This document shows positions 1 through 64,000 of a stretch of DNA of 64,000 nt, in pieces. The translations under genes were made by a program, and so were the position numbers. The notes under the pieces were generated by a model. It searched no databases. It was not told where the DNA came from and worked only from the letters and a program-made list of their open reading frames with translations. The DNA is taken from IMG/VR virus record IMGVR_UViG_3300042934_000547, positions 124,001 through 188,000 of that record; one strand, written 5' to 3'. Positions within the stretch are counted from its first letter, which is position 1. Each line of letters opens with the position of its first letter.

Positions 1-32
1 ATAATATATACTTGAAATGAGTAAGTTTTACA
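1..32 (-). promoter_or_regulatory. Bipartite early-type promoter TGTAAA-N18-TATATTAT(A), cut by the window edge
   Basis: + strand ATAATATA at 1-8 and TTTACA at 27-32; same 18-nt spacer as five other copies. Confidence 0.75.
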
Positions 33-51
33 CTTTTTAGAAAGAGAAAGG

Positions 52-73
52 GAGTACGATTTAGATCGTACTC
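52..73 (-). terminator. Intrinsic terminator hairpin
   Basis: GAGTACGAT-ttag-ATCGTACTC right after the stop of 74..1255, followed by T-rich sequence on the minus strand. Confidence 0.7.
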
Positions 74-1255
74 TTAATAAACATTCTTAGCATTATTCTG
101 TATAAATAAAGTAAAATACTTTAATGTAGCCTTTATATATTCATTTCTTGTACCTTCTCTACTGGTTTGCCTAAACTTAGCCGAGTTCGTTTCTATTAAA
201 GATATGAGTATCTCTTTAATTCTTATAACAGCATCGTTCTTTGTATTAGACTTAGTAGCTAAAGTATATGATAAGAAATTCAATGATGTACAATCCGGTG
301 TTTTACTATTAGCATAGTAATCCACTACTATGAGAGTCACAAGTTCCTTAATCAATCCATTATTGGATCTATTACTGATAATCCCACTCATTATATTTTT
401 AAATTCATTAGTCTTAATTTTTTCTCCAGAACAGGTCAATATCAAGTTGTAATCCATCCCTATTGAATTTAAACTATTGATTGTTTTTTCAATTAATCTT
501 CCGGCAGCTTTAGTATTACTATCAGATATGTGATAAGAATCAACTTCAAAACTATCACCATCATACGTCATATAAAGCTCATTATCATAAGCATCATAGA
601 ATAATTTAGCTATATTAACAACAAATCCTCCGATACGGGTACGCATCTGTTGTAGGATATATACAATATCATCATCTTGAAAATCCTTGAGCATCTTCTC
701 ATAGGTAGTAAAACACACTAATCCTCTAGATTTAAGTACACCTATAACCGTACCTTCAGTTTTTAAATCATATTTTTCAGTGAGCATTTTATTAACTACA
801 TAATCCATAACGTGTCTATTCTTATTAGGTTCGATTTTGAATGAATTGTAATGGATAGATGGATACATTCTACAAGCTAAGAATATGATGGATAACTCAT
901 AAAGTTTATCATCTTTCTTTTTAAATTTAAAGAATCTAATGATACACATCATTATTAATGACGTTGAATCTGTTATACTCGCTGTTTCCCAATCTTTGTT
1001 CGCATAATAGGTTTCTTTTATTAAACCTGCAATGAATTCATCAGTCAATTCAACTATTGACAATAATTCATCTATTTCTCTACGGGTAAATGGTATTCTA
1101 TCACACGGAGCACTGTCGTATAATGATTCCCTTCGTTCTTGAATATATCTCGATATAAGTTTCTTATATTTATCTATCGTTGAACTAGAAGAAAACTTTT
1201 TCTCTATTAATGGATATAATTTGGTTATAAATACTTTGGATGTATCAACACTCAT
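74..1255 (-). CDS. Hypothetical protein (393 aa, helical), late-type expression
   Basis: Long ORF, AAGGAGG RBS, GACA-N6-TA motif at 1284-1295. Confidence 0.6.
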   Translation of the reverse strand: MSVDTSKVFITKLYPLIEKKFSSSSTIDKYKKLISRYIQERRESLYDSAPCDRIPFTRREIDELLSIVELTDEFIAGLIKETYYANKDWETASITDSTSLIMMCIIRFFKFKKKDDKLYELSIIFLACRMYPSIHYNSFKIEPNKNRHVMDYVVNKMLTEKYDLKTEGTVIGVLKSRGLVCFTTYEKMLKDFQDDDIVYILQQMRTRIGGFVVNIAKLFYDAYDNELYMTYDGDSFEVDSYHISDSNTKAAGRLIEKTINSLNSIGMDYNLILTCSGEKIKTNEFKNIMSGIISNRSNNGLIKELVTLIVVDYYANSKTPDCTSLNFLSYTLATKSNTKNDAVIRIKEILISLIETNSAKFRQTSREGTRNEYIKATLKYFTLFIQNNAKNVY

Positions 1256-1299
1256 TTTATAAATATACCTCCTTCAGTGTAATTATAATTATGTCAAAG

Positions 1300-1383
1300 T
1301 TATTCATCATATTTAGACTGGATATAGTGAATCAGCACTCCAAAAACTGAATAAACGATAGTTATCAAAATCATGTCCATCAC
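1300..1383 (-). CDS. Small membrane peptide (about 27 aa; not in ORF track)
   Basis: GTG/ATG start, MDMILITIVYSVFGVLIHYIQSKYDE, AAGGA RBS, AACC-N6-TA at 1410-1421. Confidence 0.5.
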   Translation of the reverse strand: MMDMILITIVYSVFGVLIHYIQSKYDE

Positions 1384-1449
1384 ATTCAACACTTCCTTAT
1401 TTTGTTATTTATCCAATGGTTGTATAAATTAAGAAAAAATAAAATAGAG

Positions 1450-1650
1450 CTATACAGCTCTATTCATTTTCCTTTCTTTTTCCACTTCCTCTATGTATAT
1501 CAATTCTTCTTCTTGGTTCATTCTATCACGTTCTGTTTCTATTTCAACGAATTCTTTATATTCATCAATACCATCTCTAACTAATTCAATCATTCCTTTT
1601 ACAAAGAAATATGCTGCTATAATGATTGAAATAACAAAAAGTATTTTCAT
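1450..1650 (-). CDS. Small protein with N-terminal TM helix and acidic tail
   Basis: MKILFVISIIIAAYFFVKG; GAGGAGG RBS; abuts the upstream gene. Confidence 0.7.
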   Translation of the reverse strand: MKILFVISIIIAAYFFVKGMIELVRDGIDEYKEFVEIETERDRMNQEEELIYIEEVEKERKMNRAV

Positions 1651-1965
1651 TTATATTCCCTCCTCTTCACAATTAAAAACAAAGTTCACTGAATGAGATT
1701 TAATCAATCCACGGTGTTTACACACTAAATGCACTACGGGTGCATTTATATCTTCTGATGTAATCTCTATCTCATAAAACACCATTGCATATAATCTAAA
1801 CATTGCATCCCCATTTGAACGTTCATGGTCTACAACTAACTTAAGTGCTTCATACAATTCATCGTGTTCATTTTTCATAGCTTTTGTTTGTCTGTACCTT
1901 GAATGAACTCTTAAAAACTTATCCATCTTTTTGCATATTTTGTCTTTTTCTGTAAATATTGTCAT
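1651..1965 (-). CDS. Hypothetical early protein
   Basis: GGAGG RBS; first gene behind the bipartite promoter and pseudoknot leader. Confidence 0.7.
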   Translation of the reverse strand: MTIFTEKDKICKKMDKFLRVHSRYRQTKAMKNEHDELYEALKLVVDHERSNGDAMFRLYAMVFYEIEITSEDINAPVVHLVCKHRGLIKSHSVNFVFNCEEEGI

Positions 1966-1980
1966 TTGTAAATCCTCCGT

Positions 1981-2036
1981 GCCATCTAATGAATGAGATT
2001 GTGATGGACTTTAGATTATTTTATTTTCTCATTCAT
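1981..2036 (-). promoter_or_regulatory. Predicted 5'-leader pseudoknot, copy A
   Basis: Sense strand: S1 ATGAATGAGA/TCTCATTCAT, S2 CCATC/GATGG, AAATAA after the S1 5' strand, GGAGG 3 nt after S2. Confidence 0.7.
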
Positions 2037-2039
2037 ATC

Positions 2040-2072
2040 TATAATATACATTTGAAAATCTTAACTTTTACA
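2040..2072 (-). promoter_or_regulatory. Bipartite early-type promoter TGTAAA-N18-TATATTATA
   Basis: + TATAATATA 2040-2048, TTTACA 2067-2072. Confidence 0.8.
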
Positions 2073-2111
2073 GTAAAAAATAATGAGTGAATTTTTCACT
2101 CATTATTACCT

Positions 2112-2723
2112 TCATTTTGAATTCATTGCCACCCTACTTTTAGCATCAGAGATCATTTCTTTATCAATTGGTATGTATTCGATTTGCTTAATATTCTTAT
2201 TTCTTTCAAAAATAATAATTGGTTGTTCTACCCAATCGGCATCATTGTCATCGATAGTCCCATCATAACCACGTTCTTTAAGTTCTGTAAAATATATACT
2301 TCTATTATAATCAGATGTAACTAAAGATGATATAAAAGATATATATGACTCATTACTTATCTTTTTAGTAGACCTATTCTCCCATTCTCTAAGAAATTTA
2401 TCTGAATCATTTCTATACTTTAATACCGAAATATCTTTAGCTACTTTATTAACATCTGCTTTTTCAACAGAACTGATAAATGCTTCGACACGCTCTTTAT
2501 GATTTGGTATTTTTATATCGTGTATAACCTTCAGTATAACTTTATATCCTCTGTTACCCCATTCGATTAAATATTTATCATTATCTAATGCAAGTTGTGA
2601 AACATACACGTGACGTTCGTTATTTACTTCGTTCTTATTTAAAGTAAGGCGTTGTAACAATGTTCCCTTTTTTAGTATTAGTGAATCGTTATTGAATTTA
2701 ATATTGTAGATCATATTCATCAC
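2112..2723 (-). CDS. Hypothetical protein, possible ADP-ribosyltransferase-like fold
   Basis: Pattern LQR...YVS...GYDG...EQPIIIF; fold guess is weak. Confidence 0.45.
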   Translation of the reverse strand: MMNMIYNIKFNNDSLILKKGTLLQRLTLNKNEVNNERHVYVSQLALDNDKYLIEWGNRGYKVILKVIHDIKIPNHKERVEAFISSVEKADVNKVAKDISVLKYRNDSDKFLREWENRSTKKISNESYISFISSLVTSDYNRSIYFTELKERGYDGTIDDNDADWVEQPIIIFERNKNIKQIEYIPIDKEMISDAKSRVAMNSK

Positions 2724-2777
2724 CTCATTTTTATATTAAACTACAGTTGAAAAAAATAAAGAGAGAATATTCTCTCT

Positions 2778-3176
2778 TTACCATGATGGGCATATACCTT
2801 TACATCCAATGGTTGTATTACCATCATATGTATATACTGCATCAGCTACACAGTACAATTTATCTGAATAACCAAATAAATGTGCATAAGCTTTAGCATA
2901 CATTGCTGATACAATATAGATATCGTATCCTTCAGGAAGTGGATCACAATTTACCACTTCTTTATCGAATACTGGGATACCACCTTGTTCAGTAACTCCA
3001 TTAAAAGTAGTGTTAATGGTAGCATTTAATTTTCCATCAGATGGTAGGCAGGCTACTACTTTGGGCTTTAAATCACGTACAATCATTTTCCTTCTAACGC
3101 CATCATATACTGCATTTTCTATAACAACTACTTTATGTGGCACTCCCACATAAATTTTACCTGTTATTTTGTTCAT
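2778..3176 (-). CDS. Hypothetical early protein
   Basis: GAGGTG RBS; own promoter and terminator (2758-2780). Confidence 0.7.
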   Translation of the reverse strand: MNKITGKIYVGVPHKVVVIENAVYDGVRRKMIVRDLKPKVVACLPSDGKLNATINTTFNGVTEQGGIPVFDKEVVNCDPLPEGYDIYIVSAMYAKAYAHLFGYSDKLYCVADAVYTYDGNTTIGCKGICPSW

Positions 3177-3190
3177 ATATAATCACCTCA

Positions 3191-3248
3191 CCTATTTGTA
3201 TTCTATACAAACGGATTTTAAATAGGATTTCGAATTATTTATCCGTTC
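3191..3248 (-). promoter_or_regulatory. Predicted 5'-leader pseudoknot, copy B
   Basis: S1 AACGGAT/ATCCGTT, S2 CCTAT(TT)/(AA)ATAGG, AAATAA loop, inserted hairpin TTGTA-tagaa-TACAA. Confidence 0.7.
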
Positions 3249-3253
3249 ATAGT

Positions 3254-3286
3254 TATAATATATATTTATAATTCCTAATTTTTACA
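3254..3286 (-). promoter_or_regulatory. Bipartite early-type promoter TGTAAA-N18-TATATTATA
   Basis: + TATAATATA 3254-3262, TTTACA 3281-3286. Confidence 0.8.
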
Positions 3287-3296
3287 AAGAAAAACT

Positions 3297-3318
3297 GGGT
3301 TAGGAATTAACCTAACCC
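3297..3318 (-). terminator. Intrinsic terminator after gyrA
   Basis: GGGTTAGG-aattaa-CCTAACCC followed by a T-run on the minus strand. Confidence 0.8.
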
Positions 3319-5672
3319 ATTATTGTGCAATCAAGTAATATAACACCCTTAGATGGAATCAATTTTGTTCCTTTAGAAATACTACTACCAATTTTTATAG
3401 TATCTATAGGTACGCCAATCTCACACTCAGTCGTTTTATAACCAAATGTCTGACACGGATTTTTATAGGCTAATACTTTGAATATTTCATCACCATCGCC
3501 TAACTTAATAAAATTAGCACCAACATTCGCTCTCTTACCATGTTTGATTGATTCAATGTCCAGTCTATTAACGTAACCTTTTCTAGTCACAATCAATACA
3601 CCTTGAGTATCTGCATCCTTAGATATACTTACTCCTTGCATACCAGTACTATTACCCATAGAACGAACACCTTTTGAATGACGTCTTTGTAATGGTATTT
3701 CAGTAGCATTCATAGCCAATCCTTTTTCCCTATCATATATAAATATGATGTCAGAATCTTTAATGAAATCTACATCAACCAGATAGTCATCATTCTCTAG
3801 ATTAATGGCATACATTCCAGCCTTGGAAACATTCATGAAGTCTTTTACATTAACCTTCTTAATATTACCATTATAGGTAAGAAGTAATATATAATTCTTA
3901 CGAACTTTCTTAGCCAGCTCATTTATTACTGAGTCTGTTGTAACATACATAACTTCCGATGTTAAATTCTTAGATATAAATCTTAAATCAACGCCAGTAG
4001 TATTTGGGTCCATCATAGGCATTGTACTAAGTGGAATACTGAATATACTTCCATTCTTACAGAATAATATAATACTATCTCTATTATCTATAAGGGTGGT
4101 GAACTTCGGTGCATCGTTATTAGCAAATGCTCCTAATCCTAGATTTTGATCTATTTTCTTTATAAAGTTATTTTTGGTAATAACCATTTGCATCATACCA
4201 CCACTAACTGCTACAGTTGCTGGATCAGGTATTACTTTACTTCTTCTAGGTCTACCATATTTAACTTTGAATCCATTGAGTTCATTTTTGATCTCGTCAA
4301 ACAGTAGTTTCTCATTATCTAACTTCATCTTTATATTTTCAATTTGAGATGATAGTTCGATTTGATCCACCTTATACCTATCTAATCTGGTCGGAGATAG
4401 ATATTTGAGAGGTGCATTAATTATAAATAATGCCTGATGTTCAGTTATCTTAATCTCTTTAATCAAGAACTCAACTAATTCTAAATCATCCTGCTTTGTT
4501 CCTTTACGAATCTTTTGGATTATATAATCAATATAACCAGATTCCATTACAGTAATAAACCCAGCTTTCTCATGTCGATTTGTTGATAACATTTGAAGTT
4601 TATTGGTATATAATCTATGCTTAGTCATTAATCTAAAGTCAATCCATTTCAATAAATATCCTTTATAAGAGTATCTATCTAATTTCAATCCATCAAGTAA
4701 CTGCATATTAACTGTGTATGTCATCTGTAAATCCGTATGTTTATATAGGATTTCTCTATTGTATTCTGGGTCAGCACCTTTTTTAAGTTCTAACCATAGA
4801 TCTACGTCACGCTCCCCAGATTGATCCTTATAATCTACAACTTGTAGCTTTTTAGCATCTATGAGACCAACAATTCTTTCTAAGATATTATTTAACGTTC
4901 TCATATCTGGAGTTGATTTAATGACCAAAAACGTTTTTTCTTTCTTGGTATCTCTCACAATTTCAATTTTTCCTCGAACACGAAAACTTCCGTGACCAGT
5001 ATTTGATATTGATTTGAAATTTGATTCTATTATATCAGAACCTAATAATTGGTCTGGAGTCAACACTATTGGTGCTGATGGATCATCTATTAATTTAAGT
5101 GTAGCATTTATAACCTCATTTAGATTATGGGCTGGTATATATACTTGTAATCCATATCCTATACCAAAGTGCCCATTAATCAATAATACCGGAGCTGCTG
5201 ACGCAAATGCTTCCGGTTCTTGATAATCCCTATTATACGTTTCAATATAATCTAAAACATTTTTATTGACATCGACATCTCGTACAAACATGTCGATAGC
5301 AAATTCAGATAACCGCATCTCTGTATATCTTGGAGCGGCTTCTTCATCTCCCTGTGAATTACCCCAGTTACCTTGACCAGTAAATAGTGGATAATTTATA
5401 TTGAAATCAGTCATGGAGTTAACTACCGCACTTTGTAATCCTTGATCACCATGTGGGTGGGATATCTCCATCGTTTTACCTATTACTGATTGAGTCTTAA
5501 TAAACTTCTCTCGTTTCATATGATAAATTAAACTACCAAGTAATCGTCGTACAGATACTTTTAATCCGTCTCTATAGTCTGGAGTAATCCTGTCAAAGTT
5601 AACAGATGTTGTATATATCTCTGCATCACGTTCATATGAATTTAAAAGATTTTGTTCAATTATTTTGTCCAT
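3312..5672 (-). CDS. gyrA: DNA gyrase / type IIA topoisomerase subunit A
   Basis: RDGLK, HPHGD, catalytic AAPRYTE, C-terminal pinwheel-type repeats (QRRHSKG). Confidence 0.95.
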   Translation of the reverse strand: MDKIIEQNLLNSYERDAEIYTTSVNFDRITPDYRDGLKVSVRRLLGSLIYHMKREKFIKTQSVIGKTMEISHPHGDQGLQSAVVNSMTDFNINYPLFTGQGNWGNSQGDEEAAPRYTEMRLSEFAIDMFVRDVDVNKNVLDYIETYNRDYQEPEAFASAAPVLLINGHFGIGYGLQVYIPAHNLNEVINATLKLIDDPSAPIVLTPDQLLGSDIIESNFKSISNTGHGSFRVRGKIEIVRDTKKEKTFLVIKSTPDMRTLNNILERIVGLIDAKKLQVVDYKDQSGERDVDLWLELKKGADPEYNREILYKHTDLQMTYTVNMQLLDGLKLDRYSYKGYLLKWIDFRLMTKHRLYTNKLQMLSTNRHEKAGFITVMESGYIDYIIQKIRKGTKQDDLELVEFLIKEIKITEHQALFIINAPLKYLSPTRLDRYKVDQIELSSQIENIKMKLDNEKLLFDEIKNELNGFKVKYGRPRRSKVIPDPATVAVSGGMMQMVITKNNFIKKIDQNLGLGAFANNDAPKFTTLIDNRDSIILFCKNGSIFSIPLSTMPMMDPNTTGVDLRFISKNLTSEVMYVTTDSVINELAKKVRKNYILLLTYNGNIKKVNVKDFMNVSKAGMYAINLENDDYLVDVDFIKDSDIIFIYDREKGLAMNATEIPLQRRHSKGVRSMGNSTGMQGVSISKDADTQGVLIVTRKGYVNRLDIESIKHGKRANVGANFIKLGDGDEIFKVLAYKNPCQTFGYKTTECEIGVPIDTIKIGSSISKGTKLIPSKGVILLDCTIMG

Positions 5673-5684
5673 TTGTTGTTCCTC

Positions 5685-8030
5685 CTATAAATCAAATCGG
5701 CTAACTGAAACAATTCTTTTAGCTAATATAGATTTCTCACTATTCAGTTTATGAATACCATCAATATCCCTCTTAAAGTCATCTGATGTGTATTTAATGA
5801 TAGTTCTAGTATTGATATCAACAGCTGATTCAAATAATCTCTGACCATCCATCTCACCTAAGCCTTTATAACGCTGAAGTGCTGGTATGGATTTATCAAA
5901 GATTGTCATCAATTTAAATAATGTAACTGGTTGATCATTAATGATATAATTGATTTGTTTATCATTAACTTCGTTGATTAAATGGTCCATGTTTTCACAG
6001 AACTTTAAGAATCTTTCATTCATTACTATGAATTGCTGGGTTAAATCAACTTCACCTGTGATCATCACATTACCTGAATCAAGTTTTGAAACTGTGATGA
6101 ATCTATATTCATTTTCTATAGCCTTTTTAAATTTATTGTATGGAAATTTGTAATTTAATATTATACTTTCTAATAATCGTGGATTAACTGCGAAATTCTT
6201 ATTCATCTTAGTCACTTCTGAGACGTAATCTATATTACGTGATAATAAGTCGAGTAATCCAGCATTAGAAAGCTTTTTACCATGAATATCAGTAACAACA
6301 TTCTTCTTTATAAAAGAGTTGTTTACAAAATCCTGATATTCTGTTTTGTTGATAAAATATTCATATTTTCCTTTTTTCTGTTCTATTCCATATAATGGTG
6401 GCATACCAATATATATAAGTCCTGCTTCTAATAGTGGTCTCAAATATACTGCTATAAACATGATGATCAATGTTCGTATATGTGCACCATCACTATCAGC
6501 ATCGGTCATAATTATGATCTTCTTAAACCTACATTTTGCTGGATTACAATCTTTGAGAACTGTATTAGGATTATATCCAAACAATCTAATCATTCCAGAT
6601 ATTTCTGCATTGTCTAAGAATTTATGTTTTGGGGTACTTAGAGCATTAGGTATTTTACCCCTAAGTGGGAATACACCTTGATGAACTTTATCTCTAAAGC
6701 TTTTGATACCACCTTTAGCTGAATTTCCTTCAACTATAAATAACTCTAAGTCCTTATTACCAGTTGGTCTAACATACTTAGATGGTAATCCTCCAGATAA
6801 ACTATTTGTTTCATATTTATCTGCAATCCTCAATGTTTCTGTAGCTAATTTAGCTCTCATATCAGATATATCTTTTAAATATCTACAAATTTTGTTTATT
6901 TCTTTTGGATTTTTTGTTACCCATTCTCCAAAACTACTTTGTACTAAATCAGAAACAAATTTCTTCATGTCAGAGTTAGATAATTCATCTTTTGCCTGAC
7001 CAACAAAGTTTGGTTCTAAGTGAGCTACAGATACAACAGCCCTCAATGTATATAATATATCTTCTCTCTCTATCTTACGTTTAGCGTTAGCTGGTAAGAA
7101 TACTGTATTCATATATTTTTTCAGAAACTTCACTATACCATCTTTAAATCCTTCTATATGCGTACCCTTTGATGTAGGTGTCATATTACTATATGACCGT
7201 TCAATAAAATCTGGAGTTCCTCCAGCATCATAACTAAATACAACGTAAGCTTGCATGAATCCTGTATCAGCAAAGAATTCTATTGGTACAGTAAGTGAAT
7301 TAGCTGTTATTTCTTCAAATTTAGCAGCAACACCTTTCCTATTATCATACACTTCTGATGTCGTACTACCATCTTTGTTATAACAAGTTATATATATCTT
7401 ATTTACATCACTCCTTGGAGTAAGTATAAATAAACTTCCTGTAAGATATCTAATATCCTGACTAGTCAATGTTAGTTGTCCAAGTATTGAGAGTAATGGT
7501 TTAAATTTAACAATTGAACCTTGCATCTTTTGAGGATTCTTGATATCTTCAATTTTTTGAAGTCTTCCATCGATTAATGTCATCCTCTTTGCTTCACCGA
7601 GTCTATAAGATTCAACTATAAAATATTCTGATAAGGCATTAACTACTTTTGCTCCTACTCCATTTAATCCAGATGAATATTCAAATGGTTTCTTTTCATA
7701 GTTTGAGCCTGTATGTTGTGCAGTAAGCATTGACTCCATTTTATCGAATGGAAATCCTCTTCCGTTATCCTCTATAATAACCTCAAATGTTGCTTCATTA
7801 TAGATAACCCTTATTGTATCACACGGTGATGCTTGTTTAACCATTTCGTCTATGGCGTTTTGAAGTATCTCCCTGAACATCTGAAGCATACCTCTATCTT
7901 CTAATGGTCCTAAATACATGCCCGGACGTTTTCTAACCGCTTCAACAAAGTCCTTTAAAGTCTTAATTTCATTACTATAATTCTTAATGTTTTCTATCAT
8001 CTCTTTCGAGAGTTGATGCTTTTCTGCCAT
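5685..8030 (-). CDS. gyrB: DNA gyrase / type IIA topoisomerase subunit B
   Basis: VRKRPGMY, GHKL motifs (NAIDE, DNGRG, GLNGVG), EGNSA, PLRGK, DADSDG, RYKGLGEM; start moved to the ATG after AAGGAG. Confidence 0.95.
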   Translation of the reverse strand: MAEKHQLSKEMIENIKNYSNEIKTLKDFVEAVRKRPGMYLGPLEDRGMLQMFREILQNAIDEMVKQASPCDTIRVIYNEATFEVIIEDNGRGFPFDKMESMLTAQHTGSNYEKKPFEYSSGLNGVGAKVVNALSEYFIVESYRLGEAKRMTLIDGRLQKIEDIKNPQKMQGSIVKFKPLLSILGQLTLTSQDIRYLTGSLFILTPRSDVNKIYITCYNKDGSTTSEVYDNRKGVAAKFEEITANSLTVPIEFFADTGFMQAYVVFSYDAGGTPDFIERSYSNMTPTSKGTHIEGFKDGIVKFLKKYMNTVFLPANAKRKIEREDILYTLRAVVSVAHLEPNFVGQAKDELSNSDMKKFVSDLVQSSFGEWVTKNPKEINKICRYLKDISDMRAKLATETLRIADKYETNSLSGGLPSKYVRPTGNKDLELFIVEGNSAKGGIKSFRDKVHQGVFPLRGKIPNALSTPKHKFLDNAEISGMIRLFGYNPNTVLKDCNPAKCRFKKIIIMTDADSDGAHIRTLIIMFIAVYLRPLLEAGLIYIGMPPLYGIEQKKGKYEYFINKTEYQDFVNNSFIKKNVVTDIHGKKLSNAGLLDLLSRNIDYVSEVTKMNKNFAVNPRLLESIILNYKFPYNKFKKAIENEYRFITVSKLDSGNVMITGEVDLTQQFIVMNERFLKFCENMDHLINEVNDKQINYIINDQPVTLFKLMTIFDKSIPALQRYKGLGEMDGQRLFESAVDINTRTIIKYTSDDFKRDIDGIHKLNSEKSILAKRIVSVSRFDL

Positions 8031-8056
8031 TTGTGATGCTCCTTCCAATAAAAAAT

Positions 8057-8068
8057 CAATTAAGTGTT
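8057..8068 (-). promoter_or_regulatory. Late-type promoter AACA-N6-TG upstream of gyrBA
   Basis: Sense AACACTTAATTG. Confidence 0.55.
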
Positions 8069-8120
8069 CACAATAAAAACTAGATGTAAGTCGTTAAACT
8101 TACACCCAGTTTAATTTGTA

Positions 8121-8990
8121 TTAGTCTTCAAATGCTTTTTTATTTGCTGCAACGCCATTATTAGCAGGTGCTGCCTGTTGGTTTCTCATATTGAATCCGT
8201 TATTCGCTGTTTGAAAATTGTTTTGCATTGGATCAGCAGCGAATGGTGTATCATAACCGCCCATACCCATATTCATCATATTTGGATTTTGGTTAGCTCC
8301 GAATTGAACTCCACCTTGTGGCATTCCTTGTGGCATTCCGAATTGAACTCCACCTTGTGGCATTCCCCAATTCTGGTTCATAGCTGGGTTTTGATTAGCA
8401 CCGTAATTCATATTCATTGCCGGATTAGCTCCCATGCCGAAATTGTAGTTTCCGCCTAGTATGCCCTGTAACATAGCAAAGTTGTTGTTATTTGAATGTA
8501 TATTTGTATTCATTGAACTAAATTTACTGAAGCTGTTTATTGCAACTTCATATACTTTAGGTAACTTCTTGATGTATGGTATCATCTGAGCATACACACT
8601 CAAGAAGTCTCCTGCTAAATCAACTCCGAAGAATTTGATATTTTGAAGCAGGAACACAGCTTTATTCACGATATTTTGTACATCTTCTAAGCTGAGATTT
8701 TCCCAAATTGGAAACTGTTCTTTACACCAATTACAGAAGTAAACTGGGAATCCATTCTCATCTACTTTGCCTGTAGCTTCAACAATAAAATTTTGTGCAT
8801 TTTTGTGTGTACATAAAGCAGCAGCCGCTTCCACGTCAGTTACTTCGAATACACCTCTTGATGTTCCTTTTAATAATTCTGCATTCTTTCCTTCCATGGC
8901 AGGATTTTCCATAGTTGGTTTTTGAAACACTGGTGGTGTTGTAACTCCACTATTAAACATAAATCCTGCATTATTGCCAAAATAACTCAT
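8121..8990 (-). CDS. Early protein with Cys/His Zn-binding motif and N/Q/G/M-rich low-complexity tail
   Basis: CTH...CNWC; GMPQGGVQFG repeats; strong RBS; TATATTATA promoter. Confidence 0.75.
   Translation of the reverse strand: MSYFGNNAGFMFNSGVTTPPVFQKPTMENPAMEGKNAELLKGTSRGVFEVTDVEAAAALCTHKNAQNFIVEATGKVDENGFPVYFCNWCKEQFPIWENLSLEDVQNIVNKAVFLLQNIKFFGVDLAGDFLSVYAQMIPYIKKLPKVYEVAINSFSKFSSMNTNIHSNNNNFAMLQGILGGNYNFGMGANPAMNMNYGANQNPAMNQNWGMPQGGVQFGMPQGMPQGGVQFGANQNPNMMNMGMGGYDTPFAADPMQNNFQTANNGFNMRNQQAAPANNGVAANKKAFED
8298..8366. repeat. 30-bp intragenic direct repeat x2 (period 39)
   Basis: TCCGAATTGAACTCCACCTTGTGGCATTCC at 8298-8327 and 8337-8366. Confidence 0.9.
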
Positions 8991-9035
8991 TTTGTTATTT
9001 CCTCCTAAAATTTTATTTGGTTTTTATTTCACATT

Positions 9036-9044
9036 TATAATATA
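9036..9044 (-). promoter_or_regulatory. Early-type promoter TATATTATA
   Basis: Motif about 45 nt upstream of start 8990. Confidence 0.7.
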
Positions 9045-9059
9045 TATTTATAAAGTGTT

Positions 9060-9392
9060 TTAATACAATGCCAATATAGCTGTTTTATCATCTTGTTCGT
9101 TCACTGGTATTTTATTAATAAAGCTATTCAAATGGTCTTTATTAGAAAAATACTTTTGAACGTATTGAACCACTTCGAAATGAAAAATTTCACATACGAC
9201 TGGAAATATCGTTATATCTGAGCCTTTATTACTCAATTTATAATGATATATCAATTCATTAGTCCAATCAATGATTAGCTTTGAACCTTCAAAGTTACCA
9301 TATGCAACTCTTTCGTTATCCATATATAGTGCAAATGGGGCTGTTTCTCCCTCAATCTGAGTGTATATATTCTGGAATGTAACTTTATCCAT
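9060..9392 (-). CDS. Hypothetical protein
   Basis: ORF with GGAGG RBS. Confidence 0.65.
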   Translation of the reverse strand: MDKVTFQNIYTQIEGETAPFALYMDNERVAYGNFEGSKLIIDWTNELIYHYKLSNKGSDITIFPVVCEIFHFEVVQYVQKYFSNKDHLNSFINKIPVNEQDDKTAILALY

Positions 9393-9446
9393 TAAACAAG
9401 TCCTCCTAATTCGAATTAAATTATTTAATGGTTACATAATATATAA

Positions 9447-9881
9447 TTATAAAACAGCTTTGAATTCTTTGATTTGATTTGTCAATATTAATAACGGTTC
9501 AACAGTACGTGTATCTTTAACTTTATTGAATGCCTGAATAATAAAAGTGTAAGCTTGTAACTTCTGCTCTAACTCTGCTATATAGCTATTCATTTGTGTT
9601 AATGATATTTGATCAGTTGGCGGTTGTGTTATCATAAGAAGTCTCAATCCCTCATAATACAACCTGTTTCTTTGATATCTTTCATTAGCGGCTGCAATAC
9701 ATGGAACTAATAACAAATCACTTGTAAGATAGTTCACATATTCATTTGGAGCCACTGACCCATAGGCTATGTCTTTAAATAACCTATCACTTTCTCTCAT
9801 TATTGTATCCTGACTTTTCTGTACTAGAAAATTAGGACCGAATTTTTTGATTGCATCTGAAATATAATTTTTTGCATTCAT
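9447..9881 (-). CDS. Hypothetical protein
   Basis: ORF with GGGAG RBS. Confidence 0.65.
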   Translation of the reverse strand: MNAKNYISDAIKKFGPNFLVQKSQDTIMRESDRLFKDIAYGSVAPNEYVNYLTSDLLLVPCIAAANERYQRNRLYYEGLRLLMITQPPTDQISLTQMNSYIAELEQKLQAYTFIIQAFNKVKDTRTVEPLLILTNQIKEFKAVL

Positions 9882-9901
9882 CTTGTTTCTCCCTTTCTTA
9901 T

Positions 9902-10453
9902 TTATTCTTCTTCTTCAGTGTCGTCATCGTCTTCATCATTATAAAAGTCAATATCAAACTCTTTCTTAAAATCAGACGAAGCTTCTTCACAAAATTCACG
10001 GAGAGTCATCTTTTCATCGAAACCTCTATCGCCTCTCCATACGATTGATTCTTCTAATGTTTCTTCAACCATATATTCTTTATATTCCTCAATATATTCT
10101 TTAAGGAAATTAAAGGCATTTTCATAACCTGTTACTAATTCCCATTCTGGCATTTTATCGCCTTCATAATCATACAATGCGAAGCAGAATAAGAACTCAA
10201 CATTTTCTGGATTAGTTGCTAATCCATCAACTCTACTCACCAGCTTCATAGGATCTCTGCTAATTGGTGACTTCGATAAATCCCTACTGATTGGTGAATT
10301 GAGTTTAGTTTCTTGATACTGTGATTTATTTTGGTTCAAAAATTCCATTATAACTTTAGCCACCAACGAATCTACATTCATATTGTTCTTCTTTGCAATA
10401 ATCGTTAGATTATTATATATGGCTAATGGTAAAATTTGTTTAATATCTGCCAT
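9902..10453 (-). CDS. Protein with N-terminal ribbon-helix-helix-like segment and acidic C-terminus
   Basis: LPLAIYNNLTIIAKKNNMNVDSLVAKVIMEFL fits the RHH pattern; SPISRD duplicated. Confidence 0.55.
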   Translation of the reverse strand: MADIKQILPLAIYNNLTIIAKKNNMNVDSLVAKVIMEFLNQNKSQYQETKLNSPISRDLSKSPISRDPMKLVSRVDGLATNPENVEFLFCFALYDYEGDKMPEWELVTGYENAFNFLKEYIEEYKEYMVEETLEESIVWRGDRGFDEKMTLREFCEEASSDFKKEFDIDFYNDEDDDDTEEEE

Positions 10454-10477
10454 TTTTATTCTCCCATTTTTGTATTT

Positions 10478-10693
10478 TTAATATCCGTAAAAATTCTTAG
10501 TACCACGTAACAATTTTTCATTGTATTTATCTTTCAATTGCTGAAGTTCTTGTTTCTTTATTTCCTTAATTTCTAATCTTAATTTTTTACATTCCAAACC
10601 CAATTCGAATTTAGTCTGTTTGTCTTTACAGTGCTTTCTTTTATACTCCAGTTGATTTAACCGTAGTTCTTTTCTTTCAATTAAACTTTTCAT
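10478..10693 (-). CDS. Small basic coiled-coil protein
   Basis: K/R/E/L-rich heptads; overlaps the upstream gene. Confidence 0.65.
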   Translation of the reverse strand: MKSLIERKELRLNQLEYKRKHCKDKQTKFELGLECKKLRLEIKEIKKQELQQLKDKYNEKLLRGTKNFYGY

Positions 10694-10908
10694 TTGAAGA
10701 ACCCCCGTATATCTGGGAATGGGAAATATGCTTCATGTGAACGCATACGCCGATCCATGATATTATTCTTTATACTTCGAATTTCATTCTTTAATGCGGT
10801 GCATTTCTTAGATATTTCCGTAATATCTTTACCTTTAAATCTCATTCCGTCACGCTGGCGTTCAAGTCTTCTTAATTTAATTTCAAGTCTTTGTAAAGTT
10901 TTATTCAT
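10690..10908 (-). CDS. Small basic coiled-coil early protein
   Basis: AAGGAGG RBS before MNKTL; TATATTATA at 10930-10938. Confidence 0.65.
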   Translation of the reverse strand: MNKTLQRLEIKLRRLERQRDGMRFKGKDITEISKKCTALKNEIRSIKNNIMDRRMRSHEAYFPFPDIRGFFK

Positions 10909-10953
10909 GTATCCGTCCTCCTTCATCATTATAATATATATTTATTATAACTT

Positions 10954-12126
10954 TTAAAAGTATTTACGTTTCTTTTTAACAAGTATCAATCCATTCTTGA
11001 ATCTAGTGATACCAGTATACATAAACCTATTACGTAGGTCTCCACCCATATCTTCTTCAAAGAAGATTCCACTATTATACTCACTACCTTGAGCCATATG
11101 ACAAGTAATAGCGTAACCGAATTCTAATTTCTCCCCAGTTTGATATTTATCAAATTTTAAGAATTTTCTTTCATTATGAGGAGCCAGTAAATATTTATAA
11201 TCACATGGCAAATCATAAAATACCTGCTCAAATTTATCTGGTTGAAAATCCACCATAAAGTTACCATCTCTCATGTCAACTGGATTTGGACTATTAACGA
11301 TTGTGCCCCTTAATCCATTAGCTATATTGATTCCATCACATTCTATAGTCCAGTTATTCTTTCTGAATACAACTTTCTCGCCGTATACTGGAAGTTCATT
11401 ATTGATATGCAATAAGTCATGACGGATTTTATTCGTTAACTTATCCCTCATTCTATTAGTACCACATATGATAACTCCAGCCTTTTTGAGTATTTCATCA
11501 GTGATTTCATCCTCATCTACGACTATACAGTCTTTATAATTACCATATTGTAATGGTAACCCAGCTAAGGCTCTTTGACCTAAATACAGTATACCTGAAC
11601 CCTCTTTTTGACGAATGATGGTCCTTAGTCTTGTTATTTTTTCTGGATCAGTTAAATATGCTGGTTCATCCATCACTGGTGGTAGTTGGTCTATGTCTCC
11701 AGATACTATTATTTTCTTACCATGCTTCTCTATATCAGCTTTATTTCTAAGTGGAACTGATCCACCCTCATCAATAATCATAGCATCAATAGCAGATAAA
11801 TCCTTATCTACTGTAACAAATTTAACTTTAGGGCGATTATAATATTCATCAACCTCATCTAAAACTTCTTTGGTCTCATAGATACTAGAATGTATAGTCT
11901 TAGCATTGGGTAATCCCTTTAAACGCATATTTATTGCTGCTTGACCTATATATGCCATGGATAATACTTTTAATGGATTGAGATTTAGTCTCTCTAAAAT
12001 CCCCAGTAAAACTGTTGTTTTACCAGTACCCGGTCCACCACTAAATTCGTAAACTTGCCTATTTGGGTCTTTATAAAATTCATAAGCTTCATTGATTACT
12101 TTAAGCTGGTCTTCATTGTATATCAT
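10954..12126 (-). CDS. SF1B helicase (Dda/RecD-like)
   Basis: GGPGTGKT, IIDE, GDIDQLPPV, YAITCHMAQGSE, YTGITR. Confidence 0.9.
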   Translation of the reverse strand: MIYNEDQLKVINEAYEFYKDPNRQVYEFSGGPGTGKTTVLLGILERLNLNPLKVLSMAYIGQAAINMRLKGLPNAKTIHSSIYETKEVLDEVDEYYNRPKVKFVTVDKDLSAIDAMIIDEGGSVPLRNKADIEKHGKKIIVSGDIDQLPPVMDEPAYLTDPEKITRLRTIIRQKEGSGILYLGQRALAGLPLQYGNYKDCIVVDEDEITDEILKKAGVIICGTNRMRDKLTNKIRHDLLHINNELPVYGEKVVFRKNNWTIECDGINIANGLRGTIVNSPNPVDMRDGNFMVDFQPDKFEQVFYDLPCDYKYLLAPHNERKFLKFDKYQTGEKLEFGYAITCHMAQGSEYNSGIFFEEDMGGDLRNRFMYTGITRFKNGLILVKKKRKYF

Positions 12127-12181
12127 TTAATCAACTCCTAAAAAAGAAATAGATTTCTCTATTTCTTCTATTCATGAATAT

Positions 12182-12487
12182 CTATTTTGGAATGTCATAA
12201 TTATCCATCATTTTCTTTAGATGATCGTCTATTAAACAGATTTCTTCAGATTTGATTGTAATAGGCATATGTCTATCCGTATAAAAATCAATTTTTTTCT
12301 GTGTAATAAATTTTTGCATTTTTTCTAAAAATTCATTACGCATATCTATAAATGATTTGGCATTCATAAAATTTGGTAATTTCATTACGATAAGTGAATC
12401 GTCTTTTATATTATCCTGTTTCATCATTTTGCGTATTTTATGAACATACATTTTATATTTTTTCTTAGCCTTAATATATTTATTCAT
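12182..12487 (-). CDS. Hypothetical basic protein
   Basis: GAGG RBS before MNKY. Confidence 0.55.
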   Translation of the reverse strand: MNKYIKAKKKYKMYVHKIRKMMKQDNIKDDSLIVMKLPNFMNAKSFIDMRNEFLEKMQKFITQKKIDFYTDRHMPITIKSEEICLIDDHLKKMMDNYDIPK

Positions 12488-12614
12488 ATCCAACCTCTCA
12501 TACAATATTGTAGATATATATGAATACCCATTAAGAATAGAATAAATAACCATTCAATCATTTTTCTTGATAATGGTTTACTATAACTATTATATTCATT
12601 ATATTTCTTCATAT

Positions 12615-13106
12615 TCATCTACCCTGAATATCTTTCAATGTCATATCGACATTATTCATTCTAAAGCTTTCTCCATTAAGCATGAATATCAAATCTATAT
12701 AACCAATCAATTGATTGAAATATGGATATGATGTCAATCTACGTCCATCACTAAAACGTATTTCCCCTACAGTTCTATAATCACTTAGAGTTACTTGATA
12801 GAATGATGAAACCTCATCACCGGTATTTACTGAATATATACTGATAGCCATTGCTAGTAATATATTAACCAATTTTGAATTATGAGTAATATCGAATGGA
12901 GTTTCAACGTTATTGTTCACAATCTCATTATAATCACCATTCTCATCCTTTGTTACTCTTTTTACCAACTTCTTATTTACTAAAATCAATTCCCCGTACT
13001 CATCATATAGAATATCATTTACAAACTGAAGTCCTAATGTGAGAATTAATTCATATTCTAATTCACTTTCATTTATTATCATTCTTGGTCTTTTTATTGG
13101 ATACAT
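12615..13106 (-). CDS. Hypothetical early protein
   Basis: AAGGAGG RBS before MYPIKR; TATATTATA at 13134-13142. Confidence 0.65.
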   Translation of the reverse strand: MYPIKRPRMIINESELEYELILTLGLQFVNDILYDEYGELILVNKKLVKRVTKDENGDYNEIVNNNVETPFDITHNSKLVNILLAMAISIYSVNTGDEVSSFYQVTLSDYRTVGEIRFSDGRRLTSYPYFNQLIGYIDLIFMLNGESFRMNNVDMTLKDIQGR

Positions 13107-13184
13107 CCCAGTACCTCCTTTCTTATTCATATCTATAATATATATTTCAAACATTTTTACATTAATATAAAGAGGTGATTAAAT

Positions 13185-13547
13185 ATGGCAGAATATAATT
13201 ATAAAAATATACTATCACAAGTTTTAGAATGCACAACATTGGATTATTTCACATTTGGGGCAACTTGTACAGTGCCATTTCATATCCCATTATTATTGCC
13301 ATTAACTAACTCAAAAACGTGGAGTGGTGGTTCTATAGGTCATAGTCAAGTTATTAATGATATACCAGAAAAAATAACCGGTATTTCAAATACTGGTCAT
13401 ATAATGATAAAAATTCCATTTTATATGACTGAGGATTTAGTAAATCGTCCATATTCATCAAGTAAAGGAATGACATTCTATATGACATTCGTAAATGCAG
13501 ACATCAAAAAACCAATCATATTAAGAAGAGGAGATGACACATTCTAA
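13185..13547 (+). CDS. Probable baseplate/spike OB-fold-like protein
   Basis: VPFHIPLL...GMTFYMTFVNADIKKPII resembles gp5/Vgr OB strands; coupled to a wedge-like gene. Confidence 0.45.
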   Translation: MAEYNYKNILSQVLECTTLDYFTFGATCTVPFHIPLLLPLTNSKTWSGGSIGHSQVINDIPEKITGISNTGHIMIKIPFYMTEDLVNRPYSSSKGMTFYMTFVNADIKKPIILRRGDDTF

Positions 13548-13915
13548 TGAAACCACATTTAACGTATAGTGTCGGAGATTTTATTGCCAGTAGTGACCAA
13601 GCCCCTATATATCTTAAGGATTTTCTGGAATGGTCTCAAATAGGTGATGTTCAATACCCTACATATAATGCCTTGCATGAGTATAGGGATATATTATCAA
13701 AATATGCAGTAAGATTAGCCCTCACCGAAGAAGAGTACCAGAGATTTATATATAAACCAGAATTATTAGCCTTTGAATTATATGGTTATACTGATTTATA
13801 TTTTGTTTTGCTATTCATGAATAATATCTATAATAACAAGGATTTTAAGTTTAGAGAGCTTAATGTTCTTTTACGTGACCATATTCCACTATTAGCAAAA
13901 TTAAAATTAAGGTAG
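13547..13915 (+). CDS. Baseplate wedge protein (T4 gp53/LysM-like)
   Basis: YKPELLAFELYG.TDLYFVLLFMNNI. Confidence 0.7.
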   Translation: MKPHLTYSVGDFIASSDQAPIYLKDFLEWSQIGDVQYPTYNALHEYRDILSKYAVRLALTEEEYQRFIYKPELLAFELYGYTDLYFVLLFMNNIYNNKDFKFRELNVLLRDHIPLLAKLKLR

Positions 13916-13932
13916 TTTTATAAAACTACCTT
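13909..13932. terminator. Bidirectional terminator (24-bp palindrome) between convergent genes
   Basis: AAGGTAGTTTTATAAAACTACCTT. Confidence 0.75.
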
Positions 13933-15692
13933 TATCTTTTTACTCTATGTACTGGTATACATTTGGTCACAAACTCACCCTCAGTAATATCATACCTCGT
14001 AAGAATACTATTATCATATGCAGGAGATTTCTTAAAGGTCAATTCATAGATACTTTCTTTCGAAGGTGATGTTATAGGGGATTGTTCACTCATTATTTCA
14101 TCAATACTTCTTCTTGACTGGAAAATACTATCCATTGTCGGTGCTTCCATACGTTCCATTTGTTCCATTAATGTGGTTTTAAATAATGGATAATTCCAAG
14201 ATACATCTTGCTTACAGCCTATACCACACTCCTGAATAGGTTGATAGAACATCTCCAATGTGAGTTTTGCATACCTAAGTTTAATACATTTAAACCCTTG
14301 ATACCATTCGCCATTCAATGTCATATCTTTCTTGATAATACATCCAAAGTCAATATTTTGCATAATTGAATAAGACTCTGCTATATGAGTTTCATTTAAA
14401 TATTTGATTACATCTATTTTACCAACATTCGTAACGTTTTCTATTACAGCCTTAGCGTCCTTATTTAACTGAGACGCACATATTACTGGTATATCTCTTA
14501 ATATTGCAACAGTCTTTAATTCATTAACAACTGCACCTAATTCTAATCTTAAATCTTTGTATCTCTCAACACTTCTTATTCTAAATAAATAGTCATGTAT
14601 AAAAGCTATACATTCCATCCCTTTATCTTCTAATTCATCCAATAATTCGTATACATATGATGTATCTATAGAACCATTTGGCTTAAATTTGATTATGATA
14701 TTTATAGGGCTATCATCAGATAGACACATCTCACCTTGAGTTTGTAATATTCTTATAGCTTCTTCAACATCGTAATCGTTAATTTGTTTGTTACTATTTG
14801 TACTCATGCTGAATAATCTACATACAGACTCTCTAACAGAGTTCTCTTGAGTTAATAACACAACACATGGTCTCTTAGTTGGGTCTTTAGTTGTTACATA
14901 TGGATTATATTTCTTGATTTGCTCCATTATATCAAGTAATAGATTTGATTTACCTGTGCCCGGCAATCCGAAATAACAATATATTCTACCTGACTCATAT
15001 CCACCGGCAGTCATTTCGTTCATTCCACGCATTCCGGTTATTAATCTAGATGATGGGTTACTAAGGTATGTATGTACACCTCTGATATATTCGTCCATAT
15101 ATCCACTCTCTAATGAGAACATCGTGTCATCTACACCGTTACTAGATTTATTTACTCTAAATTCATTTTGTAATTGCTTTAGTAACTCTTCTGTTTGGAA
15201 TATGGTATGTTCCATATTATTGAACATATCAGTCTTTAATTTGGTTCCGATATCAATAAACTTGTCCGCCTGATTAAATAAAAAGTAGTAGTTTAATGTG
15301 CTAGCTACCCTCGAAACGATATGTTCAACTTCACCATTACCAAGCTCACTGATGTTGCTGAAATCGAAATCTAATGAACCTAAACTACTTTGTATAAAAT
15401 CTATGAGTATAACAGGGTTAACGATATCATTCGTTAATCTTCCCTCTAAACCCTTGGAAATAATCCTGAGATATTTCATCTTTTCAGGTTCATTCATATA
15501 TGTATCTAAATTAATAATACCCATTAATGATTTGAGCATTATTAAATTTCCACGCTTTATTTTTGTATTCTTTGAAAATATCAAACTACAAAACATATTG
15601 AGTGTATTTATATCAAAATTTATACCCTCTGCCTTAGGCTCTAAATTATTTACTTTACCATATTTTTTGGTTCTAACCTGTTGTATACTCAT
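13932..15692 (-). CDS. Replicative DNA helicase, DnaB/SF4-like
   Basis: TGMRGMN, GLPGTGKS, TQEN, HDYL, ASQLN, IAES. Confidence 0.88.
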   Translation of the reverse strand: MSIQQVRTKKYGKVNNLEPKAEGINFDINTLNMFCSLIFSKNTKIKRGNLIMLKSLMGIINLDTYMNEPEKMKYLRIISKGLEGRLTNDIVNPVILIDFIQSSLGSLDFDFSNISELGNGEVEHIVSRVASTLNYYFLFNQADKFIDIGTKLKTDMFNNMEHTIFQTEELLKQLQNEFRVNKSSNGVDDTMFSLESGYMDEYIRGVHTYLSNPSSRLITGMRGMNEMTAGGYESGRIYCYFGLPGTGKSNLLLDIMEQIKKYNPYVTTKDPTKRPCVVLLTQENSVRESVCRLFSMSTNSNKQINDYDVEEAIRILQTQGEMCLSDDSPINIIIKFKPNGSIDTSYVYELLDELEDKGMECIAFIHDYLFRIRSVERYKDLRLELGAVVNELKTVAILRDIPVICASQLNKDAKAVIENVTNVGKIDVIKYLNETHIAESYSIMQNIDFGCIIKKDMTLNGEWYQGFKCIKLRYAKLTLEMFYQPIQECGIGCKQDVSWNYPLFKTTLMEQMERMEAPTMDSIFQSRRSIDEIMSEQSPITSPSKESIYELTFKKSPAYDNSILTRYDITEGEFVTKCIPVHRVKR

Positions 15693-15697
15693 AACAA

Positions 15698-16867
15698 TTA
15701 TAACTCCCCGCTCAAGTATTTATTAAGTTCATCAACTGTTGTGTATTCGCTTCCCATTTTCTGATTAACAAATTTAACAAATTTCTCTTTATAATCTAAT
15801 GAAGAGTCTAGTAAGAATGCGTATTCATCCCCTAATAATTCTTCATCTACAACCAATTTAGATTCATTTTTAAAATTGCTTCTGTCAATTTTTATAAGTG
15901 TGTTGCCCCTAAAGTGATTAATTAAAAATTGCATATTAGTCCTAGTTAGGTCATTTACGTGAGCCTTTATGGTAAGCCGTAAATAATCTATATTATTATC
16001 ACTTTTGTATGTATTGATATATGAAATTATTTCTTCTATTGGGGTCTCCATTATTGTATCAAGCTCTATTGTTTTATAAACCTTGGAAATAATAGGTTCC
16101 ATATGTGCATAATGCGTATTATTATCAAGGTCAGAGAAAACAATTAAAAATCCCTTTGTGTGGTCATCAGCATACGTCCAAGCATATGGCGAACCCACAT
16201 AATACATATATTTCTCTAGACACATTGGAGTATGTATGTGACCACCGATAATCACATTTCTACAATTGCAAAAATCTGTTATACGAAATACTGGTCTTGA
16301 TGAATGTAATCCTTGTGACTCTAAATCAGCTATATACATTGCACCTGATATCACACCATGTAATAGACAAATATCATAACCACCACTATAAAAAAGAGAC
16401 TGTTCATATACTTCTTTAGGTACATCATATAATTCTGGTATACACAGAATTCTAGCCCCTCTAAAATCAATAAATTTTATAGTTTCAACAATTGCTATAT
16501 TTAAGCTTTGTTTATTTAGGTAATGATAGAATAATTTCAATTGATTAGAATCGTGAGAACTTGTCCCTTTAAGTATAACAACTAAAGCATTTTTTGATAA
16601 AGCATCCTGAATAGCTTCATCAACAAACATAAGCCCGTACATAACTGGATCAGATTCAGACATAAATTTATGGTCAAAAATATCTCCACATATATTTAAT
16701 ACGTCATACTCAAACGGTTGTATTTTTTCTAGAAATTGTTTTTTTAAATATAAATATTGTTCCTTAGGAGCAAAAGCTCCAAAATGTAAATCTGCTAAAT
16801 TAACGGTTTTTAATATTCCTCGGTTTTTAAATTTATTATACCTAATAATAGGTGGTCTAACGTCCAT
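15698..16867 (-). CDS. SbcD/Mre11-like metallophosphoesterase nuclease
   Basis: ADLHFG, GDIFD, GTSSHD, HG, GHIH, YVGS; start moved to the ATG after GGAGG, downstream of a terminator. Confidence 0.88.
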   Translation of the reverse strand: MDVRPPIIRYNKFKNRGILKTVNLADLHFGAFAPKEQYLYLKKQFLEKIQPFEYDVLNICGDIFDHKFMSESDPVMYGLMFVDEAIQDALSKNALVVILKGTSSHDSNQLKLFYHYLNKQSLNIAIVETIKFIDFRGARILCIPELYDVPKEVYEQSLFYSGGYDICLLHGVISGAMYIADLESQGLHSSRPVFRITDFCNCRNVIIGGHIHTPMCLEKYMYYVGSPYAWTYADDHTKGFLIVFSDLDNNTHYAHMEPIISKVYKTIELDTIMETPIEEIISYINTYKSDNNIDYLRLTIKAHVNDLTRTNMQFLINHFRGNTLIKIDRSNFKNESKLVVDEELLGDEYAFLLDSSLDYKEKFVKFVNQKMGSEYTTVDELNKYLSGEL

Positions 16868-16961
16868 TTTCCCATGCCTCCATATTTCCGTATGCCTAGT
16901 AATATGTCCCATACGAAATAGAAAATAAAAATCCCATATCAAAAAATGATATGGGAGAAAT

Positions 16962-17411
16962 TTACACGTTTTTAATGCATTCAGTGTAGTAAACTTTAAT
17001 AGCATCCATAATAAGATTATTAACAGAATCATGGAATTCACTTCCATATATAGAAGCGTTTTGAAAGTATTCCTTTGTTTGAAAACTATTCGAGTCAGTG
17101 AATATCACTTTAATATGATTTCTATCAATGGTCATAGTTATTGTTATATAACCCCTATATTCTATCTTTACTGTTTTGAATATATTTGTTATAATTCTAA
17201 TCTCGCCATTGTAAATTTCATCATTTTTAGTGATTTCAGCATGACGTTTCAAATCTTTCACATATGAAATAATTTCTGATGATTCTGATATAGATTTTGA
17301 TATGGATTGCTGATATTTTCTATAATTAAAGAATACCAGTAGAGAGTAAAATTTCTTATATTTTATTTTCAATTTTTTTAAATGGAAATACCAATCATAT
17401 AAATCTCTCAT
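16962..17411 (-). CDS. Hypothetical protein
   Basis: ORF overlapping the upstream nuclease gene. Confidence 0.6.
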   Translation of the reverse strand: MRDLYDWYFHLKKLKIKYKKFYSLLVFFNYRKYQQSISKSISESSEIISYVKDLKRHAEITKNDEIYNGEIRIITNIFKTVKIEYRGYITITMTIDRNHIKVIFTDSNSFQTKEYFQNASIYGSEFHDSVNNLIMDAIKVYYTECIKNV

Positions 17412-18063
17412 AATATTTCACCTTCTTGTATTCACTTTTAATTAATTGTTTTAATGAAAATCCTTCTAGTAAAATATTAAAAGTTTCAGTAGCTTTTTTG
17501 AATAAATATTGATGATCAATATTAGTAAATGAGTATACATTCATATTATATTTTTGAGAATGCTTATCGAGTTGTAATATAAAACAACCATCTGGTTGTA
17601 TACCTTTAGTCTCTTTTAACCCTTGGATATAACCAGCTACCTGTAGTATGTATCTATATGACAGAGAATTAGATGTTTTGAAGTCGCCAATATAAATTTT
17701 ACCATCTATTTCCAAAATAATATCACAAGTACCTTGATATTTATCAGTTTCAAAATGTTCTTCAGATGATATAATTCGAACGGTGTGAAATTTATTTAGG
17801 TTATTCCACCATAATATAAAACTCTGATATCCATACACAACTTCTTGATACTGATCATCTGGTATATCGTATTCGCCTTGATTAGAGTTCAATTTATCCT
17901 CTATCATACCATGCACCAATGAACCAATGCAAGCTGCCCTATCTCTAACTACATCATATCGCTGTCTTTTAAATCCTAAACTATTAGCCCATTTCATCAA
18001 GTATTCTTCATATATCATATCTGATAAAACCTCAGTCACTCTCGGTAATAAATTCGTATTCAT
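17395..18063 (-). CDS. PD-(D/E)xK exonuclease (RecB/Cas4-like superfamily)
   Basis: GSLVH, E, GTCD, GDFKTS, LQVAGY. Confidence 0.85.
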   Translation of the reverse strand: MNTNLLPRVTEVLSDMIYEEYLMKWANSLGFKRQRYDVVRDRAACIGSLVHGMIEDKLNSNQGEYDIPDDQYQEVVYGYQSFILWWNNLNKFHTVRIISSEEHFETDKYQGTCDIILEIDGKIYIGDFKTSNSLSYRYILQVAGYIQGLKETKGIQPDGCFILQLDKHSQKYNMNVYSFTNIDHQYLFKKATETFNILLEGFSLKQLIKSEYKKVKYYERFI

Positions 18064-18095
18064 CTAATGTTTATCCCCCTTAAAATGTGGTATTA

Positions 18096-18119
18096 TACTA
18101 CTATGTAAACATATTAATA
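18096..18119. promoter_or_regulatory. Abutting divergent late-type promoters
   Basis: Minus TACA-N6-TA 18096-18107; plus AACA-N6-TA 18108-18119. Confidence 0.6.
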
Positions 18120-18153
18120 AAATTTTCAGATGAGCTTGAAAGGAGCTATAACT

Positions 18154-19122
18154 ATGAGTAAAAATACAATTAAAATGATAAATGAAACCTTTCTATACAA
18201 GTTAAATCAATCAAGAAATGATGCCGCAATTAAGACATACTTAACTAACGCACCACGTATTGATAGAAACACAGAAGGGTTTAAGGAATTTGAAACAATC
18301 GTGAATAGTTATATAAATTCGAAAACTATTATCGATTCAACATTAAATGCTGACCAAGTAGTTTTCACAATGGGCGAAACTCCTATGTCATTTACTGTCC
18401 TTACAGCTAAGGATATTCTAAAAGACAATAAGCATAAAATATTTGTTTCATTATTACCATATGTGAGATATGAGACTAAAGATAGTAACGTCGAAGGTGG
18501 TTTAAGCGTCTCAAACAGAGATATTGATAAATTGATATCTAGATTATATTCAGTTATCAATCATCAGGTATATTATTCTCAATATAAAAAATTGAGTCTT
18601 GATAGCACTATACTTGAGACTGGTGCTGAAATATTTGCATCATTATATGGATACATCTTTAATTATCTATATAAGATCAACCAAAATGATATCATGTTTG
18701 CTAAGGTTAAATACTTGGCTGCTAGATATTATTTAGAGGGAATTCTTAATATAGAAAGAGAGAATATCCATAAATATGCGTTATCAATTTCTAAACTTAC
18801 TGAACGTCAGGCTAACGTAATTGATATTTCCAAGACAAAAGATAATACGTTTAGTGATCTACAAATGTTCACTAAAGCTGTAGCTGACGTAACTGGTATC
18901 GATGTTAAATTGGATGCATTCATAGAAAAATGGTCTTATGTATTTTCAAGTACGACATTCTATGCTTTAGAATCATTCACTCATTTTGCTGATTTAGTAT
19001 CAAACGTTTATGTTGGTGCATATGCTAATAACCAGAAAACAATTGAAAAAATCTGCGGCATAGAAATGATTAAAGAATTTACCTTGGCTATACATAAACT
19101 AAATAGAGAAAGATTATCATAA
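18154..19122 (+). CDS. Hypothetical, probable virion/tail protein
   Basis: First gene of a late + strand operon; AAGGAG RBS before MSKN. Confidence 0.6.
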   Translation: MSKNTIKMINETFLYKLNQSRNDAAIKTYLTNAPRIDRNTEGFKEFETIVNSYINSKTIIDSTLNADQVVFTMGETPMSFTVLTAKDILKDNKHKIFVSLLPYVRYETKDSNVEGGLSVSNRDIDKLISRLYSVINHQVYYSQYKKLSLDSTILETGAEIFASLYGYIFNYLYKINQNDIMFAKVKYLAARYYLEGILNIERENIHKYALSISKLTERQANVIDISKTKDNTFSDLQMFTKAVADVTGIDVKLDAFIEKWSYVFSSTTFYALESFTHFADLVSNVYVGAYANNQKTIEKICGIEMIKEFTLAIHKLNRERLS

Positions 19123-19155
19123 TCCTTCCTCTATTAAATAAAGGAGGGAATAAAA

Positions 19156-21915
19156 ATGTATGAACCAGTTTTATGGTATGATTTTAGTGAATTGATACAA
19201 GGTACCATTAGTATTACCGATAAATCGAATAATGGACATAATGGAAGTATTTCTGGAAATTATGCAGTAGGTGATGGGTTTATTATACCTAATCAAGATA
19301 TGGTAATTTCCCATGATAATTTTCTATTCAATACTATAAATCAACCATGGTCGATAAGTCTTCATTGTCTGATTAATACTCTTCCTAATGATAAACCGAT
19401 ACTCGATATATTTGACGGGATTTATTTATCATTACTTGACCGTGGAGTAATTAATATAAATAAATTTTTCTTTGCCGAATTTGCATACATTAATTCCAAA
19501 ATCATCACACTTTGTTATGATGGGGTTGCAAGTTTCAAAATATTCGTTGATGGGTTCAAATTACCTATTAATATAAATGACTCTGAAATTAATCTAAATG
19601 GATTAATTATAAATCCATCGGTTAAATTGATGAATTTGGGTTCTGGAAATTTGTTTTCATATAAATTATATGATTCATATCTTCCAGATTACATAATCGT
19701 CGGAGAGCATAAAGGAATAATCGTTCAGAATAACTTTGTTGAACCAACTGAACTTGGTACTGAAAAGTTATTTCTAAGTGATGAATTAAAAGGGATGATT
19801 GATAATATCAAATCATCCTTTAATGATACCTATATATCAAGACACAATGCTCAGTATCTACCTAAACTTGCAACTACGTTTATTAGATTGGGAGATGAGT
19901 TTAAATATGAAGGTAAAAAATATAAAACAACTAAACCTTACCTATATACAGTAGAAAATACAGCTCTATTCAAAAAAGAGGATAAGATATCTAAATTTAG
20001 GAAAACACACCAAGAATTATTAAATCTTGGTGTTAAATTAGCTGATATACTCGTTATCAGTGATGGTGAAATATTTCCTATGAGTAATGCTAATCTTATA
20101 TTTACATACGATGGTAAATATCTCTATGTAGAATCAGATATCAAAATGGATCAATGGTTATTGTTTTATAATAAAAACTTTTCTTTAAGCAATATCATTG
20201 AGCCTAATAGCATAAAGGTAGGTAGTAAATATCTTGTACTCAATGACATCACAGTTAGAGAAATACATAGTGATGTGTATATGATGGAAAAATATGATAA
20301 TATAGAGGAAAATAGTTTCTATTATCTTAATCCAACAACTGGTATATTTGAATATGCTAAACCTGAAAAGTTTCAAAGTGGTATAAATGTATTTTTCAAG
20401 TTCTTTAAAGTTGGCGATACAATATTATTATTAACACCAAAATATCCTGAAGTATCTAACGTCAACAAGAAATTTGATTTACTTAACATTCCACAAATCA
20501 GATTACCTAATATGAATTACATCAATTCTGATGGAACTAAAATCAATATACCATTATCAGAATTAGACAAATCCAAACGAGAATTATGGTTTATACATCA
20601 TATTCTTAAATCCAATTTAAGATTATTGGAAGATTATCAATTAGAAGATGTCAATGTGAAGTATTCTCGTGTATCTGGAAATAGAATAAAGACCTTAGCT
20701 AAAAACAATAAATATACATTTATTCCACCTATTGTTAAAGATAAGAAAAGCTACGTCTTAGTATTTAGAAATGGATTGTATGATACGTCGATTATTAAAG
20801 ATAAGAATAAATTTATCATAGATACAACAACAGTTAACTTATCTGACAATTTCGATATAATGACATTTGAATATCTTGATACAAGACGGACATCGATTAT
20901 TTATGATCATTCAATTGGTATTAATAAGACGTTATTAGACGGTAAGATAAGAATATTTGCTAGAAGTGATAGAACTGGTGTCTATAATAGAACCTTAGAT
21001 TATCATCTATTCGAGATATTCTATGATGATAGTAATGTTGATAAAATATTCTTATCACCATTGTATGATGGCGATGAAATAATAATTACGACTGATAGAT
21101 ACTTTAATCATCATCAATTCACTATTGATAGTAATGACAGTTGTGTACTAACATGGAACTCCGACGAACATCTTGGACATAAATTGAAAACGTTGTTATT
21201 TATAAATGGAGTATGGATACCTCACTCACAATATGAAATAACCAATCCAACCGATTACAATTTAACAACCAGATCATACTTAACAATTTATGGATTTCCT
21301 AAGAGCACTACTGGAATTTTCAAAATAGATTTATTTTGTACTCCCGTATCATTTATTCCATTAGTAGAAAATGAAACACTAGATGTGAATAATTTACTAT
21401 ATACAAGGAGTTCATTATTCACTCTACCATTTAATATTCAAAAAAATATCATATTTGCTGATGGTAAAATTATATCTGAAGAGTTAGTAACTCATATATC
21501 GTCTGATATAATTCATATAGATAATAATGATACTAATAATCTCTTTATGATTGGTATAGATTATGATAGAGATGAATTCATAACTAATCTGTCTGAAATC
21601 ATCGATAATATATGGGATACAACTGTAAGAACTTATTCCGAAAATGATATAATGACAATATTCAATCTTAAATATAAACCTGATATTAATAAGGAAGGTA
21701 TATTATACAAACTGAATAAACGCTTAGTTGATTTAGCTAACGTTTTTAAATTCGGATTAAGAAATATGACTGGAACAATAAATGTTGGGGAAATTCAGCA
21801 GTTACCGGGATTCAATTATGCTAAGACTGCTAAGGGGGAACTCTATCTAGATAGCAATTTAGACTTATATGAGGACCCACAAATACCAAATTATGCAACA
21901 GAAAGTGAGGTGTGA
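19156..21915 (+). CDS. Large virion/baseplate protein with N-terminal LamG/ConA-like domain
   Basis: VLWYDFS...ITDKSNNGHNG...LCYDG..FKIFVDG; repeated L(F)INGxW/Y beta motifs. Confidence 0.65.
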   Translation: MYEPVLWYDFSELIQGTISITDKSNNGHNGSISGNYAVGDGFIIPNQDMVISHDNFLFNTINQPWSISLHCLINTLPNDKPILDIFDGIYLSLLDRGVININKFFFAEFAYINSKIITLCYDGVASFKIFVDGFKLPININDSEINLNGLIINPSVKLMNLGSGNLFSYKLYDSYLPDYIIVGEHKGIIVQNNFVEPTELGTEKLFLSDELKGMIDNIKSSFNDTYISRHNAQYLPKLATTFIRLGDEFKYEGKKYKTTKPYLYTVENTALFKKEDKISKFRKTHQELLNLGVKLADILVISDGEIFPMSNANLIFTYDGKYLYVESDIKMDQWLLFYNKNFSLSNIIEPNSIKVGSKYLVLNDITVREIHSDVYMMEKYDNIEENSFYYLNPTTGIFEYAKPEKFQSGINVFFKFFKVGDTILLLTPKYPEVSNVNKKFDLLNIPQIRLPNMNYINSDGTKINIPLSELDKSKRELWFIHHILKSNLRLLEDYQLEDVNVKYSRVSGNRIKTLAKNNKYTFIPPIVKDKKSYVLVFRNGLYDTSIIKDKNKFIIDTTTVNLSDNFDIMTFEYLDTRRTSIIYDHSIGINKTLLDGKIRIFARSDRTGVYNRTLDYHLFEIFYDDSNVDKIFLSPLYDGDEIIITTDRYFNHHQFTIDSNDSCVLTWNSDEHLGHKLKTLLFINGVWIPHSQYEITNPTDYNLTTRSYLTIYGFPKSTTGIFKIDLFCTPVSFIPLVENETLDVNNLLYTRSSLFTLPFNIQKNIIFADGKIISEELVTHISSDIIHIDNNDTNNLFMIGIDYDRDEFITNLSEIIDNIWDTTVRTYSENDIMTIFNLKYKPDINKEGILYKLNKRLVDLANVFKFGLRNMTGTINVGEIQQLPGFNYAKTAKGELYLDSNLDLYEDPQIPNYATESEV

Positions 21916-21918
21916 TAA

Positions 21919-23142
21919 ATGTTTAATAAATTATTACAGATGATAATACCCAATCCTTCAACAAGATTAGTTTTTAATGATTTAGCATATAGTGTTGAAA
22001 ATATAAACAAAGCAAAACCGGGTGAACGTTTAATTGACTATGAAAATGGTCATATCTATATAAAGAAACTTGACGGTATTGGAATAGTTTGTAAGACACT
22101 TGAAATGGAAACTAGAGTGGGAATGATCGATGTTGATGCTGAAGGTAATCTCACATATAAAGACCATATTGTATGGCACGCAGGAATCTTCAACCCAGAT
22201 GATTATTTAAAACGTTCTGGTAATGTGATGACTGGTGCTATTGAATTTGTACCAGAAAGTGATGTCGATTTTACATTTATGAAATTAACATCTGCTATCG
22301 GAGACAGTTGGAAATTTGATTATCTGGATACTGCTAAAGGTAATTCAATAAAAATAACATCAATAGATACAAATAAATCTCTCGAATTGAGTCACAATGG
22401 TATATTGAGTGCTGATGAACTAAAAACTAATCTATCTAAGGTTTGGTTTGGTTCTAATAGATTTGAATACAATTATACTGATAATTTGATGGAATTGTTT
22501 ATTGGTGATAGTAATACTGGTAAGGTTCGATACGCTAAAGAAAGTGAAATTTTACATGCTGATACTGTAATATTATCCCCATCTGGAGATAATAAATTGA
22601 ATGTTGGTGTGAAGAATACTCTTAATAAAATTTTTATTGGTCATACACCAATTTCTGGATACAATAATCCATCTATATATAGTTTTGGCGATGGAACGGT
22701 ATTCAGAGATATAGAAGCTGGAAATGTAAAGTCATACGGTAATATCAATATCGTTGGTCTAGGTAATCACATGTTTTTACCTAATAATTCCTTTATCAAA
22801 GGTTCATTAAATGATGGTAGTATGTCGATATCATTGATTGGAATGAATATAGATAATAAGGTGACAATTAGTGATTCAGAGGCTGAAATATTTTTTAATA
22901 GCAACATGTTGTCATTACCAGTAGCAGGGGTTACTTCTCTATCGAAGAATACGACAAATATCGAAATTAGTGATAATGATACTCTTGTAGATATTAAAAA
23001 CAATGACGTCAGTATGGCTAAATTTAATAAAACAGGTATTATGGATGTTTTATCTGGTATTAATTTTAACGGTATTCTTATTAAGAAAAATACCAGTGAA
23101 AATACTTTGGATATTATATTCCAACCAATACCTATAAATTGA
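21919..23142 (+). CDS. Tail fibre / receptor-binding-like protein
   Basis: VWHAGIFNP..YLKRSGNVMTG tail-fibre motif; beta/Gly-rich. Confidence 0.65.
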   Translation: MFNKLLQMIIPNPSTRLVFNDLAYSVENINKAKPGERLIDYENGHIYIKKLDGIGIVCKTLEMETRVGMIDVDAEGNLTYKDHIVWHAGIFNPDDYLKRSGNVMTGAIEFVPESDVDFTFMKLTSAIGDSWKFDYLDTAKGNSIKITSIDTNKSLELSHNGILSADELKTNLSKVWFGSNRFEYNYTDNLMELFIGDSNTGKVRYAKESEILHADTVILSPSGDNKLNVGVKNTLNKIFIGHTPISGYNNPSIYSFGDGTVFRDIEAGNVKSYGNINIVGLGNHMFLPNNSFIKGSLNDGSMSISLIGMNIDNKVTISDSEAEIFFNSNMLSLPVAGVTSLSKNTTNIEISDNDTLVDIKNNDVSMAKFNKTGIMDVLSGINFNGILIKKNTSENTLDIIFQPIPIN

Positions 23143-23164
23143 TAAGGAGAGATTTCTCCTTATC
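23141..23164 (+). terminator. Intrinsic terminator
   Basis: GATAAGGAGA-gatt-TCTCCTTATC followed by a T-run. Confidence 0.75.
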
Positions 23165-23186
23165 ATTTTTTTAGGAGGAAATAAAT

Positions 23187-23921
23187 ATGAATACGCAACT
23201 AAGAAATGGGTTAGTATGTTGGTATGATTTTGTTCGAGATCGTACTGGACGTAGTGATATATATGATTTCAGCGGTAATGGACATGATTTAATCATTGAA
23301 AATCCACAGAATGTTGTATGGCTTGGTAATGATAATATAGTAATCACTGATGATGGTGCGTTATCTTCTGAATTTAATATACCGCTAACTGCTATGTCTA
23401 CGTTCACAATAAGTTATAGGGTTTATTCAGATGCGAACCCTTATGATGTTTTTGGTATACAGATAAAGGGGATAGATGATGAAGTCGTATCTACATTCAA
23501 TTATATGAAAATTAGCGAAATGCATTATGTTGCATTTTCATTTGACCTATCCACCGAAACAGGTAAAGCTTATTTAAATGGCTCTTTGAAGAGGACGTAC
23601 GCAGTACCTCAGAGTGTGTATGTTGGTAAAACACTATCGAAATTACTAATTGCAGGGGGACCATCACCCACTCAAATCACATATGGTGATATAAGAATAT
23701 ATGACAGACAATTATCAGATGAAGAAATATATAATTTAGTTTATAGAAAAAGTTTTATTGATGAGAGTGGTCGGGTTTATTCTAAATCATTTAATACTGA
23801 CCAAGTTATTACACCAAAAATAAAAGAAACTGGTTTGGATTATCCTATTTTCGATGGAACCAAATTAGGTGTAAATCTCTCTGAAACAACACTGGGGTGT
23901 AATGATATCGAGGGCATATAA
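23187..23921 (+). CDS. LamG/ConA-like domain protein
   Basis: GLVCWYDF, DFSGNGHD, HYVAFSFD, AYLNG, DIRIYDRQLSDEEI. Confidence 0.8.
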   Translation: MNTQLRNGLVCWYDFVRDRTGRSDIYDFSGNGHDLIIENPQNVVWLGNDNIVITDDGALSSEFNIPLTAMSTFTISYRVYSDANPYDVFGIQIKGIDDEVVSTFNYMKISEMHYVAFSFDLSTETGKAYLNGSLKRTYAVPQSVYVGKTLSKLLIAGGPSPTQITYGDIRIYDRQLSDEEIYNLVYRKSFIDESGRVYSKSFNTDQVITPKIKETGLDYPIFDGTKLGVNLSETTLGCNDIEGI

Positions 23922-23928
23922 AGTATTA

Positions 23929-23940
23929 AACACAATTATA
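23929..23940 (+). promoter_or_regulatory. Late-type promoter AACA-N6-TA
   Basis: AACACAATTATA upstream of the RBS of 23965. Confidence 0.6.
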
Positions 23941-23964
23941 ATCTAAGGAAAGGAGAATGATTGA

Positions 23965-24300
23965 ATGACTAATGAAATCATTTCGGCACTATTCCAAGCT
24001 ATAATGACAGGACTTGTTGGACTAGTAATAGCTTGGGTAATAAAAAGACCGATGGATAAATATCTAGCTAAAAGGGATCAAAAAGATATAGCGTTCTCTA
24101 AATATATAGCTACCTATTATTCATCCATTCTCAATAAAGTAGATACCTTGGGTGAGATTGTTATAATACAAGCATGTGCCACCAGTTGTGATAATGCAGA
24201 GATTATGAAATTGGTATCTGAATACAAACAACTGGACAAAGAATTTAGAGAAGATACTGCTAAAAAGATGGCAAGTTTTTCTCAGTTTGACTATAATTAA
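23965..24300 (+). CDS. Membrane protein, holin-like candidate
   Basis: Single N-terminal TM helix; own late-type promoter and terminator. Confidence 0.5.
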   Translation: MTNEIISALFQAIMTGLVGLVIAWVIKRPMDKYLAKRDQKDIAFSKYIATYYSSILNKVDTLGEIVIIQACATSCDNAEIMKLVSEYKQLDKEFREDTAKKMASFSQFDYN

Positions 24301-24317
24301 AACAAAAATAAAATATT

Positions 24318-24341
24318 TGGGTAACTCAATCGAGTTACCCA
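24318..24341. terminator. Bidirectional terminator
   Basis: TGGGTAACTC-aatc-GAGTTACCCA between convergent genes. Confidence 0.8.
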
Positions 24342-24352
24342 GTTATTTTTTG

Positions 24353-25624
24353 TTATTTTATTTCTTCAACTTCTACATCTTTAGATATAATCTCAGCAGC
24401 ATCAGTACCTTCCATCGCTGGATCTTGATAACCAGCCATCGATGCATCAAGTTGTAATTTAATTTCTTCTTCAACTATATCTACATTTTTGTAAGTCTGC
24501 TCAAACATTGGCTTGCTTATAAGTGGTTTATTTTTACATAAATCAACAAATAGGAACTCATCATCGGCAAGTTTAGTGTCAATATGATGTGCTATTGAAT
24601 TATATAAACCTCTGTATTCAGCGATTTTATCTAAAGCTGTATTTAATGCTTCAATAGAACTATTTTCGCCGGATTTCATATTATTATAACTGAATTCGAT
24701 TTCATTAACCAAAGTGTACAACTTAGATATATTACTTTCGTCAGTCATTTTTTCATTTATCAATGGCATATAGCTATATATAGTTTTATCCAATTTCTTG
24801 CCATCTTTATATACATCGCCACATCTATCAATTAAAACTGTCTTTGTACTAATAACATTAGCGATAGCCGCATTCATTATGTAATTCAAGCTCACAACCA
24901 TTTCACTTCCATTACTGATTCGATTAAGAACCATTTTGCCTTCATTATATGAAGCTATTGAATAGAGAATATCATTCACATATATGTATTTATTCTCATC
25001 TGGGTTGATTAAATATGGAAGTATTGCACCAACAGCATCATCATATTTAGATAAATCGCTTATCAATATTGAATCATCAACAATACCTTCATACAGTGTA
25101 TTCAAGATATTTAATCTAGGACTCAATGGAGATAATCTCACATATAGTGAAGCGGACTTAAACCTTCTACCACTTCTTATTATAGTTTTTATCTCTTTTT
25201 CAAATAGTGGATAATGTTTGATACATTCATAATCACCTTCGAGTATTGCCGGAATAGCATCAACAATATCAAAAAGAATGATATCTGAACCATCAGGACG
25301 TTTTCTTACATTTATAAGAACAAACTGGCGTGTTATTTCTTTAATAAAAACAGCCTCCTGATTTCTAAATACTGTAATCATATTCAGTGTGTCATGGTGT
25401 TTCGTGAATGTGATTACATCATCCTGTTTTAAGTTCAGCATTGTATCAGACCCAATACTAACCATTAGATTTTTAAATTCATCAGGATTAATTTGAATTA
25501 CTAAAACATCTTTCCCATTGATGTTTTTCTTTTCTAAACCAACCAAACTATTTAGACTTACTATTCCTTCAGTCCTTAATTGATCAAGAATTCTTGTATC
25601 AGCGTTTTGAACTTTGTTATCCAT
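24353..25624 (-). CDS. Hypothetical protein (423 aa)
   Basis: Long ORF, AAGGAG RBS. Confidence 0.65.
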   Translation of the reverse strand: MDNKVQNADTRILDQLRTEGIVSLNSLVGLEKKNINGKDVLVIQINPDEFKNLMVSIGSDTMLNLKQDDVITFTKHHDTLNMITVFRNQEAVFIKEITRQFVLINVRKRPDGSDIILFDIVDAIPAILEGDYECIKHYPLFEKEIKTIIRSGRRFKSASLYVRLSPLSPRLNILNTLYEGIVDDSILISDLSKYDDAVGAILPYLINPDENKYIYVNDILYSIASYNEGKMVLNRISNGSEMVVSLNYIMNAAIANVISTKTVLIDRCGDVYKDGKKLDKTIYSYMPLINEKMTDESNISKLYTLVNEIEFSYNNMKSGENSSIEALNTALDKIAEYRGLYNSIAHHIDTKLADDEFLFVDLCKNKPLISKPMFEQTYKNVDIVEEEIKLQLDASMAGYQDPAMEGTDAAEIISKDVEVEEIK

Positions 25625-25639
25625 TTATAATTCTCCTTT

Positions 25640-25909
25640 TTATACAAATCTCAATTCTTTCATTTTCTTTAATGCTAATTTAGTTTCATATTGATTTAAT
25701 CCAACAGCATTGTTTAATCCACTTTTGTTAACCCCTTTTTCATATGAGTTAATAATATGATTTCCACTATGCTTATGCATTATATCAATAACGTGAACGT
25801 ATCCGTATTCAGATATAATTTTTTCATAACATGCACCAAATTCATTTTCCTTGACTTTGATAAATCCAATTTCCTCAAATTTTTCATCAGTGGTTTTAAA
25901 TATCTTCAT
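25640..25909 (-). CDS. Hypothetical protein
   Basis: AAGGAG RBS; AACA-N6-TA at 25929-25940. Confidence 0.65.
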   Translation of the reverse strand: MKIFKTTDEKFEEIGFIKVKENEFGACYEKIISEYGYVHVIDIMHKHSGNHIINSYEKGVNKSGLNNAVGLNQYETKLALKKMKELRFV

Positions 25910-25984
25910 TTTGACCGCTCCTTTACTTTATTGTATTGTTGTATGGGTGATATTTTTTAACTATAAGATAAGGAGGTGTTATTT

Positions 25985-26314
25985 ATGTCAAAATTCATGA
26001 AGACATTTTTAACAGACGATGATGGAGTGACTGCTATCGATTTCCTTACAGCGGTGATATTTTTTCTATATGTAATAGCAAAAGTATTTCATATCATAGT
26101 TATATTCAATTATAGACAAGATTTGGTATTTATTGATTTAATTGACGATGTACTATTAGATATCACTGTATTTATGGAAATGATAATTAAATTCTATTTC
26201 GCAATAAAGGGTACCTCTATAGTAGCCAGCTATTTCCTAACAAAGAAAACTGGCAAACCGCAAATCATAACCTATGATAATGCTACAAACAAAAATGAAG
26301 GAGGAAATATTTAA
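25985..26314 (+). CDS. Two-TM membrane protein, holin-like candidate
   Basis: Two hydrophobic segments; GGAGG RBS; AACT-N6-TA at 25959-25970. Confidence 0.55.
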   Translation: MSKFMKTFLTDDDGVTAIDFLTAVIFFLYVIAKVFHIIVIFNYRQDLVFIDLIDDVLLDITVFMEMIIKFYFAIKGTSIVASYFLTKKTGKPQIITYDNATNKNEGGNI

Positions 26315-26748
26315 TGAATAATGAGCAAGTAATTATGATGATTCTTTTTGGAATCATATTGGTAGCTAGTATGGTGGTTACCGTGATGAAAACGAACAAA
26401 TCCAACCAAACGAAGGAAAGTAAAATTCAGTCTATTATAGTTGAATTCTCCGAAACTATTATTCGCTTAGCTAAATCTGTAATCGATTCTTTAGAAATCG
26501 ATCCAGAAGACTATGCTTCAGACCAATTATATAAGAGGGCTCTTGCAGAATTAGTGGCTCGGGATTTTAGAATATTCTTAGAAGATACTTTACCAAAAGA
26601 GGAATATGAATCTATACTCAATCTTCTAGATGAAACCACACTTATTAATATGATAACCCTAATTTTAAATTTACAGGTACCTACGCAGACGGAAGTCAAA
26701 CAGGAAATTCCTCCAGATTCAACAAAAGAAAATGAGGATAGCGAATAA
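26314..26748 (+). CDS. N-terminal TM protein, holin/antiholin-like candidate
   Basis: N-terminal TM followed by an acidic helical domain; coupled to the previous gene. Confidence 0.5.
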   Translation: MNNEQVIMMILFGIILVASMVVTVMKTNKSNQTKESKIQSIIVEFSETIIRLAKSVIDSLEIDPEDYASDQLYKRALAELVARDFRIFLEDTLPKEEYESILNLLDETTLINMITLILNLQVPTQTEVKQEIPPDSTKENEDSE

Positions 26749-26758
26749 TCGCTATCCT
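26735..26758. terminator. Bidirectional terminator
   Basis: AGGATAGCGA-ataa-TCGCTATCCT. Confidence 0.75.
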
Positions 26759-26764
26759 TACTTT

Positions 26765-28012
26765 TTAACTTTTAATTACATCAATGGCATCATGTATATA
26801 TTTACTATTAGCGTAAATGAATATTTCTGATGTATGTGTCGCCGCTATACCGTCAATACTCATTTCATTTGTCACCCAATCTATCATCACTGGTAGATAT
26901 GTACCATTATTATGGAATTTAATATCTATATACATTTCAGGTGGAAATGCTTCTCTATGTTTTAATAATTCAACTATATCTGGTAATTTACCTATTAAAT
27001 CTAGTACAGGTATTCCAGAAATATTTTTAGTTAAATCTTCCTCAAAATACTGATGGCTAGTAAGTATATTCCATCCATTTTCATTTATTTTTGGTACCTG
27101 CACATGATACAATGTGATTACATAATTCATGATTGACTTCAAATATAAATCAGATAATGCCTCGAACTGTGGTAATATTTGAGGGAATTCTGAATGATAC
27201 ATATATGAATGAGGAGCGTTCATATACACTTTAAACATGCAGTCTATATTGAAATTGTCGTTTAATGAGCCTTTTCTTTCTCCATCATCTGGATTTGTTT
27301 TATCAGTCATATCAATTCTAACTTGTACTCCCGGAAATATAAATCCATATGTAGAATAACCAACATGAGTGTTATATTTACAAACGAATTTAAGGAAGGA
27401 ATGTGAATTAAGATATGATAACATAGCTACATCATCTTTAACATGATCTACCCCATGAATATCTTGTTTTAACTCAAATGATAAATCTTTAGCAATTTGT
27501 ACAATGAAATCATTTGATATAGGGTATTCGATATCTTTATATAGAATTATATTGTGTCCCATTCTGAAAGCATTATTAATGTAATTATGATATTCCATTT
27601 GTTGTGAACGGGATTCAACTCTAAAACGCACACCAATATCTGCTTTAATTTCGACGAATCTAGATACACTTAAAAATATATTATTTTCATAATCCCTTAA
27701 TACTGGCTCACCCTCTCCATCAGGTAAATGCATCATATTAATACCAAATGGATTATCAGAAAAAGGATCTCCATCATAATCAAAATCATATTTTGGAGAA
27801 GCCAATAACATTGGTTTATTCTTCTTTAGTATATCTTTAAAGTTAAACTCTCTATACCCAAATAATGGATGTGATTCATTGATTGCTATTGTTGGAAAGA
27901 AATCTTTTGGGAATTTCTCTAATATCGTATCCATGACAACACCAAACATTTGGCTATACGAGTGAAATCTTGAAGCCATTTGTATTGATGAATATAATTG
28001 TTTACTTTCCAA
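26765..28012 (-). CDS. Probable virion structural (neck/tail completion-like) protein
   Basis: 415 aa, TTG start, late-type promoter at 28071-28082. Confidence 0.5.
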   Translation of the reverse strand: MESKQLYSSIQMASRFHSYSQMFGVVMDTILEKFPKDFFPTIAINESHPLFGYREFNFKDILKKNKPMLLASPKYDFDYDGDPFSDNPFGINMMHLPDGEGEPVLRDYENNIFLSVSRFVEIKADIGVRFRVESRSQQMEYHNYINNAFRMGHNIILYKDIEYPISNDFIVQIAKDLSFELKQDIHGVDHVKDDVAMLSYLNSHSFLKFVCKYNTHVGYSTYGFIFPGVQVRIDMTDKTNPDDGERKGSLNDNFNIDCMFKVYMNAPHSYMYHSEFPQILPQFEALSDLYLKSIMNYVITLYHVQVPKINENGWNILTSHQYFEEDLTKNISGIPVLDLIGKLPDIVELLKHREAFPPEMYIDIKFHNNGTYLPVMIDWVTNEMSIDGIAATHTSEIFIYANSKYIHDAIDVIKS

Positions 28013-28082
28013 TTTTCATAACCACCTTTCATAATAAAAAAAAAAGAAACAGACATCACATCTGTTTCATTATTAAATTGTT

Positions 28083-28424
28083 TTAATCTATAGGTATGTT
28101 TTTGTTTATACAGGTTTCATAAAGTGATTTAAAATGACTTGAACCGTATTCTTTATTTGCATAAAGAGTCCACAATTTAACATCATCTTTTTCATATTTA
28201 TCTGTACAATCACCTGTTATATCATAAATTCTGCCCGCATAATGATACACAAAATGATTTGATACTGGAATATAACAGACTTCACCAAGAGCAAATCTAT
28301 CATCTAACATCTGTGCAAAATGATAACAATATCCGTTTGAAAAACAATCTTCTATTTCTTTACCAGTACCAAACTTTTTAAAATCACTTATAAATTCTTC
28401 TATAGTAATCTCTCGAAATTTCAT
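28083..28424 (-). CDS. Small protein with Cys-His-Asp (papain/transglutaminase-like) pattern
   Basis: NGYCYHFA...NHF...IYDITG. Confidence 0.55.
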   Translation of the reverse strand: MKFREITIEEFISDFKKFGTGKEIEDCFSNGYCYHFAQMLDDRFALGEVCYIPVSNHFVYHYAGRIYDITGDCTDKYEKDDVKLWTLYANKEYGSSHFKSLYETCINKNIPID

Positions 28425-28428
28425 ATTC

Positions 28429-28596
28429 TTAATCCTCTCTCGGAAAATGTCTTATACTCTCTTGGATTAGGACCCCTATAAAAACACTAAACAACATTCT
28501 CATCCATCCAATATCATAAGCAATTCCTATATGACTTAAAATGATGGATATACATAATAATCCCATAATAATACAATGCGTTACATAACTACTCAT
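28429..28596 (-). CDS. Small two-TM protein (55 aa; not in ORF track)
   Basis: MSSYVTHCIIMGLLCISIILSHIGIAYDIGWMRMLFSVFIGVLIQESIRHFPRED; GAGGTG RBS; fills the operon gap. Confidence 0.7.
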   Translation of the reverse strand: MSSYVTHCIIMGLLCISIILSHIGIAYDIGWMRMLFSVFIGVLIQESIRHFPRED

Positions 28597-28607
28597 ATAC
28601 TTCACCT

Positions 28608-30107
28608 CTATGCATTTACTTTATTATAGAATTCAATTAATGAACGTTTGTATTCTGGATCATATTTATCTCTACCCAAATTGATAAAGTTGTTTAAGTT
28701 AACTAATGTATTCTTTGTTGGTAGGTAGTTAACGTATAACAATCCATCATTTCTGTTTATAATCATAGCTCTTCTTGGATTATAAACTAATAATGCTGTT
28801 TGATAGAACTTGTCGTTGATTATCAACTTAACGTTTAATACGTCACCGTCAAAGTCTGCTTGTAGTGATGGCAATATATCAAGTGGAACACCCATTGTGA
28901 AATTATAGCATATTCCAATAACATGCATTTGAATCATACTACCATATTCCAATGTAGGATTTCTGTTTATCATTACTGGAATTCCAAATGGGTATGAGTT
29001 GATAATACTATTAATGATACTTATCAATTCATAATTCTCTTTAAGTCTTCCAACACTCCATATCATGTAAGCATCATTAATACTGATACTTCTTCTATGT
29101 GCAATTATATTTATAATTTTCTGTTGCAACAAATCACACAATGTATAATATGATAGAGTTATTTGGTCAACCTTAAGTGAAGCATCTGGTTTGATAACAT
29201 TTCTTGCTGTAAAGTTATATTTACCACCATATGCTCTCCTTATCAATCCAGTTTTACCTGACAAAATTTCTTCAATATCTGCATATACGTTCATGAACTC
29301 ATCTTGAAGTTTTTGAAGATATTCAGGTATTGATGTTTTATATAGAGTTAATTTATTCCTGTTTATTCTAGCTGTATACATAGCCATATTATTAAAATTA
29401 CCATTGATATCATAATATTCTAATTGTATACCAGAGGTTTTTAATAATCTTAATAATGTAGTATAAACAGGTATACAGCTTGTAAATATTAAGTCTCTAT
29501 TCTTTATGATTTCTTCATATGCATCCTGTTTACTTTGGGTATTAGCCATTTTCTTATAAAATGTAATTATTTCATCGAATCGATTGATGAATTCATATAT
29601 CCCGATTCTAAAGAATGGTTCTTTATCTGGATCTGGAGTCTCTACCGGAATCTCAATTCCATCTGAGTTAAAGTTTTCATCTAGATTCATCATATTATTA
29701 AATGCTTTTTGACCAATAAAACTTTGTATAGTCTTATACATTATTGGATGAATTACTTTATATCCATGCTGTATTACCAACCATCCCGTATAAGCAAAAT
29801 TATCGTCAACAAATTTAACTTTAGTTTTACATTTCGGGCACAGTATTCCTTCATTACTACGTGAACGTAAATTACCACATTCACATTTGTGTCGATCGCC
29901 ATTTGGACTAATATCATCAACACCTCTACCATATCGACTAGAGAATATTCCATCTGGGTCTTTTAATGCTTTTTTGATACCTTGGGCACCAGTAATTATA
30001 AATCCGTTGTCTGTTTCTAAGTCTCGTTTACATTCTTCTTCAAAATTGATTTTTACCAATCTAGATTGGTATTCAATTTCGTTACTATGTCCGTAATCAT
30101 TATACAT
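28608..30107 (-). CDS. Phage multisubunit RNA polymerase beta-prime, N-terminal catalytic fragment (probably non-virion RNAP)
   Basis: GIFS, Zn finger CECG..CPKC, GKTGLIR, NRNPTL, ADFDGD catalytic loop; TATATTATA at 30188-30196. Confidence 0.92.
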   Translation of the reverse strand: MYNDYGHSNEIEYQSRLVKINFEEECKRDLETDNGFIITGAQGIKKALKDPDGIFSSRYGRGVDDISPNGDRHKCECGNLRSRSNEGILCPKCKTKVKFVDDNFAYTGWLVIQHGYKVIHPIMYKTIQSFIGQKAFNNMMNLDENFNSDGIEIPVETPDPDKEPFFRIGIYEFINRFDEIITFYKKMANTQSKQDAYEEIIKNRDLIFTSCIPVYTTLLRLLKTSGIQLEYYDINGNFNNMAMYTARINRNKLTLYKTSIPEYLQKLQDEFMNVYADIEEILSGKTGLIRRAYGGKYNFTARNVIKPDASLKVDQITLSYYTLCDLLQQKIINIIAHRRSISINDAYMIWSVGRLKENYELISIINSIINSYPFGIPVMINRNPTLEYGSMIQMHVIGICYNFTMGVPLDILPSLQADFDGDVLNVKLIINDKFYQTALLVYNPRRAMIINRNDGLLYVNYLPTKNTLVNLNNFINLGRDKYDPEYKRSLIEFYNKVNA

Positions 30108-30187
30108 CTTGTCTCTTCTCCCTATATTTATATTTTTAAGTCTCTTTACCTTAACATATAGTTTTTACTCTTTTAATTTTCTATTAT

Positions 30188-30217
30188 TATAATATATATT
30201 TGTAAAACAAATTATTA
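30188..30217. promoter_or_regulatory. Divergent early-type (minus) and late-type (plus) promoters
   Basis: TATAATATA 30188-30196; AACA-aattat-TA 30206-30217. Confidence 0.65.
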
Positions 30218-30239
30218 ATGGTAAAGGAGGGAGTTATTA

Positions 30240-30794
30240 ATGATATTCAAAAAATACAAAATAACATGTCCATTTGGACCACGTTCAATAAAGGTGAATG
30301 GTAAAGTTGATAATAGAAACCATAATGGTATTGATTTTGTAGCTATTGGAGATACAACCGTTTATTCCCCAATATCTGGTAAAGTGATAACCAGTCAATA
30401 CATTACAGATAAGAATAATAGTCTATGGCAATATGGAAATTATGTATGCATTCAAAGTGCCGATAATCATGTTCACTATTTCGCACATCTAGCATCGAGA
30501 TATGTTAGGGTTGGCGATTTTGTTCAGCAAGGTCAAAGTATAGGAGTTATGGGTAATACTGGATATAGTACTGGTGCCCATACACATTACGGTATAAAAA
30601 GTCCAGTTTCAAATAAATTTATCAATCCAATTGATTATTACAATACAGTTCGACAAGCTCAATCGATGGGTTCTGCATCACAAGGTAATTCAGGTGGATT
30701 AGATGTATTTGGATATAATAAACTAGAAAAAGGTATCCAAGATATAATGGCTATTTCAATAGAGCAAGCACTTAATCAAAGACTTAAAAAATAA
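30240..30794 (+). CDS. M23 family peptidoglycan endopeptidase
   Basis: HNGID, YGNYV, FAHL, GNTGYSTGAHTH. Confidence 0.92.
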   Translation: MIFKKYKITCPFGPRSIKVNGKVDNRNHNGIDFVAIGDTTVYSPISGKVITSQYITDKNNSLWQYGNYVCIQSADNHVHYFAHLASRYVRVGDFVQQGQSIGVMGNTGYSTGAHTHYGIKSPVSNKFINPIDYYNTVRQAQSMGSASQGNSGGLDVFGYNKLEKGIQDIMAISIEQALNQRLKK

Positions 30795-30795
30795 A

Positions 30796-30819
30796 GGAGT
30801 AGACTTATAAGTCTACTCC
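30796..30819. terminator. Bidirectional terminator (24-bp palindrome)
   Basis: GGAGTAGACTTATAAGTCTACTCC. Confidence 0.8.
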
Positions 30820-30828
30820 CATTTTTAT

Positions 30829-32025
30829 TTACCAAATTTTAGTCACATCAACGTCAAATATTCTTATTGTAGAGTCATGGAATTTTTTCATATTTTTCTG
30901 CATTATCGTATTAGGGTATCCAACTGTTGTCATACCTATTTTAGTAATTCCTATACGTTTAAATAATGTAGAAGAACATGTTTGACATATACCATCCTTA
31001 CATTCACACATAGAACTATAACGCATTTTGACTTTCTTCCCAATATATTTATTCATATTGTCGGTTGTTAATTCTACTAGTTTAGTTCCTTCGATTATAT
31101 ATCCATAAATCCAACCTCTAATATTTCCATCAGTCAGTGCTACATCAATATACCTGTCCGTGTGACAATCATTAGTTTCAGATTGCACAACATGTTGTAG
31201 AGCCCTTATGAATAACTTAACCCAGTATCCACCAATAGCAGTATTGTTTGATTTCGCATATACCCCTGCTACAAGTGAGTTACCAAATAAGACATATTCA
31301 TCTTTAGAGATTCCATCCATATATGAGCTAACCCCAACATCGAAACCTTTAACTGGATCTATATTTTTAATAGCACCCTTCATTATGTAAATATTCTTGA
31401 AATGGTTATCAATAGAACCTTTTGCACCAGATTTAAATTGTTCCAGTCCCTCATCATTTGGACCTAGGATATTTATAGCTTCATTAGTTAACTCTTTTTC
31501 AATCTTGTCTGATACCTTAAAGTCGCCTTTTTCTAAAGCTTCTTTATTCTCCTTGATAAGTTTCTTCTTCTTGGTTCTAATTTTATCAGAAACTCTAAAG
31601 AAGTTCTCAGAATAATGAGAAGATAGAACAAAAATAAATGATAAGAAAAATTGATATTTATCTTCATATCTAACGAGTTGTTCAGCTGTGATTTTATCCT
31701 CATTTAGTGCAAATGATAGTTTTTCATCAAGTTTCTCATATAATTTCTGAGTTAATGGTTCATTGATATATCCCAAAACATTACTCACATCTTCGATAAA
31801 GTATTTATTAAATACCCATATCCCGAGTGTGGTCTTACATGGTTTGGTATTCTTTTTAACTTTCCCATACTTTCCAGCAGGTATAATGATAGTGTCCTGT
31901 GGATCATATTTGCGAACTTCATTTAAGAATCCAAAGTTTTTAATAATGAATGTTCTAGTTACATCTTTTTCTTCAATATTTAAGAAGTAATTTAGAGTAG
32001 TTTTATCAGTTATCATTTTCGCCAT
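30829..32025 (-). CDS. Phage RNA polymerase beta-prime, C-terminal fragment (probably virion RNAP)
   Basis: TTLG..VFN, SGAKG, SYMDG, bridge-helix-like TAIGGY, DCHT, RYSSMC, GICQTC, MKKFH. Confidence 0.88.
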   Translation of the reverse strand: MAKMITDKTTLNYFLNIEEKDVTRTFIIKNFGFLNEVRKYDPQDTIIIPAGKYGKVKKNTKPCKTTLGIWVFNKYFIEDVSNVLGYINEPLTQKLYEKLDEKLSFALNEDKITAEQLVRYEDKYQFFLSFIFVLSSHYSENFFRVSDKIRTKKKKLIKENKEALEKGDFKVSDKIEKELTNEAINILGPNDEGLEQFKSGAKGSIDNHFKNIYIMKGAIKNIDPVKGFDVGVSSYMDGISKDEYVLFGNSLVAGVYAKSNNTAIGGYWVKLFIRALQHVVQSETNDCHTDRYIDVALTDGNIRGWIYGYIIEGTKLVELTTDNMNKYIGKKVKMRYSSMCECKDGICQTCSSTLFKRIGITKIGMTTVGYPNTIMQKNMKKFHDSTIRIFDVDVTKIW

Positions 32026-32041
32026 AACTATCACTCCTTAA

Positions 32042-32866
32042 TTAGAAGAATAACTGATAAATTATATCCAGTGCTTTACCATCTTCTATAAGGAATTCAG
32101 TCATGAAGTGAACTAATGTAACTGGTCTAATTCTAGTATATTTAGCACCAGTTGGAGTCGTCTCTTTTAATGCACTACATAAATGCATAGAACTAACCAT
32201 ACAATCCAAAGGTCTACCAATTAAATTGAAATGTTCCTTGAAATCGTCAACAGTAACTGACATTATCAATTCGCTATATGTATCAATCGGTTTAGTGGTT
32301 GGCTCGTATAACGTAGTAAGAACTGTATTGTCAGATATTCTTCTAAATTGTGGAATATCATCAAATTCTTTAAAATAATACTTATCCAATCCGTCAATAG
32401 TTTTCTTTCCTGTGTATTTAGAATCAATACTTGTTCCAGTAGGAACACATCTAAACGGTAACAAATCAGCTGGTGCGATTCTTGAATTATACTCAGTTTT
32501 CTTACGAGCATTCGCAGCATTATCGCATCCAGTATTTGCCATACAGAATAAATATACTTTTTCAGCTGCTGTTATTTCTGTACTAGGAATAGTACCCTTA
32601 TCATTTAAATTTAGGTCTAAATCGTAGTAAACTAAACTAGCTGCTGGTGGTACATAACCTAACCATTTTTCTGCATTGAACATACTTCCATTAATATTTA
32701 CAATATTGGTTGTTTCGTGTTCATCAACAATCTTACCATTCTTTTTACTTTTAAATAATACCTTGTTTTGACGATACCTAACTTCATCACCAGAACCAAC
32801 ACCGTTGATTTGATAATCGTCATTTAGTTTTAATATATCTCTTTGTAATAAAATCTTTTTAGACAT
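32042..32866 (-). CDS. Probable virion (baseplate/tail) structural protein
   Basis: In the late operon; YYFKEFD, DIIYQLFF-type ending. Confidence 0.5.
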   Translation of the reverse strand: MSKKILLQRDILKLNDDYQINGVGSGDEVRYRQNKVLFKSKKNGKIVDEHETTNIVNINGSMFNAEKWLGYVPPAASLVYYDLDLNLNDKGTIPSTEITAAEKVYLFCMANTGCDNAANARKKTEYNSRIAPADLLPFRCVPTGTSIDSKYTGKKTIDGLDKYYFKEFDDIPQFRRISDNTVLTTLYEPTTKPIDTYSELIMSVTVDDFKEHFNLIGRPLDCMVSSMHLCSALKETTPTGAKYTRIRPVTLVHFMTEFLIEDGKALDIIYQLFF

Positions 32867-35162
32867 TTATCCTCACCTCATCTATATAAAAATTATCTCT
32901 TGGTCTTACATTATCCTTAAATATTAACTTTGAAACAACGATTGGGTTTTCTTCATACATACTAGTTTTGTCGTGGTCTTTAAACGTAAGGCTTCCATGA
33001 ATACCAGCAATCTTATCATATATTTTAACTTGATTTTCCGTTTTATCTTTAAATATATACATATTAGAGATATTGGAAATATCAATCATATACGATTTGA
33101 AGAATGAAAGTATCTCGTATATATATCTAGAAATAGGATATATAGTTATAACTGGGATTGAATGCGATACGTATTTGAAATGACCTTCTTTTAGTAGCTC
33201 CTCGATAGCAAAAATGATATTTACGGATGCTTCATTTAGAATAGATTTAACCTCCTCAATATCTTTATCAATCACTTGATTAACAACTTCATACAATAGT
33301 GGGTCATTATATTGAATGAATTCACTATACGTATTTGCTATTCTACCTAGTTCATCAATATAAAAAACCTCTTTGTTTACTTTTGTATACATCAATGCAT
33401 CATGTATTTGTTTATATAGTTGATAGGTTCTGTGATCACTTGTGTTTTCCATGACACTAACCAAATGATTATAAACCTTTTCATTACTTAAATACACATC
33501 CATGACTTCGTTAAATGATAAAAATCTATCTTTAGGAATAATAAAATTATCTAGCATGAAATCAGCATTAGTAAACCCATTATCCCTTATTATTTGACTT
33601 AACTCGGTTAAATCTGCTTCAAAGTTAAATCCTTTGATTTGTAATATATCTGCCGTATCTGTAAAAATAGTATCAACAATTCCATATTTAGCGTATATTG
33701 TATAAAATAGGAATGATACTAAATCTATAATACGAAATTCGTGACCAGCACCTATTTCTGGAACTCTACAAGTTAAAGTTTCCACTAAATGCCCACTATT
33801 GACAATAGTATTGAATAAATAACAAAATTCAAATTCCAACACATTCATATCATATAATGTATTGATACTGATGTATTTAGATAGGTCAATGTTAAATTCC
33901 TGCTCTAATATTTTTTGTTTTATTACAGCTGGGTCTTCTCCACCTGTCCAATAGTAGTCTGAGCTGGTTACAGATTCATAACTTTCTAAAGACTTTTTAT
34001 CGAAGATATATTCATTGATATCTTTACCTACCTGAACTTTAAGAAATTCAAGTGAATAGTTTTTATCATAATCTTCTTTAGTTTCTCCGGTTTCTGGATC
34101 TTGAATATATTCTAAGACGAAATTACCACTTTCATCAAGTTTCCTATTACGAATTAGATAATATTGGAAAACCTTGATATTCTCAAATCCAAATAAGTTA
34201 CATACATCTATTACGTTTGTATTAGATGATTTATACTTGATAAATCTATTTAGATTCTGCATCATTAATCTACGATATTTACTTGGTATTGTATTAAAAG
34301 ACGGTAACCCGTTAGAGGCAAATATTTCATTCATTGTCTCTCTATCAAAGAAATCTTGTCTAATAAACATTTCCGGTAAATCGAGTATGACTTCATTCAT
34401 TGTCTGTATTTTGATAAACATTTCGATGAATTCATCATAATAAACAGAACTCAACTTTAATGCTTCAGAATAAACAGCCTTTAATGTATAGTGAATTTGC
34501 TGTTTTAATTTTTCTAAGTATAAGTTCCTAATATTCTCCATCTCAATGGTAGGAACAAATAGGATGTCAAGCTTTTTAGCCTTTCTAGCAGTATAATATG
34601 ATATTGATTTCGAACCTAAATAATTTAAATACTTTTCATCTGGATTCAATGCTATAAGATTTTTGATAACTCCTATTTTTTCTAATGTATCATATTGAGC
34701 TACATTTAATTGATGAAAAAATAAATTGTTATCAACTAAATCTCCACTGTAATAATCTCCGACTAATATTCCATCTTCACCAATGGGAGGAATACCATGG
34801 AGCATTCTATAATATGGATTTAAATCTTGGTAATTCTTTATCATATATAGACGCATTTCTTCAACTAAGATATTTCGTTTGAGTGGTGGAATTTTATTCT
34901 TATCAGCTATACATTCGTCAATTAATGGACCATCATCAAGTATTTTTAGTAATACCTCTCTAGGATACACATCCCATGTATTAAAATTTACTTTAAATTC
35001 ATTCCATGTGATAAATTTATCGCCCTCACGGATACTATCAACCGTTTCGTTGTTTATTGCCTTATCTTTATTTTTAAGAACAGTTCCAAATACCAGAATT
35101 TTTAGATTATGGACAATATTATCCATGACACTATTACTGGTATAAATCTTATTAATATCCAT
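32859..35162 (-). CDS. Large probable virion (baseplate) structural protein
   Basis: 767 aa; NPYYRMLHGIPP, LNRFIKYKSS; first gene after the late promoter. Confidence 0.55.
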   Translation of the reverse strand: MDINKIYTSNSVMDNIVHNLKILVFGTVLKNKDKAINNETVDSIREGDKFITWNEFKVNFNTWDVYPREVLLKILDDGPLIDECIADKNKIPPLKRNILVEEMRLYMIKNYQDLNPYYRMLHGIPPIGEDGILVGDYYSGDLVDNNLFFHQLNVAQYDTLEKIGVIKNLIALNPDEKYLNYLGSKSISYYTARKAKKLDILFVPTIEMENIRNLYLEKLKQQIHYTLKAVYSEALKLSSVYYDEFIEMFIKIQTMNEVILDLPEMFIRQDFFDRETMNEIFASNGLPSFNTIPSKYRRLMMQNLNRFIKYKSSNTNVIDVCNLFGFENIKVFQYYLIRNRKLDESGNFVLEYIQDPETGETKEDYDKNYSLEFLKVQVGKDINEYIFDKKSLESYESVTSSDYYWTGGEDPAVIKQKILEQEFNIDLSKYISINTLYDMNVLEFEFCYLFNTIVNSGHLVETLTCRVPEIGAGHEFRIIDLVSFLFYTIYAKYGIVDTIFTDTADILQIKGFNFEADLTELSQIIRDNGFTNADFMLDNFIIPKDRFLSFNEVMDVYLSNEKVYNHLVSVMENTSDHRTYQLYKQIHDALMYTKVNKEVFYIDELGRIANTYSEFIQYNDPLLYEVVNQVIDKDIEEVKSILNEASVNIIFAIEELLKEGHFKYVSHSIPVITIYPISRYIYEILSFFKSYMIDISNISNMYIFKDKTENQVKIYDKIAGIHGSLTFKDHDKTSMYEENPIVVSKLIFKDNVRPRDNFYIDEVRINV

Positions 35163-35190
35163 ATTCCTCTCCTTTCATTGTATTTTTGCT

Positions 35191-35220
35191 TATATATATG
35201 TTTTCTTAAACATTTCTATA
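35191..35220. promoter_or_regulatory. Divergent pair of late-type AACA-N6-TA promoters
   Basis: Minus 35191-35202, plus 35209-35220. Confidence 0.7.
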
Positions 35221-35236
35221 ATACCATAGGGAGGGT

Positions 35237-35899
35237 TTGAATATGGAAGAATTAAATCAAATAATGAAACAAGAACCTATTAATGATAATCCGTTTTTGT
35301 ATTCACCAGAAGATGATATATCGATATTTTTTGCACAAACAAGAGAGACACTATACAATAGTGAATTATACAATAACTTCGTAAATAATGCTGTAAAAGT
35401 ATTCAGAAGTTCAAAAACTTACAAGAATTATAAGAGTTATTTAATGGAAATGGGATTGAATAGATGTCAGCATTTTAGTAATATAATTGCTGATGAAATG
35501 GCTGAGGTAGAATTACATCACAATATGCTTACATTACACGATATAGCTCTTATCATTTGTGAGCATGTTCTTAATACTATAGGTCAAATAACAACTTTCC
35601 AGTTACGTCAATTAATTAAAGAGGAACATAAGCAAAATCATGTGCAGATAGTAATGCTATCAAAAACGCCACATCAGATGTATACTAATACTGACCAAAT
35701 GTTTTACCATCCAGATAATACATTCGGAGATTGGGAATCATTCGTATTCAGATATAGATATGGAATTACATTTGATATAGCTAATAAACTTATTGCTTAT
35801 ATTGGATTAATACAGTCAGAAAAGAATTCATATGATAATAATGCTTTAAAATTAAGAGATGAGATATTGTCATTTGCTTATCAAAACGCAGAAATATAA
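35237..35899 (+). CDS. HNH-like (His-Me finger) protein, paralog of 45381..46154
   Basis: RC...ELHH..TLHDI...MLSKTPHQ. Confidence 0.55.
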   Translation: MNMEELNQIMKQEPINDNPFLYSPEDDISIFFAQTRETLYNSELYNNFVNNAVKVFRSSKTYKNYKSYLMEMGLNRCQHFSNIIADEMAEVELHHNMLTLHDIALIICEHVLNTIGQITTFQLRQLIKEEHKQNHVQIVMLSKTPHQMYTNTDQMFYHPDNTFGDWESFVFRYRYGITFDIANKLIAYIGLIQSEKNSYDNNALKLRDEILSFAYQNAEI

Positions 35900-35912
35900 A
35901 AAAAAAAATAAA

Positions 35913-35934
35913 GTGGAACTCGTTTGAGTTCCAC
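35913..35934. terminator. Bidirectional terminator
   Basis: GTGGAACTC-gttt-GAGTTCCAC flanked by A and T runs. Confidence 0.8.
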
Positions 35935-35938
35935 CATT

Positions 35939-36397
35939 TTATTCTTGATTTGCATTTATTAAGGTAACCTTTGTTTGACTCACAAATTTATTGTGTTTAT
36001 TTATACAATCACCCAATTGAAGTCTAATCTTTGGGGTTAGAATCAAATGTATATTTTCCTCATTATATACAATACTTATTCTATGTAAGAGTACAGGTGA
36101 TATATTATTTACGATTTGGGTTTTAACCTCATCCAATATTTCAACTTCCTGTTCATCCTTAATAACTGCTCGGTTATAATATATGAAGAGAAATTCTTCA
36201 ATCGTTTCTCTTATAAAAGCATTGAATAAAAGTATATCATCACCAACGCCTTCATAATTAAACTGGGCTAATTCATGATCTCTTTGTAATGAAGCAATTC
36301 TAAATTTGTTAATCTGATTTACGTACAATATAGCCACTATCAATAAACCGACGAGTGTAACCCATATTATGCATAATAAAGTTAAAATTAAATTCAT
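35939..36397 (-). CDS. Membrane-anchored hypothetical protein
   Basis: N-terminal TM helix. Confidence 0.65.
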   Translation of the reverse strand: MNLILTLLCIIWVTLVGLLIVAILYVNQINKFRIASLQRDHELAQFNYEGVGDDILLFNAFIRETIEEFLFIYYNRAVIKDEQEVEILDEVKTQIVNNISPVLLHRISIVYNEENIHLILTPKIRLQLGDCINKHNKFVSQTKVTLINANQE

Positions 36398-36408
36398 ACT
36401 ATCACATC

Positions 36409-36858
36409 CTATTTACGTATTTTACACCATAATACAATTACATAAATGATTGAAACTAAAACTACACAAACCGTAAATATCACCGAAAACATACCATACA
36501 ATACCAATGGTTCTAAACCACTACCAACAATAAGTTCCGATGTTAATTGGTATTGTGCACTTGCCATTGCAACACATGTTGATACAAAGCCAAGTACCAC
36601 AGAAATCCACATCATTGCATTAATCTTAGATGCTGCATATCTGTATTTAATATTGTTAGATTCTTTATCTGAATAAGTATTAACTGTCTTACAATTTTCT
36701 TTTTGGGTCAACGATGGTAATTCTATATTACCTGTTGATTCTGATAGTAACTCATTTATTCCATTTAGCATACTATCATAAGCAGCTCTTAAACTGTTAT
36801 AGTCTTCCACTGATACATATTTTTGTACTTTAACGTTTTCTTGTTCAACTGAACTCAT
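36409..36858 (-). CDS. Early two-TM membrane protein
   Basis: Two C-terminal TM helices; GGAGG RBS; behind a pseudoknot leader. Confidence 0.7.
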   Translation of the reverse strand: MSSVEQENVKVQKYVSVEDYNSLRAAYDSMLNGINELLSESTGNIELPSLTQKENCKTVNTYSDKESNNIKYRYAASKINAMMWISVVLGFVSTCVAMASAQYQLTSELIVGSGLEPLVLYGMFSVIFTVCVVLVSIIYVIVLWCKIRK

Positions 36859-36878
36859 TTTAAACCTCCAAATTACAC

Positions 36879-36957
36879 CTCACTTCTTTATAGAAGAATA
36901 GTTACGTGAGTTATATATCCAACCAAGGATATATTTCGATTATATTATTTACTATTC
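36879..36957 (-). promoter_or_regulatory. Predicted 5'-leader pseudoknot, copy C
   Basis: S1 GAATAGT/ACTATTC, S2 CTCAC/GTGAG, AAATAA loop, two inserted hairpins. Confidence 0.75.
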
Positions 36958-36962
36958 AATTC

Positions 36963-36995
36963 TATAATATATATTTAAAAATACTAATTTTTACA
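36963..36995 (-). promoter_or_regulatory. Bipartite early-type promoter TGTAAA-N18-TATATTATA
   Basis: + TATAATATA 36963-36971, TTTACA 36990-36995. Confidence 0.8.
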
Positions 36996-37005
36996 TCTGT
37001 TATAA

Positions 37006-37251
37006 TTATGGGTATGGACTCAATCTTGGTGGACGCATGTTTGGCTTGCATAATGGTTCACCATATTGATTATTGATTATAGTTTTAAGTGCCTTAATTT
37101 GTCCTTCATAATATGCCTTCATAGCATTATATTCTTCAAGTGTTACAGTTTTAGTTTGTCTGTTTTTAGATTTAAATCCCTGTGTGTTTATCATAACTTT
37201 ATCTATTTCTTCTTGTAAACTAGGAATTGCTGGTTCATTAAACATATCCAT
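37006..37251 (-). CDS. Small hypothetical protein
   Basis: GAGGA RBS; coiled-coil motif shared with 36409..36858. Confidence 0.65.
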   Translation of the reverse strand: MDMFNEPAIPSLQEEIDKVMINTQGFKSKNRQTKTVTLEEYNAMKAYYEGQIKALKTIINNQYGEPLCKPNMRPPRLSPYP

Positions 37252-37260
37252 TCTTCCTCT

Positions 37261-38019
37261 CTAATAATATATTTTTGACAGAAACTTATTTAATTCTGTT
37301 AGTATCTTCTTATTATAACCAATTTTAATATTATTAACATCATCGCAAGTATTTACACCATACTTGTTATATATATTAAATTTGCTGGTATGATTAAGTT
37401 CTCTATAATAATTCACATTCAAACTTCTATTACTATATTGCTGATAAAAGAATCGTGAATTGACTATAGCTTGTGCTACATTACCCGTCATCACTAAGTA
37501 ATATATATGACATATAAAATCTAACATATAATCTTTATGTAATTCGAGAAATGTATCTTTTATACCCTTGATATCAAGTTTTTCTGTATCAGCCATAATA
37601 TCATATTGATAATACGTCTCTAATGCTCCAATCCTATTAAATAGATTATATCTGTTTTTCTCAATAAAATTAATGTTATCGAATTGTGTAACCATAGGTT
37701 TTCGATTTACCAGAAACACAGCATCATTCTTTACCGATAGTATGTCATCAGGTAGTATGTTATTTATTGAAATGAAGTTATCAACTACTTCTGTAAATCC
37801 ACTTGACAATGCTTCTGATAGCTCCTTATTATTTTGAATCAATAAACCAACCTTACGATTACGTTCTTCTTTGGGTAATATCTTTAATGCATCATACAAA
37901 TTATCTTCTATCAATCCATATCGTTTCATTACATTGATATTACCTTGTTGTATATCATATTCATAAATAAATTTATTAACAATGAATTCATAATTTGGAT
38001 TAATATAAAATTTGCCCAT
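37261..38019 (-). CDS. Minimal DNA-polymerase-palm-like protein
   Basis: Motif A-like YEYDIQQGN and motif C-like ILSVKNDAVF; 252 aa, no exonuclease domain. Confidence 0.55.
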   Translation of the reverse strand: MGKFYINPNYEFIVNKFIYEYDIQQGNINVMKRYGLIEDNLYDALKILPKEERNRKVGLLIQNNKELSEALSSGFTEVVDNFISINNILPDDILSVKNDAVFLVNRKPMVTQFDNINFIEKNRYNLFNRIGALETYYQYDIMADTEKLDIKGIKDTFLELHKDYMLDFICHIYYLVMTGNVAQAIVNSRFFYQQYSNRSLNVNYYRELNHTSKFNIYNKYGVNTCDDVNNIKIGYNKKILTELNKFLSKIYY

Positions 38020-38438
38020 TATACTCGCCTTTCATCAGCCACACTAATATCAATACCATGAGATCTACATATTTTACTAAGGCATATATAAGACATAAAA
38101 CTGTGTATATCGTTTTCAACGATAATAGCCCTTTGATCTTTGATTAAATCATCAATAGTGTATGATATACAATCCCAGATACTTTGGTTTCGTCTTTCAT
38201 AAACTATTAATTCTCCCGTGGTACTGGAAATTATTGCCCCTAGAACTATAGCCATTTTCATTTGATTCTGAAATTTAATATCATCATCAACCGACGGTTT
38301 TACAATTATATCAAATATTTCCCTAGAAAATAAATAATCGTCATCTGTTATGCAATTATCTAATATCCTAATAAATTTCTCAGTATCTAAGTCATAAATT
38401 TCCGAGTCGTTTGATAATATAATTCTTAGACTAGACAT
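38019..38438 (-). CDS. Hypothetical protein
   Basis: Coupled ORF in the operon. Confidence 0.6.
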   Translation of the reverse strand: MSSLRIILSNDSEIYDLDTEKFIRILDNCITDDDYLFSREIFDIIVKPSVDDDIKFQNQMKMAIVLGAIISSTTGELIVYERRNQSIWDCISYTIDDLIKDQRAIIVENDIHSFMSYICLSKICRSHGIDISVADERRV

Positions 38439-38830
38439 AATAAATCTCCTCTGAAATCACATAAGACATAATCAGTTATTCTAGATACTTTCAATGCACC
38501 AATAAATTGTGTTAGTATCATATACAGTGGTGATGATATATTAAAATTATAAGGGATAAATATATCAAACCCTCTATTATAAAAATGTAATATTTCCATC
38601 ATAGGTAAGTGAATTTCGAAATTATCTATAACATGATCGACAAGGTTTGATACCTTATTACCTGATTTATTATAGTCAAATACACTCATCAACTCATTAG
38701 ATAGACGTTGAGATGATTGAAATTCCTCACCAATTTTAATAAGTCCCCTCATCAAATGCTGTTTATTTTTTAATTTAAATATTTCAAAACTTTCTTTATC
38801 AACATTCGTTGTATAGTATATATAAATCAT
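38426..38830 (-). CDS. Hypothetical protein
   Basis: AAGGAG RBS. Confidence 0.6.
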   Translation of the reverse strand: MIYIYYTTNVDKESFEIFKLKNKQHLMRGLIKIGEEFQSSQRLSNELMSVFDYNKSGNKVSNLVDHVIDNFEIHLPMMEILHFYNRGFDIFIPYNFNISSPLYMILTQFIGALKVSRITDYVLCDFRGDLLCLV

Positions 38831-38880
38831 CTTATTGTCTCCTTTTTAAATAAAAATAAAAGGTATACTAAATAGTATAC

Positions 38881-39351
38881 CTATCTTCTTATATTCGACA
38901 TCATCATTTCTCTTATGTCTTTATCAAGAACTTCTAGATATGGAGCAGCTATCTCTAGTTCTTTTATACCATCATAATCATCCATGCAGTTTATTTCTGT
39001 ATAGTTTGTATTATATCTATCAGTAATAAATCCTATAATTTCATATAACAAAATACCTTTTACGGTATATTTATTGTTACATACAATATATACATCTATA
39101 CCATTATAAATATAATACGAAAAAGCACTGAATAGAAATAACAGTGTACATCTAGCATGTGGATTACTGAATGGTGCTGTTAAGCTTTCTAAATATTGTC
39201 TACTGTACGCTGATATATCATTTTGTTTGTTACGTGAGACACAAGGTTGTATCCCAAAGACCATTTCCGCCAGACTCTCACCATCAGGTACAATTGATTT
39301 TTCATTTGTACTAGGTTGTATTAAACTCTGGTCATTTACTATATATAACAT
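38881..39351 (-). CDS. Hypothetical protein
   Basis: GGAGG RBS. Confidence 0.6.
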   Translation of the reverse strand: MLYIVNDQSLIQPSTNEKSIVPDGESLAEMVFGIQPCVSRNKQNDISAYSRQYLESLTAPFSNPHARCTLLFLFSAFSYYIYNGIDVYIVCNNKYTVKGILLYEIIGFITDRYNTNYTEINCMDDYDGIKELEIAAPYLEVLDKDIREMMMSNIRR

Positions 39352-39356
39352 TTTGG

Positions 39357-39935
39357 TTATATCCTCCTTAATATTGGCACTTGTGAAGCTGTTTTGATGT
39401 CATTTACTTGATAGTTAACCTGCTTACACGCTAACTCAAATTGTGGGTTATCAATAACCTGATTGATGTAACCAAATCTACGTACTGCTTCAATATACAT
39501 TGATGGACTTATATCTCCTATTGCATAAGAAGATTCTAACATACGCAATCCAGCATATTTACCACCCTGATAATCTACATTCATTGAAGGTATACCAAGA
39601 ATAATATCGAAATTCTCTCGTATATAATTGTGTAGTATCTCCAAGTAACCCATGTCAAATTCATCCTGAGTTACATAAATAAATATTGGTTCACTAGAAC
39701 CTAATAATCTAACTAAAAATGGTTTAGCATCATCAAGTTGCTTTCTGAATAATCTATTAGCTTCAACAGCATTATCTTCTATTATAGCTGTTACGGCATC
39801 GACCATTGGTATTAGACAAGCTAAATCTGGTAATATAGTTACATTAGGGTGAGTCATTGTTATCGACTCATACCCTAATGCATATGCAACACTACCTACT
39901 GGTAGACTATTTAGATTCGTTATTATATTTATCAT
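39357..39935 (-). CDS. Hypothetical protein
   Basis: GAGGA RBS. Confidence 0.6.
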   Translation of the reverse strand: MINIITNLNSLPVGSVAYALGYESITMTHPNVTILPDLACLIPMVDAVTAIIEDNAVEANRLFRKQLDDAKPFLVRLLGSSEPIFIYVTQDEFDMGYLEILHNYIRENFDIILGIPSMNVDYQGGKYAGLRMLESSYAIGDISPSMYIEAVRRFGYINQVIDNPQFELACKQVNYQVNDIKTASQVPILRRI

Positions 39936-41619
39936 TTTGTTCCTCTTTCTTTAAATTCTTAACGAATATTGAGTTTGGATCATTAGCCATGTTTTGCAGA
40001 CGGTCCATTAATGATTCATCCTCATTGAGAGTTGGATTAATTGTATCCTGAATTTTTTGATAATCTTCATCTAATTCTACTGGAACAATATCATCGTCTT
40101 CATCGTCATCATTTTCTATAGATACGCAATTAAATGTATCTCCCTCGAAACTGTTAACAAATTCTTCTACCGACTCCTTTTTAAGTTTATTATCCATAAT
40201 TGTATAAATCGATTCATCAACATTTGAATCAGCCTTAATTTCTTCCGGTGTTTCCTTAATAATTTCACTACCTAAAATCTTACCAGTTGATGTATCAATT
40301 GTTGCACGTATTGTGATTCCATCACTTACAGCAGCTTTATCTTCTGCTTTTATTTTGATTTCATCCTTAGCAACAACCAGTTTGGAAAAATCTACTTTAT
40401 CACCCTTATCGATGACATTGTTATCTATAGGTTTCAAACTAATTTCATCTTTCATTCTTACCATTTCATTGTCTGCTACTAGTTTCAATTTAGTTCCAAC
40501 AACATCTTTCAACTTTGGAACTGAATCATACTCTTCCTGAGTAACAACTTTATCCTCTATTACAATCACTTTTTTTAGAGGAGTTATTTCTTCTTTTTTG
40601 GCAATAAATGATTGGTAATTTTTATTTACCTTTGGTTCCACTTCTAATAATCTAAATCCTTTTCCCTCATTTACTGTTTTTGTTTCTACATCATATTTAT
40701 GAGGAACTGGTCCATCAACTTTAGGTGCTACTAATTTGCTTATATCAATTTTGTCAACACCATCATCTAATTGGTTACTCTTTTCTCCGCCAACTTCCTT
40801 TATGATTTGGTCTCCACATCTCAAAATTATTCTTTCATTTGATTTCATTATTTTGTTTCCTCCTATTATTTTTATGGAATCTGTTTTAATACTTAAATCT
40901 CTTGCATTATATCTTCTTCCGCATTTATCACATATCAATTCATTAAATCCATCGTCATAACCAATATGTCCCATACACGGTGTTCTCGATGGATCTTCTC
41001 TTTTGACATGGGTACAAAATACTTTTCCACCATCCATTGGATAAACATATGGAAAATCTATTATACCCGGTCCTCTTTTGAATACAGCCCAATTCATAAA
41101 ATAATTGGTTCCAAAGTCTGCCATAACATATTTACCGATAAAGTAATTTGTTATTATATCATATACATCAGATGCTATGTTTAAGAACTCCTGAGTATGA
41201 GTTATAGGTCGACCACGTTCTGCTGACAGCATAGTACCTTCAGGTGCTACTTCAAATATTTTCGAACAGAATGGTTTTAACATCTGTTGATTAATAAATT
41301 CAGCTGGATTATCTGTCAACGCTGTATGATCGACTGGAACTTTTACTATTATATCATTAAATTCGATTGGTCTATATATAACTCTGTTTGTTCCAGATGC
41401 AAATTTAACAAATCCCCTCGCTGTCATTATCTTATCAATTGCATCTTTCTTTTTCTTGAGCTTACCTGAATATCTAATTGATGAAGCAATATCATGTAAA
41501 TTTACAAAGTCATTTGTACTAAATGCTTGAAATATACTAAATGATGGTTTTAATTCATCAAATTCTACTTCTGAAGGTAATTTAACCTTATTGTATATTC
41601 TATCTAGCAACACAATCAA
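39907..41619 (-). CDS. Protein-kinase-like domain plus Zn ribbon plus acidic low-complexity tail
   Basis: SGTNRVIY, IVKVP, NPAEF, ADFG...NW, IIDF; C...C...CDKC. Confidence 0.6.
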   Translation of the reverse strand: MIVLLDRIYNKVKLPSEVEFDELKPSFSIFQAFSTNDFVNLHDIASSIRYSGKLKKKKDAIDKIMTARGFVKFASGTNRVIYRPIEFNDIIVKVPVDHTALTDNPAEFINQQMLKPFCSKIFEVAPEGTMLSAERGRPITHTQEFLNIASDVYDIITNYFIGKYVMADFGTNYFMNWAVFKRGPGIIDFPYVYPMDGGKVFCTHVKREDPSRTPCMGHIGYDDGFNELICDKCGRRYNARDLSIKTDSIKIIGGNKIMKSNERIILRCGDQIIKEVGGEKSNQLDDGVDKIDISKLVAPKVDGPVPHKYDVETKTVNEGKGFRLLEVEPKVNKNYQSFIAKKEEITPLKKVIVIEDKVVTQEEYDSVPKLKDVVGTKLKLVADNEMVRMKDEISLKPIDNNVIDKGDKVDFSKLVVAKDEIKIKAEDKAAVSDGITIRATIDTSTGKILGSEIIKETPEEIKADSNVDESIYTIMDNKLKKESVEEFVNSFEGDTFNCVSIENDDDEDDDIVPVELDEDYQKIQDTINPTLNEDESLMDRLQNMANDPNSIFVKNLKKEEQNDKYNNESK

Positions 41620-43229
41620 CCCTCCCTTCTAGGTGGTATGGTATCTTCAATTCTTATTGTACCCTTACCATCATACTTTCTAGCAAGTTCTGCTTCAAAA
41701 TTAATATCATTCAAAATATTCATTGGAATATTATCAGCTTTAATCGAATTAATAAATCTGTTCTTCTGTTCGAATGTTGCCATAGATGGTGCTGGTATTC
41801 TTACTTCAATATCATCTAGGTTAATATCTTCACCTCGTTCGATTGCTTCTATGATATTACCATATTGATCTCTATGACCGTACATATAACCTAGTTTCTT
41901 ATAAAGTCCTCTATTATATTGACTATTTATGTCAAACCTAAGTTTATTACTTCTATCCATCATTAATTGCTCATCATACATATCACCAAGCACTCTTAAC
42001 ATTTCTGCTTTACATGAGCATTTCTTTAACACTTCATTTTGTTTATCTCTTGATGCTTGTAACATTTTTGTCATATAACTTGTGTCATATGCGTCATTAA
42101 CTCCAGCCCTCAATACATAATCAGTTTTATTCTGTCCAAGTTTTATTTTTGCTTCTTCTGGACTTGTAAATAATTTAGGTTTGTCGGCTTCCATAACTTT
42201 CTTTAAATTTTTGAGAGCCTCTTCCCTTAATTCAGCTGAAGTTTTTCTAATTCCTTTATTTGCGTATTCATGTCCTATTCTAACACTCTCCAACATAATA
42301 GCACTCTGGTTATGCATATCAATTGCTTGTTGTTGGTGAGGTGGCATCCACGGATTCTTCTCTAATAAATCCATGATTGTCTTAGGTCTTTGTGGTTGTT
42401 GATTCGGAAACATCATTGGACTATTCATCTGTGGATTTTGTATTCCATCAATTCTATCCATCTGTTCCTTAATTCTTAAGTGATGACGTCTCTCATCATC
42501 ACTCAATCGAATCTCATTAATCACTTCAATTTGAGGTTCACTTGGATTCTTCATCTGTTCCTTCTCAAGTTGAATCTCTTTATATCTATCTTCCATATCA
42601 CTAACCACATCTTTTAAACCTCTGTAAATAGGTCTTCCGAGATTTGGCTTAGTTTCAATACCACGTATTTCATTAAAGTCTTTACGGTTTAATAATATAT
42701 TATTTGTAGCACTATAATATGTCATTCCTACATTTGCATTAGGGAATCTATTTTCAAATGCAAACTTACTCGCCATTGGATTCCCAACAAAATCTGGCTG
42801 TCTACCAAAGTTTGTATTTATTGTAGGAAATCTCATACCGGTATTAGGATAATAATTATTTGCGTACATATAATTCTGTTGTTCTGGAGCATATCCTCCA
42901 ATGCTAATATTGTTATCATAATTATAAGTCTCTGGTATATATACATTGTCATGTGGCATCGTTTCATATATGGCTTCATCACCGTATACCTGACGATTAT
43001 ACATCGGGTTCATTCTATCTGTTATATATTGATCGAATGCACTATCATCATATATTTCATCAGTTTGAAATCGACTCAACTTCACGCACTCTTCATTGTT
43101 CTGCATAACTTCTTCAATCGATGGTCTCTGAACAAAACTAGTTGGTCCCATATCAGGTTGATAATCATTGGGTTCTAATTTATTTAAGTAAAATCTGTTC
43201 TCGTTTGGATCATAGTAATTTTGCAACAT
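41616..43229 (-). CDS. Early hypothetical protein with long N/Y/P/Q-rich disordered region
   Basis: 537 aa, compositional bias, GGGAG RBS. Confidence 0.65.
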   Translation of the reverse strand: MLQNYYDPNENRFYLNKLEPNDYQPDMGPTSFVQRPSIEEVMQNNEECVKLSRFQTDEIYDDSAFDQYITDRMNPMYNRQVYGDEAIYETMPHDNVYIPETYNYDNNISIGGYAPEQQNYMYANNYYPNTGMRFPTINTNFGRQPDFVGNPMASKFAFENRFPNANVGMTYYSATNNILLNRKDFNEIRGIETKPNLGRPIYRGLKDVVSDMEDRYKEIQLEKEQMKNPSEPQIEVINEIRLSDDERRHHLRIKEQMDRIDGIQNPQMNSPMMFPNQQPQRPKTIMDLLEKNPWMPPHQQQAIDMHNQSAIMLESVRIGHEYANKGIRKTSAELREEALKNLKKVMEADKPKLFTSPEEAKIKLGQNKTDYVLRAGVNDAYDTSYMTKMLQASRDKQNEVLKKCSCKAEMLRVLGDMYDEQLMMDRSNKLRFDINSQYNRGLYKKLGYMYGHRDQYGNIIEAIERGEDINLDDIEVRIPAPSMATFEQKNRFINSIKADNIPMNILNDINFEAELARKYDGKGTIRIEDTIPPRREG

Positions 43230-43248
43230 CTTGTTGTTCTCCCTCTTA

Positions 43249-43560
43249 TTATTTTATTTCCAACTCCGTTTTACAATATGGACATGTAAATATCTTTACG
43301 TTACCCATTTGTATCACTTTAGTTTCCCATCCATTTTTAAATATTATATGATTGCACATAGGGCATCGTTTAGATTTAGTTATAGATGTATACACAATAA
43401 GTCTCGCTTGTGATATATCTATTTTATTTAATTTCATTTGATTTAGTTCTTCTCCTAAACCTGTTACGTCTTCTTCTTCTTGTTCTATTTCTTTTTTCTT
43501 AAATATACCTGTAAAGAATTTCTTTACAAGATAGCTATAATATATTATATGGTCTAACAT
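43249..43560 (-). CDS. Early zinc-ribbon protein
   Basis: CPMC...CPYC; TATATTATA at 43587-43595. Confidence 0.7.
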   Translation of the reverse strand: MLDHIIYYSYLVKKFFTGIFKKKEIEQEEEDVTGLGEELNQMKLNKIDISQARLIVYTSITKSKRCPMCNHIIFKNGWETKVIQMGNVKIFTCPYCKTELEIK

Positions 43561-43658
43561 TTGTTGTCCTCCTTCAATATTATTACTATAATATATACTT
43601 ATTCACTATATTAAATAGTTTTTCAAATATTAATATTAAAATTTCTGGCATAGAAAAA

Positions 43659-43684
43659 TGGGATAACTAATTAAAGTTATCCCA
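43659..43684 (-). terminator. Intrinsic terminator
   Basis: TGGGATAACT-aattaa-AGTTATCCCA. Confidence 0.8.
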
Positions 43685-43694
43685 ATTGATTTTA

Positions 43695-44042
43695 TTATAT
43701 ACAAAAATAAGATAATGCTTCCTTAACTTCATCCGGTAAATTTGGCGGATAAGAGAAAAACATTCTATCTTTATTTACTACTATACCTAAATTTGGTTTA
43801 TATTCGGGCAACCCGAATAACCAGCTTCCTAATGTATTTACAGATACTTCATTACTGTCGTATTGTATCACAATTGGTTCATCAGTTTCAATTTTGGCGA
43901 AATAGATTTTGTTAAACTTTTTCTTAAAAACCTTTCTAATGTTCACCATTGTTTTTACATAGTTATCCTTAACAAACTCTGGTTTAATTTCTTTTCTGGA
44001 AGTTTGTTTAGATAAACCCCTCAAACAAATACTCTCTGTCAT
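43695..44042 (-). CDS. Hypothetical protein
   Basis: Overlaps the RNase H stop. Confidence 0.6.
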   Translation of the reverse strand: MTESICLRGLSKQTSRKEIKPEFVKDNYVKTMVNIRKVFKKKFNKIYFAKIETDEPIVIQYDSNEVSVNTLGSWLFGLPEYKPNLGIVVNKDRMFFSYPPNLPDEVKEALSYFCI

Positions 44043-44713
44043 ATATAACGCTCCTTACTAATCAATTTAATATAGTTTTCGACGATTTCCTTTTTCATGC
44101 TGTTATGAGAATCTGTTCTATCAGAACTATACTTATTATTCATATTGTCCTCGATAAGCAGATTTCTGGTAATTTTATCTATTTTATCGTTAAAATAAGA
44201 AATCTCTTTAATAAAATTAATATCTGTTATGTTTTGTTTATTTGATTTGTTGAATACATTTCTAGCATTCTCTAATGATGAATCACTCTGCTTCACATGA
44301 CCTTTTTGATGGTAAAATCTTAAATCTAAACCACTATCTAGTATTAATTTCATACAGTATATAAGTTTTTCTTGATTTTTAACAATCCCATTACCACCAT
44401 AGAAGTTTCCATCTTTAAATCTCCAATTATGTACCCATTCTCTCAAGCTATTTATACAAATTAATGAATCAGAAAAAATATTAAATTTGGTAGTACCATA
44501 CGTATTATGAAAGTTTTTTGCTATTTTGATACCCAAAATTATTCCTTCTAGTTCCCCTCTGTTATTTGTTGTGTCTGAAATCACTTTGCCAAAAGCATTA
44601 GTGTATTCTTTTGATTTTATAATAGCTCCTGCACATGAATATGTAGTACCCTTATATATTCTCACTGAGGCGTCGGTAAAAATATTTACCCTGTTTTCGT
44701 AATCTAATTTCAT
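44039..44713 (-). CDS. rnhA: Ribonuclease HI
   Basis: FTDAS, TNNRGEL, FSDS, KGH, NDKID; TATATTATA at 44744-44752. Confidence 0.9.
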   Translation of the reverse strand: MKLDYENRVNIFTDASVRIYKGTTYSCAGAIIKSKEYTNAFGKVISDTTNNRGELEGIILGIKIAKNFHNTYGTTKFNIFSDSLICINSLREWVHNWRFKDGNFYGGNGIVKNQEKLIYCMKLILDSGLDLRFYHQKGHVKQSDSSLENARNVFNKSNKQNITDINFIKEISYFNDKIDKITRNLLIEDNMNNKYSSDRTDSHNSMKKEIVENYIKLISKERYI

Positions 44714-44767
44714 TTTGTTGTCCTCCTAAAATATTATCGAATATATAATATATACTTCTAATATGTT

Positions 44768-45394
44768 TTATTCAGTACATAAATTGATATTTAAACTTTG
44801 TTTCAAAAATAAAGCTTGATTAAGAATCTGGTTGAAATTAGTCATTTCATTTAGATCGTTGCATTCTTCGATCACTGATTCTTTTGGAAGTAAAACGTAA
44901 ATGTTCTCAGGCTCAATATTATGATATTCTAAAAGTTGTGATACGCAATAGTCAATGTTCATATTTTGGTGCTCATTGATATAATTGTGTAATATTTCTC
45001 CCGGTATTATATATACATATCCCGGGTCATTCCCCAAATGAGTTTCTACTATTGGAATATTCTCTTCACTGTATATAAAAGTAGACACTTTAGATTCATC
45101 AGTGTTTAGACCATTACATATCTGAGAAGCTACTTCACTTAATGAAAGTCCAGTATTTCTAGATACCAACATCGCCGTTGTGTGATCTATATCCACGATG
45201 CTTGAAAAGTCTTCTTTTAATGAAGAAACAAAAGATATATCATTAAATACGTCTTTACCATTCCAAAACGGAATATTATAAGATTCATCAAGATATTGTT
45301 TCTTTATCGTTTCTATAACAGATGAATTTTCTCCAATAATTCCATTTATCAAATATTCAGTTTGTTTTAAATCATCCATATTATTTGTTGTCAT
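44768..45394 (-). CDS. Acidic hypothetical protein, possibly virion-associated
   Basis: Late-type operon. Confidence 0.55.
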   Translation of the reverse strand: MTTNNMDDLKQTEYLINGIIGENSSVIETIKKQYLDESYNIPFWNGKDVFNDISFVSSLKEDFSSIVDIDHTTAMLVSRNTGLSLSEVASQICNGLNTDESKVSTFIYSEENIPIVETHLGNDPGYVYIIPGEILHNYINEHQNMNIDYCVSQLLEYHNIEPENIYVLLPKESVIEECNDLNEMTNFNQILNQALFLKQSLNINLCTE

Positions 45395-46154
45395 CCTCCT
45401 TTTTTATTCTTATTATAGGACATGTGTTCATTAATTGCCCATACATTGAGTTTTGCGTAATTAATTTTCGTTCCTCTAATGTTTCTAGTAGATTATCGTA
45501 TGAAGAAACTTTATTCAACTCATGTTCCACATATAAATAATCCGTATCAAGGATATTATTATGCGGTGCTGAATGTGCCAAATACATAGCATCATAAGAT
45601 TTTTTCATGATGTATCTTTCCATAGCACTATCAGGAACATAAGCTCCATAAATTCTTAAAAATTCTTCATAGTTTCCCCTAACACTTGACATCGGGATCT
45701 GATAAAACTGATTATGAACTAATTCATGAGGAGTTTCTGATAATGGTATCAACCCTACCAATCCAATATAATGTAAATACGTAACTTCCATAGCAATCAT
45801 TTCAACTTCACAATTTTGACCTGAAGCTAAACGTTTATTATAGACTGTTTCAGATATATCATATAATGTAAATGGCTCATGATGAACGTGTATTTTAATT
45901 TTCCTGTTTTCCAGACAAGAAACATTTTGAAATATTGCACATCTATGGAACCCTTTATATTTCTTAAGAAATTCTATTATTTGTCTATATTCAAATGAAT
46001 TTCTACATACATATTCTATATCTTTAATAAATTTATCATATTGATTTGGTTCAGTTAAATCATAATCTATTTTGTCAAACTCCGGTATATTCTCGAGTTT
46101 TAAGGTACTAACTGCATGATTGGTATCAATACTTTTCTTTGCTACATATTTCAT
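45381..46154 (-). CDS. HNH-like (His-Me finger) protein
   Basis: RC...HVHHEPFTLYDI...LIPLSETPHELVHN. Confidence 0.6.
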   Translation of the reverse strand: MKYVAKKSIDTNHAVSTLKLENIPEFDKIDYDLTEPNQYDKFIKDIEYVCRNSFEYRQIIEFLKKYKGFHRCAIFQNVSCLENRKIKIHVHHEPFTLYDISETVYNKRLASGQNCEVEMIAMEVTYLHYIGLVGLIPLSETPHELVHNQFYQIPMSSVRGNYEEFLRIYGAYVPDSAMERYIMKKSYDAMYLAHSAPHNNILDTDYLYVEHELNKVSSYDNLLETLEERKLITQNSMYGQLMNTCPIIRIKKEDDNK

Positions 46155-46155
46155 A

Positions 46156-46245
46156 TTAAATCATACCTTTCGTTTTAGCACCAACATAGATTATACCTAT
46201 TGATAATAATCCTGACAATAAGCTATTAAGAATCTCTCCTAGCAT
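46156..46245 (-). CDS. Small TM peptide (29 aa; not in ORF track)
   Basis: MLGEILNSLLSGLLSIGIIYVGAKTKGMI; AAAGGAG RBS; AACA-N6-TA at 46308-46319. Confidence 0.65.
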   Translation of the reverse strand: MLGEILNSLLSGLLSIGIIYVGAKTKGMI

Positions 46246-46385
46246 ACTTAACTCCTTTCTTTATATCATAATTATTGTGCCCTGAGTTATATTTTATTTT
46301 ATTGCTTTATCTGTATGTTAAAACTTACCCATGTATGCATATCTAAAGAAAAAAAATAAAGAGGGAAGTTATTCCCCCTTTTTAT

Positions 46386-47207
46386 TTAATGATTATGGTT
46401 ACATCCACACGATTGTTCACCAGTATGAACATGACCGCAATTACAGTCACGAGGTTCTCTAGTCTGAATTTGTGGATTTCTTATAATCGGACTACCTCCA
46501 ATAATGTAATTAATATATGTGGTTGTAAATAACAAAGTTGGATGATCATTACCACCCACAGTCAAAGTCATTTTTGTCATAAGATCATTTTCATCAAATT
46601 CATATTGGATATGTTTAGCCCCTGTAACAGATTCTTCCAGCACTTGACCTAAATCATTATCACGATATATCATGTGCGAAAGTTCATTACCATCTTCACC
46701 GATAACTATTTCACTCTTTTTGTTTGGTGAATTTGGATAAAACTCGCCTGTTACCTTAAACCCATCAATTTCAAATGAATATTTATCACCATCGATTTTA
46801 ATATCATATAACGTTTCAATCAAAGCTTCTTTATTTTCTGAATCTTGAGAATCTACCGAATGTTTAATCATTCTTATTGGTCTTTCTAATTCATTGAATT
46901 CAGTATCCATATAATTTAAATAAAGACTACCACTTCTAGTTGTTTCAGTAAATTTGCTTTTTGTAAGTTTGTTATTTTCGTCATAAAAATTTTCTGTTAT
47001 AGAACTCGGTTCAATTTTTCTAATTATTTTATCAGTATCTTGTAAATAACTAATTGTTTTTTGATTACCTACATAAATAGACGTTTCATCATTAATACGA
47101 ACAATTCTTCCGAGTTCATCAGTAAACATCAATGCGTGAAAGCATTCTCCTTCGTTTACAACCTTTCTTGTCACTAATATCTTTTTATTTGCTAAATTTT
47201 CATTCAT
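46386..47207 (-). CDS. Stand-alone YD-repeat-like early protein with His/Cys-rich tail
   Basis: TDELGRIVR, FYDENNKL, YEFDENDL; tail CNCGHVH...CGCNHNH; start moved to MNEN. Confidence 0.7.
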   Translation of the reverse strand: MNENLANKKILVTRKVVNEGECFHALMFTDELGRIVRINDETSIYVGNQKTISYLQDTDKIIRKIEPSSITENFYDENNKLTKSKFTETTRSGSLYLNYMDTEFNELERPIRMIKHSVDSQDSENKEALIETLYDIKIDGDKYSFEIDGFKVTGEFYPNSPNKKSEIVIGEDGNELSHMIYRDNDLGQVLEESVTGAKHIQYEFDENDLMTKMTLTVGGNDHPTLLFTTTYINYIIGGSPIIRNPQIQTREPRDCNCGHVHTGEQSCGCNHNH

Positions 47208-47225
47208 TTTATTACCCTTTCTTTG

Positions 47226-47273
47226 CCTCATTTTAGGATAAGATATGAGGTCTTACACATTATTTTCTTATCC
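47226..47273 (-). promoter_or_regulatory. Predicted 5'-leader pseudoknot, copy D
   Basis: S1 GGATAAGA/TCTTATCC, S2 CCTCAT/ATGAGG, AAATAA loop. Confidence 0.75.
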
Positions 47274-47278
47274 ATATC

Positions 47279-47311
47279 TATAATATACATTTGAAATAAG
47301 TTATATTTACA
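47279..47311 (-). promoter_or_regulatory. Bipartite early-type promoter TGTAAA-N18-TATATTATA
   Basis: + TATAATATA 47279-47287, TTTACA 47306-47311. Confidence 0.8.
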
Positions 47312-47340
47312 TGGGGAGTGAATATTCACTCCCATTATTT

Positions 47341-48030
47341 TTAATTAAAAATTCGGTTATAAAATGTAGTGGTGGTTTCTTCTGTATTATTATCTTTATG
47401 AGACACTTTCTTAGTTAATAATCCATTTTCGTCATATGTATATTTAGTTAACTTTCCATATTGACATGTTGAGTACCATTGATTTAATGGATTATCAATG
47501 TAAAAATTATGTATAACAACAGTATCTGTTTTTATTACCGTTGCTTTATATTCTTTCTTACGTGAAGAATTTGGGAAATAAGTAAAGTCCAATTTTCTGC
47601 CATTTATGATAAAAGTGTATGTATCATTAACTATAGTAGCATCCATGATTGTTTTTTCCTTTTTGGGATCTATATCACCAAAAATAGAATCAGTACTACC
47701 CTTAGTGATCTGTATTATTCTCCCTAACTCATCATATGAAAATATCCATATAAAAAGGTTTACACCATCTACGTCTTTTGTATACTCCCTACCTACTTCC
47801 AATTTACCGTTTTCATCATAGACATATTCGCCACACATTGTAGAACTTATTTTAATGATTTTGTCAGTATCATTGAAGTATTCGATATTTTCTGACGATC
47901 TCGTATACTTCTTTTCCCTCCTTACAATTCTACCGAGTCTATCGGTAAACATCAGTGAATGAAATTGTTCCTCACCATTATTCTTTCTCTTTGTTACCAA
48001 AATTACTTTCTTTTCCAAATTTTTGTTCAT
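47341..48030 (-). CDS. Stand-alone YD-repeat early protein (paralog of 46386..47207)
   Basis: FHSLMFTDRLGRIVR, YVYDENGKL, YDELGRI, YTYDENGLL; TATATTATA at 48087-48095. Confidence 0.75.
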   Translation of the reverse strand: MNKNLEKKVILVTKRKNNGEEQFHSLMFTDRLGRIVRREKKYTRSSENIEYFNDTDKIIKISSTMCGEYVYDENGKLEVGREYTKDVDGVNLFIWIFSYDELGRIIQITKGSTDSIFGDIDPKKEKTIMDATIVNDTYTFIINGRKLDFTYFPNSSRKKEYKATVIKTDTVVIHNFYIDNPLNQWYSTCQYGKLTKYTYDENGLLTKKVSHKDNNTEETTTTFYNRIFN

Positions 48031-48125
48031 CTTGTTTATTCTCCTTTTTAGGTTTTTAAATAAAAATCTATGTTTTTATTCATATCTATAATATATACTT
48101 GAAAAAATAACTAGAGAAAAAAGAA

Positions 48126-48149
48126 GGAGGATGAAATTAATCATCCTCC
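48126..48149 (-). terminator. Intrinsic terminator after dut
   Basis: GGAGGATGA-aattaa-TCATCCTCC. Confidence 0.8.
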
Positions 48150-48157
48150 ATTATTAT

Positions 48158-48685
48158 TTACTTTCCAGTTGAGCCAAAGCCCTTCTCACCACGAGATGAT
48201 GGGGATAATTGTTTTTTAATTACCAGCTTATCAGGTTTAATTCCAGTAGATATAACTAGTTGAGCGATTCTATCACCGATAGAAACTATATATTCACTTT
48301 CACCTAAATTGAATAATACTACCTGAATTTCTCCTCGATAAGATTCATCTATTGTTCCCGGACTATTAAGAACAAATAAATCATGCTTACGAGCTAGTCC
48401 ACTTCTACTACGAACATCGGCGTATAATTCTTCCCAAGGGTTTAATCTGATATTAATAGACGATAAATCAATCCAAGTTCCAGTTGGTATGATTCGTTTT
48501 GATTTAGGTGGAATAGTAACATTTATAGTGCTTTGTAAATCCATTCCTATAGAACCTTCATCTTCGAATTTAGGTAAGAATTTTTCATCTGTAACCTTTA
48601 CATCCATTGTGATTTTTGGTATATTTGGTAGTGCTGACAGTGTACCAGTAAAACACATTTCTGAATTAACTATTAAATTATCCAT
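48158..48685 (-). CDS. dut: Trimeric dUTPase
   Basis: All five motifs: GMDL, RSRSGLA, GTIDESYRGEI, GDRIAQL, RGEKGFGSTG. Confidence 0.95.
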   Translation of the reverse strand: MDNLIVNSEMCFTGTLSALPNIPKITMDVKVTDEKFLPKFEDEGSIGMDLQSTINVTIPPKSKRIIPTGTWIDLSSINIRLNPWEELYADVRSRSGLARKHDLFVLNSPGTIDESYRGEIQVVLFNLGESEYIVSIGDRIAQLVISTGIKPDKLVIKKQLSPSSRGEKGFGSTGK

Positions 48686-48742
48686 TATAAACTCCTATTT
48701 ATTATATTTGATTTTATCTTATAGTTGATCATAAAGATTTTT

Positions 48743-49201
48743 TTAAATTTGTGGGAATAGTACGATATCTCTATATTGGGTCAAAATCAAAAATTCCCTT
48801 ATAGCCCTCACATGTCCTAGTTCCTCAATCCCATCTGTAATTAAAGTAAAATCCTTTTGTAATGTCTCTAACCTACTTATTATTAGATCATAATCATCTG
48901 CTGTTGAGCTACGAGTATTATAAATGAATGCATCTAATATACCGAACAATTCCGTTCGTTTATTATCACAATCTTCATTTATGAGAGGTAGACTTTGTTC
49001 TGGTGTGAGGTTTAATGAAACTTTAATTAATTCTACCTCTTGTTTAATTGCTAAGTCGCATGAAGCTAATTCAGTCTCTATTGATAGCTTAAGATCAGGT
49101 GATAAAGTTGTATCACTATAATTACTAAGTATTTCTTTTAATTCATCATTCTTTTTAATCAATGATCTTAAATTATTAAAACTAATTTTTTCATATATCA
49201 T
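48743..49201 (-). CDS. Hypothetical helical protein
   Basis: GGAGG RBS; GACA-N6-TA at 49229-49240. Confidence 0.6.
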   Translation of the reverse strand: MIYEKISFNNLRSLIKKNDELKEILSNYSDTTLSPDLKLSIETELASCDLAIKQEVELIKVSLNLTPEQSLPLINEDCDNKRTELFGILDAFIYNTRSSTADDYDLIISRLETLQKDFTLITDGIEELGHVRAIREFLILTQYRDIVLFPQI

Positions 49202-49274
49202 AATATATTACCTCCAATATTGGTTAATTAGAATAGTGTCATAAAAAAGAAAGAGAGGGAATCCCCTCCTTTCA

Positions 49275-50006
49275 TTAAAAATATTGATACGAATCAATAT
49301 AATCAGTGGTAGATAATGAAACTAATCTTTGAACCCCATCTTCAAATTTATCACTATATATTGGAGTGAAGAGTTTAATCTTACCAAAATTATCAATGTA
49401 AGATAATAGTGAACCGAATTTGTCATAGATATATGTATCTACAGCATCTTCTTTATTTGGTTCAGATACGATTAAATATTTCTTTGTTCTACCTGTTGAT
49501 AGAGTCTCATATCTGTATAATTGAGTAATATTAGTTTTTAAATCTCTTTCTTTCGTAATTCTTCTGTTCTCGTCATAATCATAATCTATTGAAACAAATC
49601 CTCTCTGATTTATTAATAGATCACCATCATCATATGTATATTTAGAGATCATTCTACCTAAGTCATCGCACTCCTCTATTAATAAACAAGGATCATTATT
49701 GTCATATTTATAGAAGATTTCGTGTATCTTATTTTTTATACTATTTGTTGAATGTATAAGCCTTTGTAGTTCATCATAATAACTTTCTTTAATAACGTTT
49801 AAATTATTTTTAAAGTTAACTGCTGTGACAGATTTTGTATTATTATCAGAAAAAACTGTCATTTGTTCCCACTCTGGTTTAGCTGTAGGGTTCTTAAAAC
49901 TCTGCATCCTAATTACCTCATTTTCTCCATTGTAGAATACCTTATCTACTGAATTATTTGAATACTTTCTTGTTACGATTTTTGTAACTTGGTTTTTGTT
50001 AATCAT
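49275..50006 (-). CDS. Stand-alone YD-repeat protein
   Basis: YYDELQRL, YTYDDGDL, YDYDENRRI, YIYDKFGSL. Confidence 0.75.
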   Translation of the reverse strand: MINKNQVTKIVTRKYSNNSVDKVFYNGENEVIRMQSFKNPTAKPEWEQMTVFSDNNTKSVTAVNFKNNLNVIKESYYDELQRLIHSTNSIKNKIHEIFYKYDNNDPCLLIEECDDLGRMISKYTYDDGDLLINQRGFVSIDYDYDENRRITKERDLKTNITQLYRYETLSTGRTKKYLIVSEPNKEDAVDTYIYDKFGSLLSYIDNFGKIKLFTPIYSDKFEDGVQRLVSLSTTDYIDSYQYF

Positions 50007-50062
50007 TTTGTTTGTCTCCCTTTATATTTTATTTTTAATAGAATATGATTCTATTATTACTT

Positions 50063-50896
50063 CTAAACGTATAATATCTGTTTTATGTAATTGCTGGATT
50101 TAATCTCAATTAATTGATTGTTTCTGGTATAATATAATTTATATGAGTCCTTAAATACCGTTTTATCGTCTTCGATTATTTCTGTAAATATTCTATCACC
50201 TTTATCATTAAATTCAGTAAAAGTAATATCAGTTATGCGTTTATTTTGTTCATTCTTATATTGCATAAATTCTTTATTTGTAGCTTCCTTACCATTTTCA
50301 TGATATGTGTATTCAGTAACATGAATTTTATCTGCATCATTATCATATGTATGAGTTATAGATTTAATCTGGTTCTCATCATTGTAATAATAATCAGTAA
50401 CAATACCATTTTTGTGATTTATGTATCGTGTCAAATCATTTCTGATATTATAATAGTATGATGATAATATTCTACCATTCTCATCACATATCTCACTTAT
50501 CATATCACTGTTTTCAAAATACTTCATTATCACAATATTATCATCTGAAACTAATTCTGATAATAATCCACTTCCATTATATTTATATAATGTGATTTTA
50601 GGTACACCAGTTTTGATATCAAAATCAAATGTACTAATTATCTTACCAGACAAATCATATTCTGACTTAGATAATACAACTCCATTAGTATTATACTTAG
50701 TTTCAATAATTCTAGTATTACTATGAGTAAAAACTGTTCTAAGTTCTTTAATAAGTTTACCCTTAGTATTAACCTCTTTCTCATATAGAGATTGACCTGA
50801 GTCATTAAACATCTCAAGTCCAATTTTAGAAATCTTACCTTCTCCATCATTAAATTTAGTTGTAACTATCTTAGTTACCTTATTTGAATTCATCAT
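50063..50896 (-). CDS. Stand-alone YD-repeat early protein
   Basis: EYDLSGKI, YKYNGSGLL, YYYNDENQI, YTYHENGK; TATATTATA at 50963-50971. Confidence 0.75.
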   Translation of the reverse strand: MMNSNKVTKIVTTKFNDGEGKISKIGLEMFNDSGQSLYEKEVNTKGKLIKELRTVFTHSNTRIIETKYNTNGVVLSKSEYDLSGKIISTFDFDIKTGVPKITLYKYNGSGLLSELVSDDNIVIMKYFENSDMISEICDENGRILSSYYYNIRNDLTRYINHKNGIVTDYYYNDENQIKSITHTYDNDADKIHVTEYTYHENGKEATNKEFMQYKNEQNKRITDITFTEFNDKGDRIFTEIIEDDKTVFKDSYKLYYTRNNQLIEIKSSNYIKQILYV

Positions 50897-51018
50897 TCGA
50901 ATTCCCCCTGTTATTAAGATTATTAATTCTATCCTATATTAGATTAGAATCAATTTCATAAATATAATATATACTTATAAGTGTTTTTATGGAATTGAAA
51001 TGATTAAGTGATTTAATT

Positions 51019-51417
51019 GGGTAGAAGAATTTTTTACCCTTCTCTTCTCCTTTCCCCCCTTAAACCCCCCTTTCCTCATCTCATCCCATTCACCCCTCTC
51101 CCTTATAATCTAGATTTAAATTATATTTATTTATTCTTTATTATTCTACCATCAATTCCATTATTCTTTATTTATCTTTAATTTTATTTATTTTTCTTCT
51201 TTCTCTTTATTTCTTTTCTTTATTCTTCCTGAGCTTCATCCATGAACCCCAATCTCGCTTCGCTCGTTCATTGGGTTCATGTCTCTACGAGACATTTTAG
51301 AGTCCAAAGCCCCCTATAGAAAACACCCGGTAGTAAAAAACTACCGAATGCGGGGGCTTGGACATAGTTACAACGCTCGACAATATTAGTATCAACTTTT
51401 GTGATTATCCTATTGTT
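51019..51417 (-). other. Non-coding structured locus: candidate replication origin / primer RNA
   Basis: Late-type motif 51406-51417, three GC-rich hairpins 51241-51363, about 190-nt purine tract, G-runs 51037-51102; no ORF. Confidence 0.55.
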
Positions 51418-51491
51418 ATTCGTAAATATTTTTTATAAATTTTATAGTCCTTCAACAATACTATAAATAATCCTTAGGAGGATATAAATAA

Positions 51492-52106
51492 ATGAATATA
51501 AAAAATAAGATTAGGTTATTCTTTCATAAATATAATTTAGATAATATATTTCTATTCTTTAATAATGATATAGATTTAGAAACTAAAACGACCATTCTGA
51601 GTGAGGAAGAAATATTAAGCAATCCTTTAGCTAGTTTATGTCAGCACCCATTTTATTCTATTATAGATATAAGCTTTGTTAATCAAAAAATAGTAATCAG
51701 TCTAGAGTCAATTATAACTCTAACCATATTACATGATTGTATTCAGAATATTTATAATAGAACGTCTGACTATATATTCACATTTGACATCACACGGTCT
51801 TATAAGATAGATAAGCTCGTAATCGATGTGGAAATACAATTCAGTACGACTCAGCAGGCTTATAAGTATTTACTCCTTTTACTGACTGACCTTAACCTAG
51901 AACTTATAGAAAGTGTAACTGTAGAACCTAAAAATATTTACGAGCATGATGATCTACTAAAATATTTCAATTCATATCAAGTAAATTATGAATCATATAT
52001 ACGATATTTGGATTCTAGTAAAACTAAACCTCAAATCAAATATATTATTGATGTACTTCATAATCATAATGATATGATTAAAAATATTCGTGATTTAATA
52101 CATTAG
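51492..52106 (+). CDS. Hypothetical protein
   Basis: GGAGG RBS; AACA-N6-TA at 51454-51465. Confidence 0.65.
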   Translation: MNIKNKIRLFFHKYNLDNIFLFFNNDIDLETKTTILSEEEILSNPLASLCQHPFYSIIDISFVNQKIVISLESIITLTILHDCIQNIYNRTSDYIFTFDITRSYKIDKLVIDVEIQFSTTQQAYKYLLLLLTDLNLELIESVTVEPKNIYEHDDLLKYFNSYQVNYESYIRYLDSSKTKPQIKYIIDVLHNHNDMIKNIRDLIH

Positions 52107-52118
52107 AAAAAAAAATAA

Positions 52119-52144
52119 ACCTCTAGGACTTTAATCCTAGAGGT
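52119..52144. terminator. Bidirectional terminator
   Basis: ACCTCTAGGA-ctttaa-TCCTAGAGGT. Confidence 0.8.
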
Positions 52145-52155
52145 ATCTTTATTTT

Positions 52156-53175
52156 CTATAAATCCGTATATATTTCTTCTAATAGATTTCCATCCATATC
52201 ATAAATTTTTCTATGCTTTTGATACTTATCAAATCTTACAGCTTCCTTATTCCATTTAGAATAAATAAACTCTTTAAAATGACATTCTATATCATTATAA
52301 ATGAAATCTCTTTCCATCATCAACTTAGAGAAGTTTCCATCATGGAAATATATACTTCCACCATCAGGCATGATGATATTTTTGTATTCATAGTCGTCGA
52401 TTTTTTCTGTTACCATTACTACATCATGTGGTAACGATTCTATAGTAACGGTGTGCCCCTGATTAGCAGCTACTATTGTGTAAGAACTAGGACGTCTTTG
52501 AAGTACCTCAAAATTATCAGTTGGTTTTAATAATATCTTATCCCTAATTTTACTATAATTGATCTTACCATAAACTGATGAAACTAAATCTCTGAATGAA
52601 GAGTAATTACCATCTGTTAAAATAGATGTACCGTTCTCAGTGATATTAGCTAATAAGCCACTCTTGCTATAGAAATATTTAAACTCTTTCTTAGCTGGTA
52701 TTATGACTATCATTCGTTCCACATCGTGACGATATGATGTGTATGAATATATCATATGAGATACAGTACGTTGGTCGTTTAAACCTAAAACGCTTTTAAC
52801 TAACAACAATTTGGTATCCATATTATTATAAATGCTTATTGTTGCCTTACCAGTAACTTCATCATATATTATAACAGTATTACCATATTGCACTCCCTTT
52901 ATTTCACGTTTAGTAACTTCGCCAGTAACAAGATTTGTCGTCCTATGTATTTGGTGTGGTAAATCTTCACGCAGACTCATGTATTCAACATTTAATTCAG
53001 TTGATGCTACAAAGTCAGTCTTTGTCTTTATTCCACCATAGTTATTATAAATCTCTTCCTTTAGAAGTTTACCCTGAGACTCTTCGGTCCCCTGTTCATA
53101 AAGATATGTATGTCGTAACTTTGATTGTCCATCTACTAATGCATATACTTTCCTTAATTCATTTTTTCCTTCCAT
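52156..53175 (-). CDS. Beta-rich, YD-repeat-like early protein
   Basis: IIYDEVTGK, YFYSKSGLL, IYDMDGNLL; AAGGAGG before MEGK; TATATTATA at 53214-53222. Confidence 0.6.
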   Translation of the reverse strand: MEGKNELRKVYALVDGQSKLRHTYLYEQGTEESQGKLLKEEIYNNYGGIKTKTDFVASTELNVEYMSLREDLPHQIHRTTNLVTGEVTKREIKGVQYGNTVIIYDEVTGKATISIYNNMDTKLLLVKSVLGLNDQRTVSHMIYSYTSYRHDVERMIVIIPAKKEFKYFYSKSGLLANITENGTSILTDGNYSSFRDLVSSVYGKINYSKIRDKILLKPTDNFEVLQRRPSSYTIVAANQGHTVTIESLPHDVVMVTEKIDDYEYKNIIMPDGGSIYFHDGNFSKLMMERDFIYNDIECHFKEFIYSKWNKEAVRFDKYQKHRKIYDMDGNLLEEIYTDL

Positions 53176-53243
53176 TTGTATCCTCCTTATATAACCTTTT
53201 AACTTATCGTTTATATAATATATACCCATATCAAATTTTGAAA

Positions 53244-53314
53244 ATAAAAGGGAGGAGTGAAATTAATCACTCCCAACAAGATGATTTTTATTACTTTACT
53301 TATAACCGAGACTT
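53244..53314 (-). ncRNA. Candidate small RNA (about 70 nt)
   Basis: AACT-N6-TA at 53314-53325, terminator 53254-53273, no minus-strand ORF. Confidence 0.3.
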
Positions 53315-53339
53315 ATGATATAGTTATATATATTTAGAA

Positions 53340-53510
53340 AAAAAAATATCGGGTAGGAAATCAATCCTACCCATTAGGCATGTGTAAAAGTAATTGATTT
53401 ATATGAATTAAAAAAGGAACGTTGTTGATGGAAAACAAATTTTAGGAGTTATACATAACAAATTGTCTTCACATGCCTATTTTATTTAACTGAAATTTTC
53501 TTATTCAATT
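53340..53510 (-). ncRNA. Candidate small RNA (about 170 nt)
   Basis: AACA-N6-TA at 53510-53521; 10-bp long-range stem TAGGCATGTG/CACATGCCTA; terminator 53351-53372 plus T-run. Confidence 0.45.
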
Positions 53511-53530
53511 ACCTTATTGTTATTACCCTA

Positions 53531-53644
53531 TTAATTATTATTACGTTGAATTGGTATAATATTATGAGTAAATTTGAATAGTAATTGTTCAGACTCTTCC
53601 ACCATCAATGCCTCTAGTATGAATTTCTTTTCATTAATTGTCAT
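53531..53644 (-). CDS. Small protein (37 aa; not in ORF track)
   Basis: MTINEKKFILEALMVEESEQLLFKFTHNIIPIQRNNN; starts just downstream of the preceding stop; AAGGA RBS. Confidence 0.5.
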   Translation of the reverse strand: MTINEKKFILEALMVEESEQLLFKFTHNIIPIQRNNN

Positions 53645-53647
53645 AGT

Positions 53648-54496
53648 TTATTTTTCCTTTATTATGTATTCTAAATTATTCAGTTTAAGTTTATTAGCAT
53701 AACTAAATAATTCAGTGGCAAATATATCATCACATTGTTTATGCCAATTTATTTTTTCTTCATCTGTCATTTCCAACAGCGTACAAAATTCATCATATCT
53801 ATCTATATATAGATATACCTTAGATTTATTATCCCATACATCCAATGTTTTATCTAATCTCACTTTACGAACAATAAATCGTGCCAGTGTTTTTAATACA
53901 TTGATATATAATTCTTTATTGAAACGTCCTGATTCTTCAAATAACTGAAATACATTTACAGTAAATTTATTGTATCTAATTCTATCAAGACTAATATATC
54001 CACTGTATATATATTTAAATAAATCGTATCGCTCATTTATCTGTATTGGATAACTAAAATTATTCATATTAATATTGTGAGTACATTTCGATACCCAATC
54101 ATTAAATTTCTTTGAATTAATATTAGTATGTAATATCTCAGTTACCGTATAACTAGGTTGTATATTGATGAAATTACTTAATGGTATTTCATCTACACAA
54201 TTCACAGGAACATAGGAATTTGCTCGGTTATTATTATAACAGACGTAATACTTAAGAGCCATAGGTTCATATTTAATGAGTAATCGTTCAATAGCCTCCT
54301 GTATCTCACAGCTTTGAACTATATCCCTAGAACCAAATTCTTTTTTGATTTTTCCAGAGATAGTATAAACTAATGAAACGTCCTCTAGATATTTTTTAGG
54401 ATTGCAAGCCACCAAAACTGAATTTAAAATAATATTGAGTTTTTCTTTATTAAATGGTTCTACCGCCCCGTTCCGTTTAATAATTAAAGTAATCAT
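53648..54496 (-). CDS. ATP-cone protein with degenerate RNR-like C-terminus
   Basis: IIKRNGAVEPFNKEKL...EIQEAIERLL; AACA-N6-TA at 54533-54544. Confidence 0.75.
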   Translation of the reverse strand: MITLIIKRNGAVEPFNKEKLNIILNSVLVACNPKKYLEDVSLVYTISGKIKKEFGSRDIVQSCEIQEAIERLLIKYEPMALKYYVCYNNNRANSYVPVNCVDEIPLSNFINIQPSYTVTEILHTNINSKKFNDWVSKCTHNINMNNFSYPIQINERYDLFKYIYSGYISLDRIRYNKFTVNVFQLFEESGRFNKELYINVLKTLARFIVRKVRLDKTLDVWDNKSKVYLYIDRYDEFCTLLEMTDEEKINWHKQCDDIFATELFSYANKLKLNNLEYIIKEK

Positions 54497-54654
54497 ATTG
54501 TAAGTCTCCCTTCTAATGCCTATTAATTAAATTATCTTTATGTTTGTTTTTTCGTTAAATATTCTACAGTTACATAAATCAATATCTCCGTGAAATTTAT
54601 TATTTTATACCATTGCAACATTATAATAGTTGTGGAAGACTAAAGGAGAATATG

Positions 54655-55464
54655 ATGATGGAAAATAAAATAGATGTACAAGGATATAAGTATTATTCAA
54701 TAGAAGATAATATTATTAGAATCTCTAAAGATAAAAATGTTATTAATGATAAGTGGACTAAACTGAAAATGGATGCATTAATGGCTTTTCATATAATATC
54801 GAATGATGATGGAGCCAAATATATTATGGTTGCTATGTACAATAATGGTGACTATAAAAATCCTGTTCTGATATTTGTTTCAAATTTTATAAATGAATGG
54901 GACGCAAATATTGGTAATAGAATACTAGGGAAAACATTCAACAGGTATACTGGAATTGATGAAAATTTATTTAAGGTTATAAAAATAGAATATTCCGAAT
55001 ATGTTGCTATATATAAGGAAGATTCATTTAAAAATATTTATGACCAACTTATTAATAAAGATAAGTTTAATGAAGTCCTTAAAGCATTTAATTCTGCTTT
55101 TATAGAAATGGGTAATCTTAATATATCTCTACCTGATAATCTTTATGATTATATGAAACACGGTGCATTTGATTATGACTACGATAATGAATTAGGCATT
55201 GAGCAACTTGAATTTGACCTTGAAATAGATAATGAGAGACTAATCAACCAATTAGACTTAGAAACATTTCTCGGTCATAAATTAATTCAACCTGTTATAG
55301 TCAAATATAATCGAATTATAGTTTTAGAAGATATCAAAAAAGACTATGGATTATTCCGTGACGCCACTGATACATTATATCTAGTTACGTTTATTCGTGG
55401 AGATATAATAGATGATGAAAACCTAGATTTAATCGAGTGGAATAAGAGCTTTGGAGTGAGGTAA
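54655..55464 (+). CDS. Hypothetical protein
   Basis: AAGGAG RBS; AACA-N6-TA at 54617-54628. Confidence 0.65.
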   Translation: MMENKIDVQGYKYYSIEDNIIRISKDKNVINDKWTKLKMDALMAFHIISNDDGAKYIMVAMYNNGDYKNPVLIFVSNFINEWDANIGNRILGKTFNRYTGIDENLFKVIKIEYSEYVAIYKEDSFKNIYDQLINKDKFNEVLKAFNSAFIEMGNLNISLPDNLYDYMKHGAFDYDYDNELGIEQLEFDLEIDNERLINQLDLETFLGHKLIQPVIVKYNRIIVLEDIKKDYGLFRDATDTLYLVTFIRGDIIDDENLDLIEWNKSFGVR

Positions 55465-55535
55465 TAAAATATATTATAAATATATATTATAACAATGAAT
55501 TAAACAAATTTAAAATTTTAGGAGGAACAACAAAG

Positions 55536-56255
55536 ATGGATATGGATAATACATTCATGAACCCAAACCAAGTGAATCAAAAGGAAATAAAGGATTACGA
55601 AGCAGAATTCGATACTCCAATTACATTAAGTGAGCCGATGAGATTTTATATCGAGACCACTACACGTTTAGGTATGGAGATATTAAAGAAGTATACTCCA
55701 ATTTTCGGCGACTTAATCGGTACGTTTATTACGGTTAATACCAAAGGCGATCTTGAAGTATCATTACAGTTTGAGAAAAAAGGTGCTGGCAATGTTGTAG
55801 ACTTATTCAACAACAGTGACTTCAACCAAAGAATTACAGCGTTCAATACGCTTAACACAACAAACAGAATCTTCGATTTAGATGATACTGTTAAAGGAAC
55901 TTTCCAAAGATTCTTAATCAAAGCTAATCCAATGCAGAAAATTGATTGGAATCAATATATCAGACAAATAACAATCAACAACAACACTATGAGTGGAAAG
56001 CACACAATTCTTGAATTGGCTCACATTTCACTTGATAGATTGCTGCCTGAATTAATATTTGTTGGAGAAGATGCTAAGAAAAAACGCACTACTCAGATTA
56101 AGACTATTATAACTGGTTCTGTAAATCCAGCTTCACCATTATCAAAAAATTGGTTCGTGAAGATAGATATGCTGGATCAAGCTACTGTTGATTTCGTATC
56201 TAAAGAAGCAGGAATTGTTACAAGCACTTACGGCTTGGATATGATAACACTCTAA
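55536..56255 (+). CDS. Early hypothetical protein
   Basis: TATATTATA at 55483-55491; strong RBS. Confidence 0.7.
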   Translation: MDMDNTFMNPNQVNQKEIKDYEAEFDTPITLSEPMRFYIETTTRLGMEILKKYTPIFGDLIGTFITVNTKGDLEVSLQFEKKGAGNVVDLFNNSDFNQRITAFNTLNTTNRIFDLDDTVKGTFQRFLIKANPMQKIDWNQYIRQITINNNTMSGKHTILELAHISLDRLLPELIFVGEDAKKKRTTQIKTIITGSVNPASPLSKNWFVKIDMLDQATVDFVSKEAGIVTSTYGLDMITL

Positions 56256-56313
56256 TATAGCAGAGGGTATACATTATGTATACCCTTTAATTTTTCTCTA
56301 TGGAGGTACACTA

Positions 56314-56643
56314 ATGGCTTTCGAAGACAAACTCGAATATGACATAGAACAAGAATTAGGTGTATTTGATGAAAAAGGAAATACATCACTTGAATTAAGA
56401 GTTGTAAGCTGGAATAAGAAGCCTGCTAAACTTGAATTAAGAAAATGGGTAACCAACAGCGATGGTCAAAATCCAAATAAAGGATTCTCATTCTTAACTG
56501 ATGAAGGTCCGCATCGTCTTGCTGAACTTTTAGTTGAAAATAATTTTGGAGATACAAAAACTCTAAAAGCTCTTTTAATTGATAGGGATGATTACGATGA
56601 ATCTGAATCAGATTATGACTATTTGGATGAAGAAGAAGAATAA
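56314..56643 (+). CDS. PC4/YdbC-family ssDNA-binding protein
   Basis: LELRVVSWN..PAKLELRKW...KGFSF; acidic tail. Confidence 0.8.
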   Translation: MAFEDKLEYDIEQELGVFDEKGNTSLELRVVSWNKKPAKLELRKWVTNSDGQNPNKGFSFLTDEGPHRLAELLVENNFGDTKTLKALLIDRDDYDESESDYDYLDEEEE

Positions 56644-56649
56644 CAATTA

Positions 56650-56679
56650 ATGGTGGAACCTGTAATCGGGTTCCATCAT
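56650..56679 (+). terminator. Intrinsic terminator
   Basis: ATGGTGGAACC...GGTTCCATCAT followed by a T-run. Confidence 0.8.
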
Positions 56680-56719
56680 TTTTTTTTGTATTATGACAAT
56701 ATTCGCATCAAGATAAGAA

Positions 56720-56752
56720 TGTAAAAATTAACTTTTTTGAATATATATTATA
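56720..56752 (+). promoter_or_regulatory. Bipartite early-type promoter TGTAAA-N18-TATATTATA
   Basis: TGTAAA 56720-56725, TATATTATA 56744-56752. Confidence 0.8.
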
Positions 56753-56757
56753 GATAT

Positions 56758-56839
56758 GAATAGTAAATAATAAATAGTAGTATATTCTTAGTTGAATATA
56801 TAAACTCACATAACTATTCTTCTTTCATAAGAAGTGAGT
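56758..56839 (+). promoter_or_regulatory. Predicted 5'-leader pseudoknot, copy E
   Basis: S1 GAATAGT 56758-64 / ACTATTC 56813-19; S2 ACTCAC 56804-09 / GTGAGT 56834-39; AAATAA loop. Confidence 0.75.
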
Positions 56840-56855
56840 AATAGAGGAGAATGAA

Positions 56856-56990
56856 ATGAAAGTAGCAATATTTATTTTAGGAGTAATGATTTTAACAGCA
56901 ATAATACCAGCACCATATAATGTAGTTGCAGCTGTTGCATTTGGATTTATATTATCTGGTATAGATTTAAAGAAGAAAAATGATAATTAA
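56856..56990 (+). CDS. Small two-TM early protein (44 aa; not in ORF track)
   Basis: MKVAIFILGVMILTAIIPAPYNVVAAVAFGFILSGIDLKKKNDN; GAGGAG RBS. Confidence 0.75.
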   Translation: MKVAIFILGVMILTAIIPAPYNVVAAVAFGFILSGIDLKKKNDN

Positions 56991-57068
56991 ATATGAATAA
57001 TAGAACGATAAAATAATATAGCGGGAAATAAGAATGCTATATTATTTTTTATCTAAAAGGAGATAAAG

Positions 57069-57254
57069 ATGAATACAAAGAAGAGTAATACAATATTTTT
57101 ATTAACAGTTGTATTGAGTTTGTGTTATAGTATGCTTATATTTGGGGCAATACAACTTGCTAAAATATACGGTAAATTACCATTATTTATAGTAGGAATG
57201 GTTATGTATTTAATTGGAAAATTTATATATTTTAAAAGGATGAAAAATGACTGA
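57069..57254 (+). CDS. Small two-TM protein
   Basis: Two hydrophobic helices; AAGGAG RBS. Confidence 0.7.
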   Translation: MNTKKSNTIFLLTVVLSLCYSMLIFGAIQLAKIYGKLPLFIVGMVMYLIGKFIYFKRMKND

Positions 57255-57393
57255 AATAATTTCATTGGCAATAATAATTATCTTTATCTTAAAATGCATA
57301 ACGACCGATCCACATGCTGTAATATACAGAGTTATTGGATTGGTATTCATTGTATGTTTTTTGTTATTAACTAGTATATTTGGAGGTTATTAA
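57247..57393 (+). CDS. Small two-TM protein (48 aa; not in ORF track)
   Basis: MTEIISLAIIIIFILKC...VIGLVFIVCFLLLTSIFGGY; coupled to genes on both sides. Confidence 0.7.
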   Translation: MTEIISLAIIIIFILKCITTDPHAVIYRVIGLVFIVCFLLLTSIFGGY

Positions 57394-58443
57394 ATGAATA
57401 ATTATCAAGTAGAAGTAAGCCAATTATTGGGAAAATTCTATGTTGCGTATAGCAAATTAGAAACTATTGTAAATGCTTTATTTGCTGCATCCACAGAAAA
57501 TATTTCCCATATTAATATCTATCTAGATATTAATTCTATGACTAAGGTGCTATATGGAAATATTGACTTTAGAATGGATGAAAGACTTCTTATATCTGCA
57601 AGTATCGTAAACTTATGTGCTCATTATAGGTCTTTCTTTAGACGCTACTATAATACAGAGACTACATTTTATATTATAGATTCTCATAATTTACCCTTAA
57701 TTAATCGACGTATAATAAAGGATTACAATATCTCTTATGCAAAGAATATTGATACTAAAAGAGATTTATTGAATAAAGTTAAGGTGAATATAGAATGTAC
57801 AAAGATGCTATGCGAATATTTACCAGAAATATATGTTATCCCTACGACGTTTGAAACTGGTGTTATAGTACGTGAATTGATGGGGAGAGAACAGAATAAA
57901 CCTACGGCACACATGGTTATTACTAAGGACCCATATAATTATCAATTGATAACTGATGTAAAGAATTCATTTATATTGAGACCAGTTGATAAGGAGAAAA
58001 CTTATTTTGTTGAATCTTCAAATTTGTTTAAAGTAATTGAAATTGAACGAGGATTAAAAAGGGGACTCGAACCTCTTATTTCCTCACAACTATACTCTAT
58101 ATTATTATCACTTATTGGTATCAAAGAACGCAACATTAAAAGTATCTTCAGTATACACACGGCAATGAAGATGATCCAAGAGGGTATAGAGAGTAATTGT
58201 TTGGTTAATGGATATAATCATAATCCAAATTTATTCTTTAGTAGAATAAATGGGGTAAATCCAGAGGAACTAAAAAATAGATTTGAAGTGATAGATTTAA
58301 TTTATCAACATAAAATATTTGTGACTCATCCAGAATTTCAATTATTAGACACCTTTATAATAGACAAACATAATCCACAGGAAGTGAGGGAAATATGTAG
58401 TAAATATTATCTTTTAGATCCTATAGATTTAGAGAGACTGTAA
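57394..58443 (+). CDS. Divergent 5'-3' exonuclease/flap endonuclease (PIN-fold)-like protein
   Basis: IYLDINS, FE, VITKD..YQL, LIGIKERNI (H3TH-like). Confidence 0.5.
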   Translation: MNNYQVEVSQLLGKFYVAYSKLETIVNALFAASTENISHINIYLDINSMTKVLYGNIDFRMDERLLISASIVNLCAHYRSFFRRYYNTETTFYIIDSHNLPLINRRIIKDYNISYAKNIDTKRDLLNKVKVNIECTKMLCEYLPEIYVIPTTFETGVIVRELMGREQNKPTAHMVITKDPYNYQLITDVKNSFILRPVDKEKTYFVESSNLFKVIEIERGLKRGLEPLISSQLYSILLSLIGIKERNIKSIFSIHTAMKMIQEGIESNCLVNGYNHNPNLFFSRINGVNPEELKNRFEVIDLIYQHKIFVTHPEFQLLDTFIIDKHNPQEVREICSKYYLLDPIDLERL

Positions 58444-58455
58444 AGGAGTTAGAAT

Positions 58456-59616
58456 ATGAGATATAGATATAAAGTAGGATTATCATGGACAGATCCAGTT
58501 GGAGTTGTAACAGAGTTTGATCCAGCTCTTGTGAAAAGTTTTATGATATATTCGGATTATGAGGGTAGTTTTTTACCAATGATTGTTCTTAATATGAAGA
58601 TTCGGGTTGATATATATGATAAAATAATACTTAATAAGGATAAAGGATTCTTTCTATTCACACTGAAGAAATACAAAGATTCTGATCCAAATTATGTAAT
58701 GGAGGAGTCATATGTCGGTGTACAGTGTTCCTATTATACACTGGATGATATTAATTATCGTGAAAAGATAGTCGAAAACGCATCTGATAAAGAGGATTAC
58801 CATAGGGTTGTAAATATCGGTTTAATCAGGGAGGATTTATTAACACAAAATAGATGCTCTGCTAATACTGTAATAAATACAAGTCTCATGGGAATAATAT
58901 CATCACAAACTAAAGTTAAACGATTATTAACTGAATATATTGGAAAGAGTTATTCCGGTATTATTCCTCCTATTAGTAAGGTTTCAGAATTATTAAATTT
59001 CTTGGAGGATCAAATAGGACCATTCTATCCAACACCATATAGGTTTTTTATTGATAATGATAGAACGTATTTAATATCATCTAGTGGGCAACCTATATAT
59101 GCTAAGGGAGACAAACAGTTCGCAGTCTCTATAGAAATATTAGATCCTACAGATGATAGAGTGCGTAATGATGGTGCAACCATGGACATATCAGGAAATA
59201 TTTGTAACGTTCTTGTTAGTGCCGAAAGAACTAGATTTCAAATTGATAGTATTGAAGGTTCAAAAACTAATAAATACACCCATATAGGTTATGATACGAG
59301 TGTTGGTAACGTCGATGTCAATTTAATGACAAGAAAAGAATTAATTGGGCTTAACAAGTTTAGTTATAGTCCAGCTAAATTCCTGAATCACGATAAATTT
59401 ACAGCTGAATTAAATAATAAGTCCCTAACAATCATGTTGGATGAATGTGACAATTCTATATTCACAATTAATCGTAAATTCATTATTAAAAATATTGAAA
59501 AATATAAACAGTATGACGGTGAATATTTATTGGTTAAGAAGATAGAAGGATTTATACAAGAAGGGGAAGTTTACAAAAGTATTGCGACAGTAGTTTTTAA
59601 AAAAATACCGAGGTAG
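58456..59616 (+). CDS. Probable baseplate hub / tail-associated protein
   Basis: SFMIYSDYE...LPMI, YRFFID, DGEYLL pattern of hub proteins. Confidence 0.5.
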   Translation: MRYRYKVGLSWTDPVGVVTEFDPALVKSFMIYSDYEGSFLPMIVLNMKIRVDIYDKIILNKDKGFFLFTLKKYKDSDPNYVMEESYVGVQCSYYTLDDINYREKIVENASDKEDYHRVVNIGLIREDLLTQNRCSANTVINTSLMGIISSQTKVKRLLTEYIGKSYSGIIPPISKVSELLNFLEDQIGPFYPTPYRFFIDNDRTYLISSSGQPIYAKGDKQFAVSIEILDPTDDRVRNDGATMDISGNICNVLVSAERTRFQIDSIEGSKTNKYTHIGYDTSVGNVDVNLMTRKELIGLNKFSYSPAKFLNHDKFTAELNNKSLTIMLDECDNSIFTINRKFIIKNIEKYKQYDGEYLLVKKIEGFIQEGEVYKSIATVVFKKIPR

Positions 59617-59633
59617 GAAGAAATTCCTACCTC
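59610..59633. terminator. Bidirectional terminator
   Basis: GAGGTAGGAA-gaaa-TTCCTACCTC. Confidence 0.8.
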
Positions 59634-59647
59634 TAGTTTATTTTTTT

Positions 59648-61873
59648 TTATCGTTTCATTAGTTTTTGGAGGAATGATTTATCCTTCTCTTGTGTAGGTT
59701 CTGGAACATTAATGTTTCCATTCTTAGCATAATATTTGGTAATAGCCTTTAGTTGATCATCTGAATACACATCTTTACTATTGATAGCTTTTCCGTTAGC
59801 GTAATGTGTGATTCGTGTTTTTACAATCTTCTTCCCATTTTCCTCAACAGTAACTTCTTGTTGAGTGATGCCATCTTTAGGCATATCAGGTTCTTGTCTC
59901 TTGCCGCCATTATTTCCAACCCCATCTTTATCAATTTTATCATTACCTATATAAGAACGAACGTGTTTTTCAAGTATAGCTAAATACGTCTTCACACCTT
60001 CATCTAATGCTGTCATCTTAGCAGTCAATACAGCTGAACAAATTTCTTGATAACGAGTTACTAATTTAACGTCTTCAGAACTATCAACGACTTCTATTAC
60101 CTTTTCTTTAGTATTGATAGATTTTATCTGGTCTACAGTATTTTTATTATCCTTAGTGTCAATTGGAACTTCTTTAGGTTGTTCATTACCCTTAGGTTCA
60201 TCATTTGGTTTGTCCTGAGGATCTGCTTCTAATAATACCCTAGCTATAGATAACTCTGAATAAGATTCTTTGAATGATTTTCTCTTAGGAGATAATTTAG
60301 TGATGATATTATCAATCATTTGTGATTCTCTCACATTTTTAGCTTTTGGTTTTAATTTATTTATAGCAGCTACAGAATTATTTATGAGTATAACGTTTAC
60401 AGCTATACCAACATCTGTTACAGCTAATAATAACCCAGCTAGCAATCCGAGTATAGTTATACCTCCAATAAATGATAAAGTAAGAGTAACTCCTAGTATA
60501 ACTGTAGGGGCTCCTACTAAAACAGCTTGAGCTACTTTTCCGATAAGTTCAGCTATTTCTCCAGCAGTCTTTTCATCTTTAACTCGTTTACTATACTGAT
60601 GCTCTATAGTTCTAAGAAGTTTAGCCTCTTCTTTTGATAATTTATCAAAGTTGTTGGTAACTTCTTTCTTAGATTCACTCAGAATGTTGTTCAGAATGTA
60701 ACTAGTATCAGTATCCCCGTATACCATCCTGTTATAGTCATCAGTAAGTCTATTGATTAAGTTTGAAACTATATCATTACCAATCATGTGTCTAAATACA
60801 TTTTTATGTGAAATGGATATCATGTTCTTGACATAATTATCGTTAGGATATTTACCCACTTGTTGGATTATGAAATTTAGTATACAATAAACTGTGTTGA
60901 ATGATACCATATAGAATGTTTCACGCTCGAATTCAAATGATGGAATATTATCTATAATACATGCAGCCACAATTCTTTCGTATAGATTACCAAGTTGATT
61001 AACGGCTGATTCATGATCCTGCATTAAATCAGTAACTACCATTTTAAATCTGTCAACAATATTCGCTTCAACCGTATCTAAATAATCATAACCAAATTTT
61101 TCGTTATTGATATAGATAGTATTTTCGAACAATACGGAACCAACTTCTGTTACAGATTCACCCTGAGCTTTCTTCTCTAATTTTTCCTTATCCTTTTCAT
61201 AACCAGCATTACTAGCGATTTCAGCAATCTTCTTAAGAGCTGTTTCTAATCTATCTTTCTCTTTCTTGATAGATTCTACCTGAGTGATAGCTTTCTTACA
61301 ATATTGATAATATTCCCACATCGATTTATCTTTAAAATCGATACGTTCTACATCCATATTTTTTCCACCTTTGAATAACAATGATGCCATTTGTGAATAA
61401 TGACGATTTTTATCCATTAAGGCACTCCACTTAGCGTGGGTTAAGAAACTACTATCATCTTTTAATGCACCATTATTTTTCATTTGCTCAAAATCAAATA
61501 CTGGTATATCAGGGAAAGTTTCCATTTCCTTAAATCCATCTGGATAATAAGGGTACATGTCATATACTAAATCTATTTTAACCGGTTTACGGATGGCATC
61601 TTCGTGTTTAGCTAACCAATCGATTTTCTTCATAAATACAGACTGCATTCTATCAAGGAATTTAGCCCATAACTCCTTAAGTTTATCAATTAGTTTTTTC
61701 CACTTATCTTTAACCCCGTCCGCAAAATTAGCTTCTTGGAGAATAGCTAACTCTTGTAAATTATATTTTCCAAGTAAAGCATTAGTCTCATTAACAGCCA
61801 TCTTTAATAGAGCTTCTTGTTCTTCGTGTTTTACTATAACTGAATATTCCATATATTCATTTAAATAATTCAT
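59648..61873 (-). CDS. Probable internal head (ejected) protein with internal hydrophobic hairpin
   Basis: LQE-A followed by amphipathic KWKKLIDKLKELWAKF; several xxE-S/A sites. Confidence 0.6.
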   Translation of the reverse strand: MNYLNEYMEYSVIVKHEEQEALLKMAVNETNALLGKYNLQELAILQEANFADGVKDKWKKLIDKLKELWAKFLDRMQSVFMKKIDWLAKHEDAIRKPVKIDLVYDMYPYYPDGFKEMETFPDIPVFDFEQMKNNGALKDDSSFLTHAKWSALMDKNRHYSQMASLLFKGGKNMDVERIDFKDKSMWEYYQYCKKAITQVESIKKEKDRLETALKKIAEIASNAGYEKDKEKLEKKAQGESVTEVGSVLFENTIYINNEKFGYDYLDTVEANIVDRFKMVVTDLMQDHESAVNQLGNLYERIVAACIIDNIPSFEFERETFYMVSFNTVYCILNFIIQQVGKYPNDNYVKNMISISHKNVFRHMIGNDIVSNLINRLTDDYNRMVYGDTDTSYILNNILSESKKEVTNNFDKLSKEEAKLLRTIEHQYSKRVKDEKTAGEIAELIGKVAQAVLVGAPTVILGVTLTLSFIGGITILGLLAGLLLAVTDVGIAVNVILINNSVAAINKLKPKAKNVRESQMIDNIITKLSPKRKSFKESYSELSIARVLLEADPQDKPNDEPKGNEQPKEVPIDTKDNKNTVDQIKSINTKEKVIEVVDSSEDVKLVTRYQEICSAVLTAKMTALDEGVKTYLAILEKHVRSYIGNDKIDKDGVGNNGGKRQEPDMPKDGITQQEVTVEENGKKIVKTRITHYANGKAINSKDVYSDDQLKAITKYYAKNGNINVPEPTQEKDKSFLQKLMKR

Positions 61874-61876
61874 TAA

Positions 61877-62908
61877 CTATTCACCTCCTTTATTGGTTTG
61901 AATCATTGTATAATATGCTTCATTACATATGGATACTAAATGAAGATGTTCTTCGATTAATGCTGATATACGATAAGCTAAAGCAGTAGTATATACCTGA
62001 GCAATAAACTCAAGTTCATTATATTTGACATCAAGTAATGTCTTTATAGCCTTTACATTATCTGTATATAGGGATTCCCTATTGTAAACAGATATATCTA
62101 ATCCTATTTCTGGAACTCGTATCCTACCAGTATTATTATCCATTTTATAACATTCTTCAATTGATTTTTGTATCAATGTAATTTGCTTTGTTATTTCATT
62201 TTTAAGATTAACTAATTCGGTCATTGTTTCATTGATATTGGATAATCTGTCAAGTGAATATTCTAATTCACTCTTATTAACCATTAATTCAACTTTATCC
62301 GAATTATTTCTAAATGATTTAAAAAGCATTGTTGTGTAATCTCTATTAGAAACACCAGAACCAATACCTAATATTTCGGCTCTTACTGCATTCTTATAAT
62401 TTTCAGTTTTAACTGTATTTATATACTCTTCCAGAATTTTTTCAGCAGATATATTTGTAGATGTCAGAGTAGCAAATTGTGTATTGAGTCTTTCATATAT
62501 CTGTACCCTAGGCACATCATTTTCGAGTGTGTAGGAATACCCATTTACCTTAAATGCTAATAAATCATCAAAGTCATGTAGTAAGTCAGCCTTACCATTT
62601 AGAATGCGTTTTACTTCTTCTTTTATGGCTGACAACTTATTTATACCAAGTTTAGTATATGCATCCATTTGAGCTTTATATTTATTAACAACATCTGCTG
62701 ATTTCTTATGAAGAGAATTTATGTCTGTTGATGGATTAAATCCATTAAATGCTAATACTCGAGTCATCATTGCTTTTGCTGAATATGAATCTTCATTCAT
62801 TGAATTGAGGAAGAGACAATGTTCCAATATAATATCAGTCTCTTTTTCTTTAACTGATTCGTATACAGGAGTAGTAGGATTTAAAGCTGAAGTCAATTTT
62901 AGCTTCAT
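61877..62908 (-). CDS. Probable internal head protein, same family
   Basis: FKVNGYSYTL matches FKFKGFKYTI in the neighbouring gene; same operon. Confidence 0.55.
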   Translation of the reverse strand: MKLKLTSALNPTTPVYESVKEKETDIILEHCLFLNSMNEDSYSAKAMMTRVLAFNGFNPSTDINSLHKKSADVVNKYKAQMDAYTKLGINKLSAIKEEVKRILNGKADLLHDFDDLLAFKVNGYSYTLENDVPRVQIYERLNTQFATLTSTNISAEKILEEYINTVKTENYKNAVRAEILGIGSGVSNRDYTTMLFKSFRNNSDKVELMVNKSELEYSLDRLSNINETMTELVNLKNEITKQITLIQKSIEECYKMDNNTGRIRVPEIGLDISVYNRESLYTDNVKAIKTLLDVKYNELEFIAQVYTTALAYRISALIEEHLHLVSICNEAYYTMIQTNKGGE

Positions 62909-62939
62909 AACAATTCTCCTTTCAAAAATTTAAAATTTA

Positions 62940-62965
62940 GAAGCTACCCTTCAATGGGTAGCTTC
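62940..62965 (-). terminator. Terminator / intergenic hairpin
   Basis: GAAGCTACCC-ttcaat-GGGTAGCTTC. Confidence 0.7.
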
Positions 62966-62982
62966 ATAAATATCTTTTATGA

Positions 62983-63999
62983 TTATATTAATTTAGGCAT
63001 TGATAAAGTAGCCGTTACCTGAGGTTCAGCTTCTTCTTTGAATGCTTCTTTACCCTGAGTTAATACTTTAACACAGATTGCTTTTGCTTGTCTGTTTTCT
63101 GCTTTAAGAGCTGATAACATAGTAGCGTTAGCTGTTTGAGAAAGAGTTAACAGTTTCTTACCATAAGAGCAAGCTATATGAGCAACTTTAACTTTTAATT
63201 GGTAAGTTTGACCGAAACGTTCTTCAGAACCAGCAGCAGAAGTATTTCTGTCTTTTTCAGCTGAAGCCAATGATGTTTGAAGTTTATCACACATTTTAGT
63301 GAATTCATCGCACATTTTCTTAATTGCCTTCATGTTGTTTTCAGCAGTTTTCTTCTGATCTTTGTAATTTGATATGATAGATAATTGAGCTGCAACAGAA
63401 ATATCGGAATCTTCAAGAGTCACTTTATTCTTTTCGCCGTCTCTTAATACTTCATACAAATTGTCTCTGAATTCTTTAGTAGTCATAGATGCTTCTGCTG
63501 AACCAGCAACGACTGTTTTGTATATTTTAGCTGTGAATTTCTCCATAGCTCCTTCACTGTCGTCACTATAACCAGCAACTGATTTCTTAGCTTTTTCAAG
63601 GTTAGCAGCGTCAACCTGAACTCCACTATCTGATAATGTAACACCAAGATCTGTTGATATTCCATCTTTAATAGCTGTCATAGCACTCAAATTCAAGTCA
63701 GCTTTGCTGATTGTGTATTTGAATCCTTTAAATTTAAAGCTGTCTTTAATAGTAGTCTTAGCTAATTCACCTGAATACTTCTTAACAAATTCTTTGTCAG
63801 AAAGCATGAATGAATCCATCATAGAGATGAATTTCTTGAATAAAGCTACAGCCTTTCTATAAAGAGCAACTATCCAGTCTTTTACCTGATTGAAGAAATC
63901 ACCAACGAATCCTTCAGTAAGTAAGTAATCCTGTCCATTAGCAGCTTCTTGGAGCTGTCTTTGTTCTATATATGTTTCAATAGCATTCCAATTAGCTTC
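62983..63999 (-). CDS. Probable abundant internal head protein (5' end outside the window)
   Basis: Frame stays open to the window end: ...LLTE-GFVGDFFNQVKDWIVALYRKAVALFKKF..., the propeptide/amphipathic pattern of phiKZ-like head proteins. Confidence 0.65.
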   Translation of the reverse strand, partial: EANWNAIETYIEQRQLQEAANGQDYLLTEGFVGDFFNQVKDWIVALYRKAVALFKKFISMMDSFMLSDKEFVKKYSGELAKTTIKDSFKFKGFKYTISKADLNLSAMTAIKDGISTDLGVTLSDSGVQVDAANLEKAKKSVAGYSDDSEGAMEKFTAKIYKTVVAGSAEASMTTKEFRDNLYEVLRDGEKNKVTLEDSDISVAAQLSIISNYKDQKKTAENNMKAIKKMCDEFTKMCDKLQTSLASAEKDRNTSAAGSEERFGQTYQLKVKVAHIACSYGKKLLTLSQTANATMLSALKAENRQAKAICVKVLTQGKEAFKEEAEPQVTATLSMPKLI

Positions 64000-64000
64000 A

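What the first reader, a model, noticed from the sequence alone, without database searches (positions are those of the whole stretch)
1..56752. Bipartite early promoter TGTAAA-N18-TATATTATA
Seen: six promoters (1-32, 2040-2072, 3254-3286, 36963-36995, 47279-47311, 56720-56752) carry a perfect TGTAAA exactly 18 nt upstream of TATATTATA. Others (9036, 10930, 13134, 30188, 43587, 44744, 48087, 50963, 53214, 55483) have only the core. Established: phiKZ-group early promoters read by the virion RNAP have a TATATTA-type core. Inference: the fixed-spacing upstream hexamer defines a sub-tier (immediate-early or factor-dependent), implying a -35-like reader in or alongside the virion RNAP.
Basis: partly seen in the sequence, partly recalled or inferred. 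Interest (0 to 1): 0.7.

Follow-up and report, generated by a model that had tools for sequence, protein, structure and literature searches.

The report
Upstream box on phage early promoters
A giant phage related to Bacillus phage AR9 has two kinds of early promoter, and the kind with an extra TGTAAAA box at a fixed distance upstream matches, in two studied relatives, the genes switched on first or most strongly, which gives a handle on how the sigma-less injected phage RNA polymerase finds its promoters.

Summary
Six carry TGTAAA 18 nt before TATATTATA; ten do not. Genome-wide there are 42 such promoters. Seventeen have the box (11 exact, 6 with one mismatch), always at N18 and never at N17 or N19. 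The classes are discrete: 0-2 mismatches or 4-7. By homology with AR9's mapped start sites the box lies at -38..-32 (extended form TGTAAAAnTT).

A YGTA box sits at the same place (G at -37 or -36) in a subset of early promoters of AR9, BpSp, phiR1-37 and two IMG/VR phages, and in nearly all phiKZ early promoters. The papers I read do not describe it as a separate element.

Published AR9 data link it to timing. All eight "pre-early" genes lie behind box promoters, and the 5/20-min ratio is 1.16 against 0.21 (p=3e-5). In phiR1-37, box promoters are stronger and never late-rising (0/11 against 9/15).

The best reading is an optional upstream element read by the injected polymerase complex. It marks the strongest and earliest promoters.

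The parts
1..32 (-). Class A early promoter, cut by the window edge. The TGTAAAA box is at 32-26 and the core TATATTAT at 8-1. The last core base and the predicted start (genome 123994) lie outside the window.
2034..2072 (-). Class A early promoter. Box 2072-2066, core 2048-2040, predicted +1 G at 2034. It drives a 104-aa ORFan (1651-1965).
   Evidence: A ~93%-identical relative keeps 1960-2083 with only 1-2 changes.
3248..3286 (-). Class A early promoter. Box 3286-3280, core 3262-3254, predicted +1 at 3248. It drives a 132-aa ORFan (2778-3176).
   Evidence: The relative has +1 and -1 indels inside the spacer that keep its length.
36957..36995 (-). Class A early promoter. Box 36995-36989, core 36971-36963, predicted +1 at 36957. 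It drives a 149-aa hydrophobic ORFan (36409-36858).
47273..47311 (-). Class A early promoter. Box 47311-47305 (TGTAAAT), core 47287-47279, predicted +1 at 47273. It drives a 273-aa protein (46386-47207).
56720..56758 (+). Class A early promoter. Box 56720-56726, core 56744-56752, predicted +1 at 56758. It drives tiny hydrophobic ORFs (56856-56990, 57069-57254).
9030..9052 (-). Class B early promoter (core only), predicted +1 at 9030
10924..10946 (-). Class B early promoter, predicted +1 at 10924
13128..13150 (-). Class B early promoter, predicted +1 at 13128. A TGTAAAA lies upstream at the wrong spacing (N14).
30182..30204 (-). Class B early promoter in front of the RNA polymerase beta'-like gene 28608-30107 (probable non-virion polymerase subunit). 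There is no G at the expected +1.
43581..43603 (-). Weak class B promoter candidate (score 13.5, no G at the expected +1)
44738..44760 (-). Class B early promoter in front of an RNase H gene (44039-44713)
48081..48103 (-). Class B early promoter with the best core score in the genome, predicted +1 at 48081
50957..50979 (-). Class B early promoter, predicted +1 at 50957
53208..53230 (-). Class B early promoter, predicted +1 at 53208
55475..55497 (+). Class B early promoter, predicted +1 at 55497

Best explanation
The 16 sites are early promoters of the kind read by the injected (virion) multisubunit RNA polymerase of AR9/phiKZ-like jumbo phages. They have a core (A)AATATATATTATA at about -19..-6 and a start at a G six bases after TATATTAT.

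Six of them (17 of 42 in the genome) carry a second, optional element, TGTAAAA(nTT), at -38..-29. It is held exactly 18 nt from the core.

I propose that this box is an upstream promoter element contacted together with the core by one rigid complex. That complex would be the virion polymerase itself or a protein injected with it. The box would raise the affinity or firing rate of those promoters, so that their genes (mostly small lineage-specific ORFans, some of them tiny membrane proteins) are expressed first and most strongly. This would be a hard-wired 'pre-early' regulon.

Shown here:
- the box, its spacing and the two discrete classes;
- its conservation in place across seven phages;
- its association with early-weighted and strong expression in AR9 and phiR1-37.

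Inferred:
- the start sites in this phage;
- that the box acts in this phage as its counterparts appear to act in the relatives;
- that it works by direct contact with the injected polymerase complex.
For: (1) Core and geometry match AR9's experimentally mapped early consensus AAATATATATTAT-(6N)-G+1 (PMC5312081). The phage has two sets of split beta/beta' genes, and the early set lies behind class B promoters.

(2) The spacing is rigid: 11 exact and 18 near matches at N18 against 0-3 at any other spacing. The mismatch distribution is bimodal.

(3) Cassette duplication does not explain the box. Within class A the box is 86% identical pairwise. The upstream flank is 31% and the spacer 48%, the same as in class B.

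(4) TGTAAAA is not enriched genome-wide, and I found no clear stand-alone sites. The intergenic copies outside class A promoters are six in a tandem repeat and five scattered single ones, none examined further.

(5) Using the stricter YGTA test (14 of 42 promoters here, against 17 by the hexamer rule), a YGTA tetramer peaks at one single offset in all seven genomes:
- G at -37: this phage 14/42, IMG/VR G001 18/32, AR9 8/34, BpSp 8/33;
- G at -36: G002 9/35, phiR1-37 16/55, phiKZ 8/28 strict, with RTAYTYAAA in nearly all;
- elsewhere 0.1-0.4 per offset; P between 1e-10 and 1e-31.

(6) AR9:
- 10 of 38 promoter-proximal genes have the box;
- their 5/20-min FPKM ratio is 1.16 against 0.21 (p=3e-5);
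- the first gene peaks at 5 min in 6/10 against 0/28;
- 5-min FPKM is 304 against 85 (p=0.025);
- all eight genes the authors called 'pre-early' sit in six operons headed by box promoters.

(7) phiR1-37:
- early read count median is 10,285 against 885 (p=0.015);
- the early/late ratio is 1.16 against 0.38 (p=0.02);
- the LATE or MIDDLE pattern occurs in 0/11 against 9/15 (p=0.0024).

(8) Class A promoters here also have better cores (PWM 32.0 against 26.7, p=0.003).

(9) In ~93%-identical relatives the promoter and leader at 1960-2083 differ by 1-2 letters, against about 7% elsewhere. Paralogous class A copies align up to, and stop at, the outer edge of the box. A 676-bp indel ends 2 nt upstream of the box.
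Against: - No transcript data exist for this phage. Start sites and timing are transferred from relatives that share about 29% protein identity in a polymerase subunit.
- The relatives' boxes differ in sequence (CCGTATTAA, CGTA) and, in some, in register by one base.
- The expression tests use only the first gene after each promoter and small samples. In phiR1-37 only 15 of about 39 box-less promoters were tested.
- The AR9 pattern (no further rise after 5 min, decline by 40 min) would also fit early shut-off at the box.
- In this phage, unlike AR9, class A goes with long structured leaders (median about 105 nt against about 40 nt from core to start codon). RNA-level effects could therefore confound any expression difference.
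- Some class A promoters are paralogous, so they are fewer than 17 independent cases.
- No protein that reads the box has been identified.
Confidence: 0.6

Rival explanations
1. The box is an operator for a phage regulator made early, such as a repressor or shut-off factor. This regulator would switch off a first wave of early promoters. The box would then not help the polymerase bind.
For: In AR9, transcripts behind box promoters stop rising after 5 min and fall by 40 min (40/20 ratio 0.83 against 1.95). In phiR1-37, box genes are flat or falling. A fixed distance to the core would also suit a repressor that occludes the polymerase.
Against: - Box promoters are already higher at the first time point in AR9 (304 against 85 FPKM).
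- They drive the most abundant transcripts of phiR1-37 throughout infection.
- The box is asymmetric, unlike typical dimeric operators.
- It is almost constitutive in phiKZ and in G001, where it cannot define a special regulon.
- I found no clear stand-alone copies that look like regulatory sites.
Confidence: 0.15
2. The shared box is a by-product of recent duplication of promoter-leader cassettes and has no function of its own.
For: Class A leaders fall into sub-families (genome 160971/180744/110539, 171287/196944, 101161/113135/124008). Two of the downstream genes are paralogues.
Against: - Flank and spacer identities within class A are at background level, while the box is 86% identical.
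- The same position carries a box in six other phages with unrelated downstream genes.
- The box correlates with expression in two of them.
Confidence: 0.05
3. TGTAAA is a -35 hexamer, and class A promoters are also read by the host sigma-A polymerase (dual promoters).
For: The position is roughly -35-like. The core contains TATAAT-like hexamers. The host is probably a Firmicute, judging from the GGAGG ribosome sites.
Against: - TGTAAA matches TTGACA at only 3 of 6 positions.
- The base before TG is not conserved, so there is no TTG.
- The 18-19 nt spacer is off the optimum.
- The relatives' boxes (CCGTATTAA) look nothing like -35.
- AR9 and phiKZ development is known to be independent of host polymerase (PMC5312081, PMC7598289).
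Confidence: 0.03
4. The box belongs to a second, tandem promoter for the non-virion (late) polymerase, which would make these genes continuously expressed.
For: In AR9, continuously expressed genes have tandem early and late promoters.
Against: - Neither TGTAAAA nor CCGTATTAA fits AR9's late consensus AACA-(6N)-TA/G.
- Independent promoters would not need an exact 18-nt spacing.
- AR9 box genes fall late in infection rather than continuing to rise.
Confidence: 0.03

Closest known systems
AR9 early (virion RNA polymerase) promoters, AAATATATATTAT-(6N)-G+1 (Lavysh et al. 2017, PMC5312081)
   Same: The core sequence, the distance to a G start, the number per genome (41 against 42) and the intergenic position in front of early operons, including non-virion polymerase subunits, all match. 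A subset also has an upstream box at the same distance.
   Different: The published description stops at the 13-nt AT-rich core. The paper never mentions the upstream box. AR9's box reads ACCGTATTAA and here it reads TGTAAAAnTT. AR9 box promoters have short leaders and here they have long structured ones.
[quoted passage not shown]
   Same: The core is TATATTAC with a start 6 nt downstream. An upstream block (RTAYTYAAA) begins at -36, the same place as the box here.
   Different: In phiKZ the upstream block is present in nearly every early promoter, so it does not split them into classes. Here it is all-or-none in 40% of promoters.
Bacterial -35 hexamer and proximal UP element
   Same: It is an optional or variable upstream contact about 25 bp from the centre of the melting element. 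It is asymmetric, depends on spacing and is associated with stronger promoters.
   Different: No sigma or alpha subunit is known in these phage polymerases. The box lies 3-5 bp further upstream than -35. Its spacing tolerance appears to be zero rather than 17 +/- 1. It has no sequence likeness to TTGACA.
Phage T4 middle promoters (MotA box at -30 plus a -10 element)
   Same: An upstream box at a fixed distance from a shared -10-like element defines a temporal class within one phage.
   Different: T4 uses the host polymerase with the phage-made factors MotA and AsiA, and the class is delayed. Here the class is, by analogy with AR9, the earliest, so it probably needs nothing made after injection.

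Membership tests
AR9/phiKZ-type virion-polymerase early promoter | Conserved AT-rich core (A)AATATATATTAT centred near -10 | tested here: met
   42 sites were found by PWM and 35 have exact TATATATTATA-N5-G. The information profile matches that of AR9.
AR9/phiKZ-type virion-polymerase early promoter | Transcription starts at a G 6 nt after TATATTAT | tested here: inconclusive
   A G is at that position in 38 of 42 sites. Hairpins beginning exactly at that G are seen here and in G002. No 5'-end data exist for this phage.
AR9/phiKZ-type virion-polymerase early promoter | Intergenic, oriented toward early-type genes, including non-virion polymerase subunits | tested here: met
   All 39 strong sites are intergenic with a same-strand gene downstream. 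The beta-like gene at genome 114480-115394 and the beta'-like gene at window 28608-30107 lie behind such promoters.
AR9/phiKZ-type virion-polymerase early promoter | The phage encodes two sets of split beta/beta' subunits (virion and non-virion) | tested here: met
   There are two Rpb2_6 matches and a beta' fragment. The phrog_2987 hit and tblastn hits go to AR9, BpSp and phiR1-37 polymerase genes. The full subunit inventory was not worked out.
AR9/phiKZ-type virion-polymerase early promoter | Activity independent of host polymerase and of new protein synthesis | not testable with these tools
   This needs rifampicin or chloramphenicol infection experiments. It has been shown for AR9 and phiKZ only.
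Sigma-70/sigma-A promoter (-35 TTGACA, 17 +/- 1, -10 TATAAT) | TTG-containing -35 hexamer at 16-18 nt from a -10 hexamer | tested here: not met
   The box consensus is a.TGTAAAAaTt, with no conserved T before TG. It matches TTGACA at 3 of 6 positions. The relatives' boxes are CCGTATTAA.
T4-type activator-box (MotA-like) middle promoter | The box is read by a phage activator made after infection, and the class is delayed | tested here: not met
   In AR9, box genes are relatively the earliest. No direct test was made in this phage, and no search for MotA or AsiA homologues was made.

The most novel reading that the evidence does not exclude
The YGTA/TGTAAAA box is the docking site of a so far unidentified promoter-specificity module of the sigma-less virion RNA polymerase, either a subunit domain or a co-injected protein. 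It would be a second, modular DNA-reading head. Its specificity would have drifted between lineages (TGTAAAA, CCGTATTAA, CGTA, GTATTCAAA) while the core reader stayed fixed. Its optional use would hard-wire a pre-early host-takeover regulon across the whole phiKZ/AR9 group.
Probability: 0.35. Interest if true: 0.75.

Novelty: new variant of a known kind. Interest (0 to 1): 0.62.

Why it matters
How the injected, sigma-less multisubunit polymerases of phiKZ-like jumbo phages recognise promoters is unresolved. Reviews describe their promoters as a single ~10-nt AT-rich motif near -10 (PMC7598289).

This work shows a second element that is strictly spaced and conserved in position across Gram-positive and Gram-negative members of the group. 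It is optional in most of them.

The box also offers an explanation for an observation left open in the AR9 paper. [quoted passage not shown]

It gives concrete templates for biochemistry and structure work: promoters with and without the box, spacer variants, and box swaps between lineages. It gives a sequence rule for picking out candidate first-wave (host-takeover) genes in uncultured jumbo phages. It also suggests a way to grade strength in phage-polymerase expression systems.

Tried and rejected
- **Near-identical DNA search in the phage collection:** no match. tblastn of a 919-aa ORF also found none.
- **Protein-seeded search of IMG/VR with the beta' fragment:** no relatives found. The promoter pattern itself found related jumbo phages instead.
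- **RNA-seq for this phage:** none was listed, so timing could not be tested directly.
- **Fetching the ~93% relatives seen in runs X2 and X3 as contigs:** this failed. They exist only as pieces of 1.5 kb or less, and the protein search found nothing above 47% identity.
- **Rfam on the window:** nothing.
- **Palindrome idea:** the region -22..+3 reads TTCA-N17-TGAA, but the arms do not co-vary beyond what the consensus gives (2.52 against 2.42 +/- 0.07 pairs). I therefore did not pursue a hairpin-promoter model of the N4 type.
- **Link between box and upstream terminator:** rejected. Several class A promoters have no upstream hairpin or T-run, and class B promoters also follow terminators.
- **Conservation of first genes as a class marker:** only a weak trend (1/16 against 5/25 here, p=0.38; 1/8 against 12/25 in BpSp).
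- **Other readings:** the host sigma-A, tandem late promoter and pure duplication readings were considered and set aside (see rivals).
- **Full phiR1-37 test on all 55 promoters:** Eleven box promoters and 15 box-less ones were used.


Full report
**What the window is.** The window is bases 124001-188000 of a 231,975-bp virus record. The record has 30.8% G+C, direct terminal repeats and an estimated 100% completeness. It was found whole in a soil metagenome run. It has no near-DNA match among deposited phages.

A beta'-like polymerase fragment (window 28608-30107) is about 29% identical to those of Bacillus phages AR9, PBS1 and BpSp and of Yersinia phage phiR1-37. The genome has two beta-like genes and split beta' pieces. 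It is therefore a distant member of the AR9/phiKZ group, the jumbo phages that carry one multisubunit RNA polymerase in the virion and make a second one after infection.

**Check of the observation.** The pattern TGTAAA-N18-TATATTATA occurs five times in the window, against none in 100 shuffles. The sixth site (1-32) lacks only its last base at the window edge and is complete in the genome.

A weight matrix built on the oriented core separates 39 strong sites genome-wide, and three weaker ones were added. All 39 are intergenic and point at a same-strand gene. Sixteen of the 42 lie in the window.

Counting TGTAAA at every spacing from 5 to 40 nt from the core gives 11 exact and 18 near matches at N18. 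Any other spacing gives 0-3. Mismatches to TGTAAAA at that position are bimodal: 17 promoters have 0-2, none has 3, and 25 have 4-7, as expected by chance. There are thus two discrete classes, A (17) and B (25). The box is in fact TGTAAAAnTT.

**What the sites are.** AR9's early promoters were mapped by dRNA-seq and primer extension. They read AAATATATATTAT-(6N)-G+1, and their use does not need protein synthesis, so they are assigned to the injected polymerase (PMC5312081).

The sites here have the same core and a G at the same distance. By homology the core lies at -14..-6 and the box at -38..-32. Class B promoters head the beta and beta' genes that must encode the non-virion enzyme, as in AR9.

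**Is the box more than shared ancestry of copies?** Within class A the box is 86% identical pairwise. The upstream flank is 31% identical and the spacer 48%, no different from class B.

TGTAAAA is not enriched in the genome as a whole. Nine of its 19 intergenic copies are in class A promoters. Six more lie in an unrelated tandem repeat, and the rest are scattered single copies. I therefore found no clear sign that the box acts on its own.

Runs X2 and X3 hold a relative about 93% identical. In it:
- the promoter and leader at 1960-2083 differ by only 1-2 letters;
- paralogous class A promoters align up to the outer edge of the box and stop there, while class B copies stop about 9 nt upstream of the core;
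- a 676-bp indel ends two bases upstream of the box;
- at 3254-3286 an insertion and a deletion inside the spacer keep its length.

**The same box position in relatives.** Scanning IMG/VR for the pattern led to two more jumbo phages that use the same core (G001, 231 kb, 25% G+C; G002, 257 kb, 35% G+C). I also fetched AR9, BpSp, phiR1-37 and phiKZ whole.

In each genome the early promoters were collected in the same way, and the tetramer YGTA was counted at every offset. In all seven genomes it peaks at one offset only:
- G at -37 in this phage (14/42), G001 (18/32), AR9 (8/34) and BpSp (8/33);
- G at -36 in G002 (9/35), phiR1-37 (16/55) and phiKZ (8/28);
- 0.1-0.4 at other offsets, with P from 1e-10 to 1e-31.

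The local consensus differs by lineage: TGTAAAA(G) here and in G001, ACCGTATTAA in AR9, CCGTATyrAA in BpSp, CCGTATTT in G002, CGTA in phiR1-37 and TTGTATTyAAA in phiKZ. In phiKZ and G001 nearly all promoters have a recognisable form of it. In the others it is all-or-none in a fifth to two fifths of promoters.

**What the literature says.** The AR9 paper gives only the 13-nt core and contains neither the box sequence nor the term 'upstream element'. A 2020 review describes these promoters as ~10-nt AT-rich motifs centred near -10. A Staphylococcus jumbo-phage study reports the same core alone. [quoted passage not shown] I found no description of a discrete, optional upstream box or of its link to timing.

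**Link to expression in AR9.** From the authors' Table S2, ten of the 38 genes with an early promoter have the box 14 nt before TATATATTAT: g047, g048, g069, g108, g120, g169, g190, g234, g253 and g292.

From their Table S4:

| Measure (first gene) | Box | No box | P |
|---|---|---|---|
| 5-min/20-min FPKM ratio, median | 1.16 | 0.21 | 3e-5 |
| First gene peaks at 5 min | 6/10 | 0/28 | 8e-5 |
| 5-min FPKM, median | 304 | 85 | 0.025 |
| 40-min/20-min ratio, median | 0.83 | 1.95 | 0.004 |

With only exact CCGTAT sites (n=7) the first test still gives p=2e-4.

The authors singled out eight genes (g048, g109, g111, g120, g169, g235, g289, g292) as a possible 'pre-early' group and left the reason open. 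All eight lie in six operons headed by box promoters.

**Replication in phiR1-37.** I mapped 13 box promoters and 16 box-less promoters to their first genes and read those genes' rows in that paper's Table S2. Three genes with almost no reads were dropped.

| Measure (first gene) | Box (n=11) | No box (n=15) | P |
|---|---|---|---|
| Authors' pattern LATE or MIDDLE | 0/11 | 9/15 | 0.0024 |
| Early/late read ratio, median | 1.16 | 0.38 | 0.02 |
| Early read count, median | 10,285 | 885 | 0.015 |

Several of the most abundant transcripts among the genes sampled (g304, g144, g326) are behind box promoters. The box-less sample was chosen by core score, blind to expression, but it is incomplete.

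**Features of class A in this phage.**
- Class A promoters have better cores (PWM median 32.0 against 26.7, p=0.003).
- They have longer leaders (core to start codon mostly 71-114 nt against about 40 nt, p=0.0009).
- Their first genes are smaller (median 140 against 235 aa, p=0.03) and have no family matches. Some are tiny hydrophobic peptides. This echoes the small membrane proteins among AR9's pre-early genes.

**Mechanism.** The exact spacing, the asymmetry of the box, its dependence on the core, its near-constitutive presence in two lineages and its association with strong, front-loaded expression fit best with an upstream promoter contact made by the same complex that reads the core. That complex would be the injected polymerase or something injected with it.

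A box that serves as an operator for early shut-off is the main rival. It would explain the plateau after 5 min. It does not explain the higher first-time-point levels, or the sustained very high expression in phiR1-37.

The host sigma-A, tandem late promoter and pure duplication readings are each contradicted by specific results.

Still unproven: the start sites and timing in this phage, the causal role of the box, and the identity of its reader.

**Verdict.** The feature is a new variant of a known promoter type. It is not described as such in the papers I could search, and it is directly testable in AR9.

Noticed in passing
window 3296-3319, 43659-43684, 48126-48149, 53254-53273 (and 13 more in the genome): These are terminator-like hairpins with a fixed TTAATT hexaloop, 5-10-bp stems and a T-rich tail. 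There are 17 in the genome, against 2-6 for other loops of the same composition. Nine sit directly upstream of early promoters of either class.
   Followed up: partly
leaders downstream of window 2034, 3248, 36957, 47273, 56758; also genome 73287, 101161, 113135, 117314, 172095: Long early leaders begin with a stem whose 5' arm starts at the predicted +1. The complement lies 25-60 nt downstream. Compensatory changes occur between promoters (GAATAGT/ACTATTC, GAATGAGA/TCTCATTC, AACGGAT/ATCCGTT, GGATAAGA/TCTTATCC). In IMG/VR phage G002, short hairpins starting exactly at +1 are common. They are possibly 5'-end protection. There is no Rfam match.
   Followed up: partly
window 2075-2750: A 676-bp segment holding a 203-aa ORFan (2112-2723) is absent from the ~93%-identical relatives in runs X2 and X3. 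The joint lies 2 nt upstream of the promoter box. The ORFan has no Pfam match.
   Followed up: partly
all early promoters, e.g. window 48081-48103: The region -22..+3 is a near palindrome (TTCA-N17-TGAA, on average 8 of 12 pairs). The arms do not co-vary beyond the consensus.
   Followed up: yes
genome 68366-69743 (outside the window): At least six copies of a ~153-bp tandem unit lie in an apparently non-coding stretch. Each contains TGTAAAA.
   Followed up: no
window 46386-47207, 47341-48030, 50063-50896: These are neighbouring early genes. The first two are paralogues by their N-termini, and the last two have weak RHS-repeat matches. The first is behind a class A promoter and the other two behind class B promoters.
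   Followed up: no
window 56856-56990, 57069-57254, 57247-57393: A run of tiny hydrophobic ORFs (44, 61 and 48 aa) is the first thing transcribed from the class A promoter at 56720-56758.
   Followed up: no
window 13128-13165: This class B promoter has a TGTAAAA at the wrong spacing (N14). It may be a chance match or a decayed box.
   Followed up: no
IMG/VR phage G002 (loci L049-L061), 226208 and 226636: G002 uses two different upstream boxes: CCGTATTT (G at -36) in about ten promoters, and TGTAAAA (G at -37) in two adjacent promoters.
   Followed up: no
run X3 ('organism A'): A relative about 93% identical to this soil-metagenome phage is present at about 2000x depth in a run labelled with an organism name. 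A cultured host-phage pair may therefore exist.
   Followed up: no

What the first reader, a model, noticed from the sequence alone, without database searches (positions are those of the whole stretch)
1966..56855. Family of 5'-terminal pseudoknot leaders tied to a special early promoter class (candidate new phage RNA system)
Seen: five unrelated genes (starts 1965, 3176, 36858, 47207, 56856) have leaders with the same order a-AAATAA-...-b-(short linker)-a'-(loop or hairpin)-b'-RBS, an H-type pseudoknot. Stem sequences differ but pairing is kept. S1: ATGAATGAGA/TCTCATTCAT, AACGGAT/ATCCGTT, GAATAGT/ACTATTC (x2), GGATAAGA/TCTTATCC. S2: CCATC/GATGG, CCTAT/ATAGG, CTCAC/GTGAG (x2), CCTCAT/ATGAGG. 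In every copy a G of S1 lies exactly 6 nt after TATATTATA, near the expected +1, and AAATAA follows S1 directly. All 5 of 5 TGTAAA-N18 promoters with visible leaders have it; the nine or so other TATATTATA promoters do not. Inference: the mRNA 5' end is knotted. It could act as a structural cap against RppH/RNase J-type 5' decay (analogous to viral xrRNAs), as a translation enhancer, or as a target for a phage regulator of immediate-early genes, several of which encode membrane proteins.
Basis: partly seen in the sequence, partly recalled or inferred. Interest (0 to 1): 0.92.

Follow-up and report, generated by a model that had tools for sequence, protein, structure and literature searches.

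The report
Knotted 5' leaders on jumbo-phage early mRNAs
An uncultivated giant phage puts the same two-helix, knot-like RNA fold at the very first base of at least seven early messages, probably to shield their 5' ends from decay while leaving the ribosome site free; this is a new variant of a known trick, with no experimental evidence yet.

Summary
The window comes from a 232-kb uncultivated AR9-like jumbo phage. TATATTATA is the AR9-type early (virion RNA polymerase) promoter, whose mapped start in AR9 is the G six nt downstream. That G is the first base of helix S1 in all five leaders.

- **S1 is solid.** It passes shuffle tests, shows compensatory changes among paralogs, and relatives show an excess of 5'-terminal helices.
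- **S2 (the pseudoknot helix) is moderately supported.** It is not significant in an unconstrained test. It is significant when position is restricted, in a cognate versus non-cognate test, and in one out-of-sample copy just outside the window. A second, compact pseudoknot family in other phages shows compensatory changes in its S2.
- **TGTAAA-N18 is not pseudoknot-specific.** It is a clade-wide upstream promoter element, and most such promoters in relatives have short plain leaders.
- **AAATAA tracks the end of S1a,** not the distance from +1, and is specific to this phage family.
- **The leaders are lineage-specific.** The closest relative expresses the orthologous gene from a 13-nt leader.
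- **No match in Rfam, and none in the literature searches run here.**

The most likely role is a cis-acting 5' stabiliser that leaves the ribosome-binding site open. That function is inferred. Nested folding energies and short connecting loops leave co-formation of S1 and S2 unproven.

The parts
1..32 (-). TGTAAA-N18-TATATTAT early promoter of leader L0, cut by the window edge. The leader itself lies outside the window (L115:15679-15782) and has the same S1/AAAUAA/S2 layout.
2040..2072 (-). Leader 1 promoter: TGTAAA 2072-2067, TATATTATA 2048-2040. Predicted +1 is G at 2034.
   Evidence: AR9 consensus
1966..2034 (-). Leader 1 (69 nt): S1a 2034-2027, AAATAA 2026-2021, S2a CCATC 2007-2003, S1b 1998-1991, S2b GATGG 1986-1982, SD GGAGG 1978-1974, ATG 1965.
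3254..3286 (-). Leader 2 promoter: TGTAAA 3286-3281, TATATTATA 3262-3254. Predicted +1 is G at 3248.
3177..3248 (-). Leader 2 (72 nt): S1a 3248-3241 (G1.U closing pair), AAATAA 3240-3235, S2a CCTATTT 3226-3220, S1b 3216-3209, small hairpin 3210-3198, S2b AAATAGG 3197-3191, SD GAGGTG 3189-3184, ATG 3176.
36963..36995 (-). Leader 3 promoter: TGTAAA 36995-36990, TATATTATA 36971-36963. Predicted +1 is G at 36957.
36859..36957 (-). Leader 3 (99 nt): S1a 36957-36951, AAATAA 36950-36945, hairpin H1 36934-36913, S2a CTCAC 36910-36906, S1b 36902-36896, hairpin H2 36895-36884, S2b GTGAG 36883-36879, SD GGAGG 36869-36865, ATG 36858.
47279..47311 (-). Leader 4 promoter: TGTAAA 47311-47306, TATATTATA 47287-47279. 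Predicted +1 is G at 47273.
47208..47273 (-). Leader 4 (66 nt): S1a 47273-47266, AAATAA 47265-47260, S2a CCTCAT 47250-47245, S1b 47243-47236, S2b ATGAGG 47231-47226, SD AAAGGG 47220-47215, ATG 47207.
56720..56752 (+). Leader 5 promoter: TGTAAA 56720-56725, TATATTATA 56744-56752. Predicted +1 is G at 56758.
56758..56855 (+). Leader 5 (98 nt), paralog of leader 3: S1a 56758-56764, AAATAA 56765-56770, H1 56780-56801, S2a CTCAC 56805-56809, S1b 56813-56819, H2 56820-56833, S2b GTGAG 56834-56838, SD GAGGAG 56844-56849, ATG 56856.
52..73 (-). Terminator-like hairpin immediately upstream of the L0 promoter. Similar hairpins lie at 2079-2107 before the L1 promoter and 3296-3319 before the L2 promoter. 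Each unit reads terminator, promoter, leader, gene.

Best explanation
These are members of a lineage-specific, paralogous family of structured 5' leaders. At least seven copies were found in the parts of the 232-kb genome that were read. The window holds five of them, plus the promoter of a sixth. They sit on early transcripts made by the virion RNA polymerase of an uncultivated AR9-like jumbo phage.

Proposed anatomy:
- Transcription starts at the G six nt after TATATTATA. This is inferred from AR9 mapping.
- That G is the first nucleotide of a 7-11-bp helix S1, so the triphosphate 5' end is base-paired with no overhang.
- A conserved AAAUAA follows S1a directly.
- A C-rich stretch at the 3' end of the S1 loop pairs with a G-rich stretch 1-9 nt upstream of the Shine-Dalgarno sequence (S2).
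- This gives a non-nested (H-type) arrangement that folds the whole leader. The SD and AUG stay free in most copies; in leader 1 the nested fold also pairs the 3' half of the SD.

Most likely role: a cis-acting 5' stabiliser. It would deny RppH-type pyrophosphohydrolases and 5'-end-dependent RNases (RNase J1, 5'-tethered RNase Y/E) a single-stranded entry point while keeping translation initiation open.

Status of each step:
- Shown: the sequence architecture, its non-random nature, and compensatory change in S1, H1 and H2.
- Moderately supported: S2 pairing.
- Inferred: the transcription start, co-formation of S1 and S2, and the protective function.
For: Phage identity and promoter:
- A split RNA polymerase beta' gene and gyrase lie in the window. 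Distant relatives include AR9, PBS1 and phiR1-37.
- The promoter matches AR9 early promoters with mapped starts.

S1:
- Per-leader shuffle P = 0.002-0.056.
- In the L3/L5/L6 subfamily, 5 of 7 S1 pairs, 5 of 8 H1 pairs and 2 of 4 H2 pairs change on both sides. 98.6% of cells are paired against 33-50% when the partner is slid.
- Across related phages, 28 of 111 leaders have a 5'-terminal helix with shuffle P <= 0.05 against 5.6 expected. The excess decays to expectation by +16.

S2:
- Cognate S2a/S2b scores (13-18) beat all 44 derangements of the five distinct types; the non-cognate mean is 9.6.
- Position-restricted shuffles give P = 0.003-0.095. The out-of-sample copy L0 gives P = 0.003.
- An independent compact pseudoknot family in other phages shows compensatory S2 change, TGATAGT/ACTATCA against TGTAAGT/ACTTACA.

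AAATAA:
- It sits right after S1a, from +8 to +13 depending on the copy, so it follows the RNA helix and not the promoter distance.
- It occurs in only 5 of 95 unselected TGTAAA promoters of relatives.

Background:
- B. subtilis RppH needs at least 2 unpaired 5' nucleotides, and 5' stem-loops stabilise mRNA (PMC3997798).
- A knotted RNA can mechanically stop RNase J1 in vitro (PMC5760640).
Against: - No experimental transcription start, probing or decay data exist for this phage. Helix boundaries cannot fix +1 to the nucleotide: Watson-Crick helices often begin at +2 with a G1.U pair, and DNA-level repeats often run to -1 or -2.
- S2 is not significant without positional restriction. The restriction was chosen after seeing L1-L5.
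- Outside the two families, loop-to-tail pairing is not enriched: 2 of 18 leaders, Fisher P = 0.08.
- Pseudoknot-free folding gives weak z-scores (-2.4 to +0.1). S1 appears in the minimum-energy fold of only L0 and L4.
- The link from S1b to S2b is only 4 nt over an 8-bp S1 in L1 and L4. It is 0 nt in a look-alike leader from another contig (L394). Full co-formation may be sterically strained there.
- In leader 1 the nested fold also pairs the 3' half of the SD with the S1 loop.
- The closest relative (gyrA 47% identical) expresses the ortholog of the leader-2 gene (53% identical) from a 13-nt leader. The fold is therefore not needed for these genes as such.
- Two AR9 early leaders with mapped starts show no helix at +1.
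Confidence: 0.5

Rival explanations
1. Only the 5'-terminal hairpin S1 matters, as an ordinary 5' stem-loop stabiliser. The S2 complementarity is incidental, or is an independent small helix next to the ribosome site, and no pseudoknot forms.
For: - 5'-terminal helices are common in relatives without any loop-to-tail pairing.
- S2 is not significant in unconstrained tests.
- A CCUAUAUC/GAUGUAGG hairpin abuts the SD in another phage without S1 (L397).
- CUCAC/GUGAG occurs as a plain hairpin overlapping the SD in L228.
- The S1b-S2b links are short.
Against: - Cognate S2 beats non-cognate S2 in all 44 derangements.
- The out-of-sample copy L0 gives P = 0.003.
- S2a always lies 1-5 nt before S1b, inside the S1 loop, in all seven copies.
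- The type-B family shows compensatory S2 changes.
Confidence: 0.22
2. The fold is an operator for a shared phage-encoded (or host) RNA-binding factor. That factor would repress or time translation of a set of early genes, as gp32 does on the T4 gene 32 leader pseudoknot.
For: - AAAUAA is strictly conserved while all stems vary.
- The S2 arms are invariant in the L3/L5/L6 subfamily while 12 of the 19 other pairs changed.
- Seven unrelated genes share one design.
- There is precedent in PMC3014915.
Against: - No candidate binding protein was identified.
- The downstream genes are unrelated orphans, so autoregulation is unlikely.
- The SD is left free in most copies.
Confidence: 0.15
3. S1 and S2 are alternative, mutually exclusive states of a conformational switch (ligand-, temperature- or ribosome-driven) that tunes access to the ribosome site.
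For: - S1 and S2 have similar energies, and the nested minimum-energy fold picks one or the other.
- The S1b-S2b links are very short in L1, L4 and L394.
- Leader 1's loop can also pair with part of the SD.
Against: - The two helices share no nucleotides.
- No conserved ligand-pocket-like core exists beyond AAAUAA.
- No Rfam riboswitch match even at E <= 1.
- The SD is not sequestered in most copies.
Confidence: 0.08
4. The pattern is an artefact of AT-rich composition, recent duplication of one cassette, or a DNA-level (promoter or operator) element, and not an RNA structure.
For: - Leaders 3 and 5 are near-duplicates.
- Paralogs share pieces: the S1a of L0 and L1, and the S2 of L0 and L2.
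- AT-rich sequence yields many short helices.
Against: - Stem sequences differ between copies while pairing is kept.
- The motif count is far above shuffles.
- The spacing of the repeats varies from 20 to 50 nt and their sequences differ, which does not fit a common DNA-binding site.
- AAATAA tracks the helix end, not the distance from +1.
Confidence: 0.04

Closest known systems
5'-terminal stem-loop mRNA stabilisers (E. coli ompA and papA leaders, B. subtilis aprE leader; the phage T7 gene 10 leader hairpin, from my own knowledge)
   Same: The helix starts at or within about 1 nt of +1, in front of a strong ribosome site. The expected effect is to block RppH and 5'-end-dependent RNases (PMC3997798).
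   Different: Here a second helix ties the hairpin loop to the segment just upstream of the SD. A conserved AAAUAA follows S1a. The design is repeated on at least seven unrelated early genes of one phage. No stability data exist.
T4/T2/RB69 gene 32 mRNA leader pseudoknot (translational operator)
   Same: A phage mRNA leader with an H-type pseudoknot 5' of the ribosome site. Gene 32 mRNA is also unusually stable (PMC3014915).
   Different: The gene 32 knot serves one gene and is bound by its own product, which then spreads over an unstructured A/U-rich region. Here the knot abuts the SD, serves many unrelated genes, and no binding protein is known. There is no sequence similarity.
Flavivirus exoribonuclease-resistant RNAs (xrRNAs)
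   Same: A knotted fold that acts as a mechanical block to 5'-3' exonucleases, shown in vitro to stop bacterial RNase J1 (PMC5760640).
   Different: xrRNAs are internal elements built on a three-way junction, with a ring around the 5' end and conserved tertiary contacts. The phage leaders are two-helix knots at the primary 5' end. No Rfam family matches.
AR9/PBS1 early (virion RNA polymerase) promoters and their 5' UTRs
   Same: The same promoter consensus and start position. A subset of AR9 promoters carries an upstream CCGTATTAAAA element at the same N18 distance as TGTAAA. The AR9 authors predicted an unexplained motif in early 5' UTRs (PMC5312081).
   Different: The proteins are under 30% identical. 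The two AR9 early leaders inspected (g087, g104) lack a +1 helix. The AR9 UTR motif figure could not be read.
H-type pseudoknot riboswitches next to the SD (preQ1-I/II, SAM-II, fluoride, guanidine-III)
   Same: A small pseudoknot whose 3' arm lies at or next to the ribosome site.
   Different: Those sequester the SD and have conserved ligand pockets. Here the SD is mostly free, only AAAUAA is conserved, and there is no Rfam match at E <= 1.

Membership tests
AR9-type early promoter (virion multisubunit RNA polymerase) | Consensus AAATATATATTAT-(6N)-G+1 | tested here: met
   All five sites read (A/G)(A/T)ATNTATATTATA-N5-G. Consensus from PMC5312081.
AR9-type early promoter (virion multisubunit RNA polymerase) | The genome encodes split multisubunit RNA polymerase subunits | tested here: met
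   RNA_pol_Rpb1_2 domain in the 28608-30107 product. tblastn hits to the beta' pieces of phiR1-37, AR9 and PBS1.
AR9-type early promoter (virion multisubunit RNA polymerase) | Transcription start mapped at the G; early, protein-synthesis-independent expression | not testable with these tools
   The phage is an uncultivated metagenomic contig.
H-type RNA pseudoknot | Arm order a-b-a'-b', with the 5' arm of helix 2 inside the loop of helix 1 | tested here: met
   Seven leaders of the focal genome.
H-type RNA pseudoknot | Both helices supported by compensatory change or above-chance complementarity | tested here: inconclusive
   S1 is clearly supported. S2 is invariant within the L3 subfamily and varies with pairing kept between subfamilies. 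Cognate beats non-cognate at P <= 1/45. The unconstrained test is not significant.
H-type RNA pseudoknot | Loops long enough for both helices to form at once; co-formation shown | not testable with these tools
   The S1b-S2b link is 4 nt in L1 and L4 and 12-33 nt elsewhere. No pseudoknot-capable folding, 3D modelling or probing was available. Nested folds are uninformative.
5'-terminal stem-loop mRNA stabiliser | Helix beginning within about 1 nt of the 5' end | tested here: met
   S1 starts at the predicted +1 in every copy. This depends on the inferred start.
5'-terminal stem-loop mRNA stabiliser | Longer half-life that depends on the helix | not testable with these tools
   Needs reporter or in vitro decay assays.
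Any Rfam 15 family (xrRNA, preQ1, SAM-II and other pseudoknot families, if curated in that release) | Covariance-model match | tested here: not met
   No hit at gathering score in the window. No hit at E <= 1 in six focal loci covering L1-L7.
T4 gene 32-type autoregulatory operator | The knot sits in the leader of the gene whose product binds it | tested here: not met
   The same design precedes at least seven unrelated orphan genes with no nucleic-acid-binding domain detected in the five window genes. Binding itself was not tested.

The most novel reading that the evidence does not exclude
The leaders are a phage counterpart of exoribonuclease-resistant RNAs placed at the primary 5' end. This would be a protein-free knotted cap that mechanically blocks RppH and RNase J-type 5' decay. 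It could let virion-polymerase early mRNAs survive while host mRNAs are degraded. Different jumbo-phage lineages would have evolved such knots independently (type A here, compact type B elsewhere).
Probability: 0.2. Interest if true: 0.85.

Novelty: new variant of a known kind. Interest (0 to 1): 0.55.

Why it matters
If the fold forms and protects, it would be the first described pseudoknot-type 5' stabiliser on bacterial-virus mRNAs. It would offer a simple explanation of how early transcripts of polymerase-injecting jumbo phages last in Firmicute hosts that have a 5'-3' exonuclease. It would also give a compact, portable, roughly 65-100-nt leader for stabilising mRNAs in Gram-positive expression systems. 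Independently of the knot, the survey suggests that about a quarter of the longer early leaders sampled in this uncultivated jumbo-phage clade begin with a helix at the predicted +1. That supports carrying the AR9 start-site rule over to distant relatives.

Tried and rejected
- **Rfam:** scans at gathering score and at E <= 1 gave nothing.
- **Close relatives:** megablast to known phages gave no match.
- **Orthologous leaders for covariation:** the nearest gyrA among 5.8 billion proteins is only 47% identical. Its syntenic locus has a 13-nt leader for the leader-2 gene ortholog and no promoter before the leader-1 gene ortholog. Ortholog-based covariation was therefore impossible.
- **MAFFT alignment of the seven leaders:** not structurally consistent.
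- **Covariance model:** a model built from L3+L5 recovers only L3, L5 and L6. It does not unite the short and long forms.
- **TGTAAA as a knot-specific promoter mark:** rejected.
- **AAATAA as a general promoter-proximal element:** rejected, 5 of 95.
- **My first positional statistic** (37 leaders against about 8) was biased, because helices cannot be attributed further upstream at +1. replace it.
- **Clade-wide enrichment of loop-to-tail pairing:** not found.
- **AR9 leaders g087 and g104:** no +1 helix.
- **A phage Nudix or RNase in the window** that could motivate self/non-self mRNA discrimination: none found among the 58 ORFs scanned. RNase H and dUTPase are present.
- **Thermodynamic support from nested folding:** weak.

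Full report
**What the window is.** The window has about 30% G+C. It encodes gyrase A and B, a DnaB-like helicase and a fragment of RNA polymerase beta'. That fragment's best matches, all under 30% identity, are the split polymerase subunits of jumbo phages phiR1-37, AR9, PBS1 and relatives. There is no nucleotide-level match among known phages. The source is IMG/VR contig IMGVR_UViG_3300042934_000547 (231,975 bp), and the window is contig 124001-188000. The nearest gyrA among 5.8 billion proteins is only 47% identical. The phage therefore has no close sequenced relative.

**The promoter and the start site.** TATATTATA occurs 24 times in the window against 10.5 expected. Fifteen of these sites are intergenic and correctly oriented. 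They match the early promoter of AR9, AAATATATATTAT-(6N)-G+1. Its starts were mapped by dRNA-seq and primer extension and assigned to the virion RNA polymerase. The same 6-nt rule holds for phiKZ and phiR1-37 (PMC5312081). In all five leaders the G six nt after TATATTATA is the first base of S1. For this phage it remains an inference.

**The observation.**
- The composite TATATTATA-N5-G-N5-9-AAATAA occurs five times against 0.03 expected.
- TGTAAA-N16-20-TATATTAT occurs six times, always with N18, against 0.09 expected.
- The sixth site is at window 1-32 on the minus strand. Its leader (L0) lies just outside the window and has the same layout: S1 GAAUGAGAAUA/UAUUCUUAUUU, AAAUAA, S2 CCUAUUAC/GUGAUAGG ending 1 nt before the SD.
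- A strict-motif scan of IMG/VR found another copy elsewhere in the genome (L6). It also found a degenerate one (L7) whose S1 carries a mismatch and which has no S2. A later promoter scan found a TGTAAA promoter with a short plain leader (L268).
- The genome parts that were read therefore hold at least seven knot-type leaders. The rule that every TGTAAA promoter has one holds in the window but not genome-wide.

**Is S1 real?**
- With the first four bases fixed and the rest shuffled, an S1 as long as observed arises with P = 0.002-0.056 per leader.
- A covariance model built from L3+L5 finds L6 (E about 5e-4) and nothing else.
- On that model-fitted alignment, 5 of 7 S1 pairs, 5 of 8 H1 pairs and 2 of 4 H2 pairs change on both sides. 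98.6% of cells are paired, against 33-50% when partners are slid. With only three sequences and a fitted alignment this is supportive, not conclusive.
- Promoter-pattern scans brought in many related ~200-270-kb contigs. Among 111 non-redundant leaders of at least 35 nt, 28 have a helix starting at +1 with shuffle P <= 0.05 (5.6 expected, binomial 9e-13). The counts are 15 at +6, 11 at +11 and 5 of 82 at +16, the last being the expectation.
- My earlier contrast (37 against about 8) was biased and is withdrawn.
- Helix ends cannot fix +1 to the base. Watson-Crick helices most often begin at +2 with a G1.U pair, and DNA repeats often extend to -1 or -2.

**Is S2, and hence the pseudoknot, real?**

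Against:
- By length alone S2 is unremarkable, P = 0.02-0.79.
- Across the clade, loop-to-tail pairing is not enriched.
- Pseudoknot-free folding gives weak z-scores and chooses S1 in only two leaders.
- The S1b-S2b link is only 4 nt in L1 and L4.
- A look-alike leader from another contig (L394) has S1 GAA(U)ACAUAGU/ACUAUGUUC, UAAAAUAA and S2 CUCGGG/CCUGAG, but a link of 0 nt.

For:
- In all seven copies S2a ends 1-5 nt before S1b and S2b ends 1-9 nt before the SD.
- With those windows, P = 0.003-0.095. The copy not used to define them (L0) gives P = 0.003.
- The five distinct S2 types pair better with their own partner (13-18) than with others (mean 9.6), exceeding all 44 derangements.
- A second family in other phages (L177, L196a/b, L332, L277a/b, L232) has a textbook compact layout: S1a of 9-10 nt, 1 nt, S2a of 7 nt, 2-3 nt, S1b, about 15 A-rich nt, S2b, then the SD. 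Its S2 changes in a compensatory way, TGATAGT/ACTATCA against TGTAAGT/ACTTACA.

I rate S2 pairing as likely. Simultaneous formation with S1 is unproven.

**TGTAAA and AAATAA.** TGTAAA(A)-N18 precedes early promoters in many related contigs, and most of those leaders are short and plain. AR9 has CCGTATTAAAA at the same distance in a subset of its promoters. TGTAAA is therefore an upstream promoter element, not a mark of the knot. AAATAA is found in only 5 of 95 unselected TGTAAA promoters. It is present in all eight focal leaders, always directly after S1a, at +8 to +13 depending on S1 length. It follows the RNA helix, which argues for a role in the RNA, either a tertiary contact or a factor binding site.

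**Evolution.**
- The closest relative (L170) keeps the gene order gyrB, gyrA, ortholog of the leader-2 gene (53% identity). That gene has an early promoter and a 13-nt leader. The leader-1 gene ortholog is co-transcribed with no promoter of its own.
- In the window, L0, L1 and L2 are each preceded by a terminator-like hairpin.
- Paralogs share pieces in a mosaic way: the S1a of L0 and L1, the S2 of L0 and L2, and the S2 of L3, L5 and L6.
- The leaders look like modular terminator-promoter-leader cassettes that spread and diverged within this lineage. This is an inference.

**Mechanism.**
- Established knowledge: B. subtilis RppH needs at least two unpaired 5' nucleotides, and 5' stem-loops stabilise mRNAs in both E. 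coli and B. subtilis (PMC3997798). A knotted RNA can mechanically stop RNase J1 (PMC5760640).
- The relatives' gyrA hits are labelled as Firmicute MAGs. From my own knowledge, Firmicutes generally carry RNase J and RNase Y.
- A leader whose first base is paired, whose A/U-rich interior is tied up, and whose SD and AUG remain free fits a cis-acting stabiliser that still allows translation.
- The strict conservation of AAAUAA, and of the S2 arms within one subfamily, keeps a shared trans-acting factor in play. The precedent is the T4 gene 32 leader pseudoknot (PMC3014915).
- A switch between S1 and S2 is a minor possibility.

**Novelty.** No Rfam family matches. Five full-text literature searches returned no paper on 5'-terminal pseudoknots of phage mRNAs. 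The AR9 paper mentions an unexplained early-UTR motif whose figure I could not read. I class this as a new variant of a known kind, the 5'-terminal structural stabiliser or leader pseudoknot. It is supported by sequence statistics and paralog comparison only.

Noticed in passing
window 48031-48081 (-): The early promoter at 48087-48095 lacks TGTAAA-N18 but gives a 51-nt leader with a plain 8-bp A/U hairpin from +2 (AAUAAAAA/UUUUUAUU; shuffle P = 0.012). This fits the general 5'-terminal-helix trend without any knot.
   Followed up: partly
window 52-73, 2079-2107, 2755-2782, 3296-3319 (-): Terminator-like hairpins sit immediately upstream of the TGTAAA promoters, giving insulated terminator-promoter-leader-gene units. 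These are reminiscent of the promoter-early stem-loop cassettes of T4-type phages (comparison from my own knowledge).
   Followed up: partly
L177, L196, L332 (IMGVR_UViG_3300012274_000057); L277 (3300013368_000005); L232 (3300030294_000005): A second, compact 5'-terminal pseudoknot leader family (type B) in other jumbo phages. It has an A-rich ~15-nt loop 3, S2b abutting the SD, and compensatory S2 changes.
   Followed up: partly
L189, L193, L241, L206, L214 (early leaders of an orthologous gene whose product starts MAKF/MTKF): In several related phages +1..+9 (GAUAAAG...) pairs with the spacer between the SD and AUG (...CUUUAUC-AUG). The 5' end closes the whole leader around the ribosome site, and the arms vary between phages while pairing is kept.
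   Followed up: no
L228 (IMGVR_UViG_3300033463_000006) and L397:3916-4040: The same arm sequences as the focal S2 (CUCAC/GUGAG and CCUAU.../...AUAGG) occur in other phages as simple hairpins overlapping or abutting the SD, without enclosing S1b. S2 may be an older module than the knot.
   Followed up: no
L266:10727-10850 (AR9 g104, the uracil-DNA glycosylase inhibitor gene): The mapped 121-nt early leader contains a strong SD followed by AUG-UAA, a start-stop mini-ORF, about 90 nt upstream of the real start.
   Followed up: no
AR9 Table S2: Nine AR9 early promoters carry (C)CGTAT(T/C) about 18 nt upstream of TATATTAT, the same distance as TGTAAA here. This suggests a conserved upstream contact of the virion polymerase.
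   Followed up: no
window 55470-55491 (+) and 43536-43595 (both strands): Overlapping or tandem TATATTATA motifs: two copies 13 nt apart before the 55536 gene, and a palindromic pair plus a third copy near 43540-43595.
   Followed up: no
window 47341-48030 (-): The 229-aa product has weak RHS-repeat matches (E = 5.5e-7, no single stretch significant). Its gene is driven by the p48095 promoter, directly upstream of the leader-4 unit.
   Followed up: no
window, one of the 58 ORFs scanned: A dUTPase and a dCTP-deaminase-like protein are encoded in the window. This may mean the genome is not uracil-substituted as AR9 and PBS1 are, even though the early promoter is shared.
   Followed up: no
window 46386-47207 (-): The leader-4 gene product ends in a Cys/His-rich tail (CNCGHVHTGEQSCGCNHNH), possibly a metal-binding motif. 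It has no Pfam or PHROG match.
   Followed up: no
L170:9059-10171, L171:17823-19067: The nearest relatives encode a tubulin-like protein (weak PF00091) a few kb from gyrA. This hints at a PhuZ-type cytoskeleton in this clade.
   Followed up: no

Follow-up and report, generated by a model that had tools for sequence, protein, structure and literature searches.

A jumbo-phage type IIA topoisomerase lacking the GyrA box, with divergent residues at the quinolone contacts

We analysed two adjacent genes in a 64,000-nucleotide stretch of DNA (positions 124,001 to 188,000 of IMG/VR virus record IMGVR_UViG_3300042934_000547; hereafter the window). Their products are probably subunits B and A of a type IIA topoisomerase that belongs to a family found in jumbo phages of about 200–290 kb. 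We favour, with reasonable though not high confidence, the reading that this is a phage-lineage enzyme with relaxing and decatenating activities like those of topoisomerase IV (topo IV), in which the residues at the quinolone contacts (Q and S in subunit A, N in subunit B) reflect divergence of the lineage and are likely to entail low quinolone sensitivity.

Gene organization and catalytic residues

The virus record (231,975 bp, i.e. a 232-kb phage) has direct terminal repeats and is best read as a jumbo phage of soil or wastewater. It also encodes a phage RNA polymerase beta subunit, Dda-like and DnaB-like helicases and a tubulin homologue. The subunit A gene (GyrA/ParC-like; 3312..5672, minus strand) is translated into a protein of 786 aa (P0001), and a GGAGG motif lies upstream, separated from the ATG by 8 nt. 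The subunit B gene (GyrB/ParE-like; 5685..8030, minus strand) encodes 781 aa when read from its ATG at 8030, with the ribosome-binding site GGAAGGAG. Its open frame extends to a TTG at 8048 (ORF 5685..8048, minus strand), which adds six residues to the numbering of the P0002 protein used here. Both genes are intact, with strong ribosome-binding sites, and the pair is kept in dozens of jumbo phage genomes. The whole 4.7-kb stretch is found with zero differences in one soil-metagenome contig; that run may be the assembly source, and the match is hence not an independent confirmation.

Pfam domains of the pair comprise HATPase_c, DNA_gyraseB, Toprim, DNA_gyraseB_C and DNA_topoisoIV. P0001 matches DNA_topoisoIV (1.2e-78) and also DNA_gyraseA_C, as well as PHROG 551 'DNA topoisomerase II' (4.5e-99). 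The B subunit contains the GHKL ATPase, transducer and Toprim domains and a tail, and the A subunit contains a winged helix, the catalytic Tyr, tower and coiled coil, i.e. a gyrase-type layout. The catalytic triplet R115-Y116-T117 (5322..5330, minus strand) corresponds to R121-Y122-T123 of E. coli, and its Arg and Tyr are invariant in the clade. In subunit B, the alignment reveals an intact Toprim acidic cluster DADSDG (6486..6503, minus strand; E. coli D498, D500 and D502) and PLRGK is found at 6654–6668. The Glu equivalent to E. coli GyrB E424 is kept in EGNSA, and the equivalents of E42, N46, D73, G77, Q335, K337, E424, R447, E466 and D498/D500/D502 are all retained. Judged by residue content, the phage topoisomerase looks catalytically complete.

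C-terminal domain and absence of the GyrA box

The C-terminal domain (3315..4217, minus strand; P0001 residues 486–786) is modelled by AlphaFold as a six-bladed beta-pinwheel (pLDDT 92.1). Among PDB entries the model is closest to 1wp5 (TM 0.82), the C-terminal domain of a ParC; those of GyrA come next. The blade-1 loop DQNLGLGAFANND (4113..4151, minus strand), which occupies the site of the gyrase GyrA box Q(R/K)RGG(R/K)G, is shorter by 11 residues and contains no basic ones. The blade-1 GyrA box is described as characteristic of every gyrase and as strictly necessary for supercoiling (PMC11626157; PMC8216471). It is present in 77/77 valid cellular GyrAs sampled and in 23/23 non-clade homologues, and in none of the 97 clade members (i.e. 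the window protein and 96 relatives). Absence of a canonical GyrA box from the C-terminal domain is a feature of topo IV.

The enzyme scores well short of the cut-off of every gyrase and topo IV model. Both NCBIfam gyrA models (354.5 against a cut-off of 902 bits, and 336.3 against 877) and both gyrB models (348.7 against 882.4 bits, and 382 against 740) are missed, as are those for parC (parC_Gpos, 265 against 813 bits; parC_Gneg, 206.5 against 629) and parE (parE_Gpos, 307 against 900 bits; parE_Gneg, 285 against 723). In a tree rooted on T4 gp52, the phage clade branches outside the group of cellular GyrA and E. coli ParC (the sole ParC in the tree), a placement that may reflect long-branch attraction. 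The name 'phage gyrase' given by the initial annotation fits the gyrase-like two-subunit layout, but neither the missing box (window protein and 96/96 relatives) nor the missed cut-offs.

Several features lean towards gyrase: (i) gyrase profiles outscore ParC/ParE profiles; (ii) the GyrAs of S. aureus and S. pneumoniae outscore their ParCs against P0001; (iii) the C-terminal domain has six blades and a basic pI of 9.06; and (iv) subunit B carries an insertion at a site typical of Gram-negative GyrB. This insertion (5919..6347, minus strand; about 140 aa, P0002 residues about 568–710) does not resemble the E. coli GyrB insertion in sequence (BLASTP E 0.18) and has no Pfam match.

We propose that the blade-1 GyrA box was lost from a six-bladed C-terminal domain. 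Because of this loss, the enzyme would most likely carry out ATP-driven relaxation and decatenation in the manner of topo IV and T4 topoisomerase II, without introducing negative supercoils. Its likely role would be to relieve the topological stress that arises as the large phage genome is replicated and packaged.

Quinolone-contact residues and their variability

The helix IV motif of subunit A is HPHGDQGLQS (5430..5459, minus strand; P0001 residues 72–81). MAFFT alignment with E. coli GyrA places Q77 (codon 5442–5444, minus strand) at S83 and S81 (codon 5430–5432, minus strand) at D87. The Toprim motif of subunit B is EGNSA (6717..6731, minus strand; P0002 residues 440–444), and alignment with E. 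coli GyrB places N442 (codon 6723–6725, minus strand) at D426; both references were taken from NC_000913.3. HMMER aligns HPHGDSSIYE of S. aureus GyrA over HPHGDQGLQS and EGDSA of S. pneumoniae ParE over EGNSA. The three equivalences agree in four alignments: the Ser and acidic anchors of helix IV are lost and the D426 equivalent is changed. The register is secure because the flanking HPHGD and EG.SA are nearly invariant, and chance is not an issue for an observation that is a matter of residue identity and not of a statistical pattern. The motifs and the substitutions S83→Q, D87→S and D426→N in the initial annotation, whose span of 5430–6731 marks the outer edges of both motifs, are therefore borne out by translation and by every alignment made. 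So is its background: the helix IV Ser and acidic residue anchor the quinolone water-metal ion bridge (PMC3632122), and gyrB D426N is a standard quinolone-resistant allele of E. coli (PMC4838383). S83Q and D87S differ from the classical resistance alleles.

We then compared these positions between the clade and cells. Position 83 is Gln in 7 of the 77 cellular GyrAs (9%), and its variability is similar in the two sets (clade S33, T28, A14, Q4 and others, 2.47 bits; cellular S36, T19, Q7, A5 and others, 2.23 bits). Position 87 is acidic in 73/77 cellular GyrAs against 59/95 clade proteins (Fisher p = 1.6e-7) and 17/60 IMG/VR loci (p = 4e-17 against cellular GyrAs), i.e. non-acidic in 36/95 and 43/60, respectively. 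It is one of 65 among 224 cell-conserved positions that are highly variable in the clade, and ranks 122 of 443 by entropy difference. Asn at position 426 is rare: of 50 clade GyrB sequences, those of the window and one relative have it, as do 5/72 bacterial sequences. The nearest relative (47% identity) likewise has EGNSA and a non-acidic position 87, which makes EGNSA a trait of the lineage; persistence of N426 over 47–50% divergence could point to a function.

The reading of these sites as 'resistance residues' is thus right about their identities and wrong about their distinctiveness, since Gln83 occurs naturally in cells, loss of the acidic residue at position 87 is frequent in the clade and this position does not stand out among the relaxed ones. 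The Q, S and N differences appear to have arisen as a family of phage enzymes diverged in the ordinary way, with position 87 and many other cell-conserved sites probably free to vary, rather than as a resistance adaptation.

Alternative explanations

An unlikely alternative is that natural poisons of hosts, competing mobile elements or microbes diversified the face of the DNA gate that meets drugs and toxins (i.e. helix IV, the residue preceding the catalytic Arg-Tyr and the Asp of the Toprim EGDSA), and that the window phage holds one escape combination. Entropy rises from 0.88 bits in cells to 2.13 in the clade at position 87, and from 0.30 to 2.85 at position 120 (rank 15/443). Moreover, the equivalent of the CcdB-contact residue R462 is P and that of the MccB17-related W751 is F, and mobile elements are reported to contain many protein inhibitors of gyrase (PMC10886550). 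However, the same variability affects the 65 relaxed positions, which lie mostly far from the drug pocket, and position 83 varies no more in the clade than it does in cells. Between strains of about 95% identity, the differences listed are mostly spaced by three bases, as under purifying selection, and none of those listed falls within 5430–5459. Relaxed constraint and diversifying selection cannot be told apart at such divergence. That Q, S and N form a genuine escape variant, on a poison-contact surface diversified by natural poisons or host toxins in this box-less jumbo-phage family (at helix IV position 87, at the residue preceding the catalytic Arg-Tyr and, in one sub-lineage, at the EGDSA Asp), seems to us slightly more doubtful still; if true, the variant would permit phage replication under poisoning of the host gyrase, for which the phage itself might be responsible.

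Improbable to a further degree is a true, negatively supercoiling phage DNA gyrase that acquired quinolone-resistance residues adaptively in both subunits. The residue changes are real, gyrase profiles score best, the subunit B insertion sits at a gyrase-typical site, and a GyrA box is present in the gyrase-like A subunits of some cultured phages (e.g. Listeria phage LPJP1, Bacillus phage Goe21). Against this, the box is deleted in the window protein and its whole clade, every equivalog cut-off is missed by a wide margin, and the states at positions 83 and 87 are natural in cellular gyrases and common in the clade, respectively. Synthetic quinolones are also an implausible selective agent for so deep a soil or wastewater lineage, whose pattern is common to a relative of 47% identity.

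We give equally little credence to a co-adapted pair, in which a non-acidic GyrA position 87 and GyrB Asp426→Asn compensate each other (e.g. by rebalancing charge or metal binding near the scissile phosphate) and would be linked in function instead of drifting independently. Both members of the sub-lineage are doubly changed (window, Q/S and N; L004, T/T and N), and the only other locus with a non-acidic position 426 (L025, Lys) has Gly at position 87. These are just two or three independent observations, however, set against 26 loci that combine a non-acidic position 87 with a normal Asp426, and E. coli tolerates D426N alone (PMC4838383).

A catalytically impaired or repurposed protein (e.g. 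a DNA-binding or clamp protein), for which drug sensitivity would be irrelevant, is very improbable: both subunits are strongly divergent (about 27–30% identity to solved enzymes) and almost all other enzymes have the Asp of EGDSA, but all residues needed to hydrolyse ATP, bind metal and cleave DNA are kept in intact, adjacent genes with strong ribosome-binding sites, a pair maintained across dozens of jumbo phage genomes.

Drug response and implications

Under the preferred reading of lineage divergence, a weak or absent water-metal ion bridge would be a likely by-product, and low sensitivity to classical fluoroquinolones is predicted. A weakened quinolone response is a reasonable prediction from the residues, and its origin as a by-product of divergence is plausible. 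Quinolones are dominant poisons, and they would still trap any host gyrase at work on phage DNA. Insensitivity of the phage enzyme would therefore not protect the phage on its own, and the intrinsic insensitivity put forward in the initial annotation would not by itself make replication drug-proof. Evasion of other gyrase poisons would be a trivial expectation for an enzyme of about 28% identity; the phage protein retains the equivalents of D73 and R136, the main aminocoumarin contacts.

Phage-encoded type II topoisomerases have long been known, and genes of jumbo phages are routinely labelled 'gyrase'. Our results suggest that (i) this large metagenomic clade should not be named gyrase, because the motif that defines supercoiling is absent; (ii) resistance readings from quinolone-resistance-determining (QRDR) positions do not transfer to enzymes so divergent, as these positions vary freely in the family; and (iii) if phages of this group and fluoroquinolones were used together, the phage topoisomerase would probably not be the drug's target, and the host gyrase, acting as a dominant poison, would still matter. 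The rare natural EGNSA is a small curiosity for enzymologists of the Toprim pocket and opens no long-standing question.

Comparison with known systems

Bacterial DNA gyrase (GyrA2GyrB2; e.g. E. coli, S. aureus and B. subtilis) shares with the phage enzyme the two-subunit layout, domain order, catalytic residues and six-bladed pinwheel, and provides the best sequence matches among solved structures, at about 27–30% identity. By contrast, the phage enzyme lacks the blade-1 GyrA box and has Q, S and N at the quinolone contacts. It resembles topo IV in having two subunits and a C-terminal domain without a GyrA box, and the ParC of Geobacillus stearothermophilus (1wp5) is likewise six-bladed; relaxation and decatenation, as predicted for the phage enzyme, are topo IV activities. 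According to one description (PMC8216471), ParE proteins have no species-specific insertions, whereas the phage subunit B carries an insertion.

A cellular precedent for a GyrA-like non-gyrase is Aquifex aeolicus 'GyrA' (PDB 3no0), whose C-terminal domain ranks 15 among the structural matches. In a study that PMC11626157 cites, this gyrase-annotated protein reportedly acts as a topo IV, with its C-terminal domain deciding the non-gyrase behaviour.

Phage T4 topoisomerase II (gp39/gp60/gp52) is also a phage-encoded, ATP-dependent type IIA enzyme, which relaxes DNA, is not known to supercoil it and is a poor quinolone target. It matches the same PHROG 551 and 543, which indicates family-level kinship only, and its EGDSA and catalytic Tyr align with the window enzyme, but its sequence similarity to P0001 is marginal (E about 4e-13). 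T4 gp52 has 442 aa and no C-terminal pinwheel, whereas P0001 has a six-bladed domain of 300 aa; the T4 B subunit, which keeps EGDSA, is split into gp39 and gp60, whereas that of the window is a single chain. The pinwheel and the unsplit B subunit rule out a T4-type topoisomerase II.

Listeria phage LPJP1, Bacillus phage vB_BsuM-Goe21 and Lactococcus phage 949 also have large genomes with adjacent gyrB-like and gyrA-like genes. Their A subunits share about 26–27% identity with P0001, and LPJP1 GyrB has an insertion at the same site as the window subunit B. All three keep EGDSA, in contrast to EGNSA of the window phage. Phage 949 resembles the window phage in lacking a GyrA box, whereas LPJP1 and Goe21 keep the box VQKRGGKG and, on this motif, could be encoding real gyrases.

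Topoisomerase genes of a jumbo phage

The virus record is 231,975 bp long with direct terminal repeats, and the window has a composition of about 30% G+C. The phage encodes Dda-like and DnaB-like helicases, the beta subunit of a phage multisubunit RNA polymerase (window 28608-30107) and a PhuZ/TubZ-like tubulin (G000:C1:118948-119424 of the virus record, about 4.6 kb ahead of the window start). These genes, in a terminally repeated record of this length, identify it as a jumbo phage. The combination of tubulin and RNA polymerase beta subunit hints at a phiKZ-like, possibly nucleus-forming, phage; no phage-nucleus shell protein was identified, and Pfam scans of ten large ORFs nearby were almost blank. 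In this phage, and likewise at L004, the locus of the nearest relative (L004:9059-10171), the topoisomerase pair has a tubulin gene a few genes downstream.

Two adjoining minus-strand ORFs encode subunit A (P0001, GyrA/ParC-like; 3312-5672, 786 aa, GGAGG in front) and subunit B (P0002, GyrB/ParE-like; 5685-8048). The likely start of subunit B is the minus-strand ATG at 8030, which is preceded by GGAAGGAG and gives a 781-aa protein identical to database entry P0122. At about 8085-8110 on the minus strand, just upstream of the B-subunit ribosome-binding site, an inverted repeat (gtaagt...acttac) with a T-rich run behind it looks like the terminator of the preceding gene (8121-8990). In the pair, Pfam reports every domain that a two-subunit type IIA topoisomerase should have, and PHROGs labels both proteins 'DNA topoisomerase II'. 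Our alignments reveal that (i) the ATPase equivalents E42, N46, D73, G77, Q335 and K337 of subunit B are all kept; (ii) so are its Toprim equivalents E424, E466, D498/D500/D502 and the Arg of PLRGK; and (iii) subunit A keeps the Arg-Tyr pair. Since the catalytic residues are all present, the phage topoisomerase would be expected to be active.

The whole topoisomerase stretch is contained in one soil-metagenome run. A strain about 94-95% identical over 3312-8048 is present in wastewater metagenome runs and in the 'organism A' run, where its word depth of about 2,000-2,500 was recorded and which might be an enrichment or host culture. Among the differences listed, those of this strain are mostly spaced by three bases, and a 2-nt deletion at 5679 falls in the spacer between the topoisomerase genes. 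A megablast comparison with 50,697 phage records gave no match to the 4.7-kb region, and protein-level matches among the same records all have ≤28% identity. Three members of the clade (the window phage enzyme and its jumbo-phage relatives), P0012, P0015 and P0095, are deposited as bacterial MAGs (Peptostreptococcaceae, Izemoplasmatales and Herbinix), in two cases on 213-246 kb contigs. These contigs look like entire jumbo-phage genomes binned into low-GC MAGs, and the binning offers no more than a weak hint that the hosts are of Bacillota type.

Absence of the GyrA box

The blade-1 GyrA box, Q(R/K)RGG(R/K)G, is described as a hallmark of all gyrases and as wholly indispensable to supercoiling; when it is deleted or mutated, supercoiling is abolished and decatenation stays intact (PMC11626157; PMC8216471). 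In P0001 its place is taken by the loop DQNLGLGAFANND (window 4113-4151, minus strand), which is 11 residues shorter and contains no basic residue. The box is absent from every one of the 97 clade members inspected (the window protein and 96 relatives), whereas it is present in all 23 more distant, cellular-type homologues and in 77 of 77 valid GyrAs taken from GTDB genomes that span many phyla; this cellular baseline comprises 80 genome loci minus L128, L133 and L146, which were left out as wrong-frame ORFs from high-GC genomes. E. coli ParC and the Lactococcus phage 949 enzyme also have no box. Listeria phage LPJP1 and Bacillus phage Goe21 have it in their A subunits as VQKRGGKG, so some phages may encode real gyrases.

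Two features lean towards gyrase. Gyrase profiles and structures score somewhat above those of ParC/ParE, and in subunit B an insertion of about 140 aa separates Toprim from the C-terminal tail (P0002 residues about 568-710; window 5919-6347, minus strand), at the site of the 170-aa insertion of Gram-negative GyrB. The insertion is shared by the whole phage clade (B subunits of about 780-820 aa) and by LPJP1 GyrB, has no detectable similarity to that of E. coli GyrB (BLASTP E 0.18) and matched no Pfam family. All NCBIfam equivalog models, for both gyrase and topo IV, score far under their cut-offs, at about half or less. When a FastTree phylogeny of the catalytic core is rooted on T4 gp52, the phage enzymes fall outside cellular GyrA plus E. 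coli ParC. With that one ParC only, this tree is weak evidence; L133 is misplaced in it.

The C-terminal domain was less discriminating. P0001 residues 486-786 form a six-bladed pinwheel in an AlphaFold model (pLDDT 92.1), for which the best solved fold match is the ParC C-terminal domain of G. stearothermophilus (1wp5, TM 0.82), with GyrA C-terminal domains close behind; the fold search is thus not a sharp discriminator. Domain charge does not separate gyrase-like from ParC-like proteins either: the pI is 9.06 (net +7) in P0001, compared with 7.1 in E. coli GyrA, 8.6 in E. coli ParC and 9.2 in LPJP1.

In brief, the name gyrase used in the initial annotation is not established, given the missing box and the missed equivalog cut-offs, and the clade does not look like gyrase. 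We read it as a phage-specific lineage that would work like topo IV or T4 topoisomerase II, an activity we infer.

Residues at the quinolone-contact positions

The residues initially reported at the quinolone-contact sites are right to the base. Translation gives HPHGDQGLQS at P0001 residues 72-81 (5430-5459, minus strand) and EGNSA at P0002 residues 440-444 in TTG-start numbering (6717-6731, minus strand). Every alignment, whether HMMER (with S. aureus GyrA for P0001 and S. pneumoniae ParE for P0002) or MAFFT (with E. coli GyrA and GyrB extracted from NC_000913.3), yields the same equivalences: S83 to Q77, D87 to S81 and GyrB D426 to Asn.

We compared positions 83 and 87 (E. coli numbering) among (a) 95 clade proteins from a word search with a residue at both columns, (b) 60 distinct GyrA-like genes found at 69 IMG/VR loci, often beside an adjoining B gene, and (c) 77 cellular GyrAs. 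Position 83 is diverse in cells (S36, T19, Q7, A5, M4, V3 and others; entropy 2.23 bits) and in the clade (set a: S33, T28, A14, Q4, I4, V4 and others; 2.47 bits), and Gln83, being present in both, is an ordinary natural state. An acidic residue occupies position 87 in 73 of 77 cellular GyrAs (Larkinella bovis with Ser and two Cohnella species with Gln are among the exceptions), in 59 of the 95 clade proteins (Fisher p = 1.6e-7) and in 17 of 60 IMG/VR genes (p = 4e-17). The acidic anchor is thus often lost in the clade, where Gly is the most frequent replacement, and most of the IMG/VR loci are without it. Relaxation does not centre on the drug pocket: among 224 GyrA positions that cells conserve (<1 bit), the clade is highly variable at 65 (>2 bits), and position 87 ranks 122nd of 443 by entropy difference.

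Asn at GyrB 426 is rarer than the GyrA-side changes. The counts are D44, E3, N1 and L1 in 49 clade proteins from the word search (window included), D36, N2 (the window and L004) and K1 in 39 paired IMG/VR-type loci, and D67 and N5 (including Metamycoplasma equirhinis) in 72 bacterial B subunits. The nearest relative, L004, whose subunit A is 47% identical to that of the window and which has the same gene order, carries T/T at 83/87 and also EGNSA. A small sub-lineage thus stably combines a non-acidic residue 87 with EGNSA, a trait that reflects neither misassembly nor a recent change. With Gln83 ordinary, a non-acidic 87 common in the clade and EGNSA a lineage trait, the term 'resistance residues' does not hold as an established description.

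The same motif is interrupted in some relatives. An intein (PF14890) is present in P0068, P0069, P0078 and P0085, and probably at loci L021, L024 and L029, exactly between HPHG and the next Asp of helix IV, inside the quinolone-contact motif; in one such relative it has an HNH-type domain as well. The gyrA-like gene of PBS1-like phage Goe21 (L078) is annotated as gyrA_1 (2499-2717) and gyrA_2 (4103-6205), split just ahead of HPHGD by a 335-aa ORF in what looks like a mobile insertion. Also, a group of 835-aa metagenomic cellular-type GyrAs (P0101, P0103, P0104, P0108-P0111, P0113-P0115 and P0117-P0120) has a variant GyrA box, QGRGGVG, with Gly or Leu at 87 and Ser or Gln at 83, and represents a natural gyrase lineage that also has no acidic quinolone anchor.

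Predicted response to quinolones and other poisons

A Ser and an acidic residue four positions on anchor the water-metal ion bridge, and their loss leads to resistance (PMC3632122; PMC9917921); D426N in gyrB is a standard resistance allele (PMC4838383). As the phage enzyme lacks a carboxylate at 87 and has Asn at 426, it would probably bind classical fluoroquinolones poorly. To this extent the drug-contact reasoning of the initial annotation is sound. Some doubt arises because water can still be hydrogen-bonded by Gln and Ser, and because the bridge is dispensable for some quinolone classes. The lethal action of quinolones is to trap cleavage complexes, so harm would still come from any sensitive host gyrase or topo IV at work on phage DNA, and insensitivity of the phage enzyme would be recessive. 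The step from an insensitive enzyme to a drug-proof phage is not supported.

Evasion of other gyrase poisons had also been proposed, and is not established. The equivalents of CcdB-contact R462 and NBTI-pocket Met120 are Pro, and that of MccB17-related W751 is Phe; these positions are variable throughout the clade, and at about 28% identity such differences are expected and little informative. The window protein keeps D73 and R136, the aminocoumarin contacts; residue 136 is Ile or Val in most clade members, with Tyr also seen, and the nearest relative likewise has one of these three (the column is unreliable in the large MAFFT alignment and was settled by HMMER and a smaller alignment). Since its enzyme keeps Arg136, the window phage is the conventional clade member for aminocoumarins, and the sequence offers no reason to predict novobiocin insensitivity.

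Relation to known type IIA topoisomerases

Among the titles and abstracts listed in literature searches on phage-encoded gyrases, none treats this clade or its missing GyrA box, which is an annotation-level point and implies no new mechanism. The structure paper on T4 topoisomerase contains no statement about quinolones. The window enzyme belongs to the known phage-encoded type IIA topoisomerases. It differs from T4 topoisomerase II in that its B subunit is unsplit and its pinwheel domain full, from gyrase in having no GyrA box, and from cellular topo IV in its distant sequence and its B-subunit insertion.
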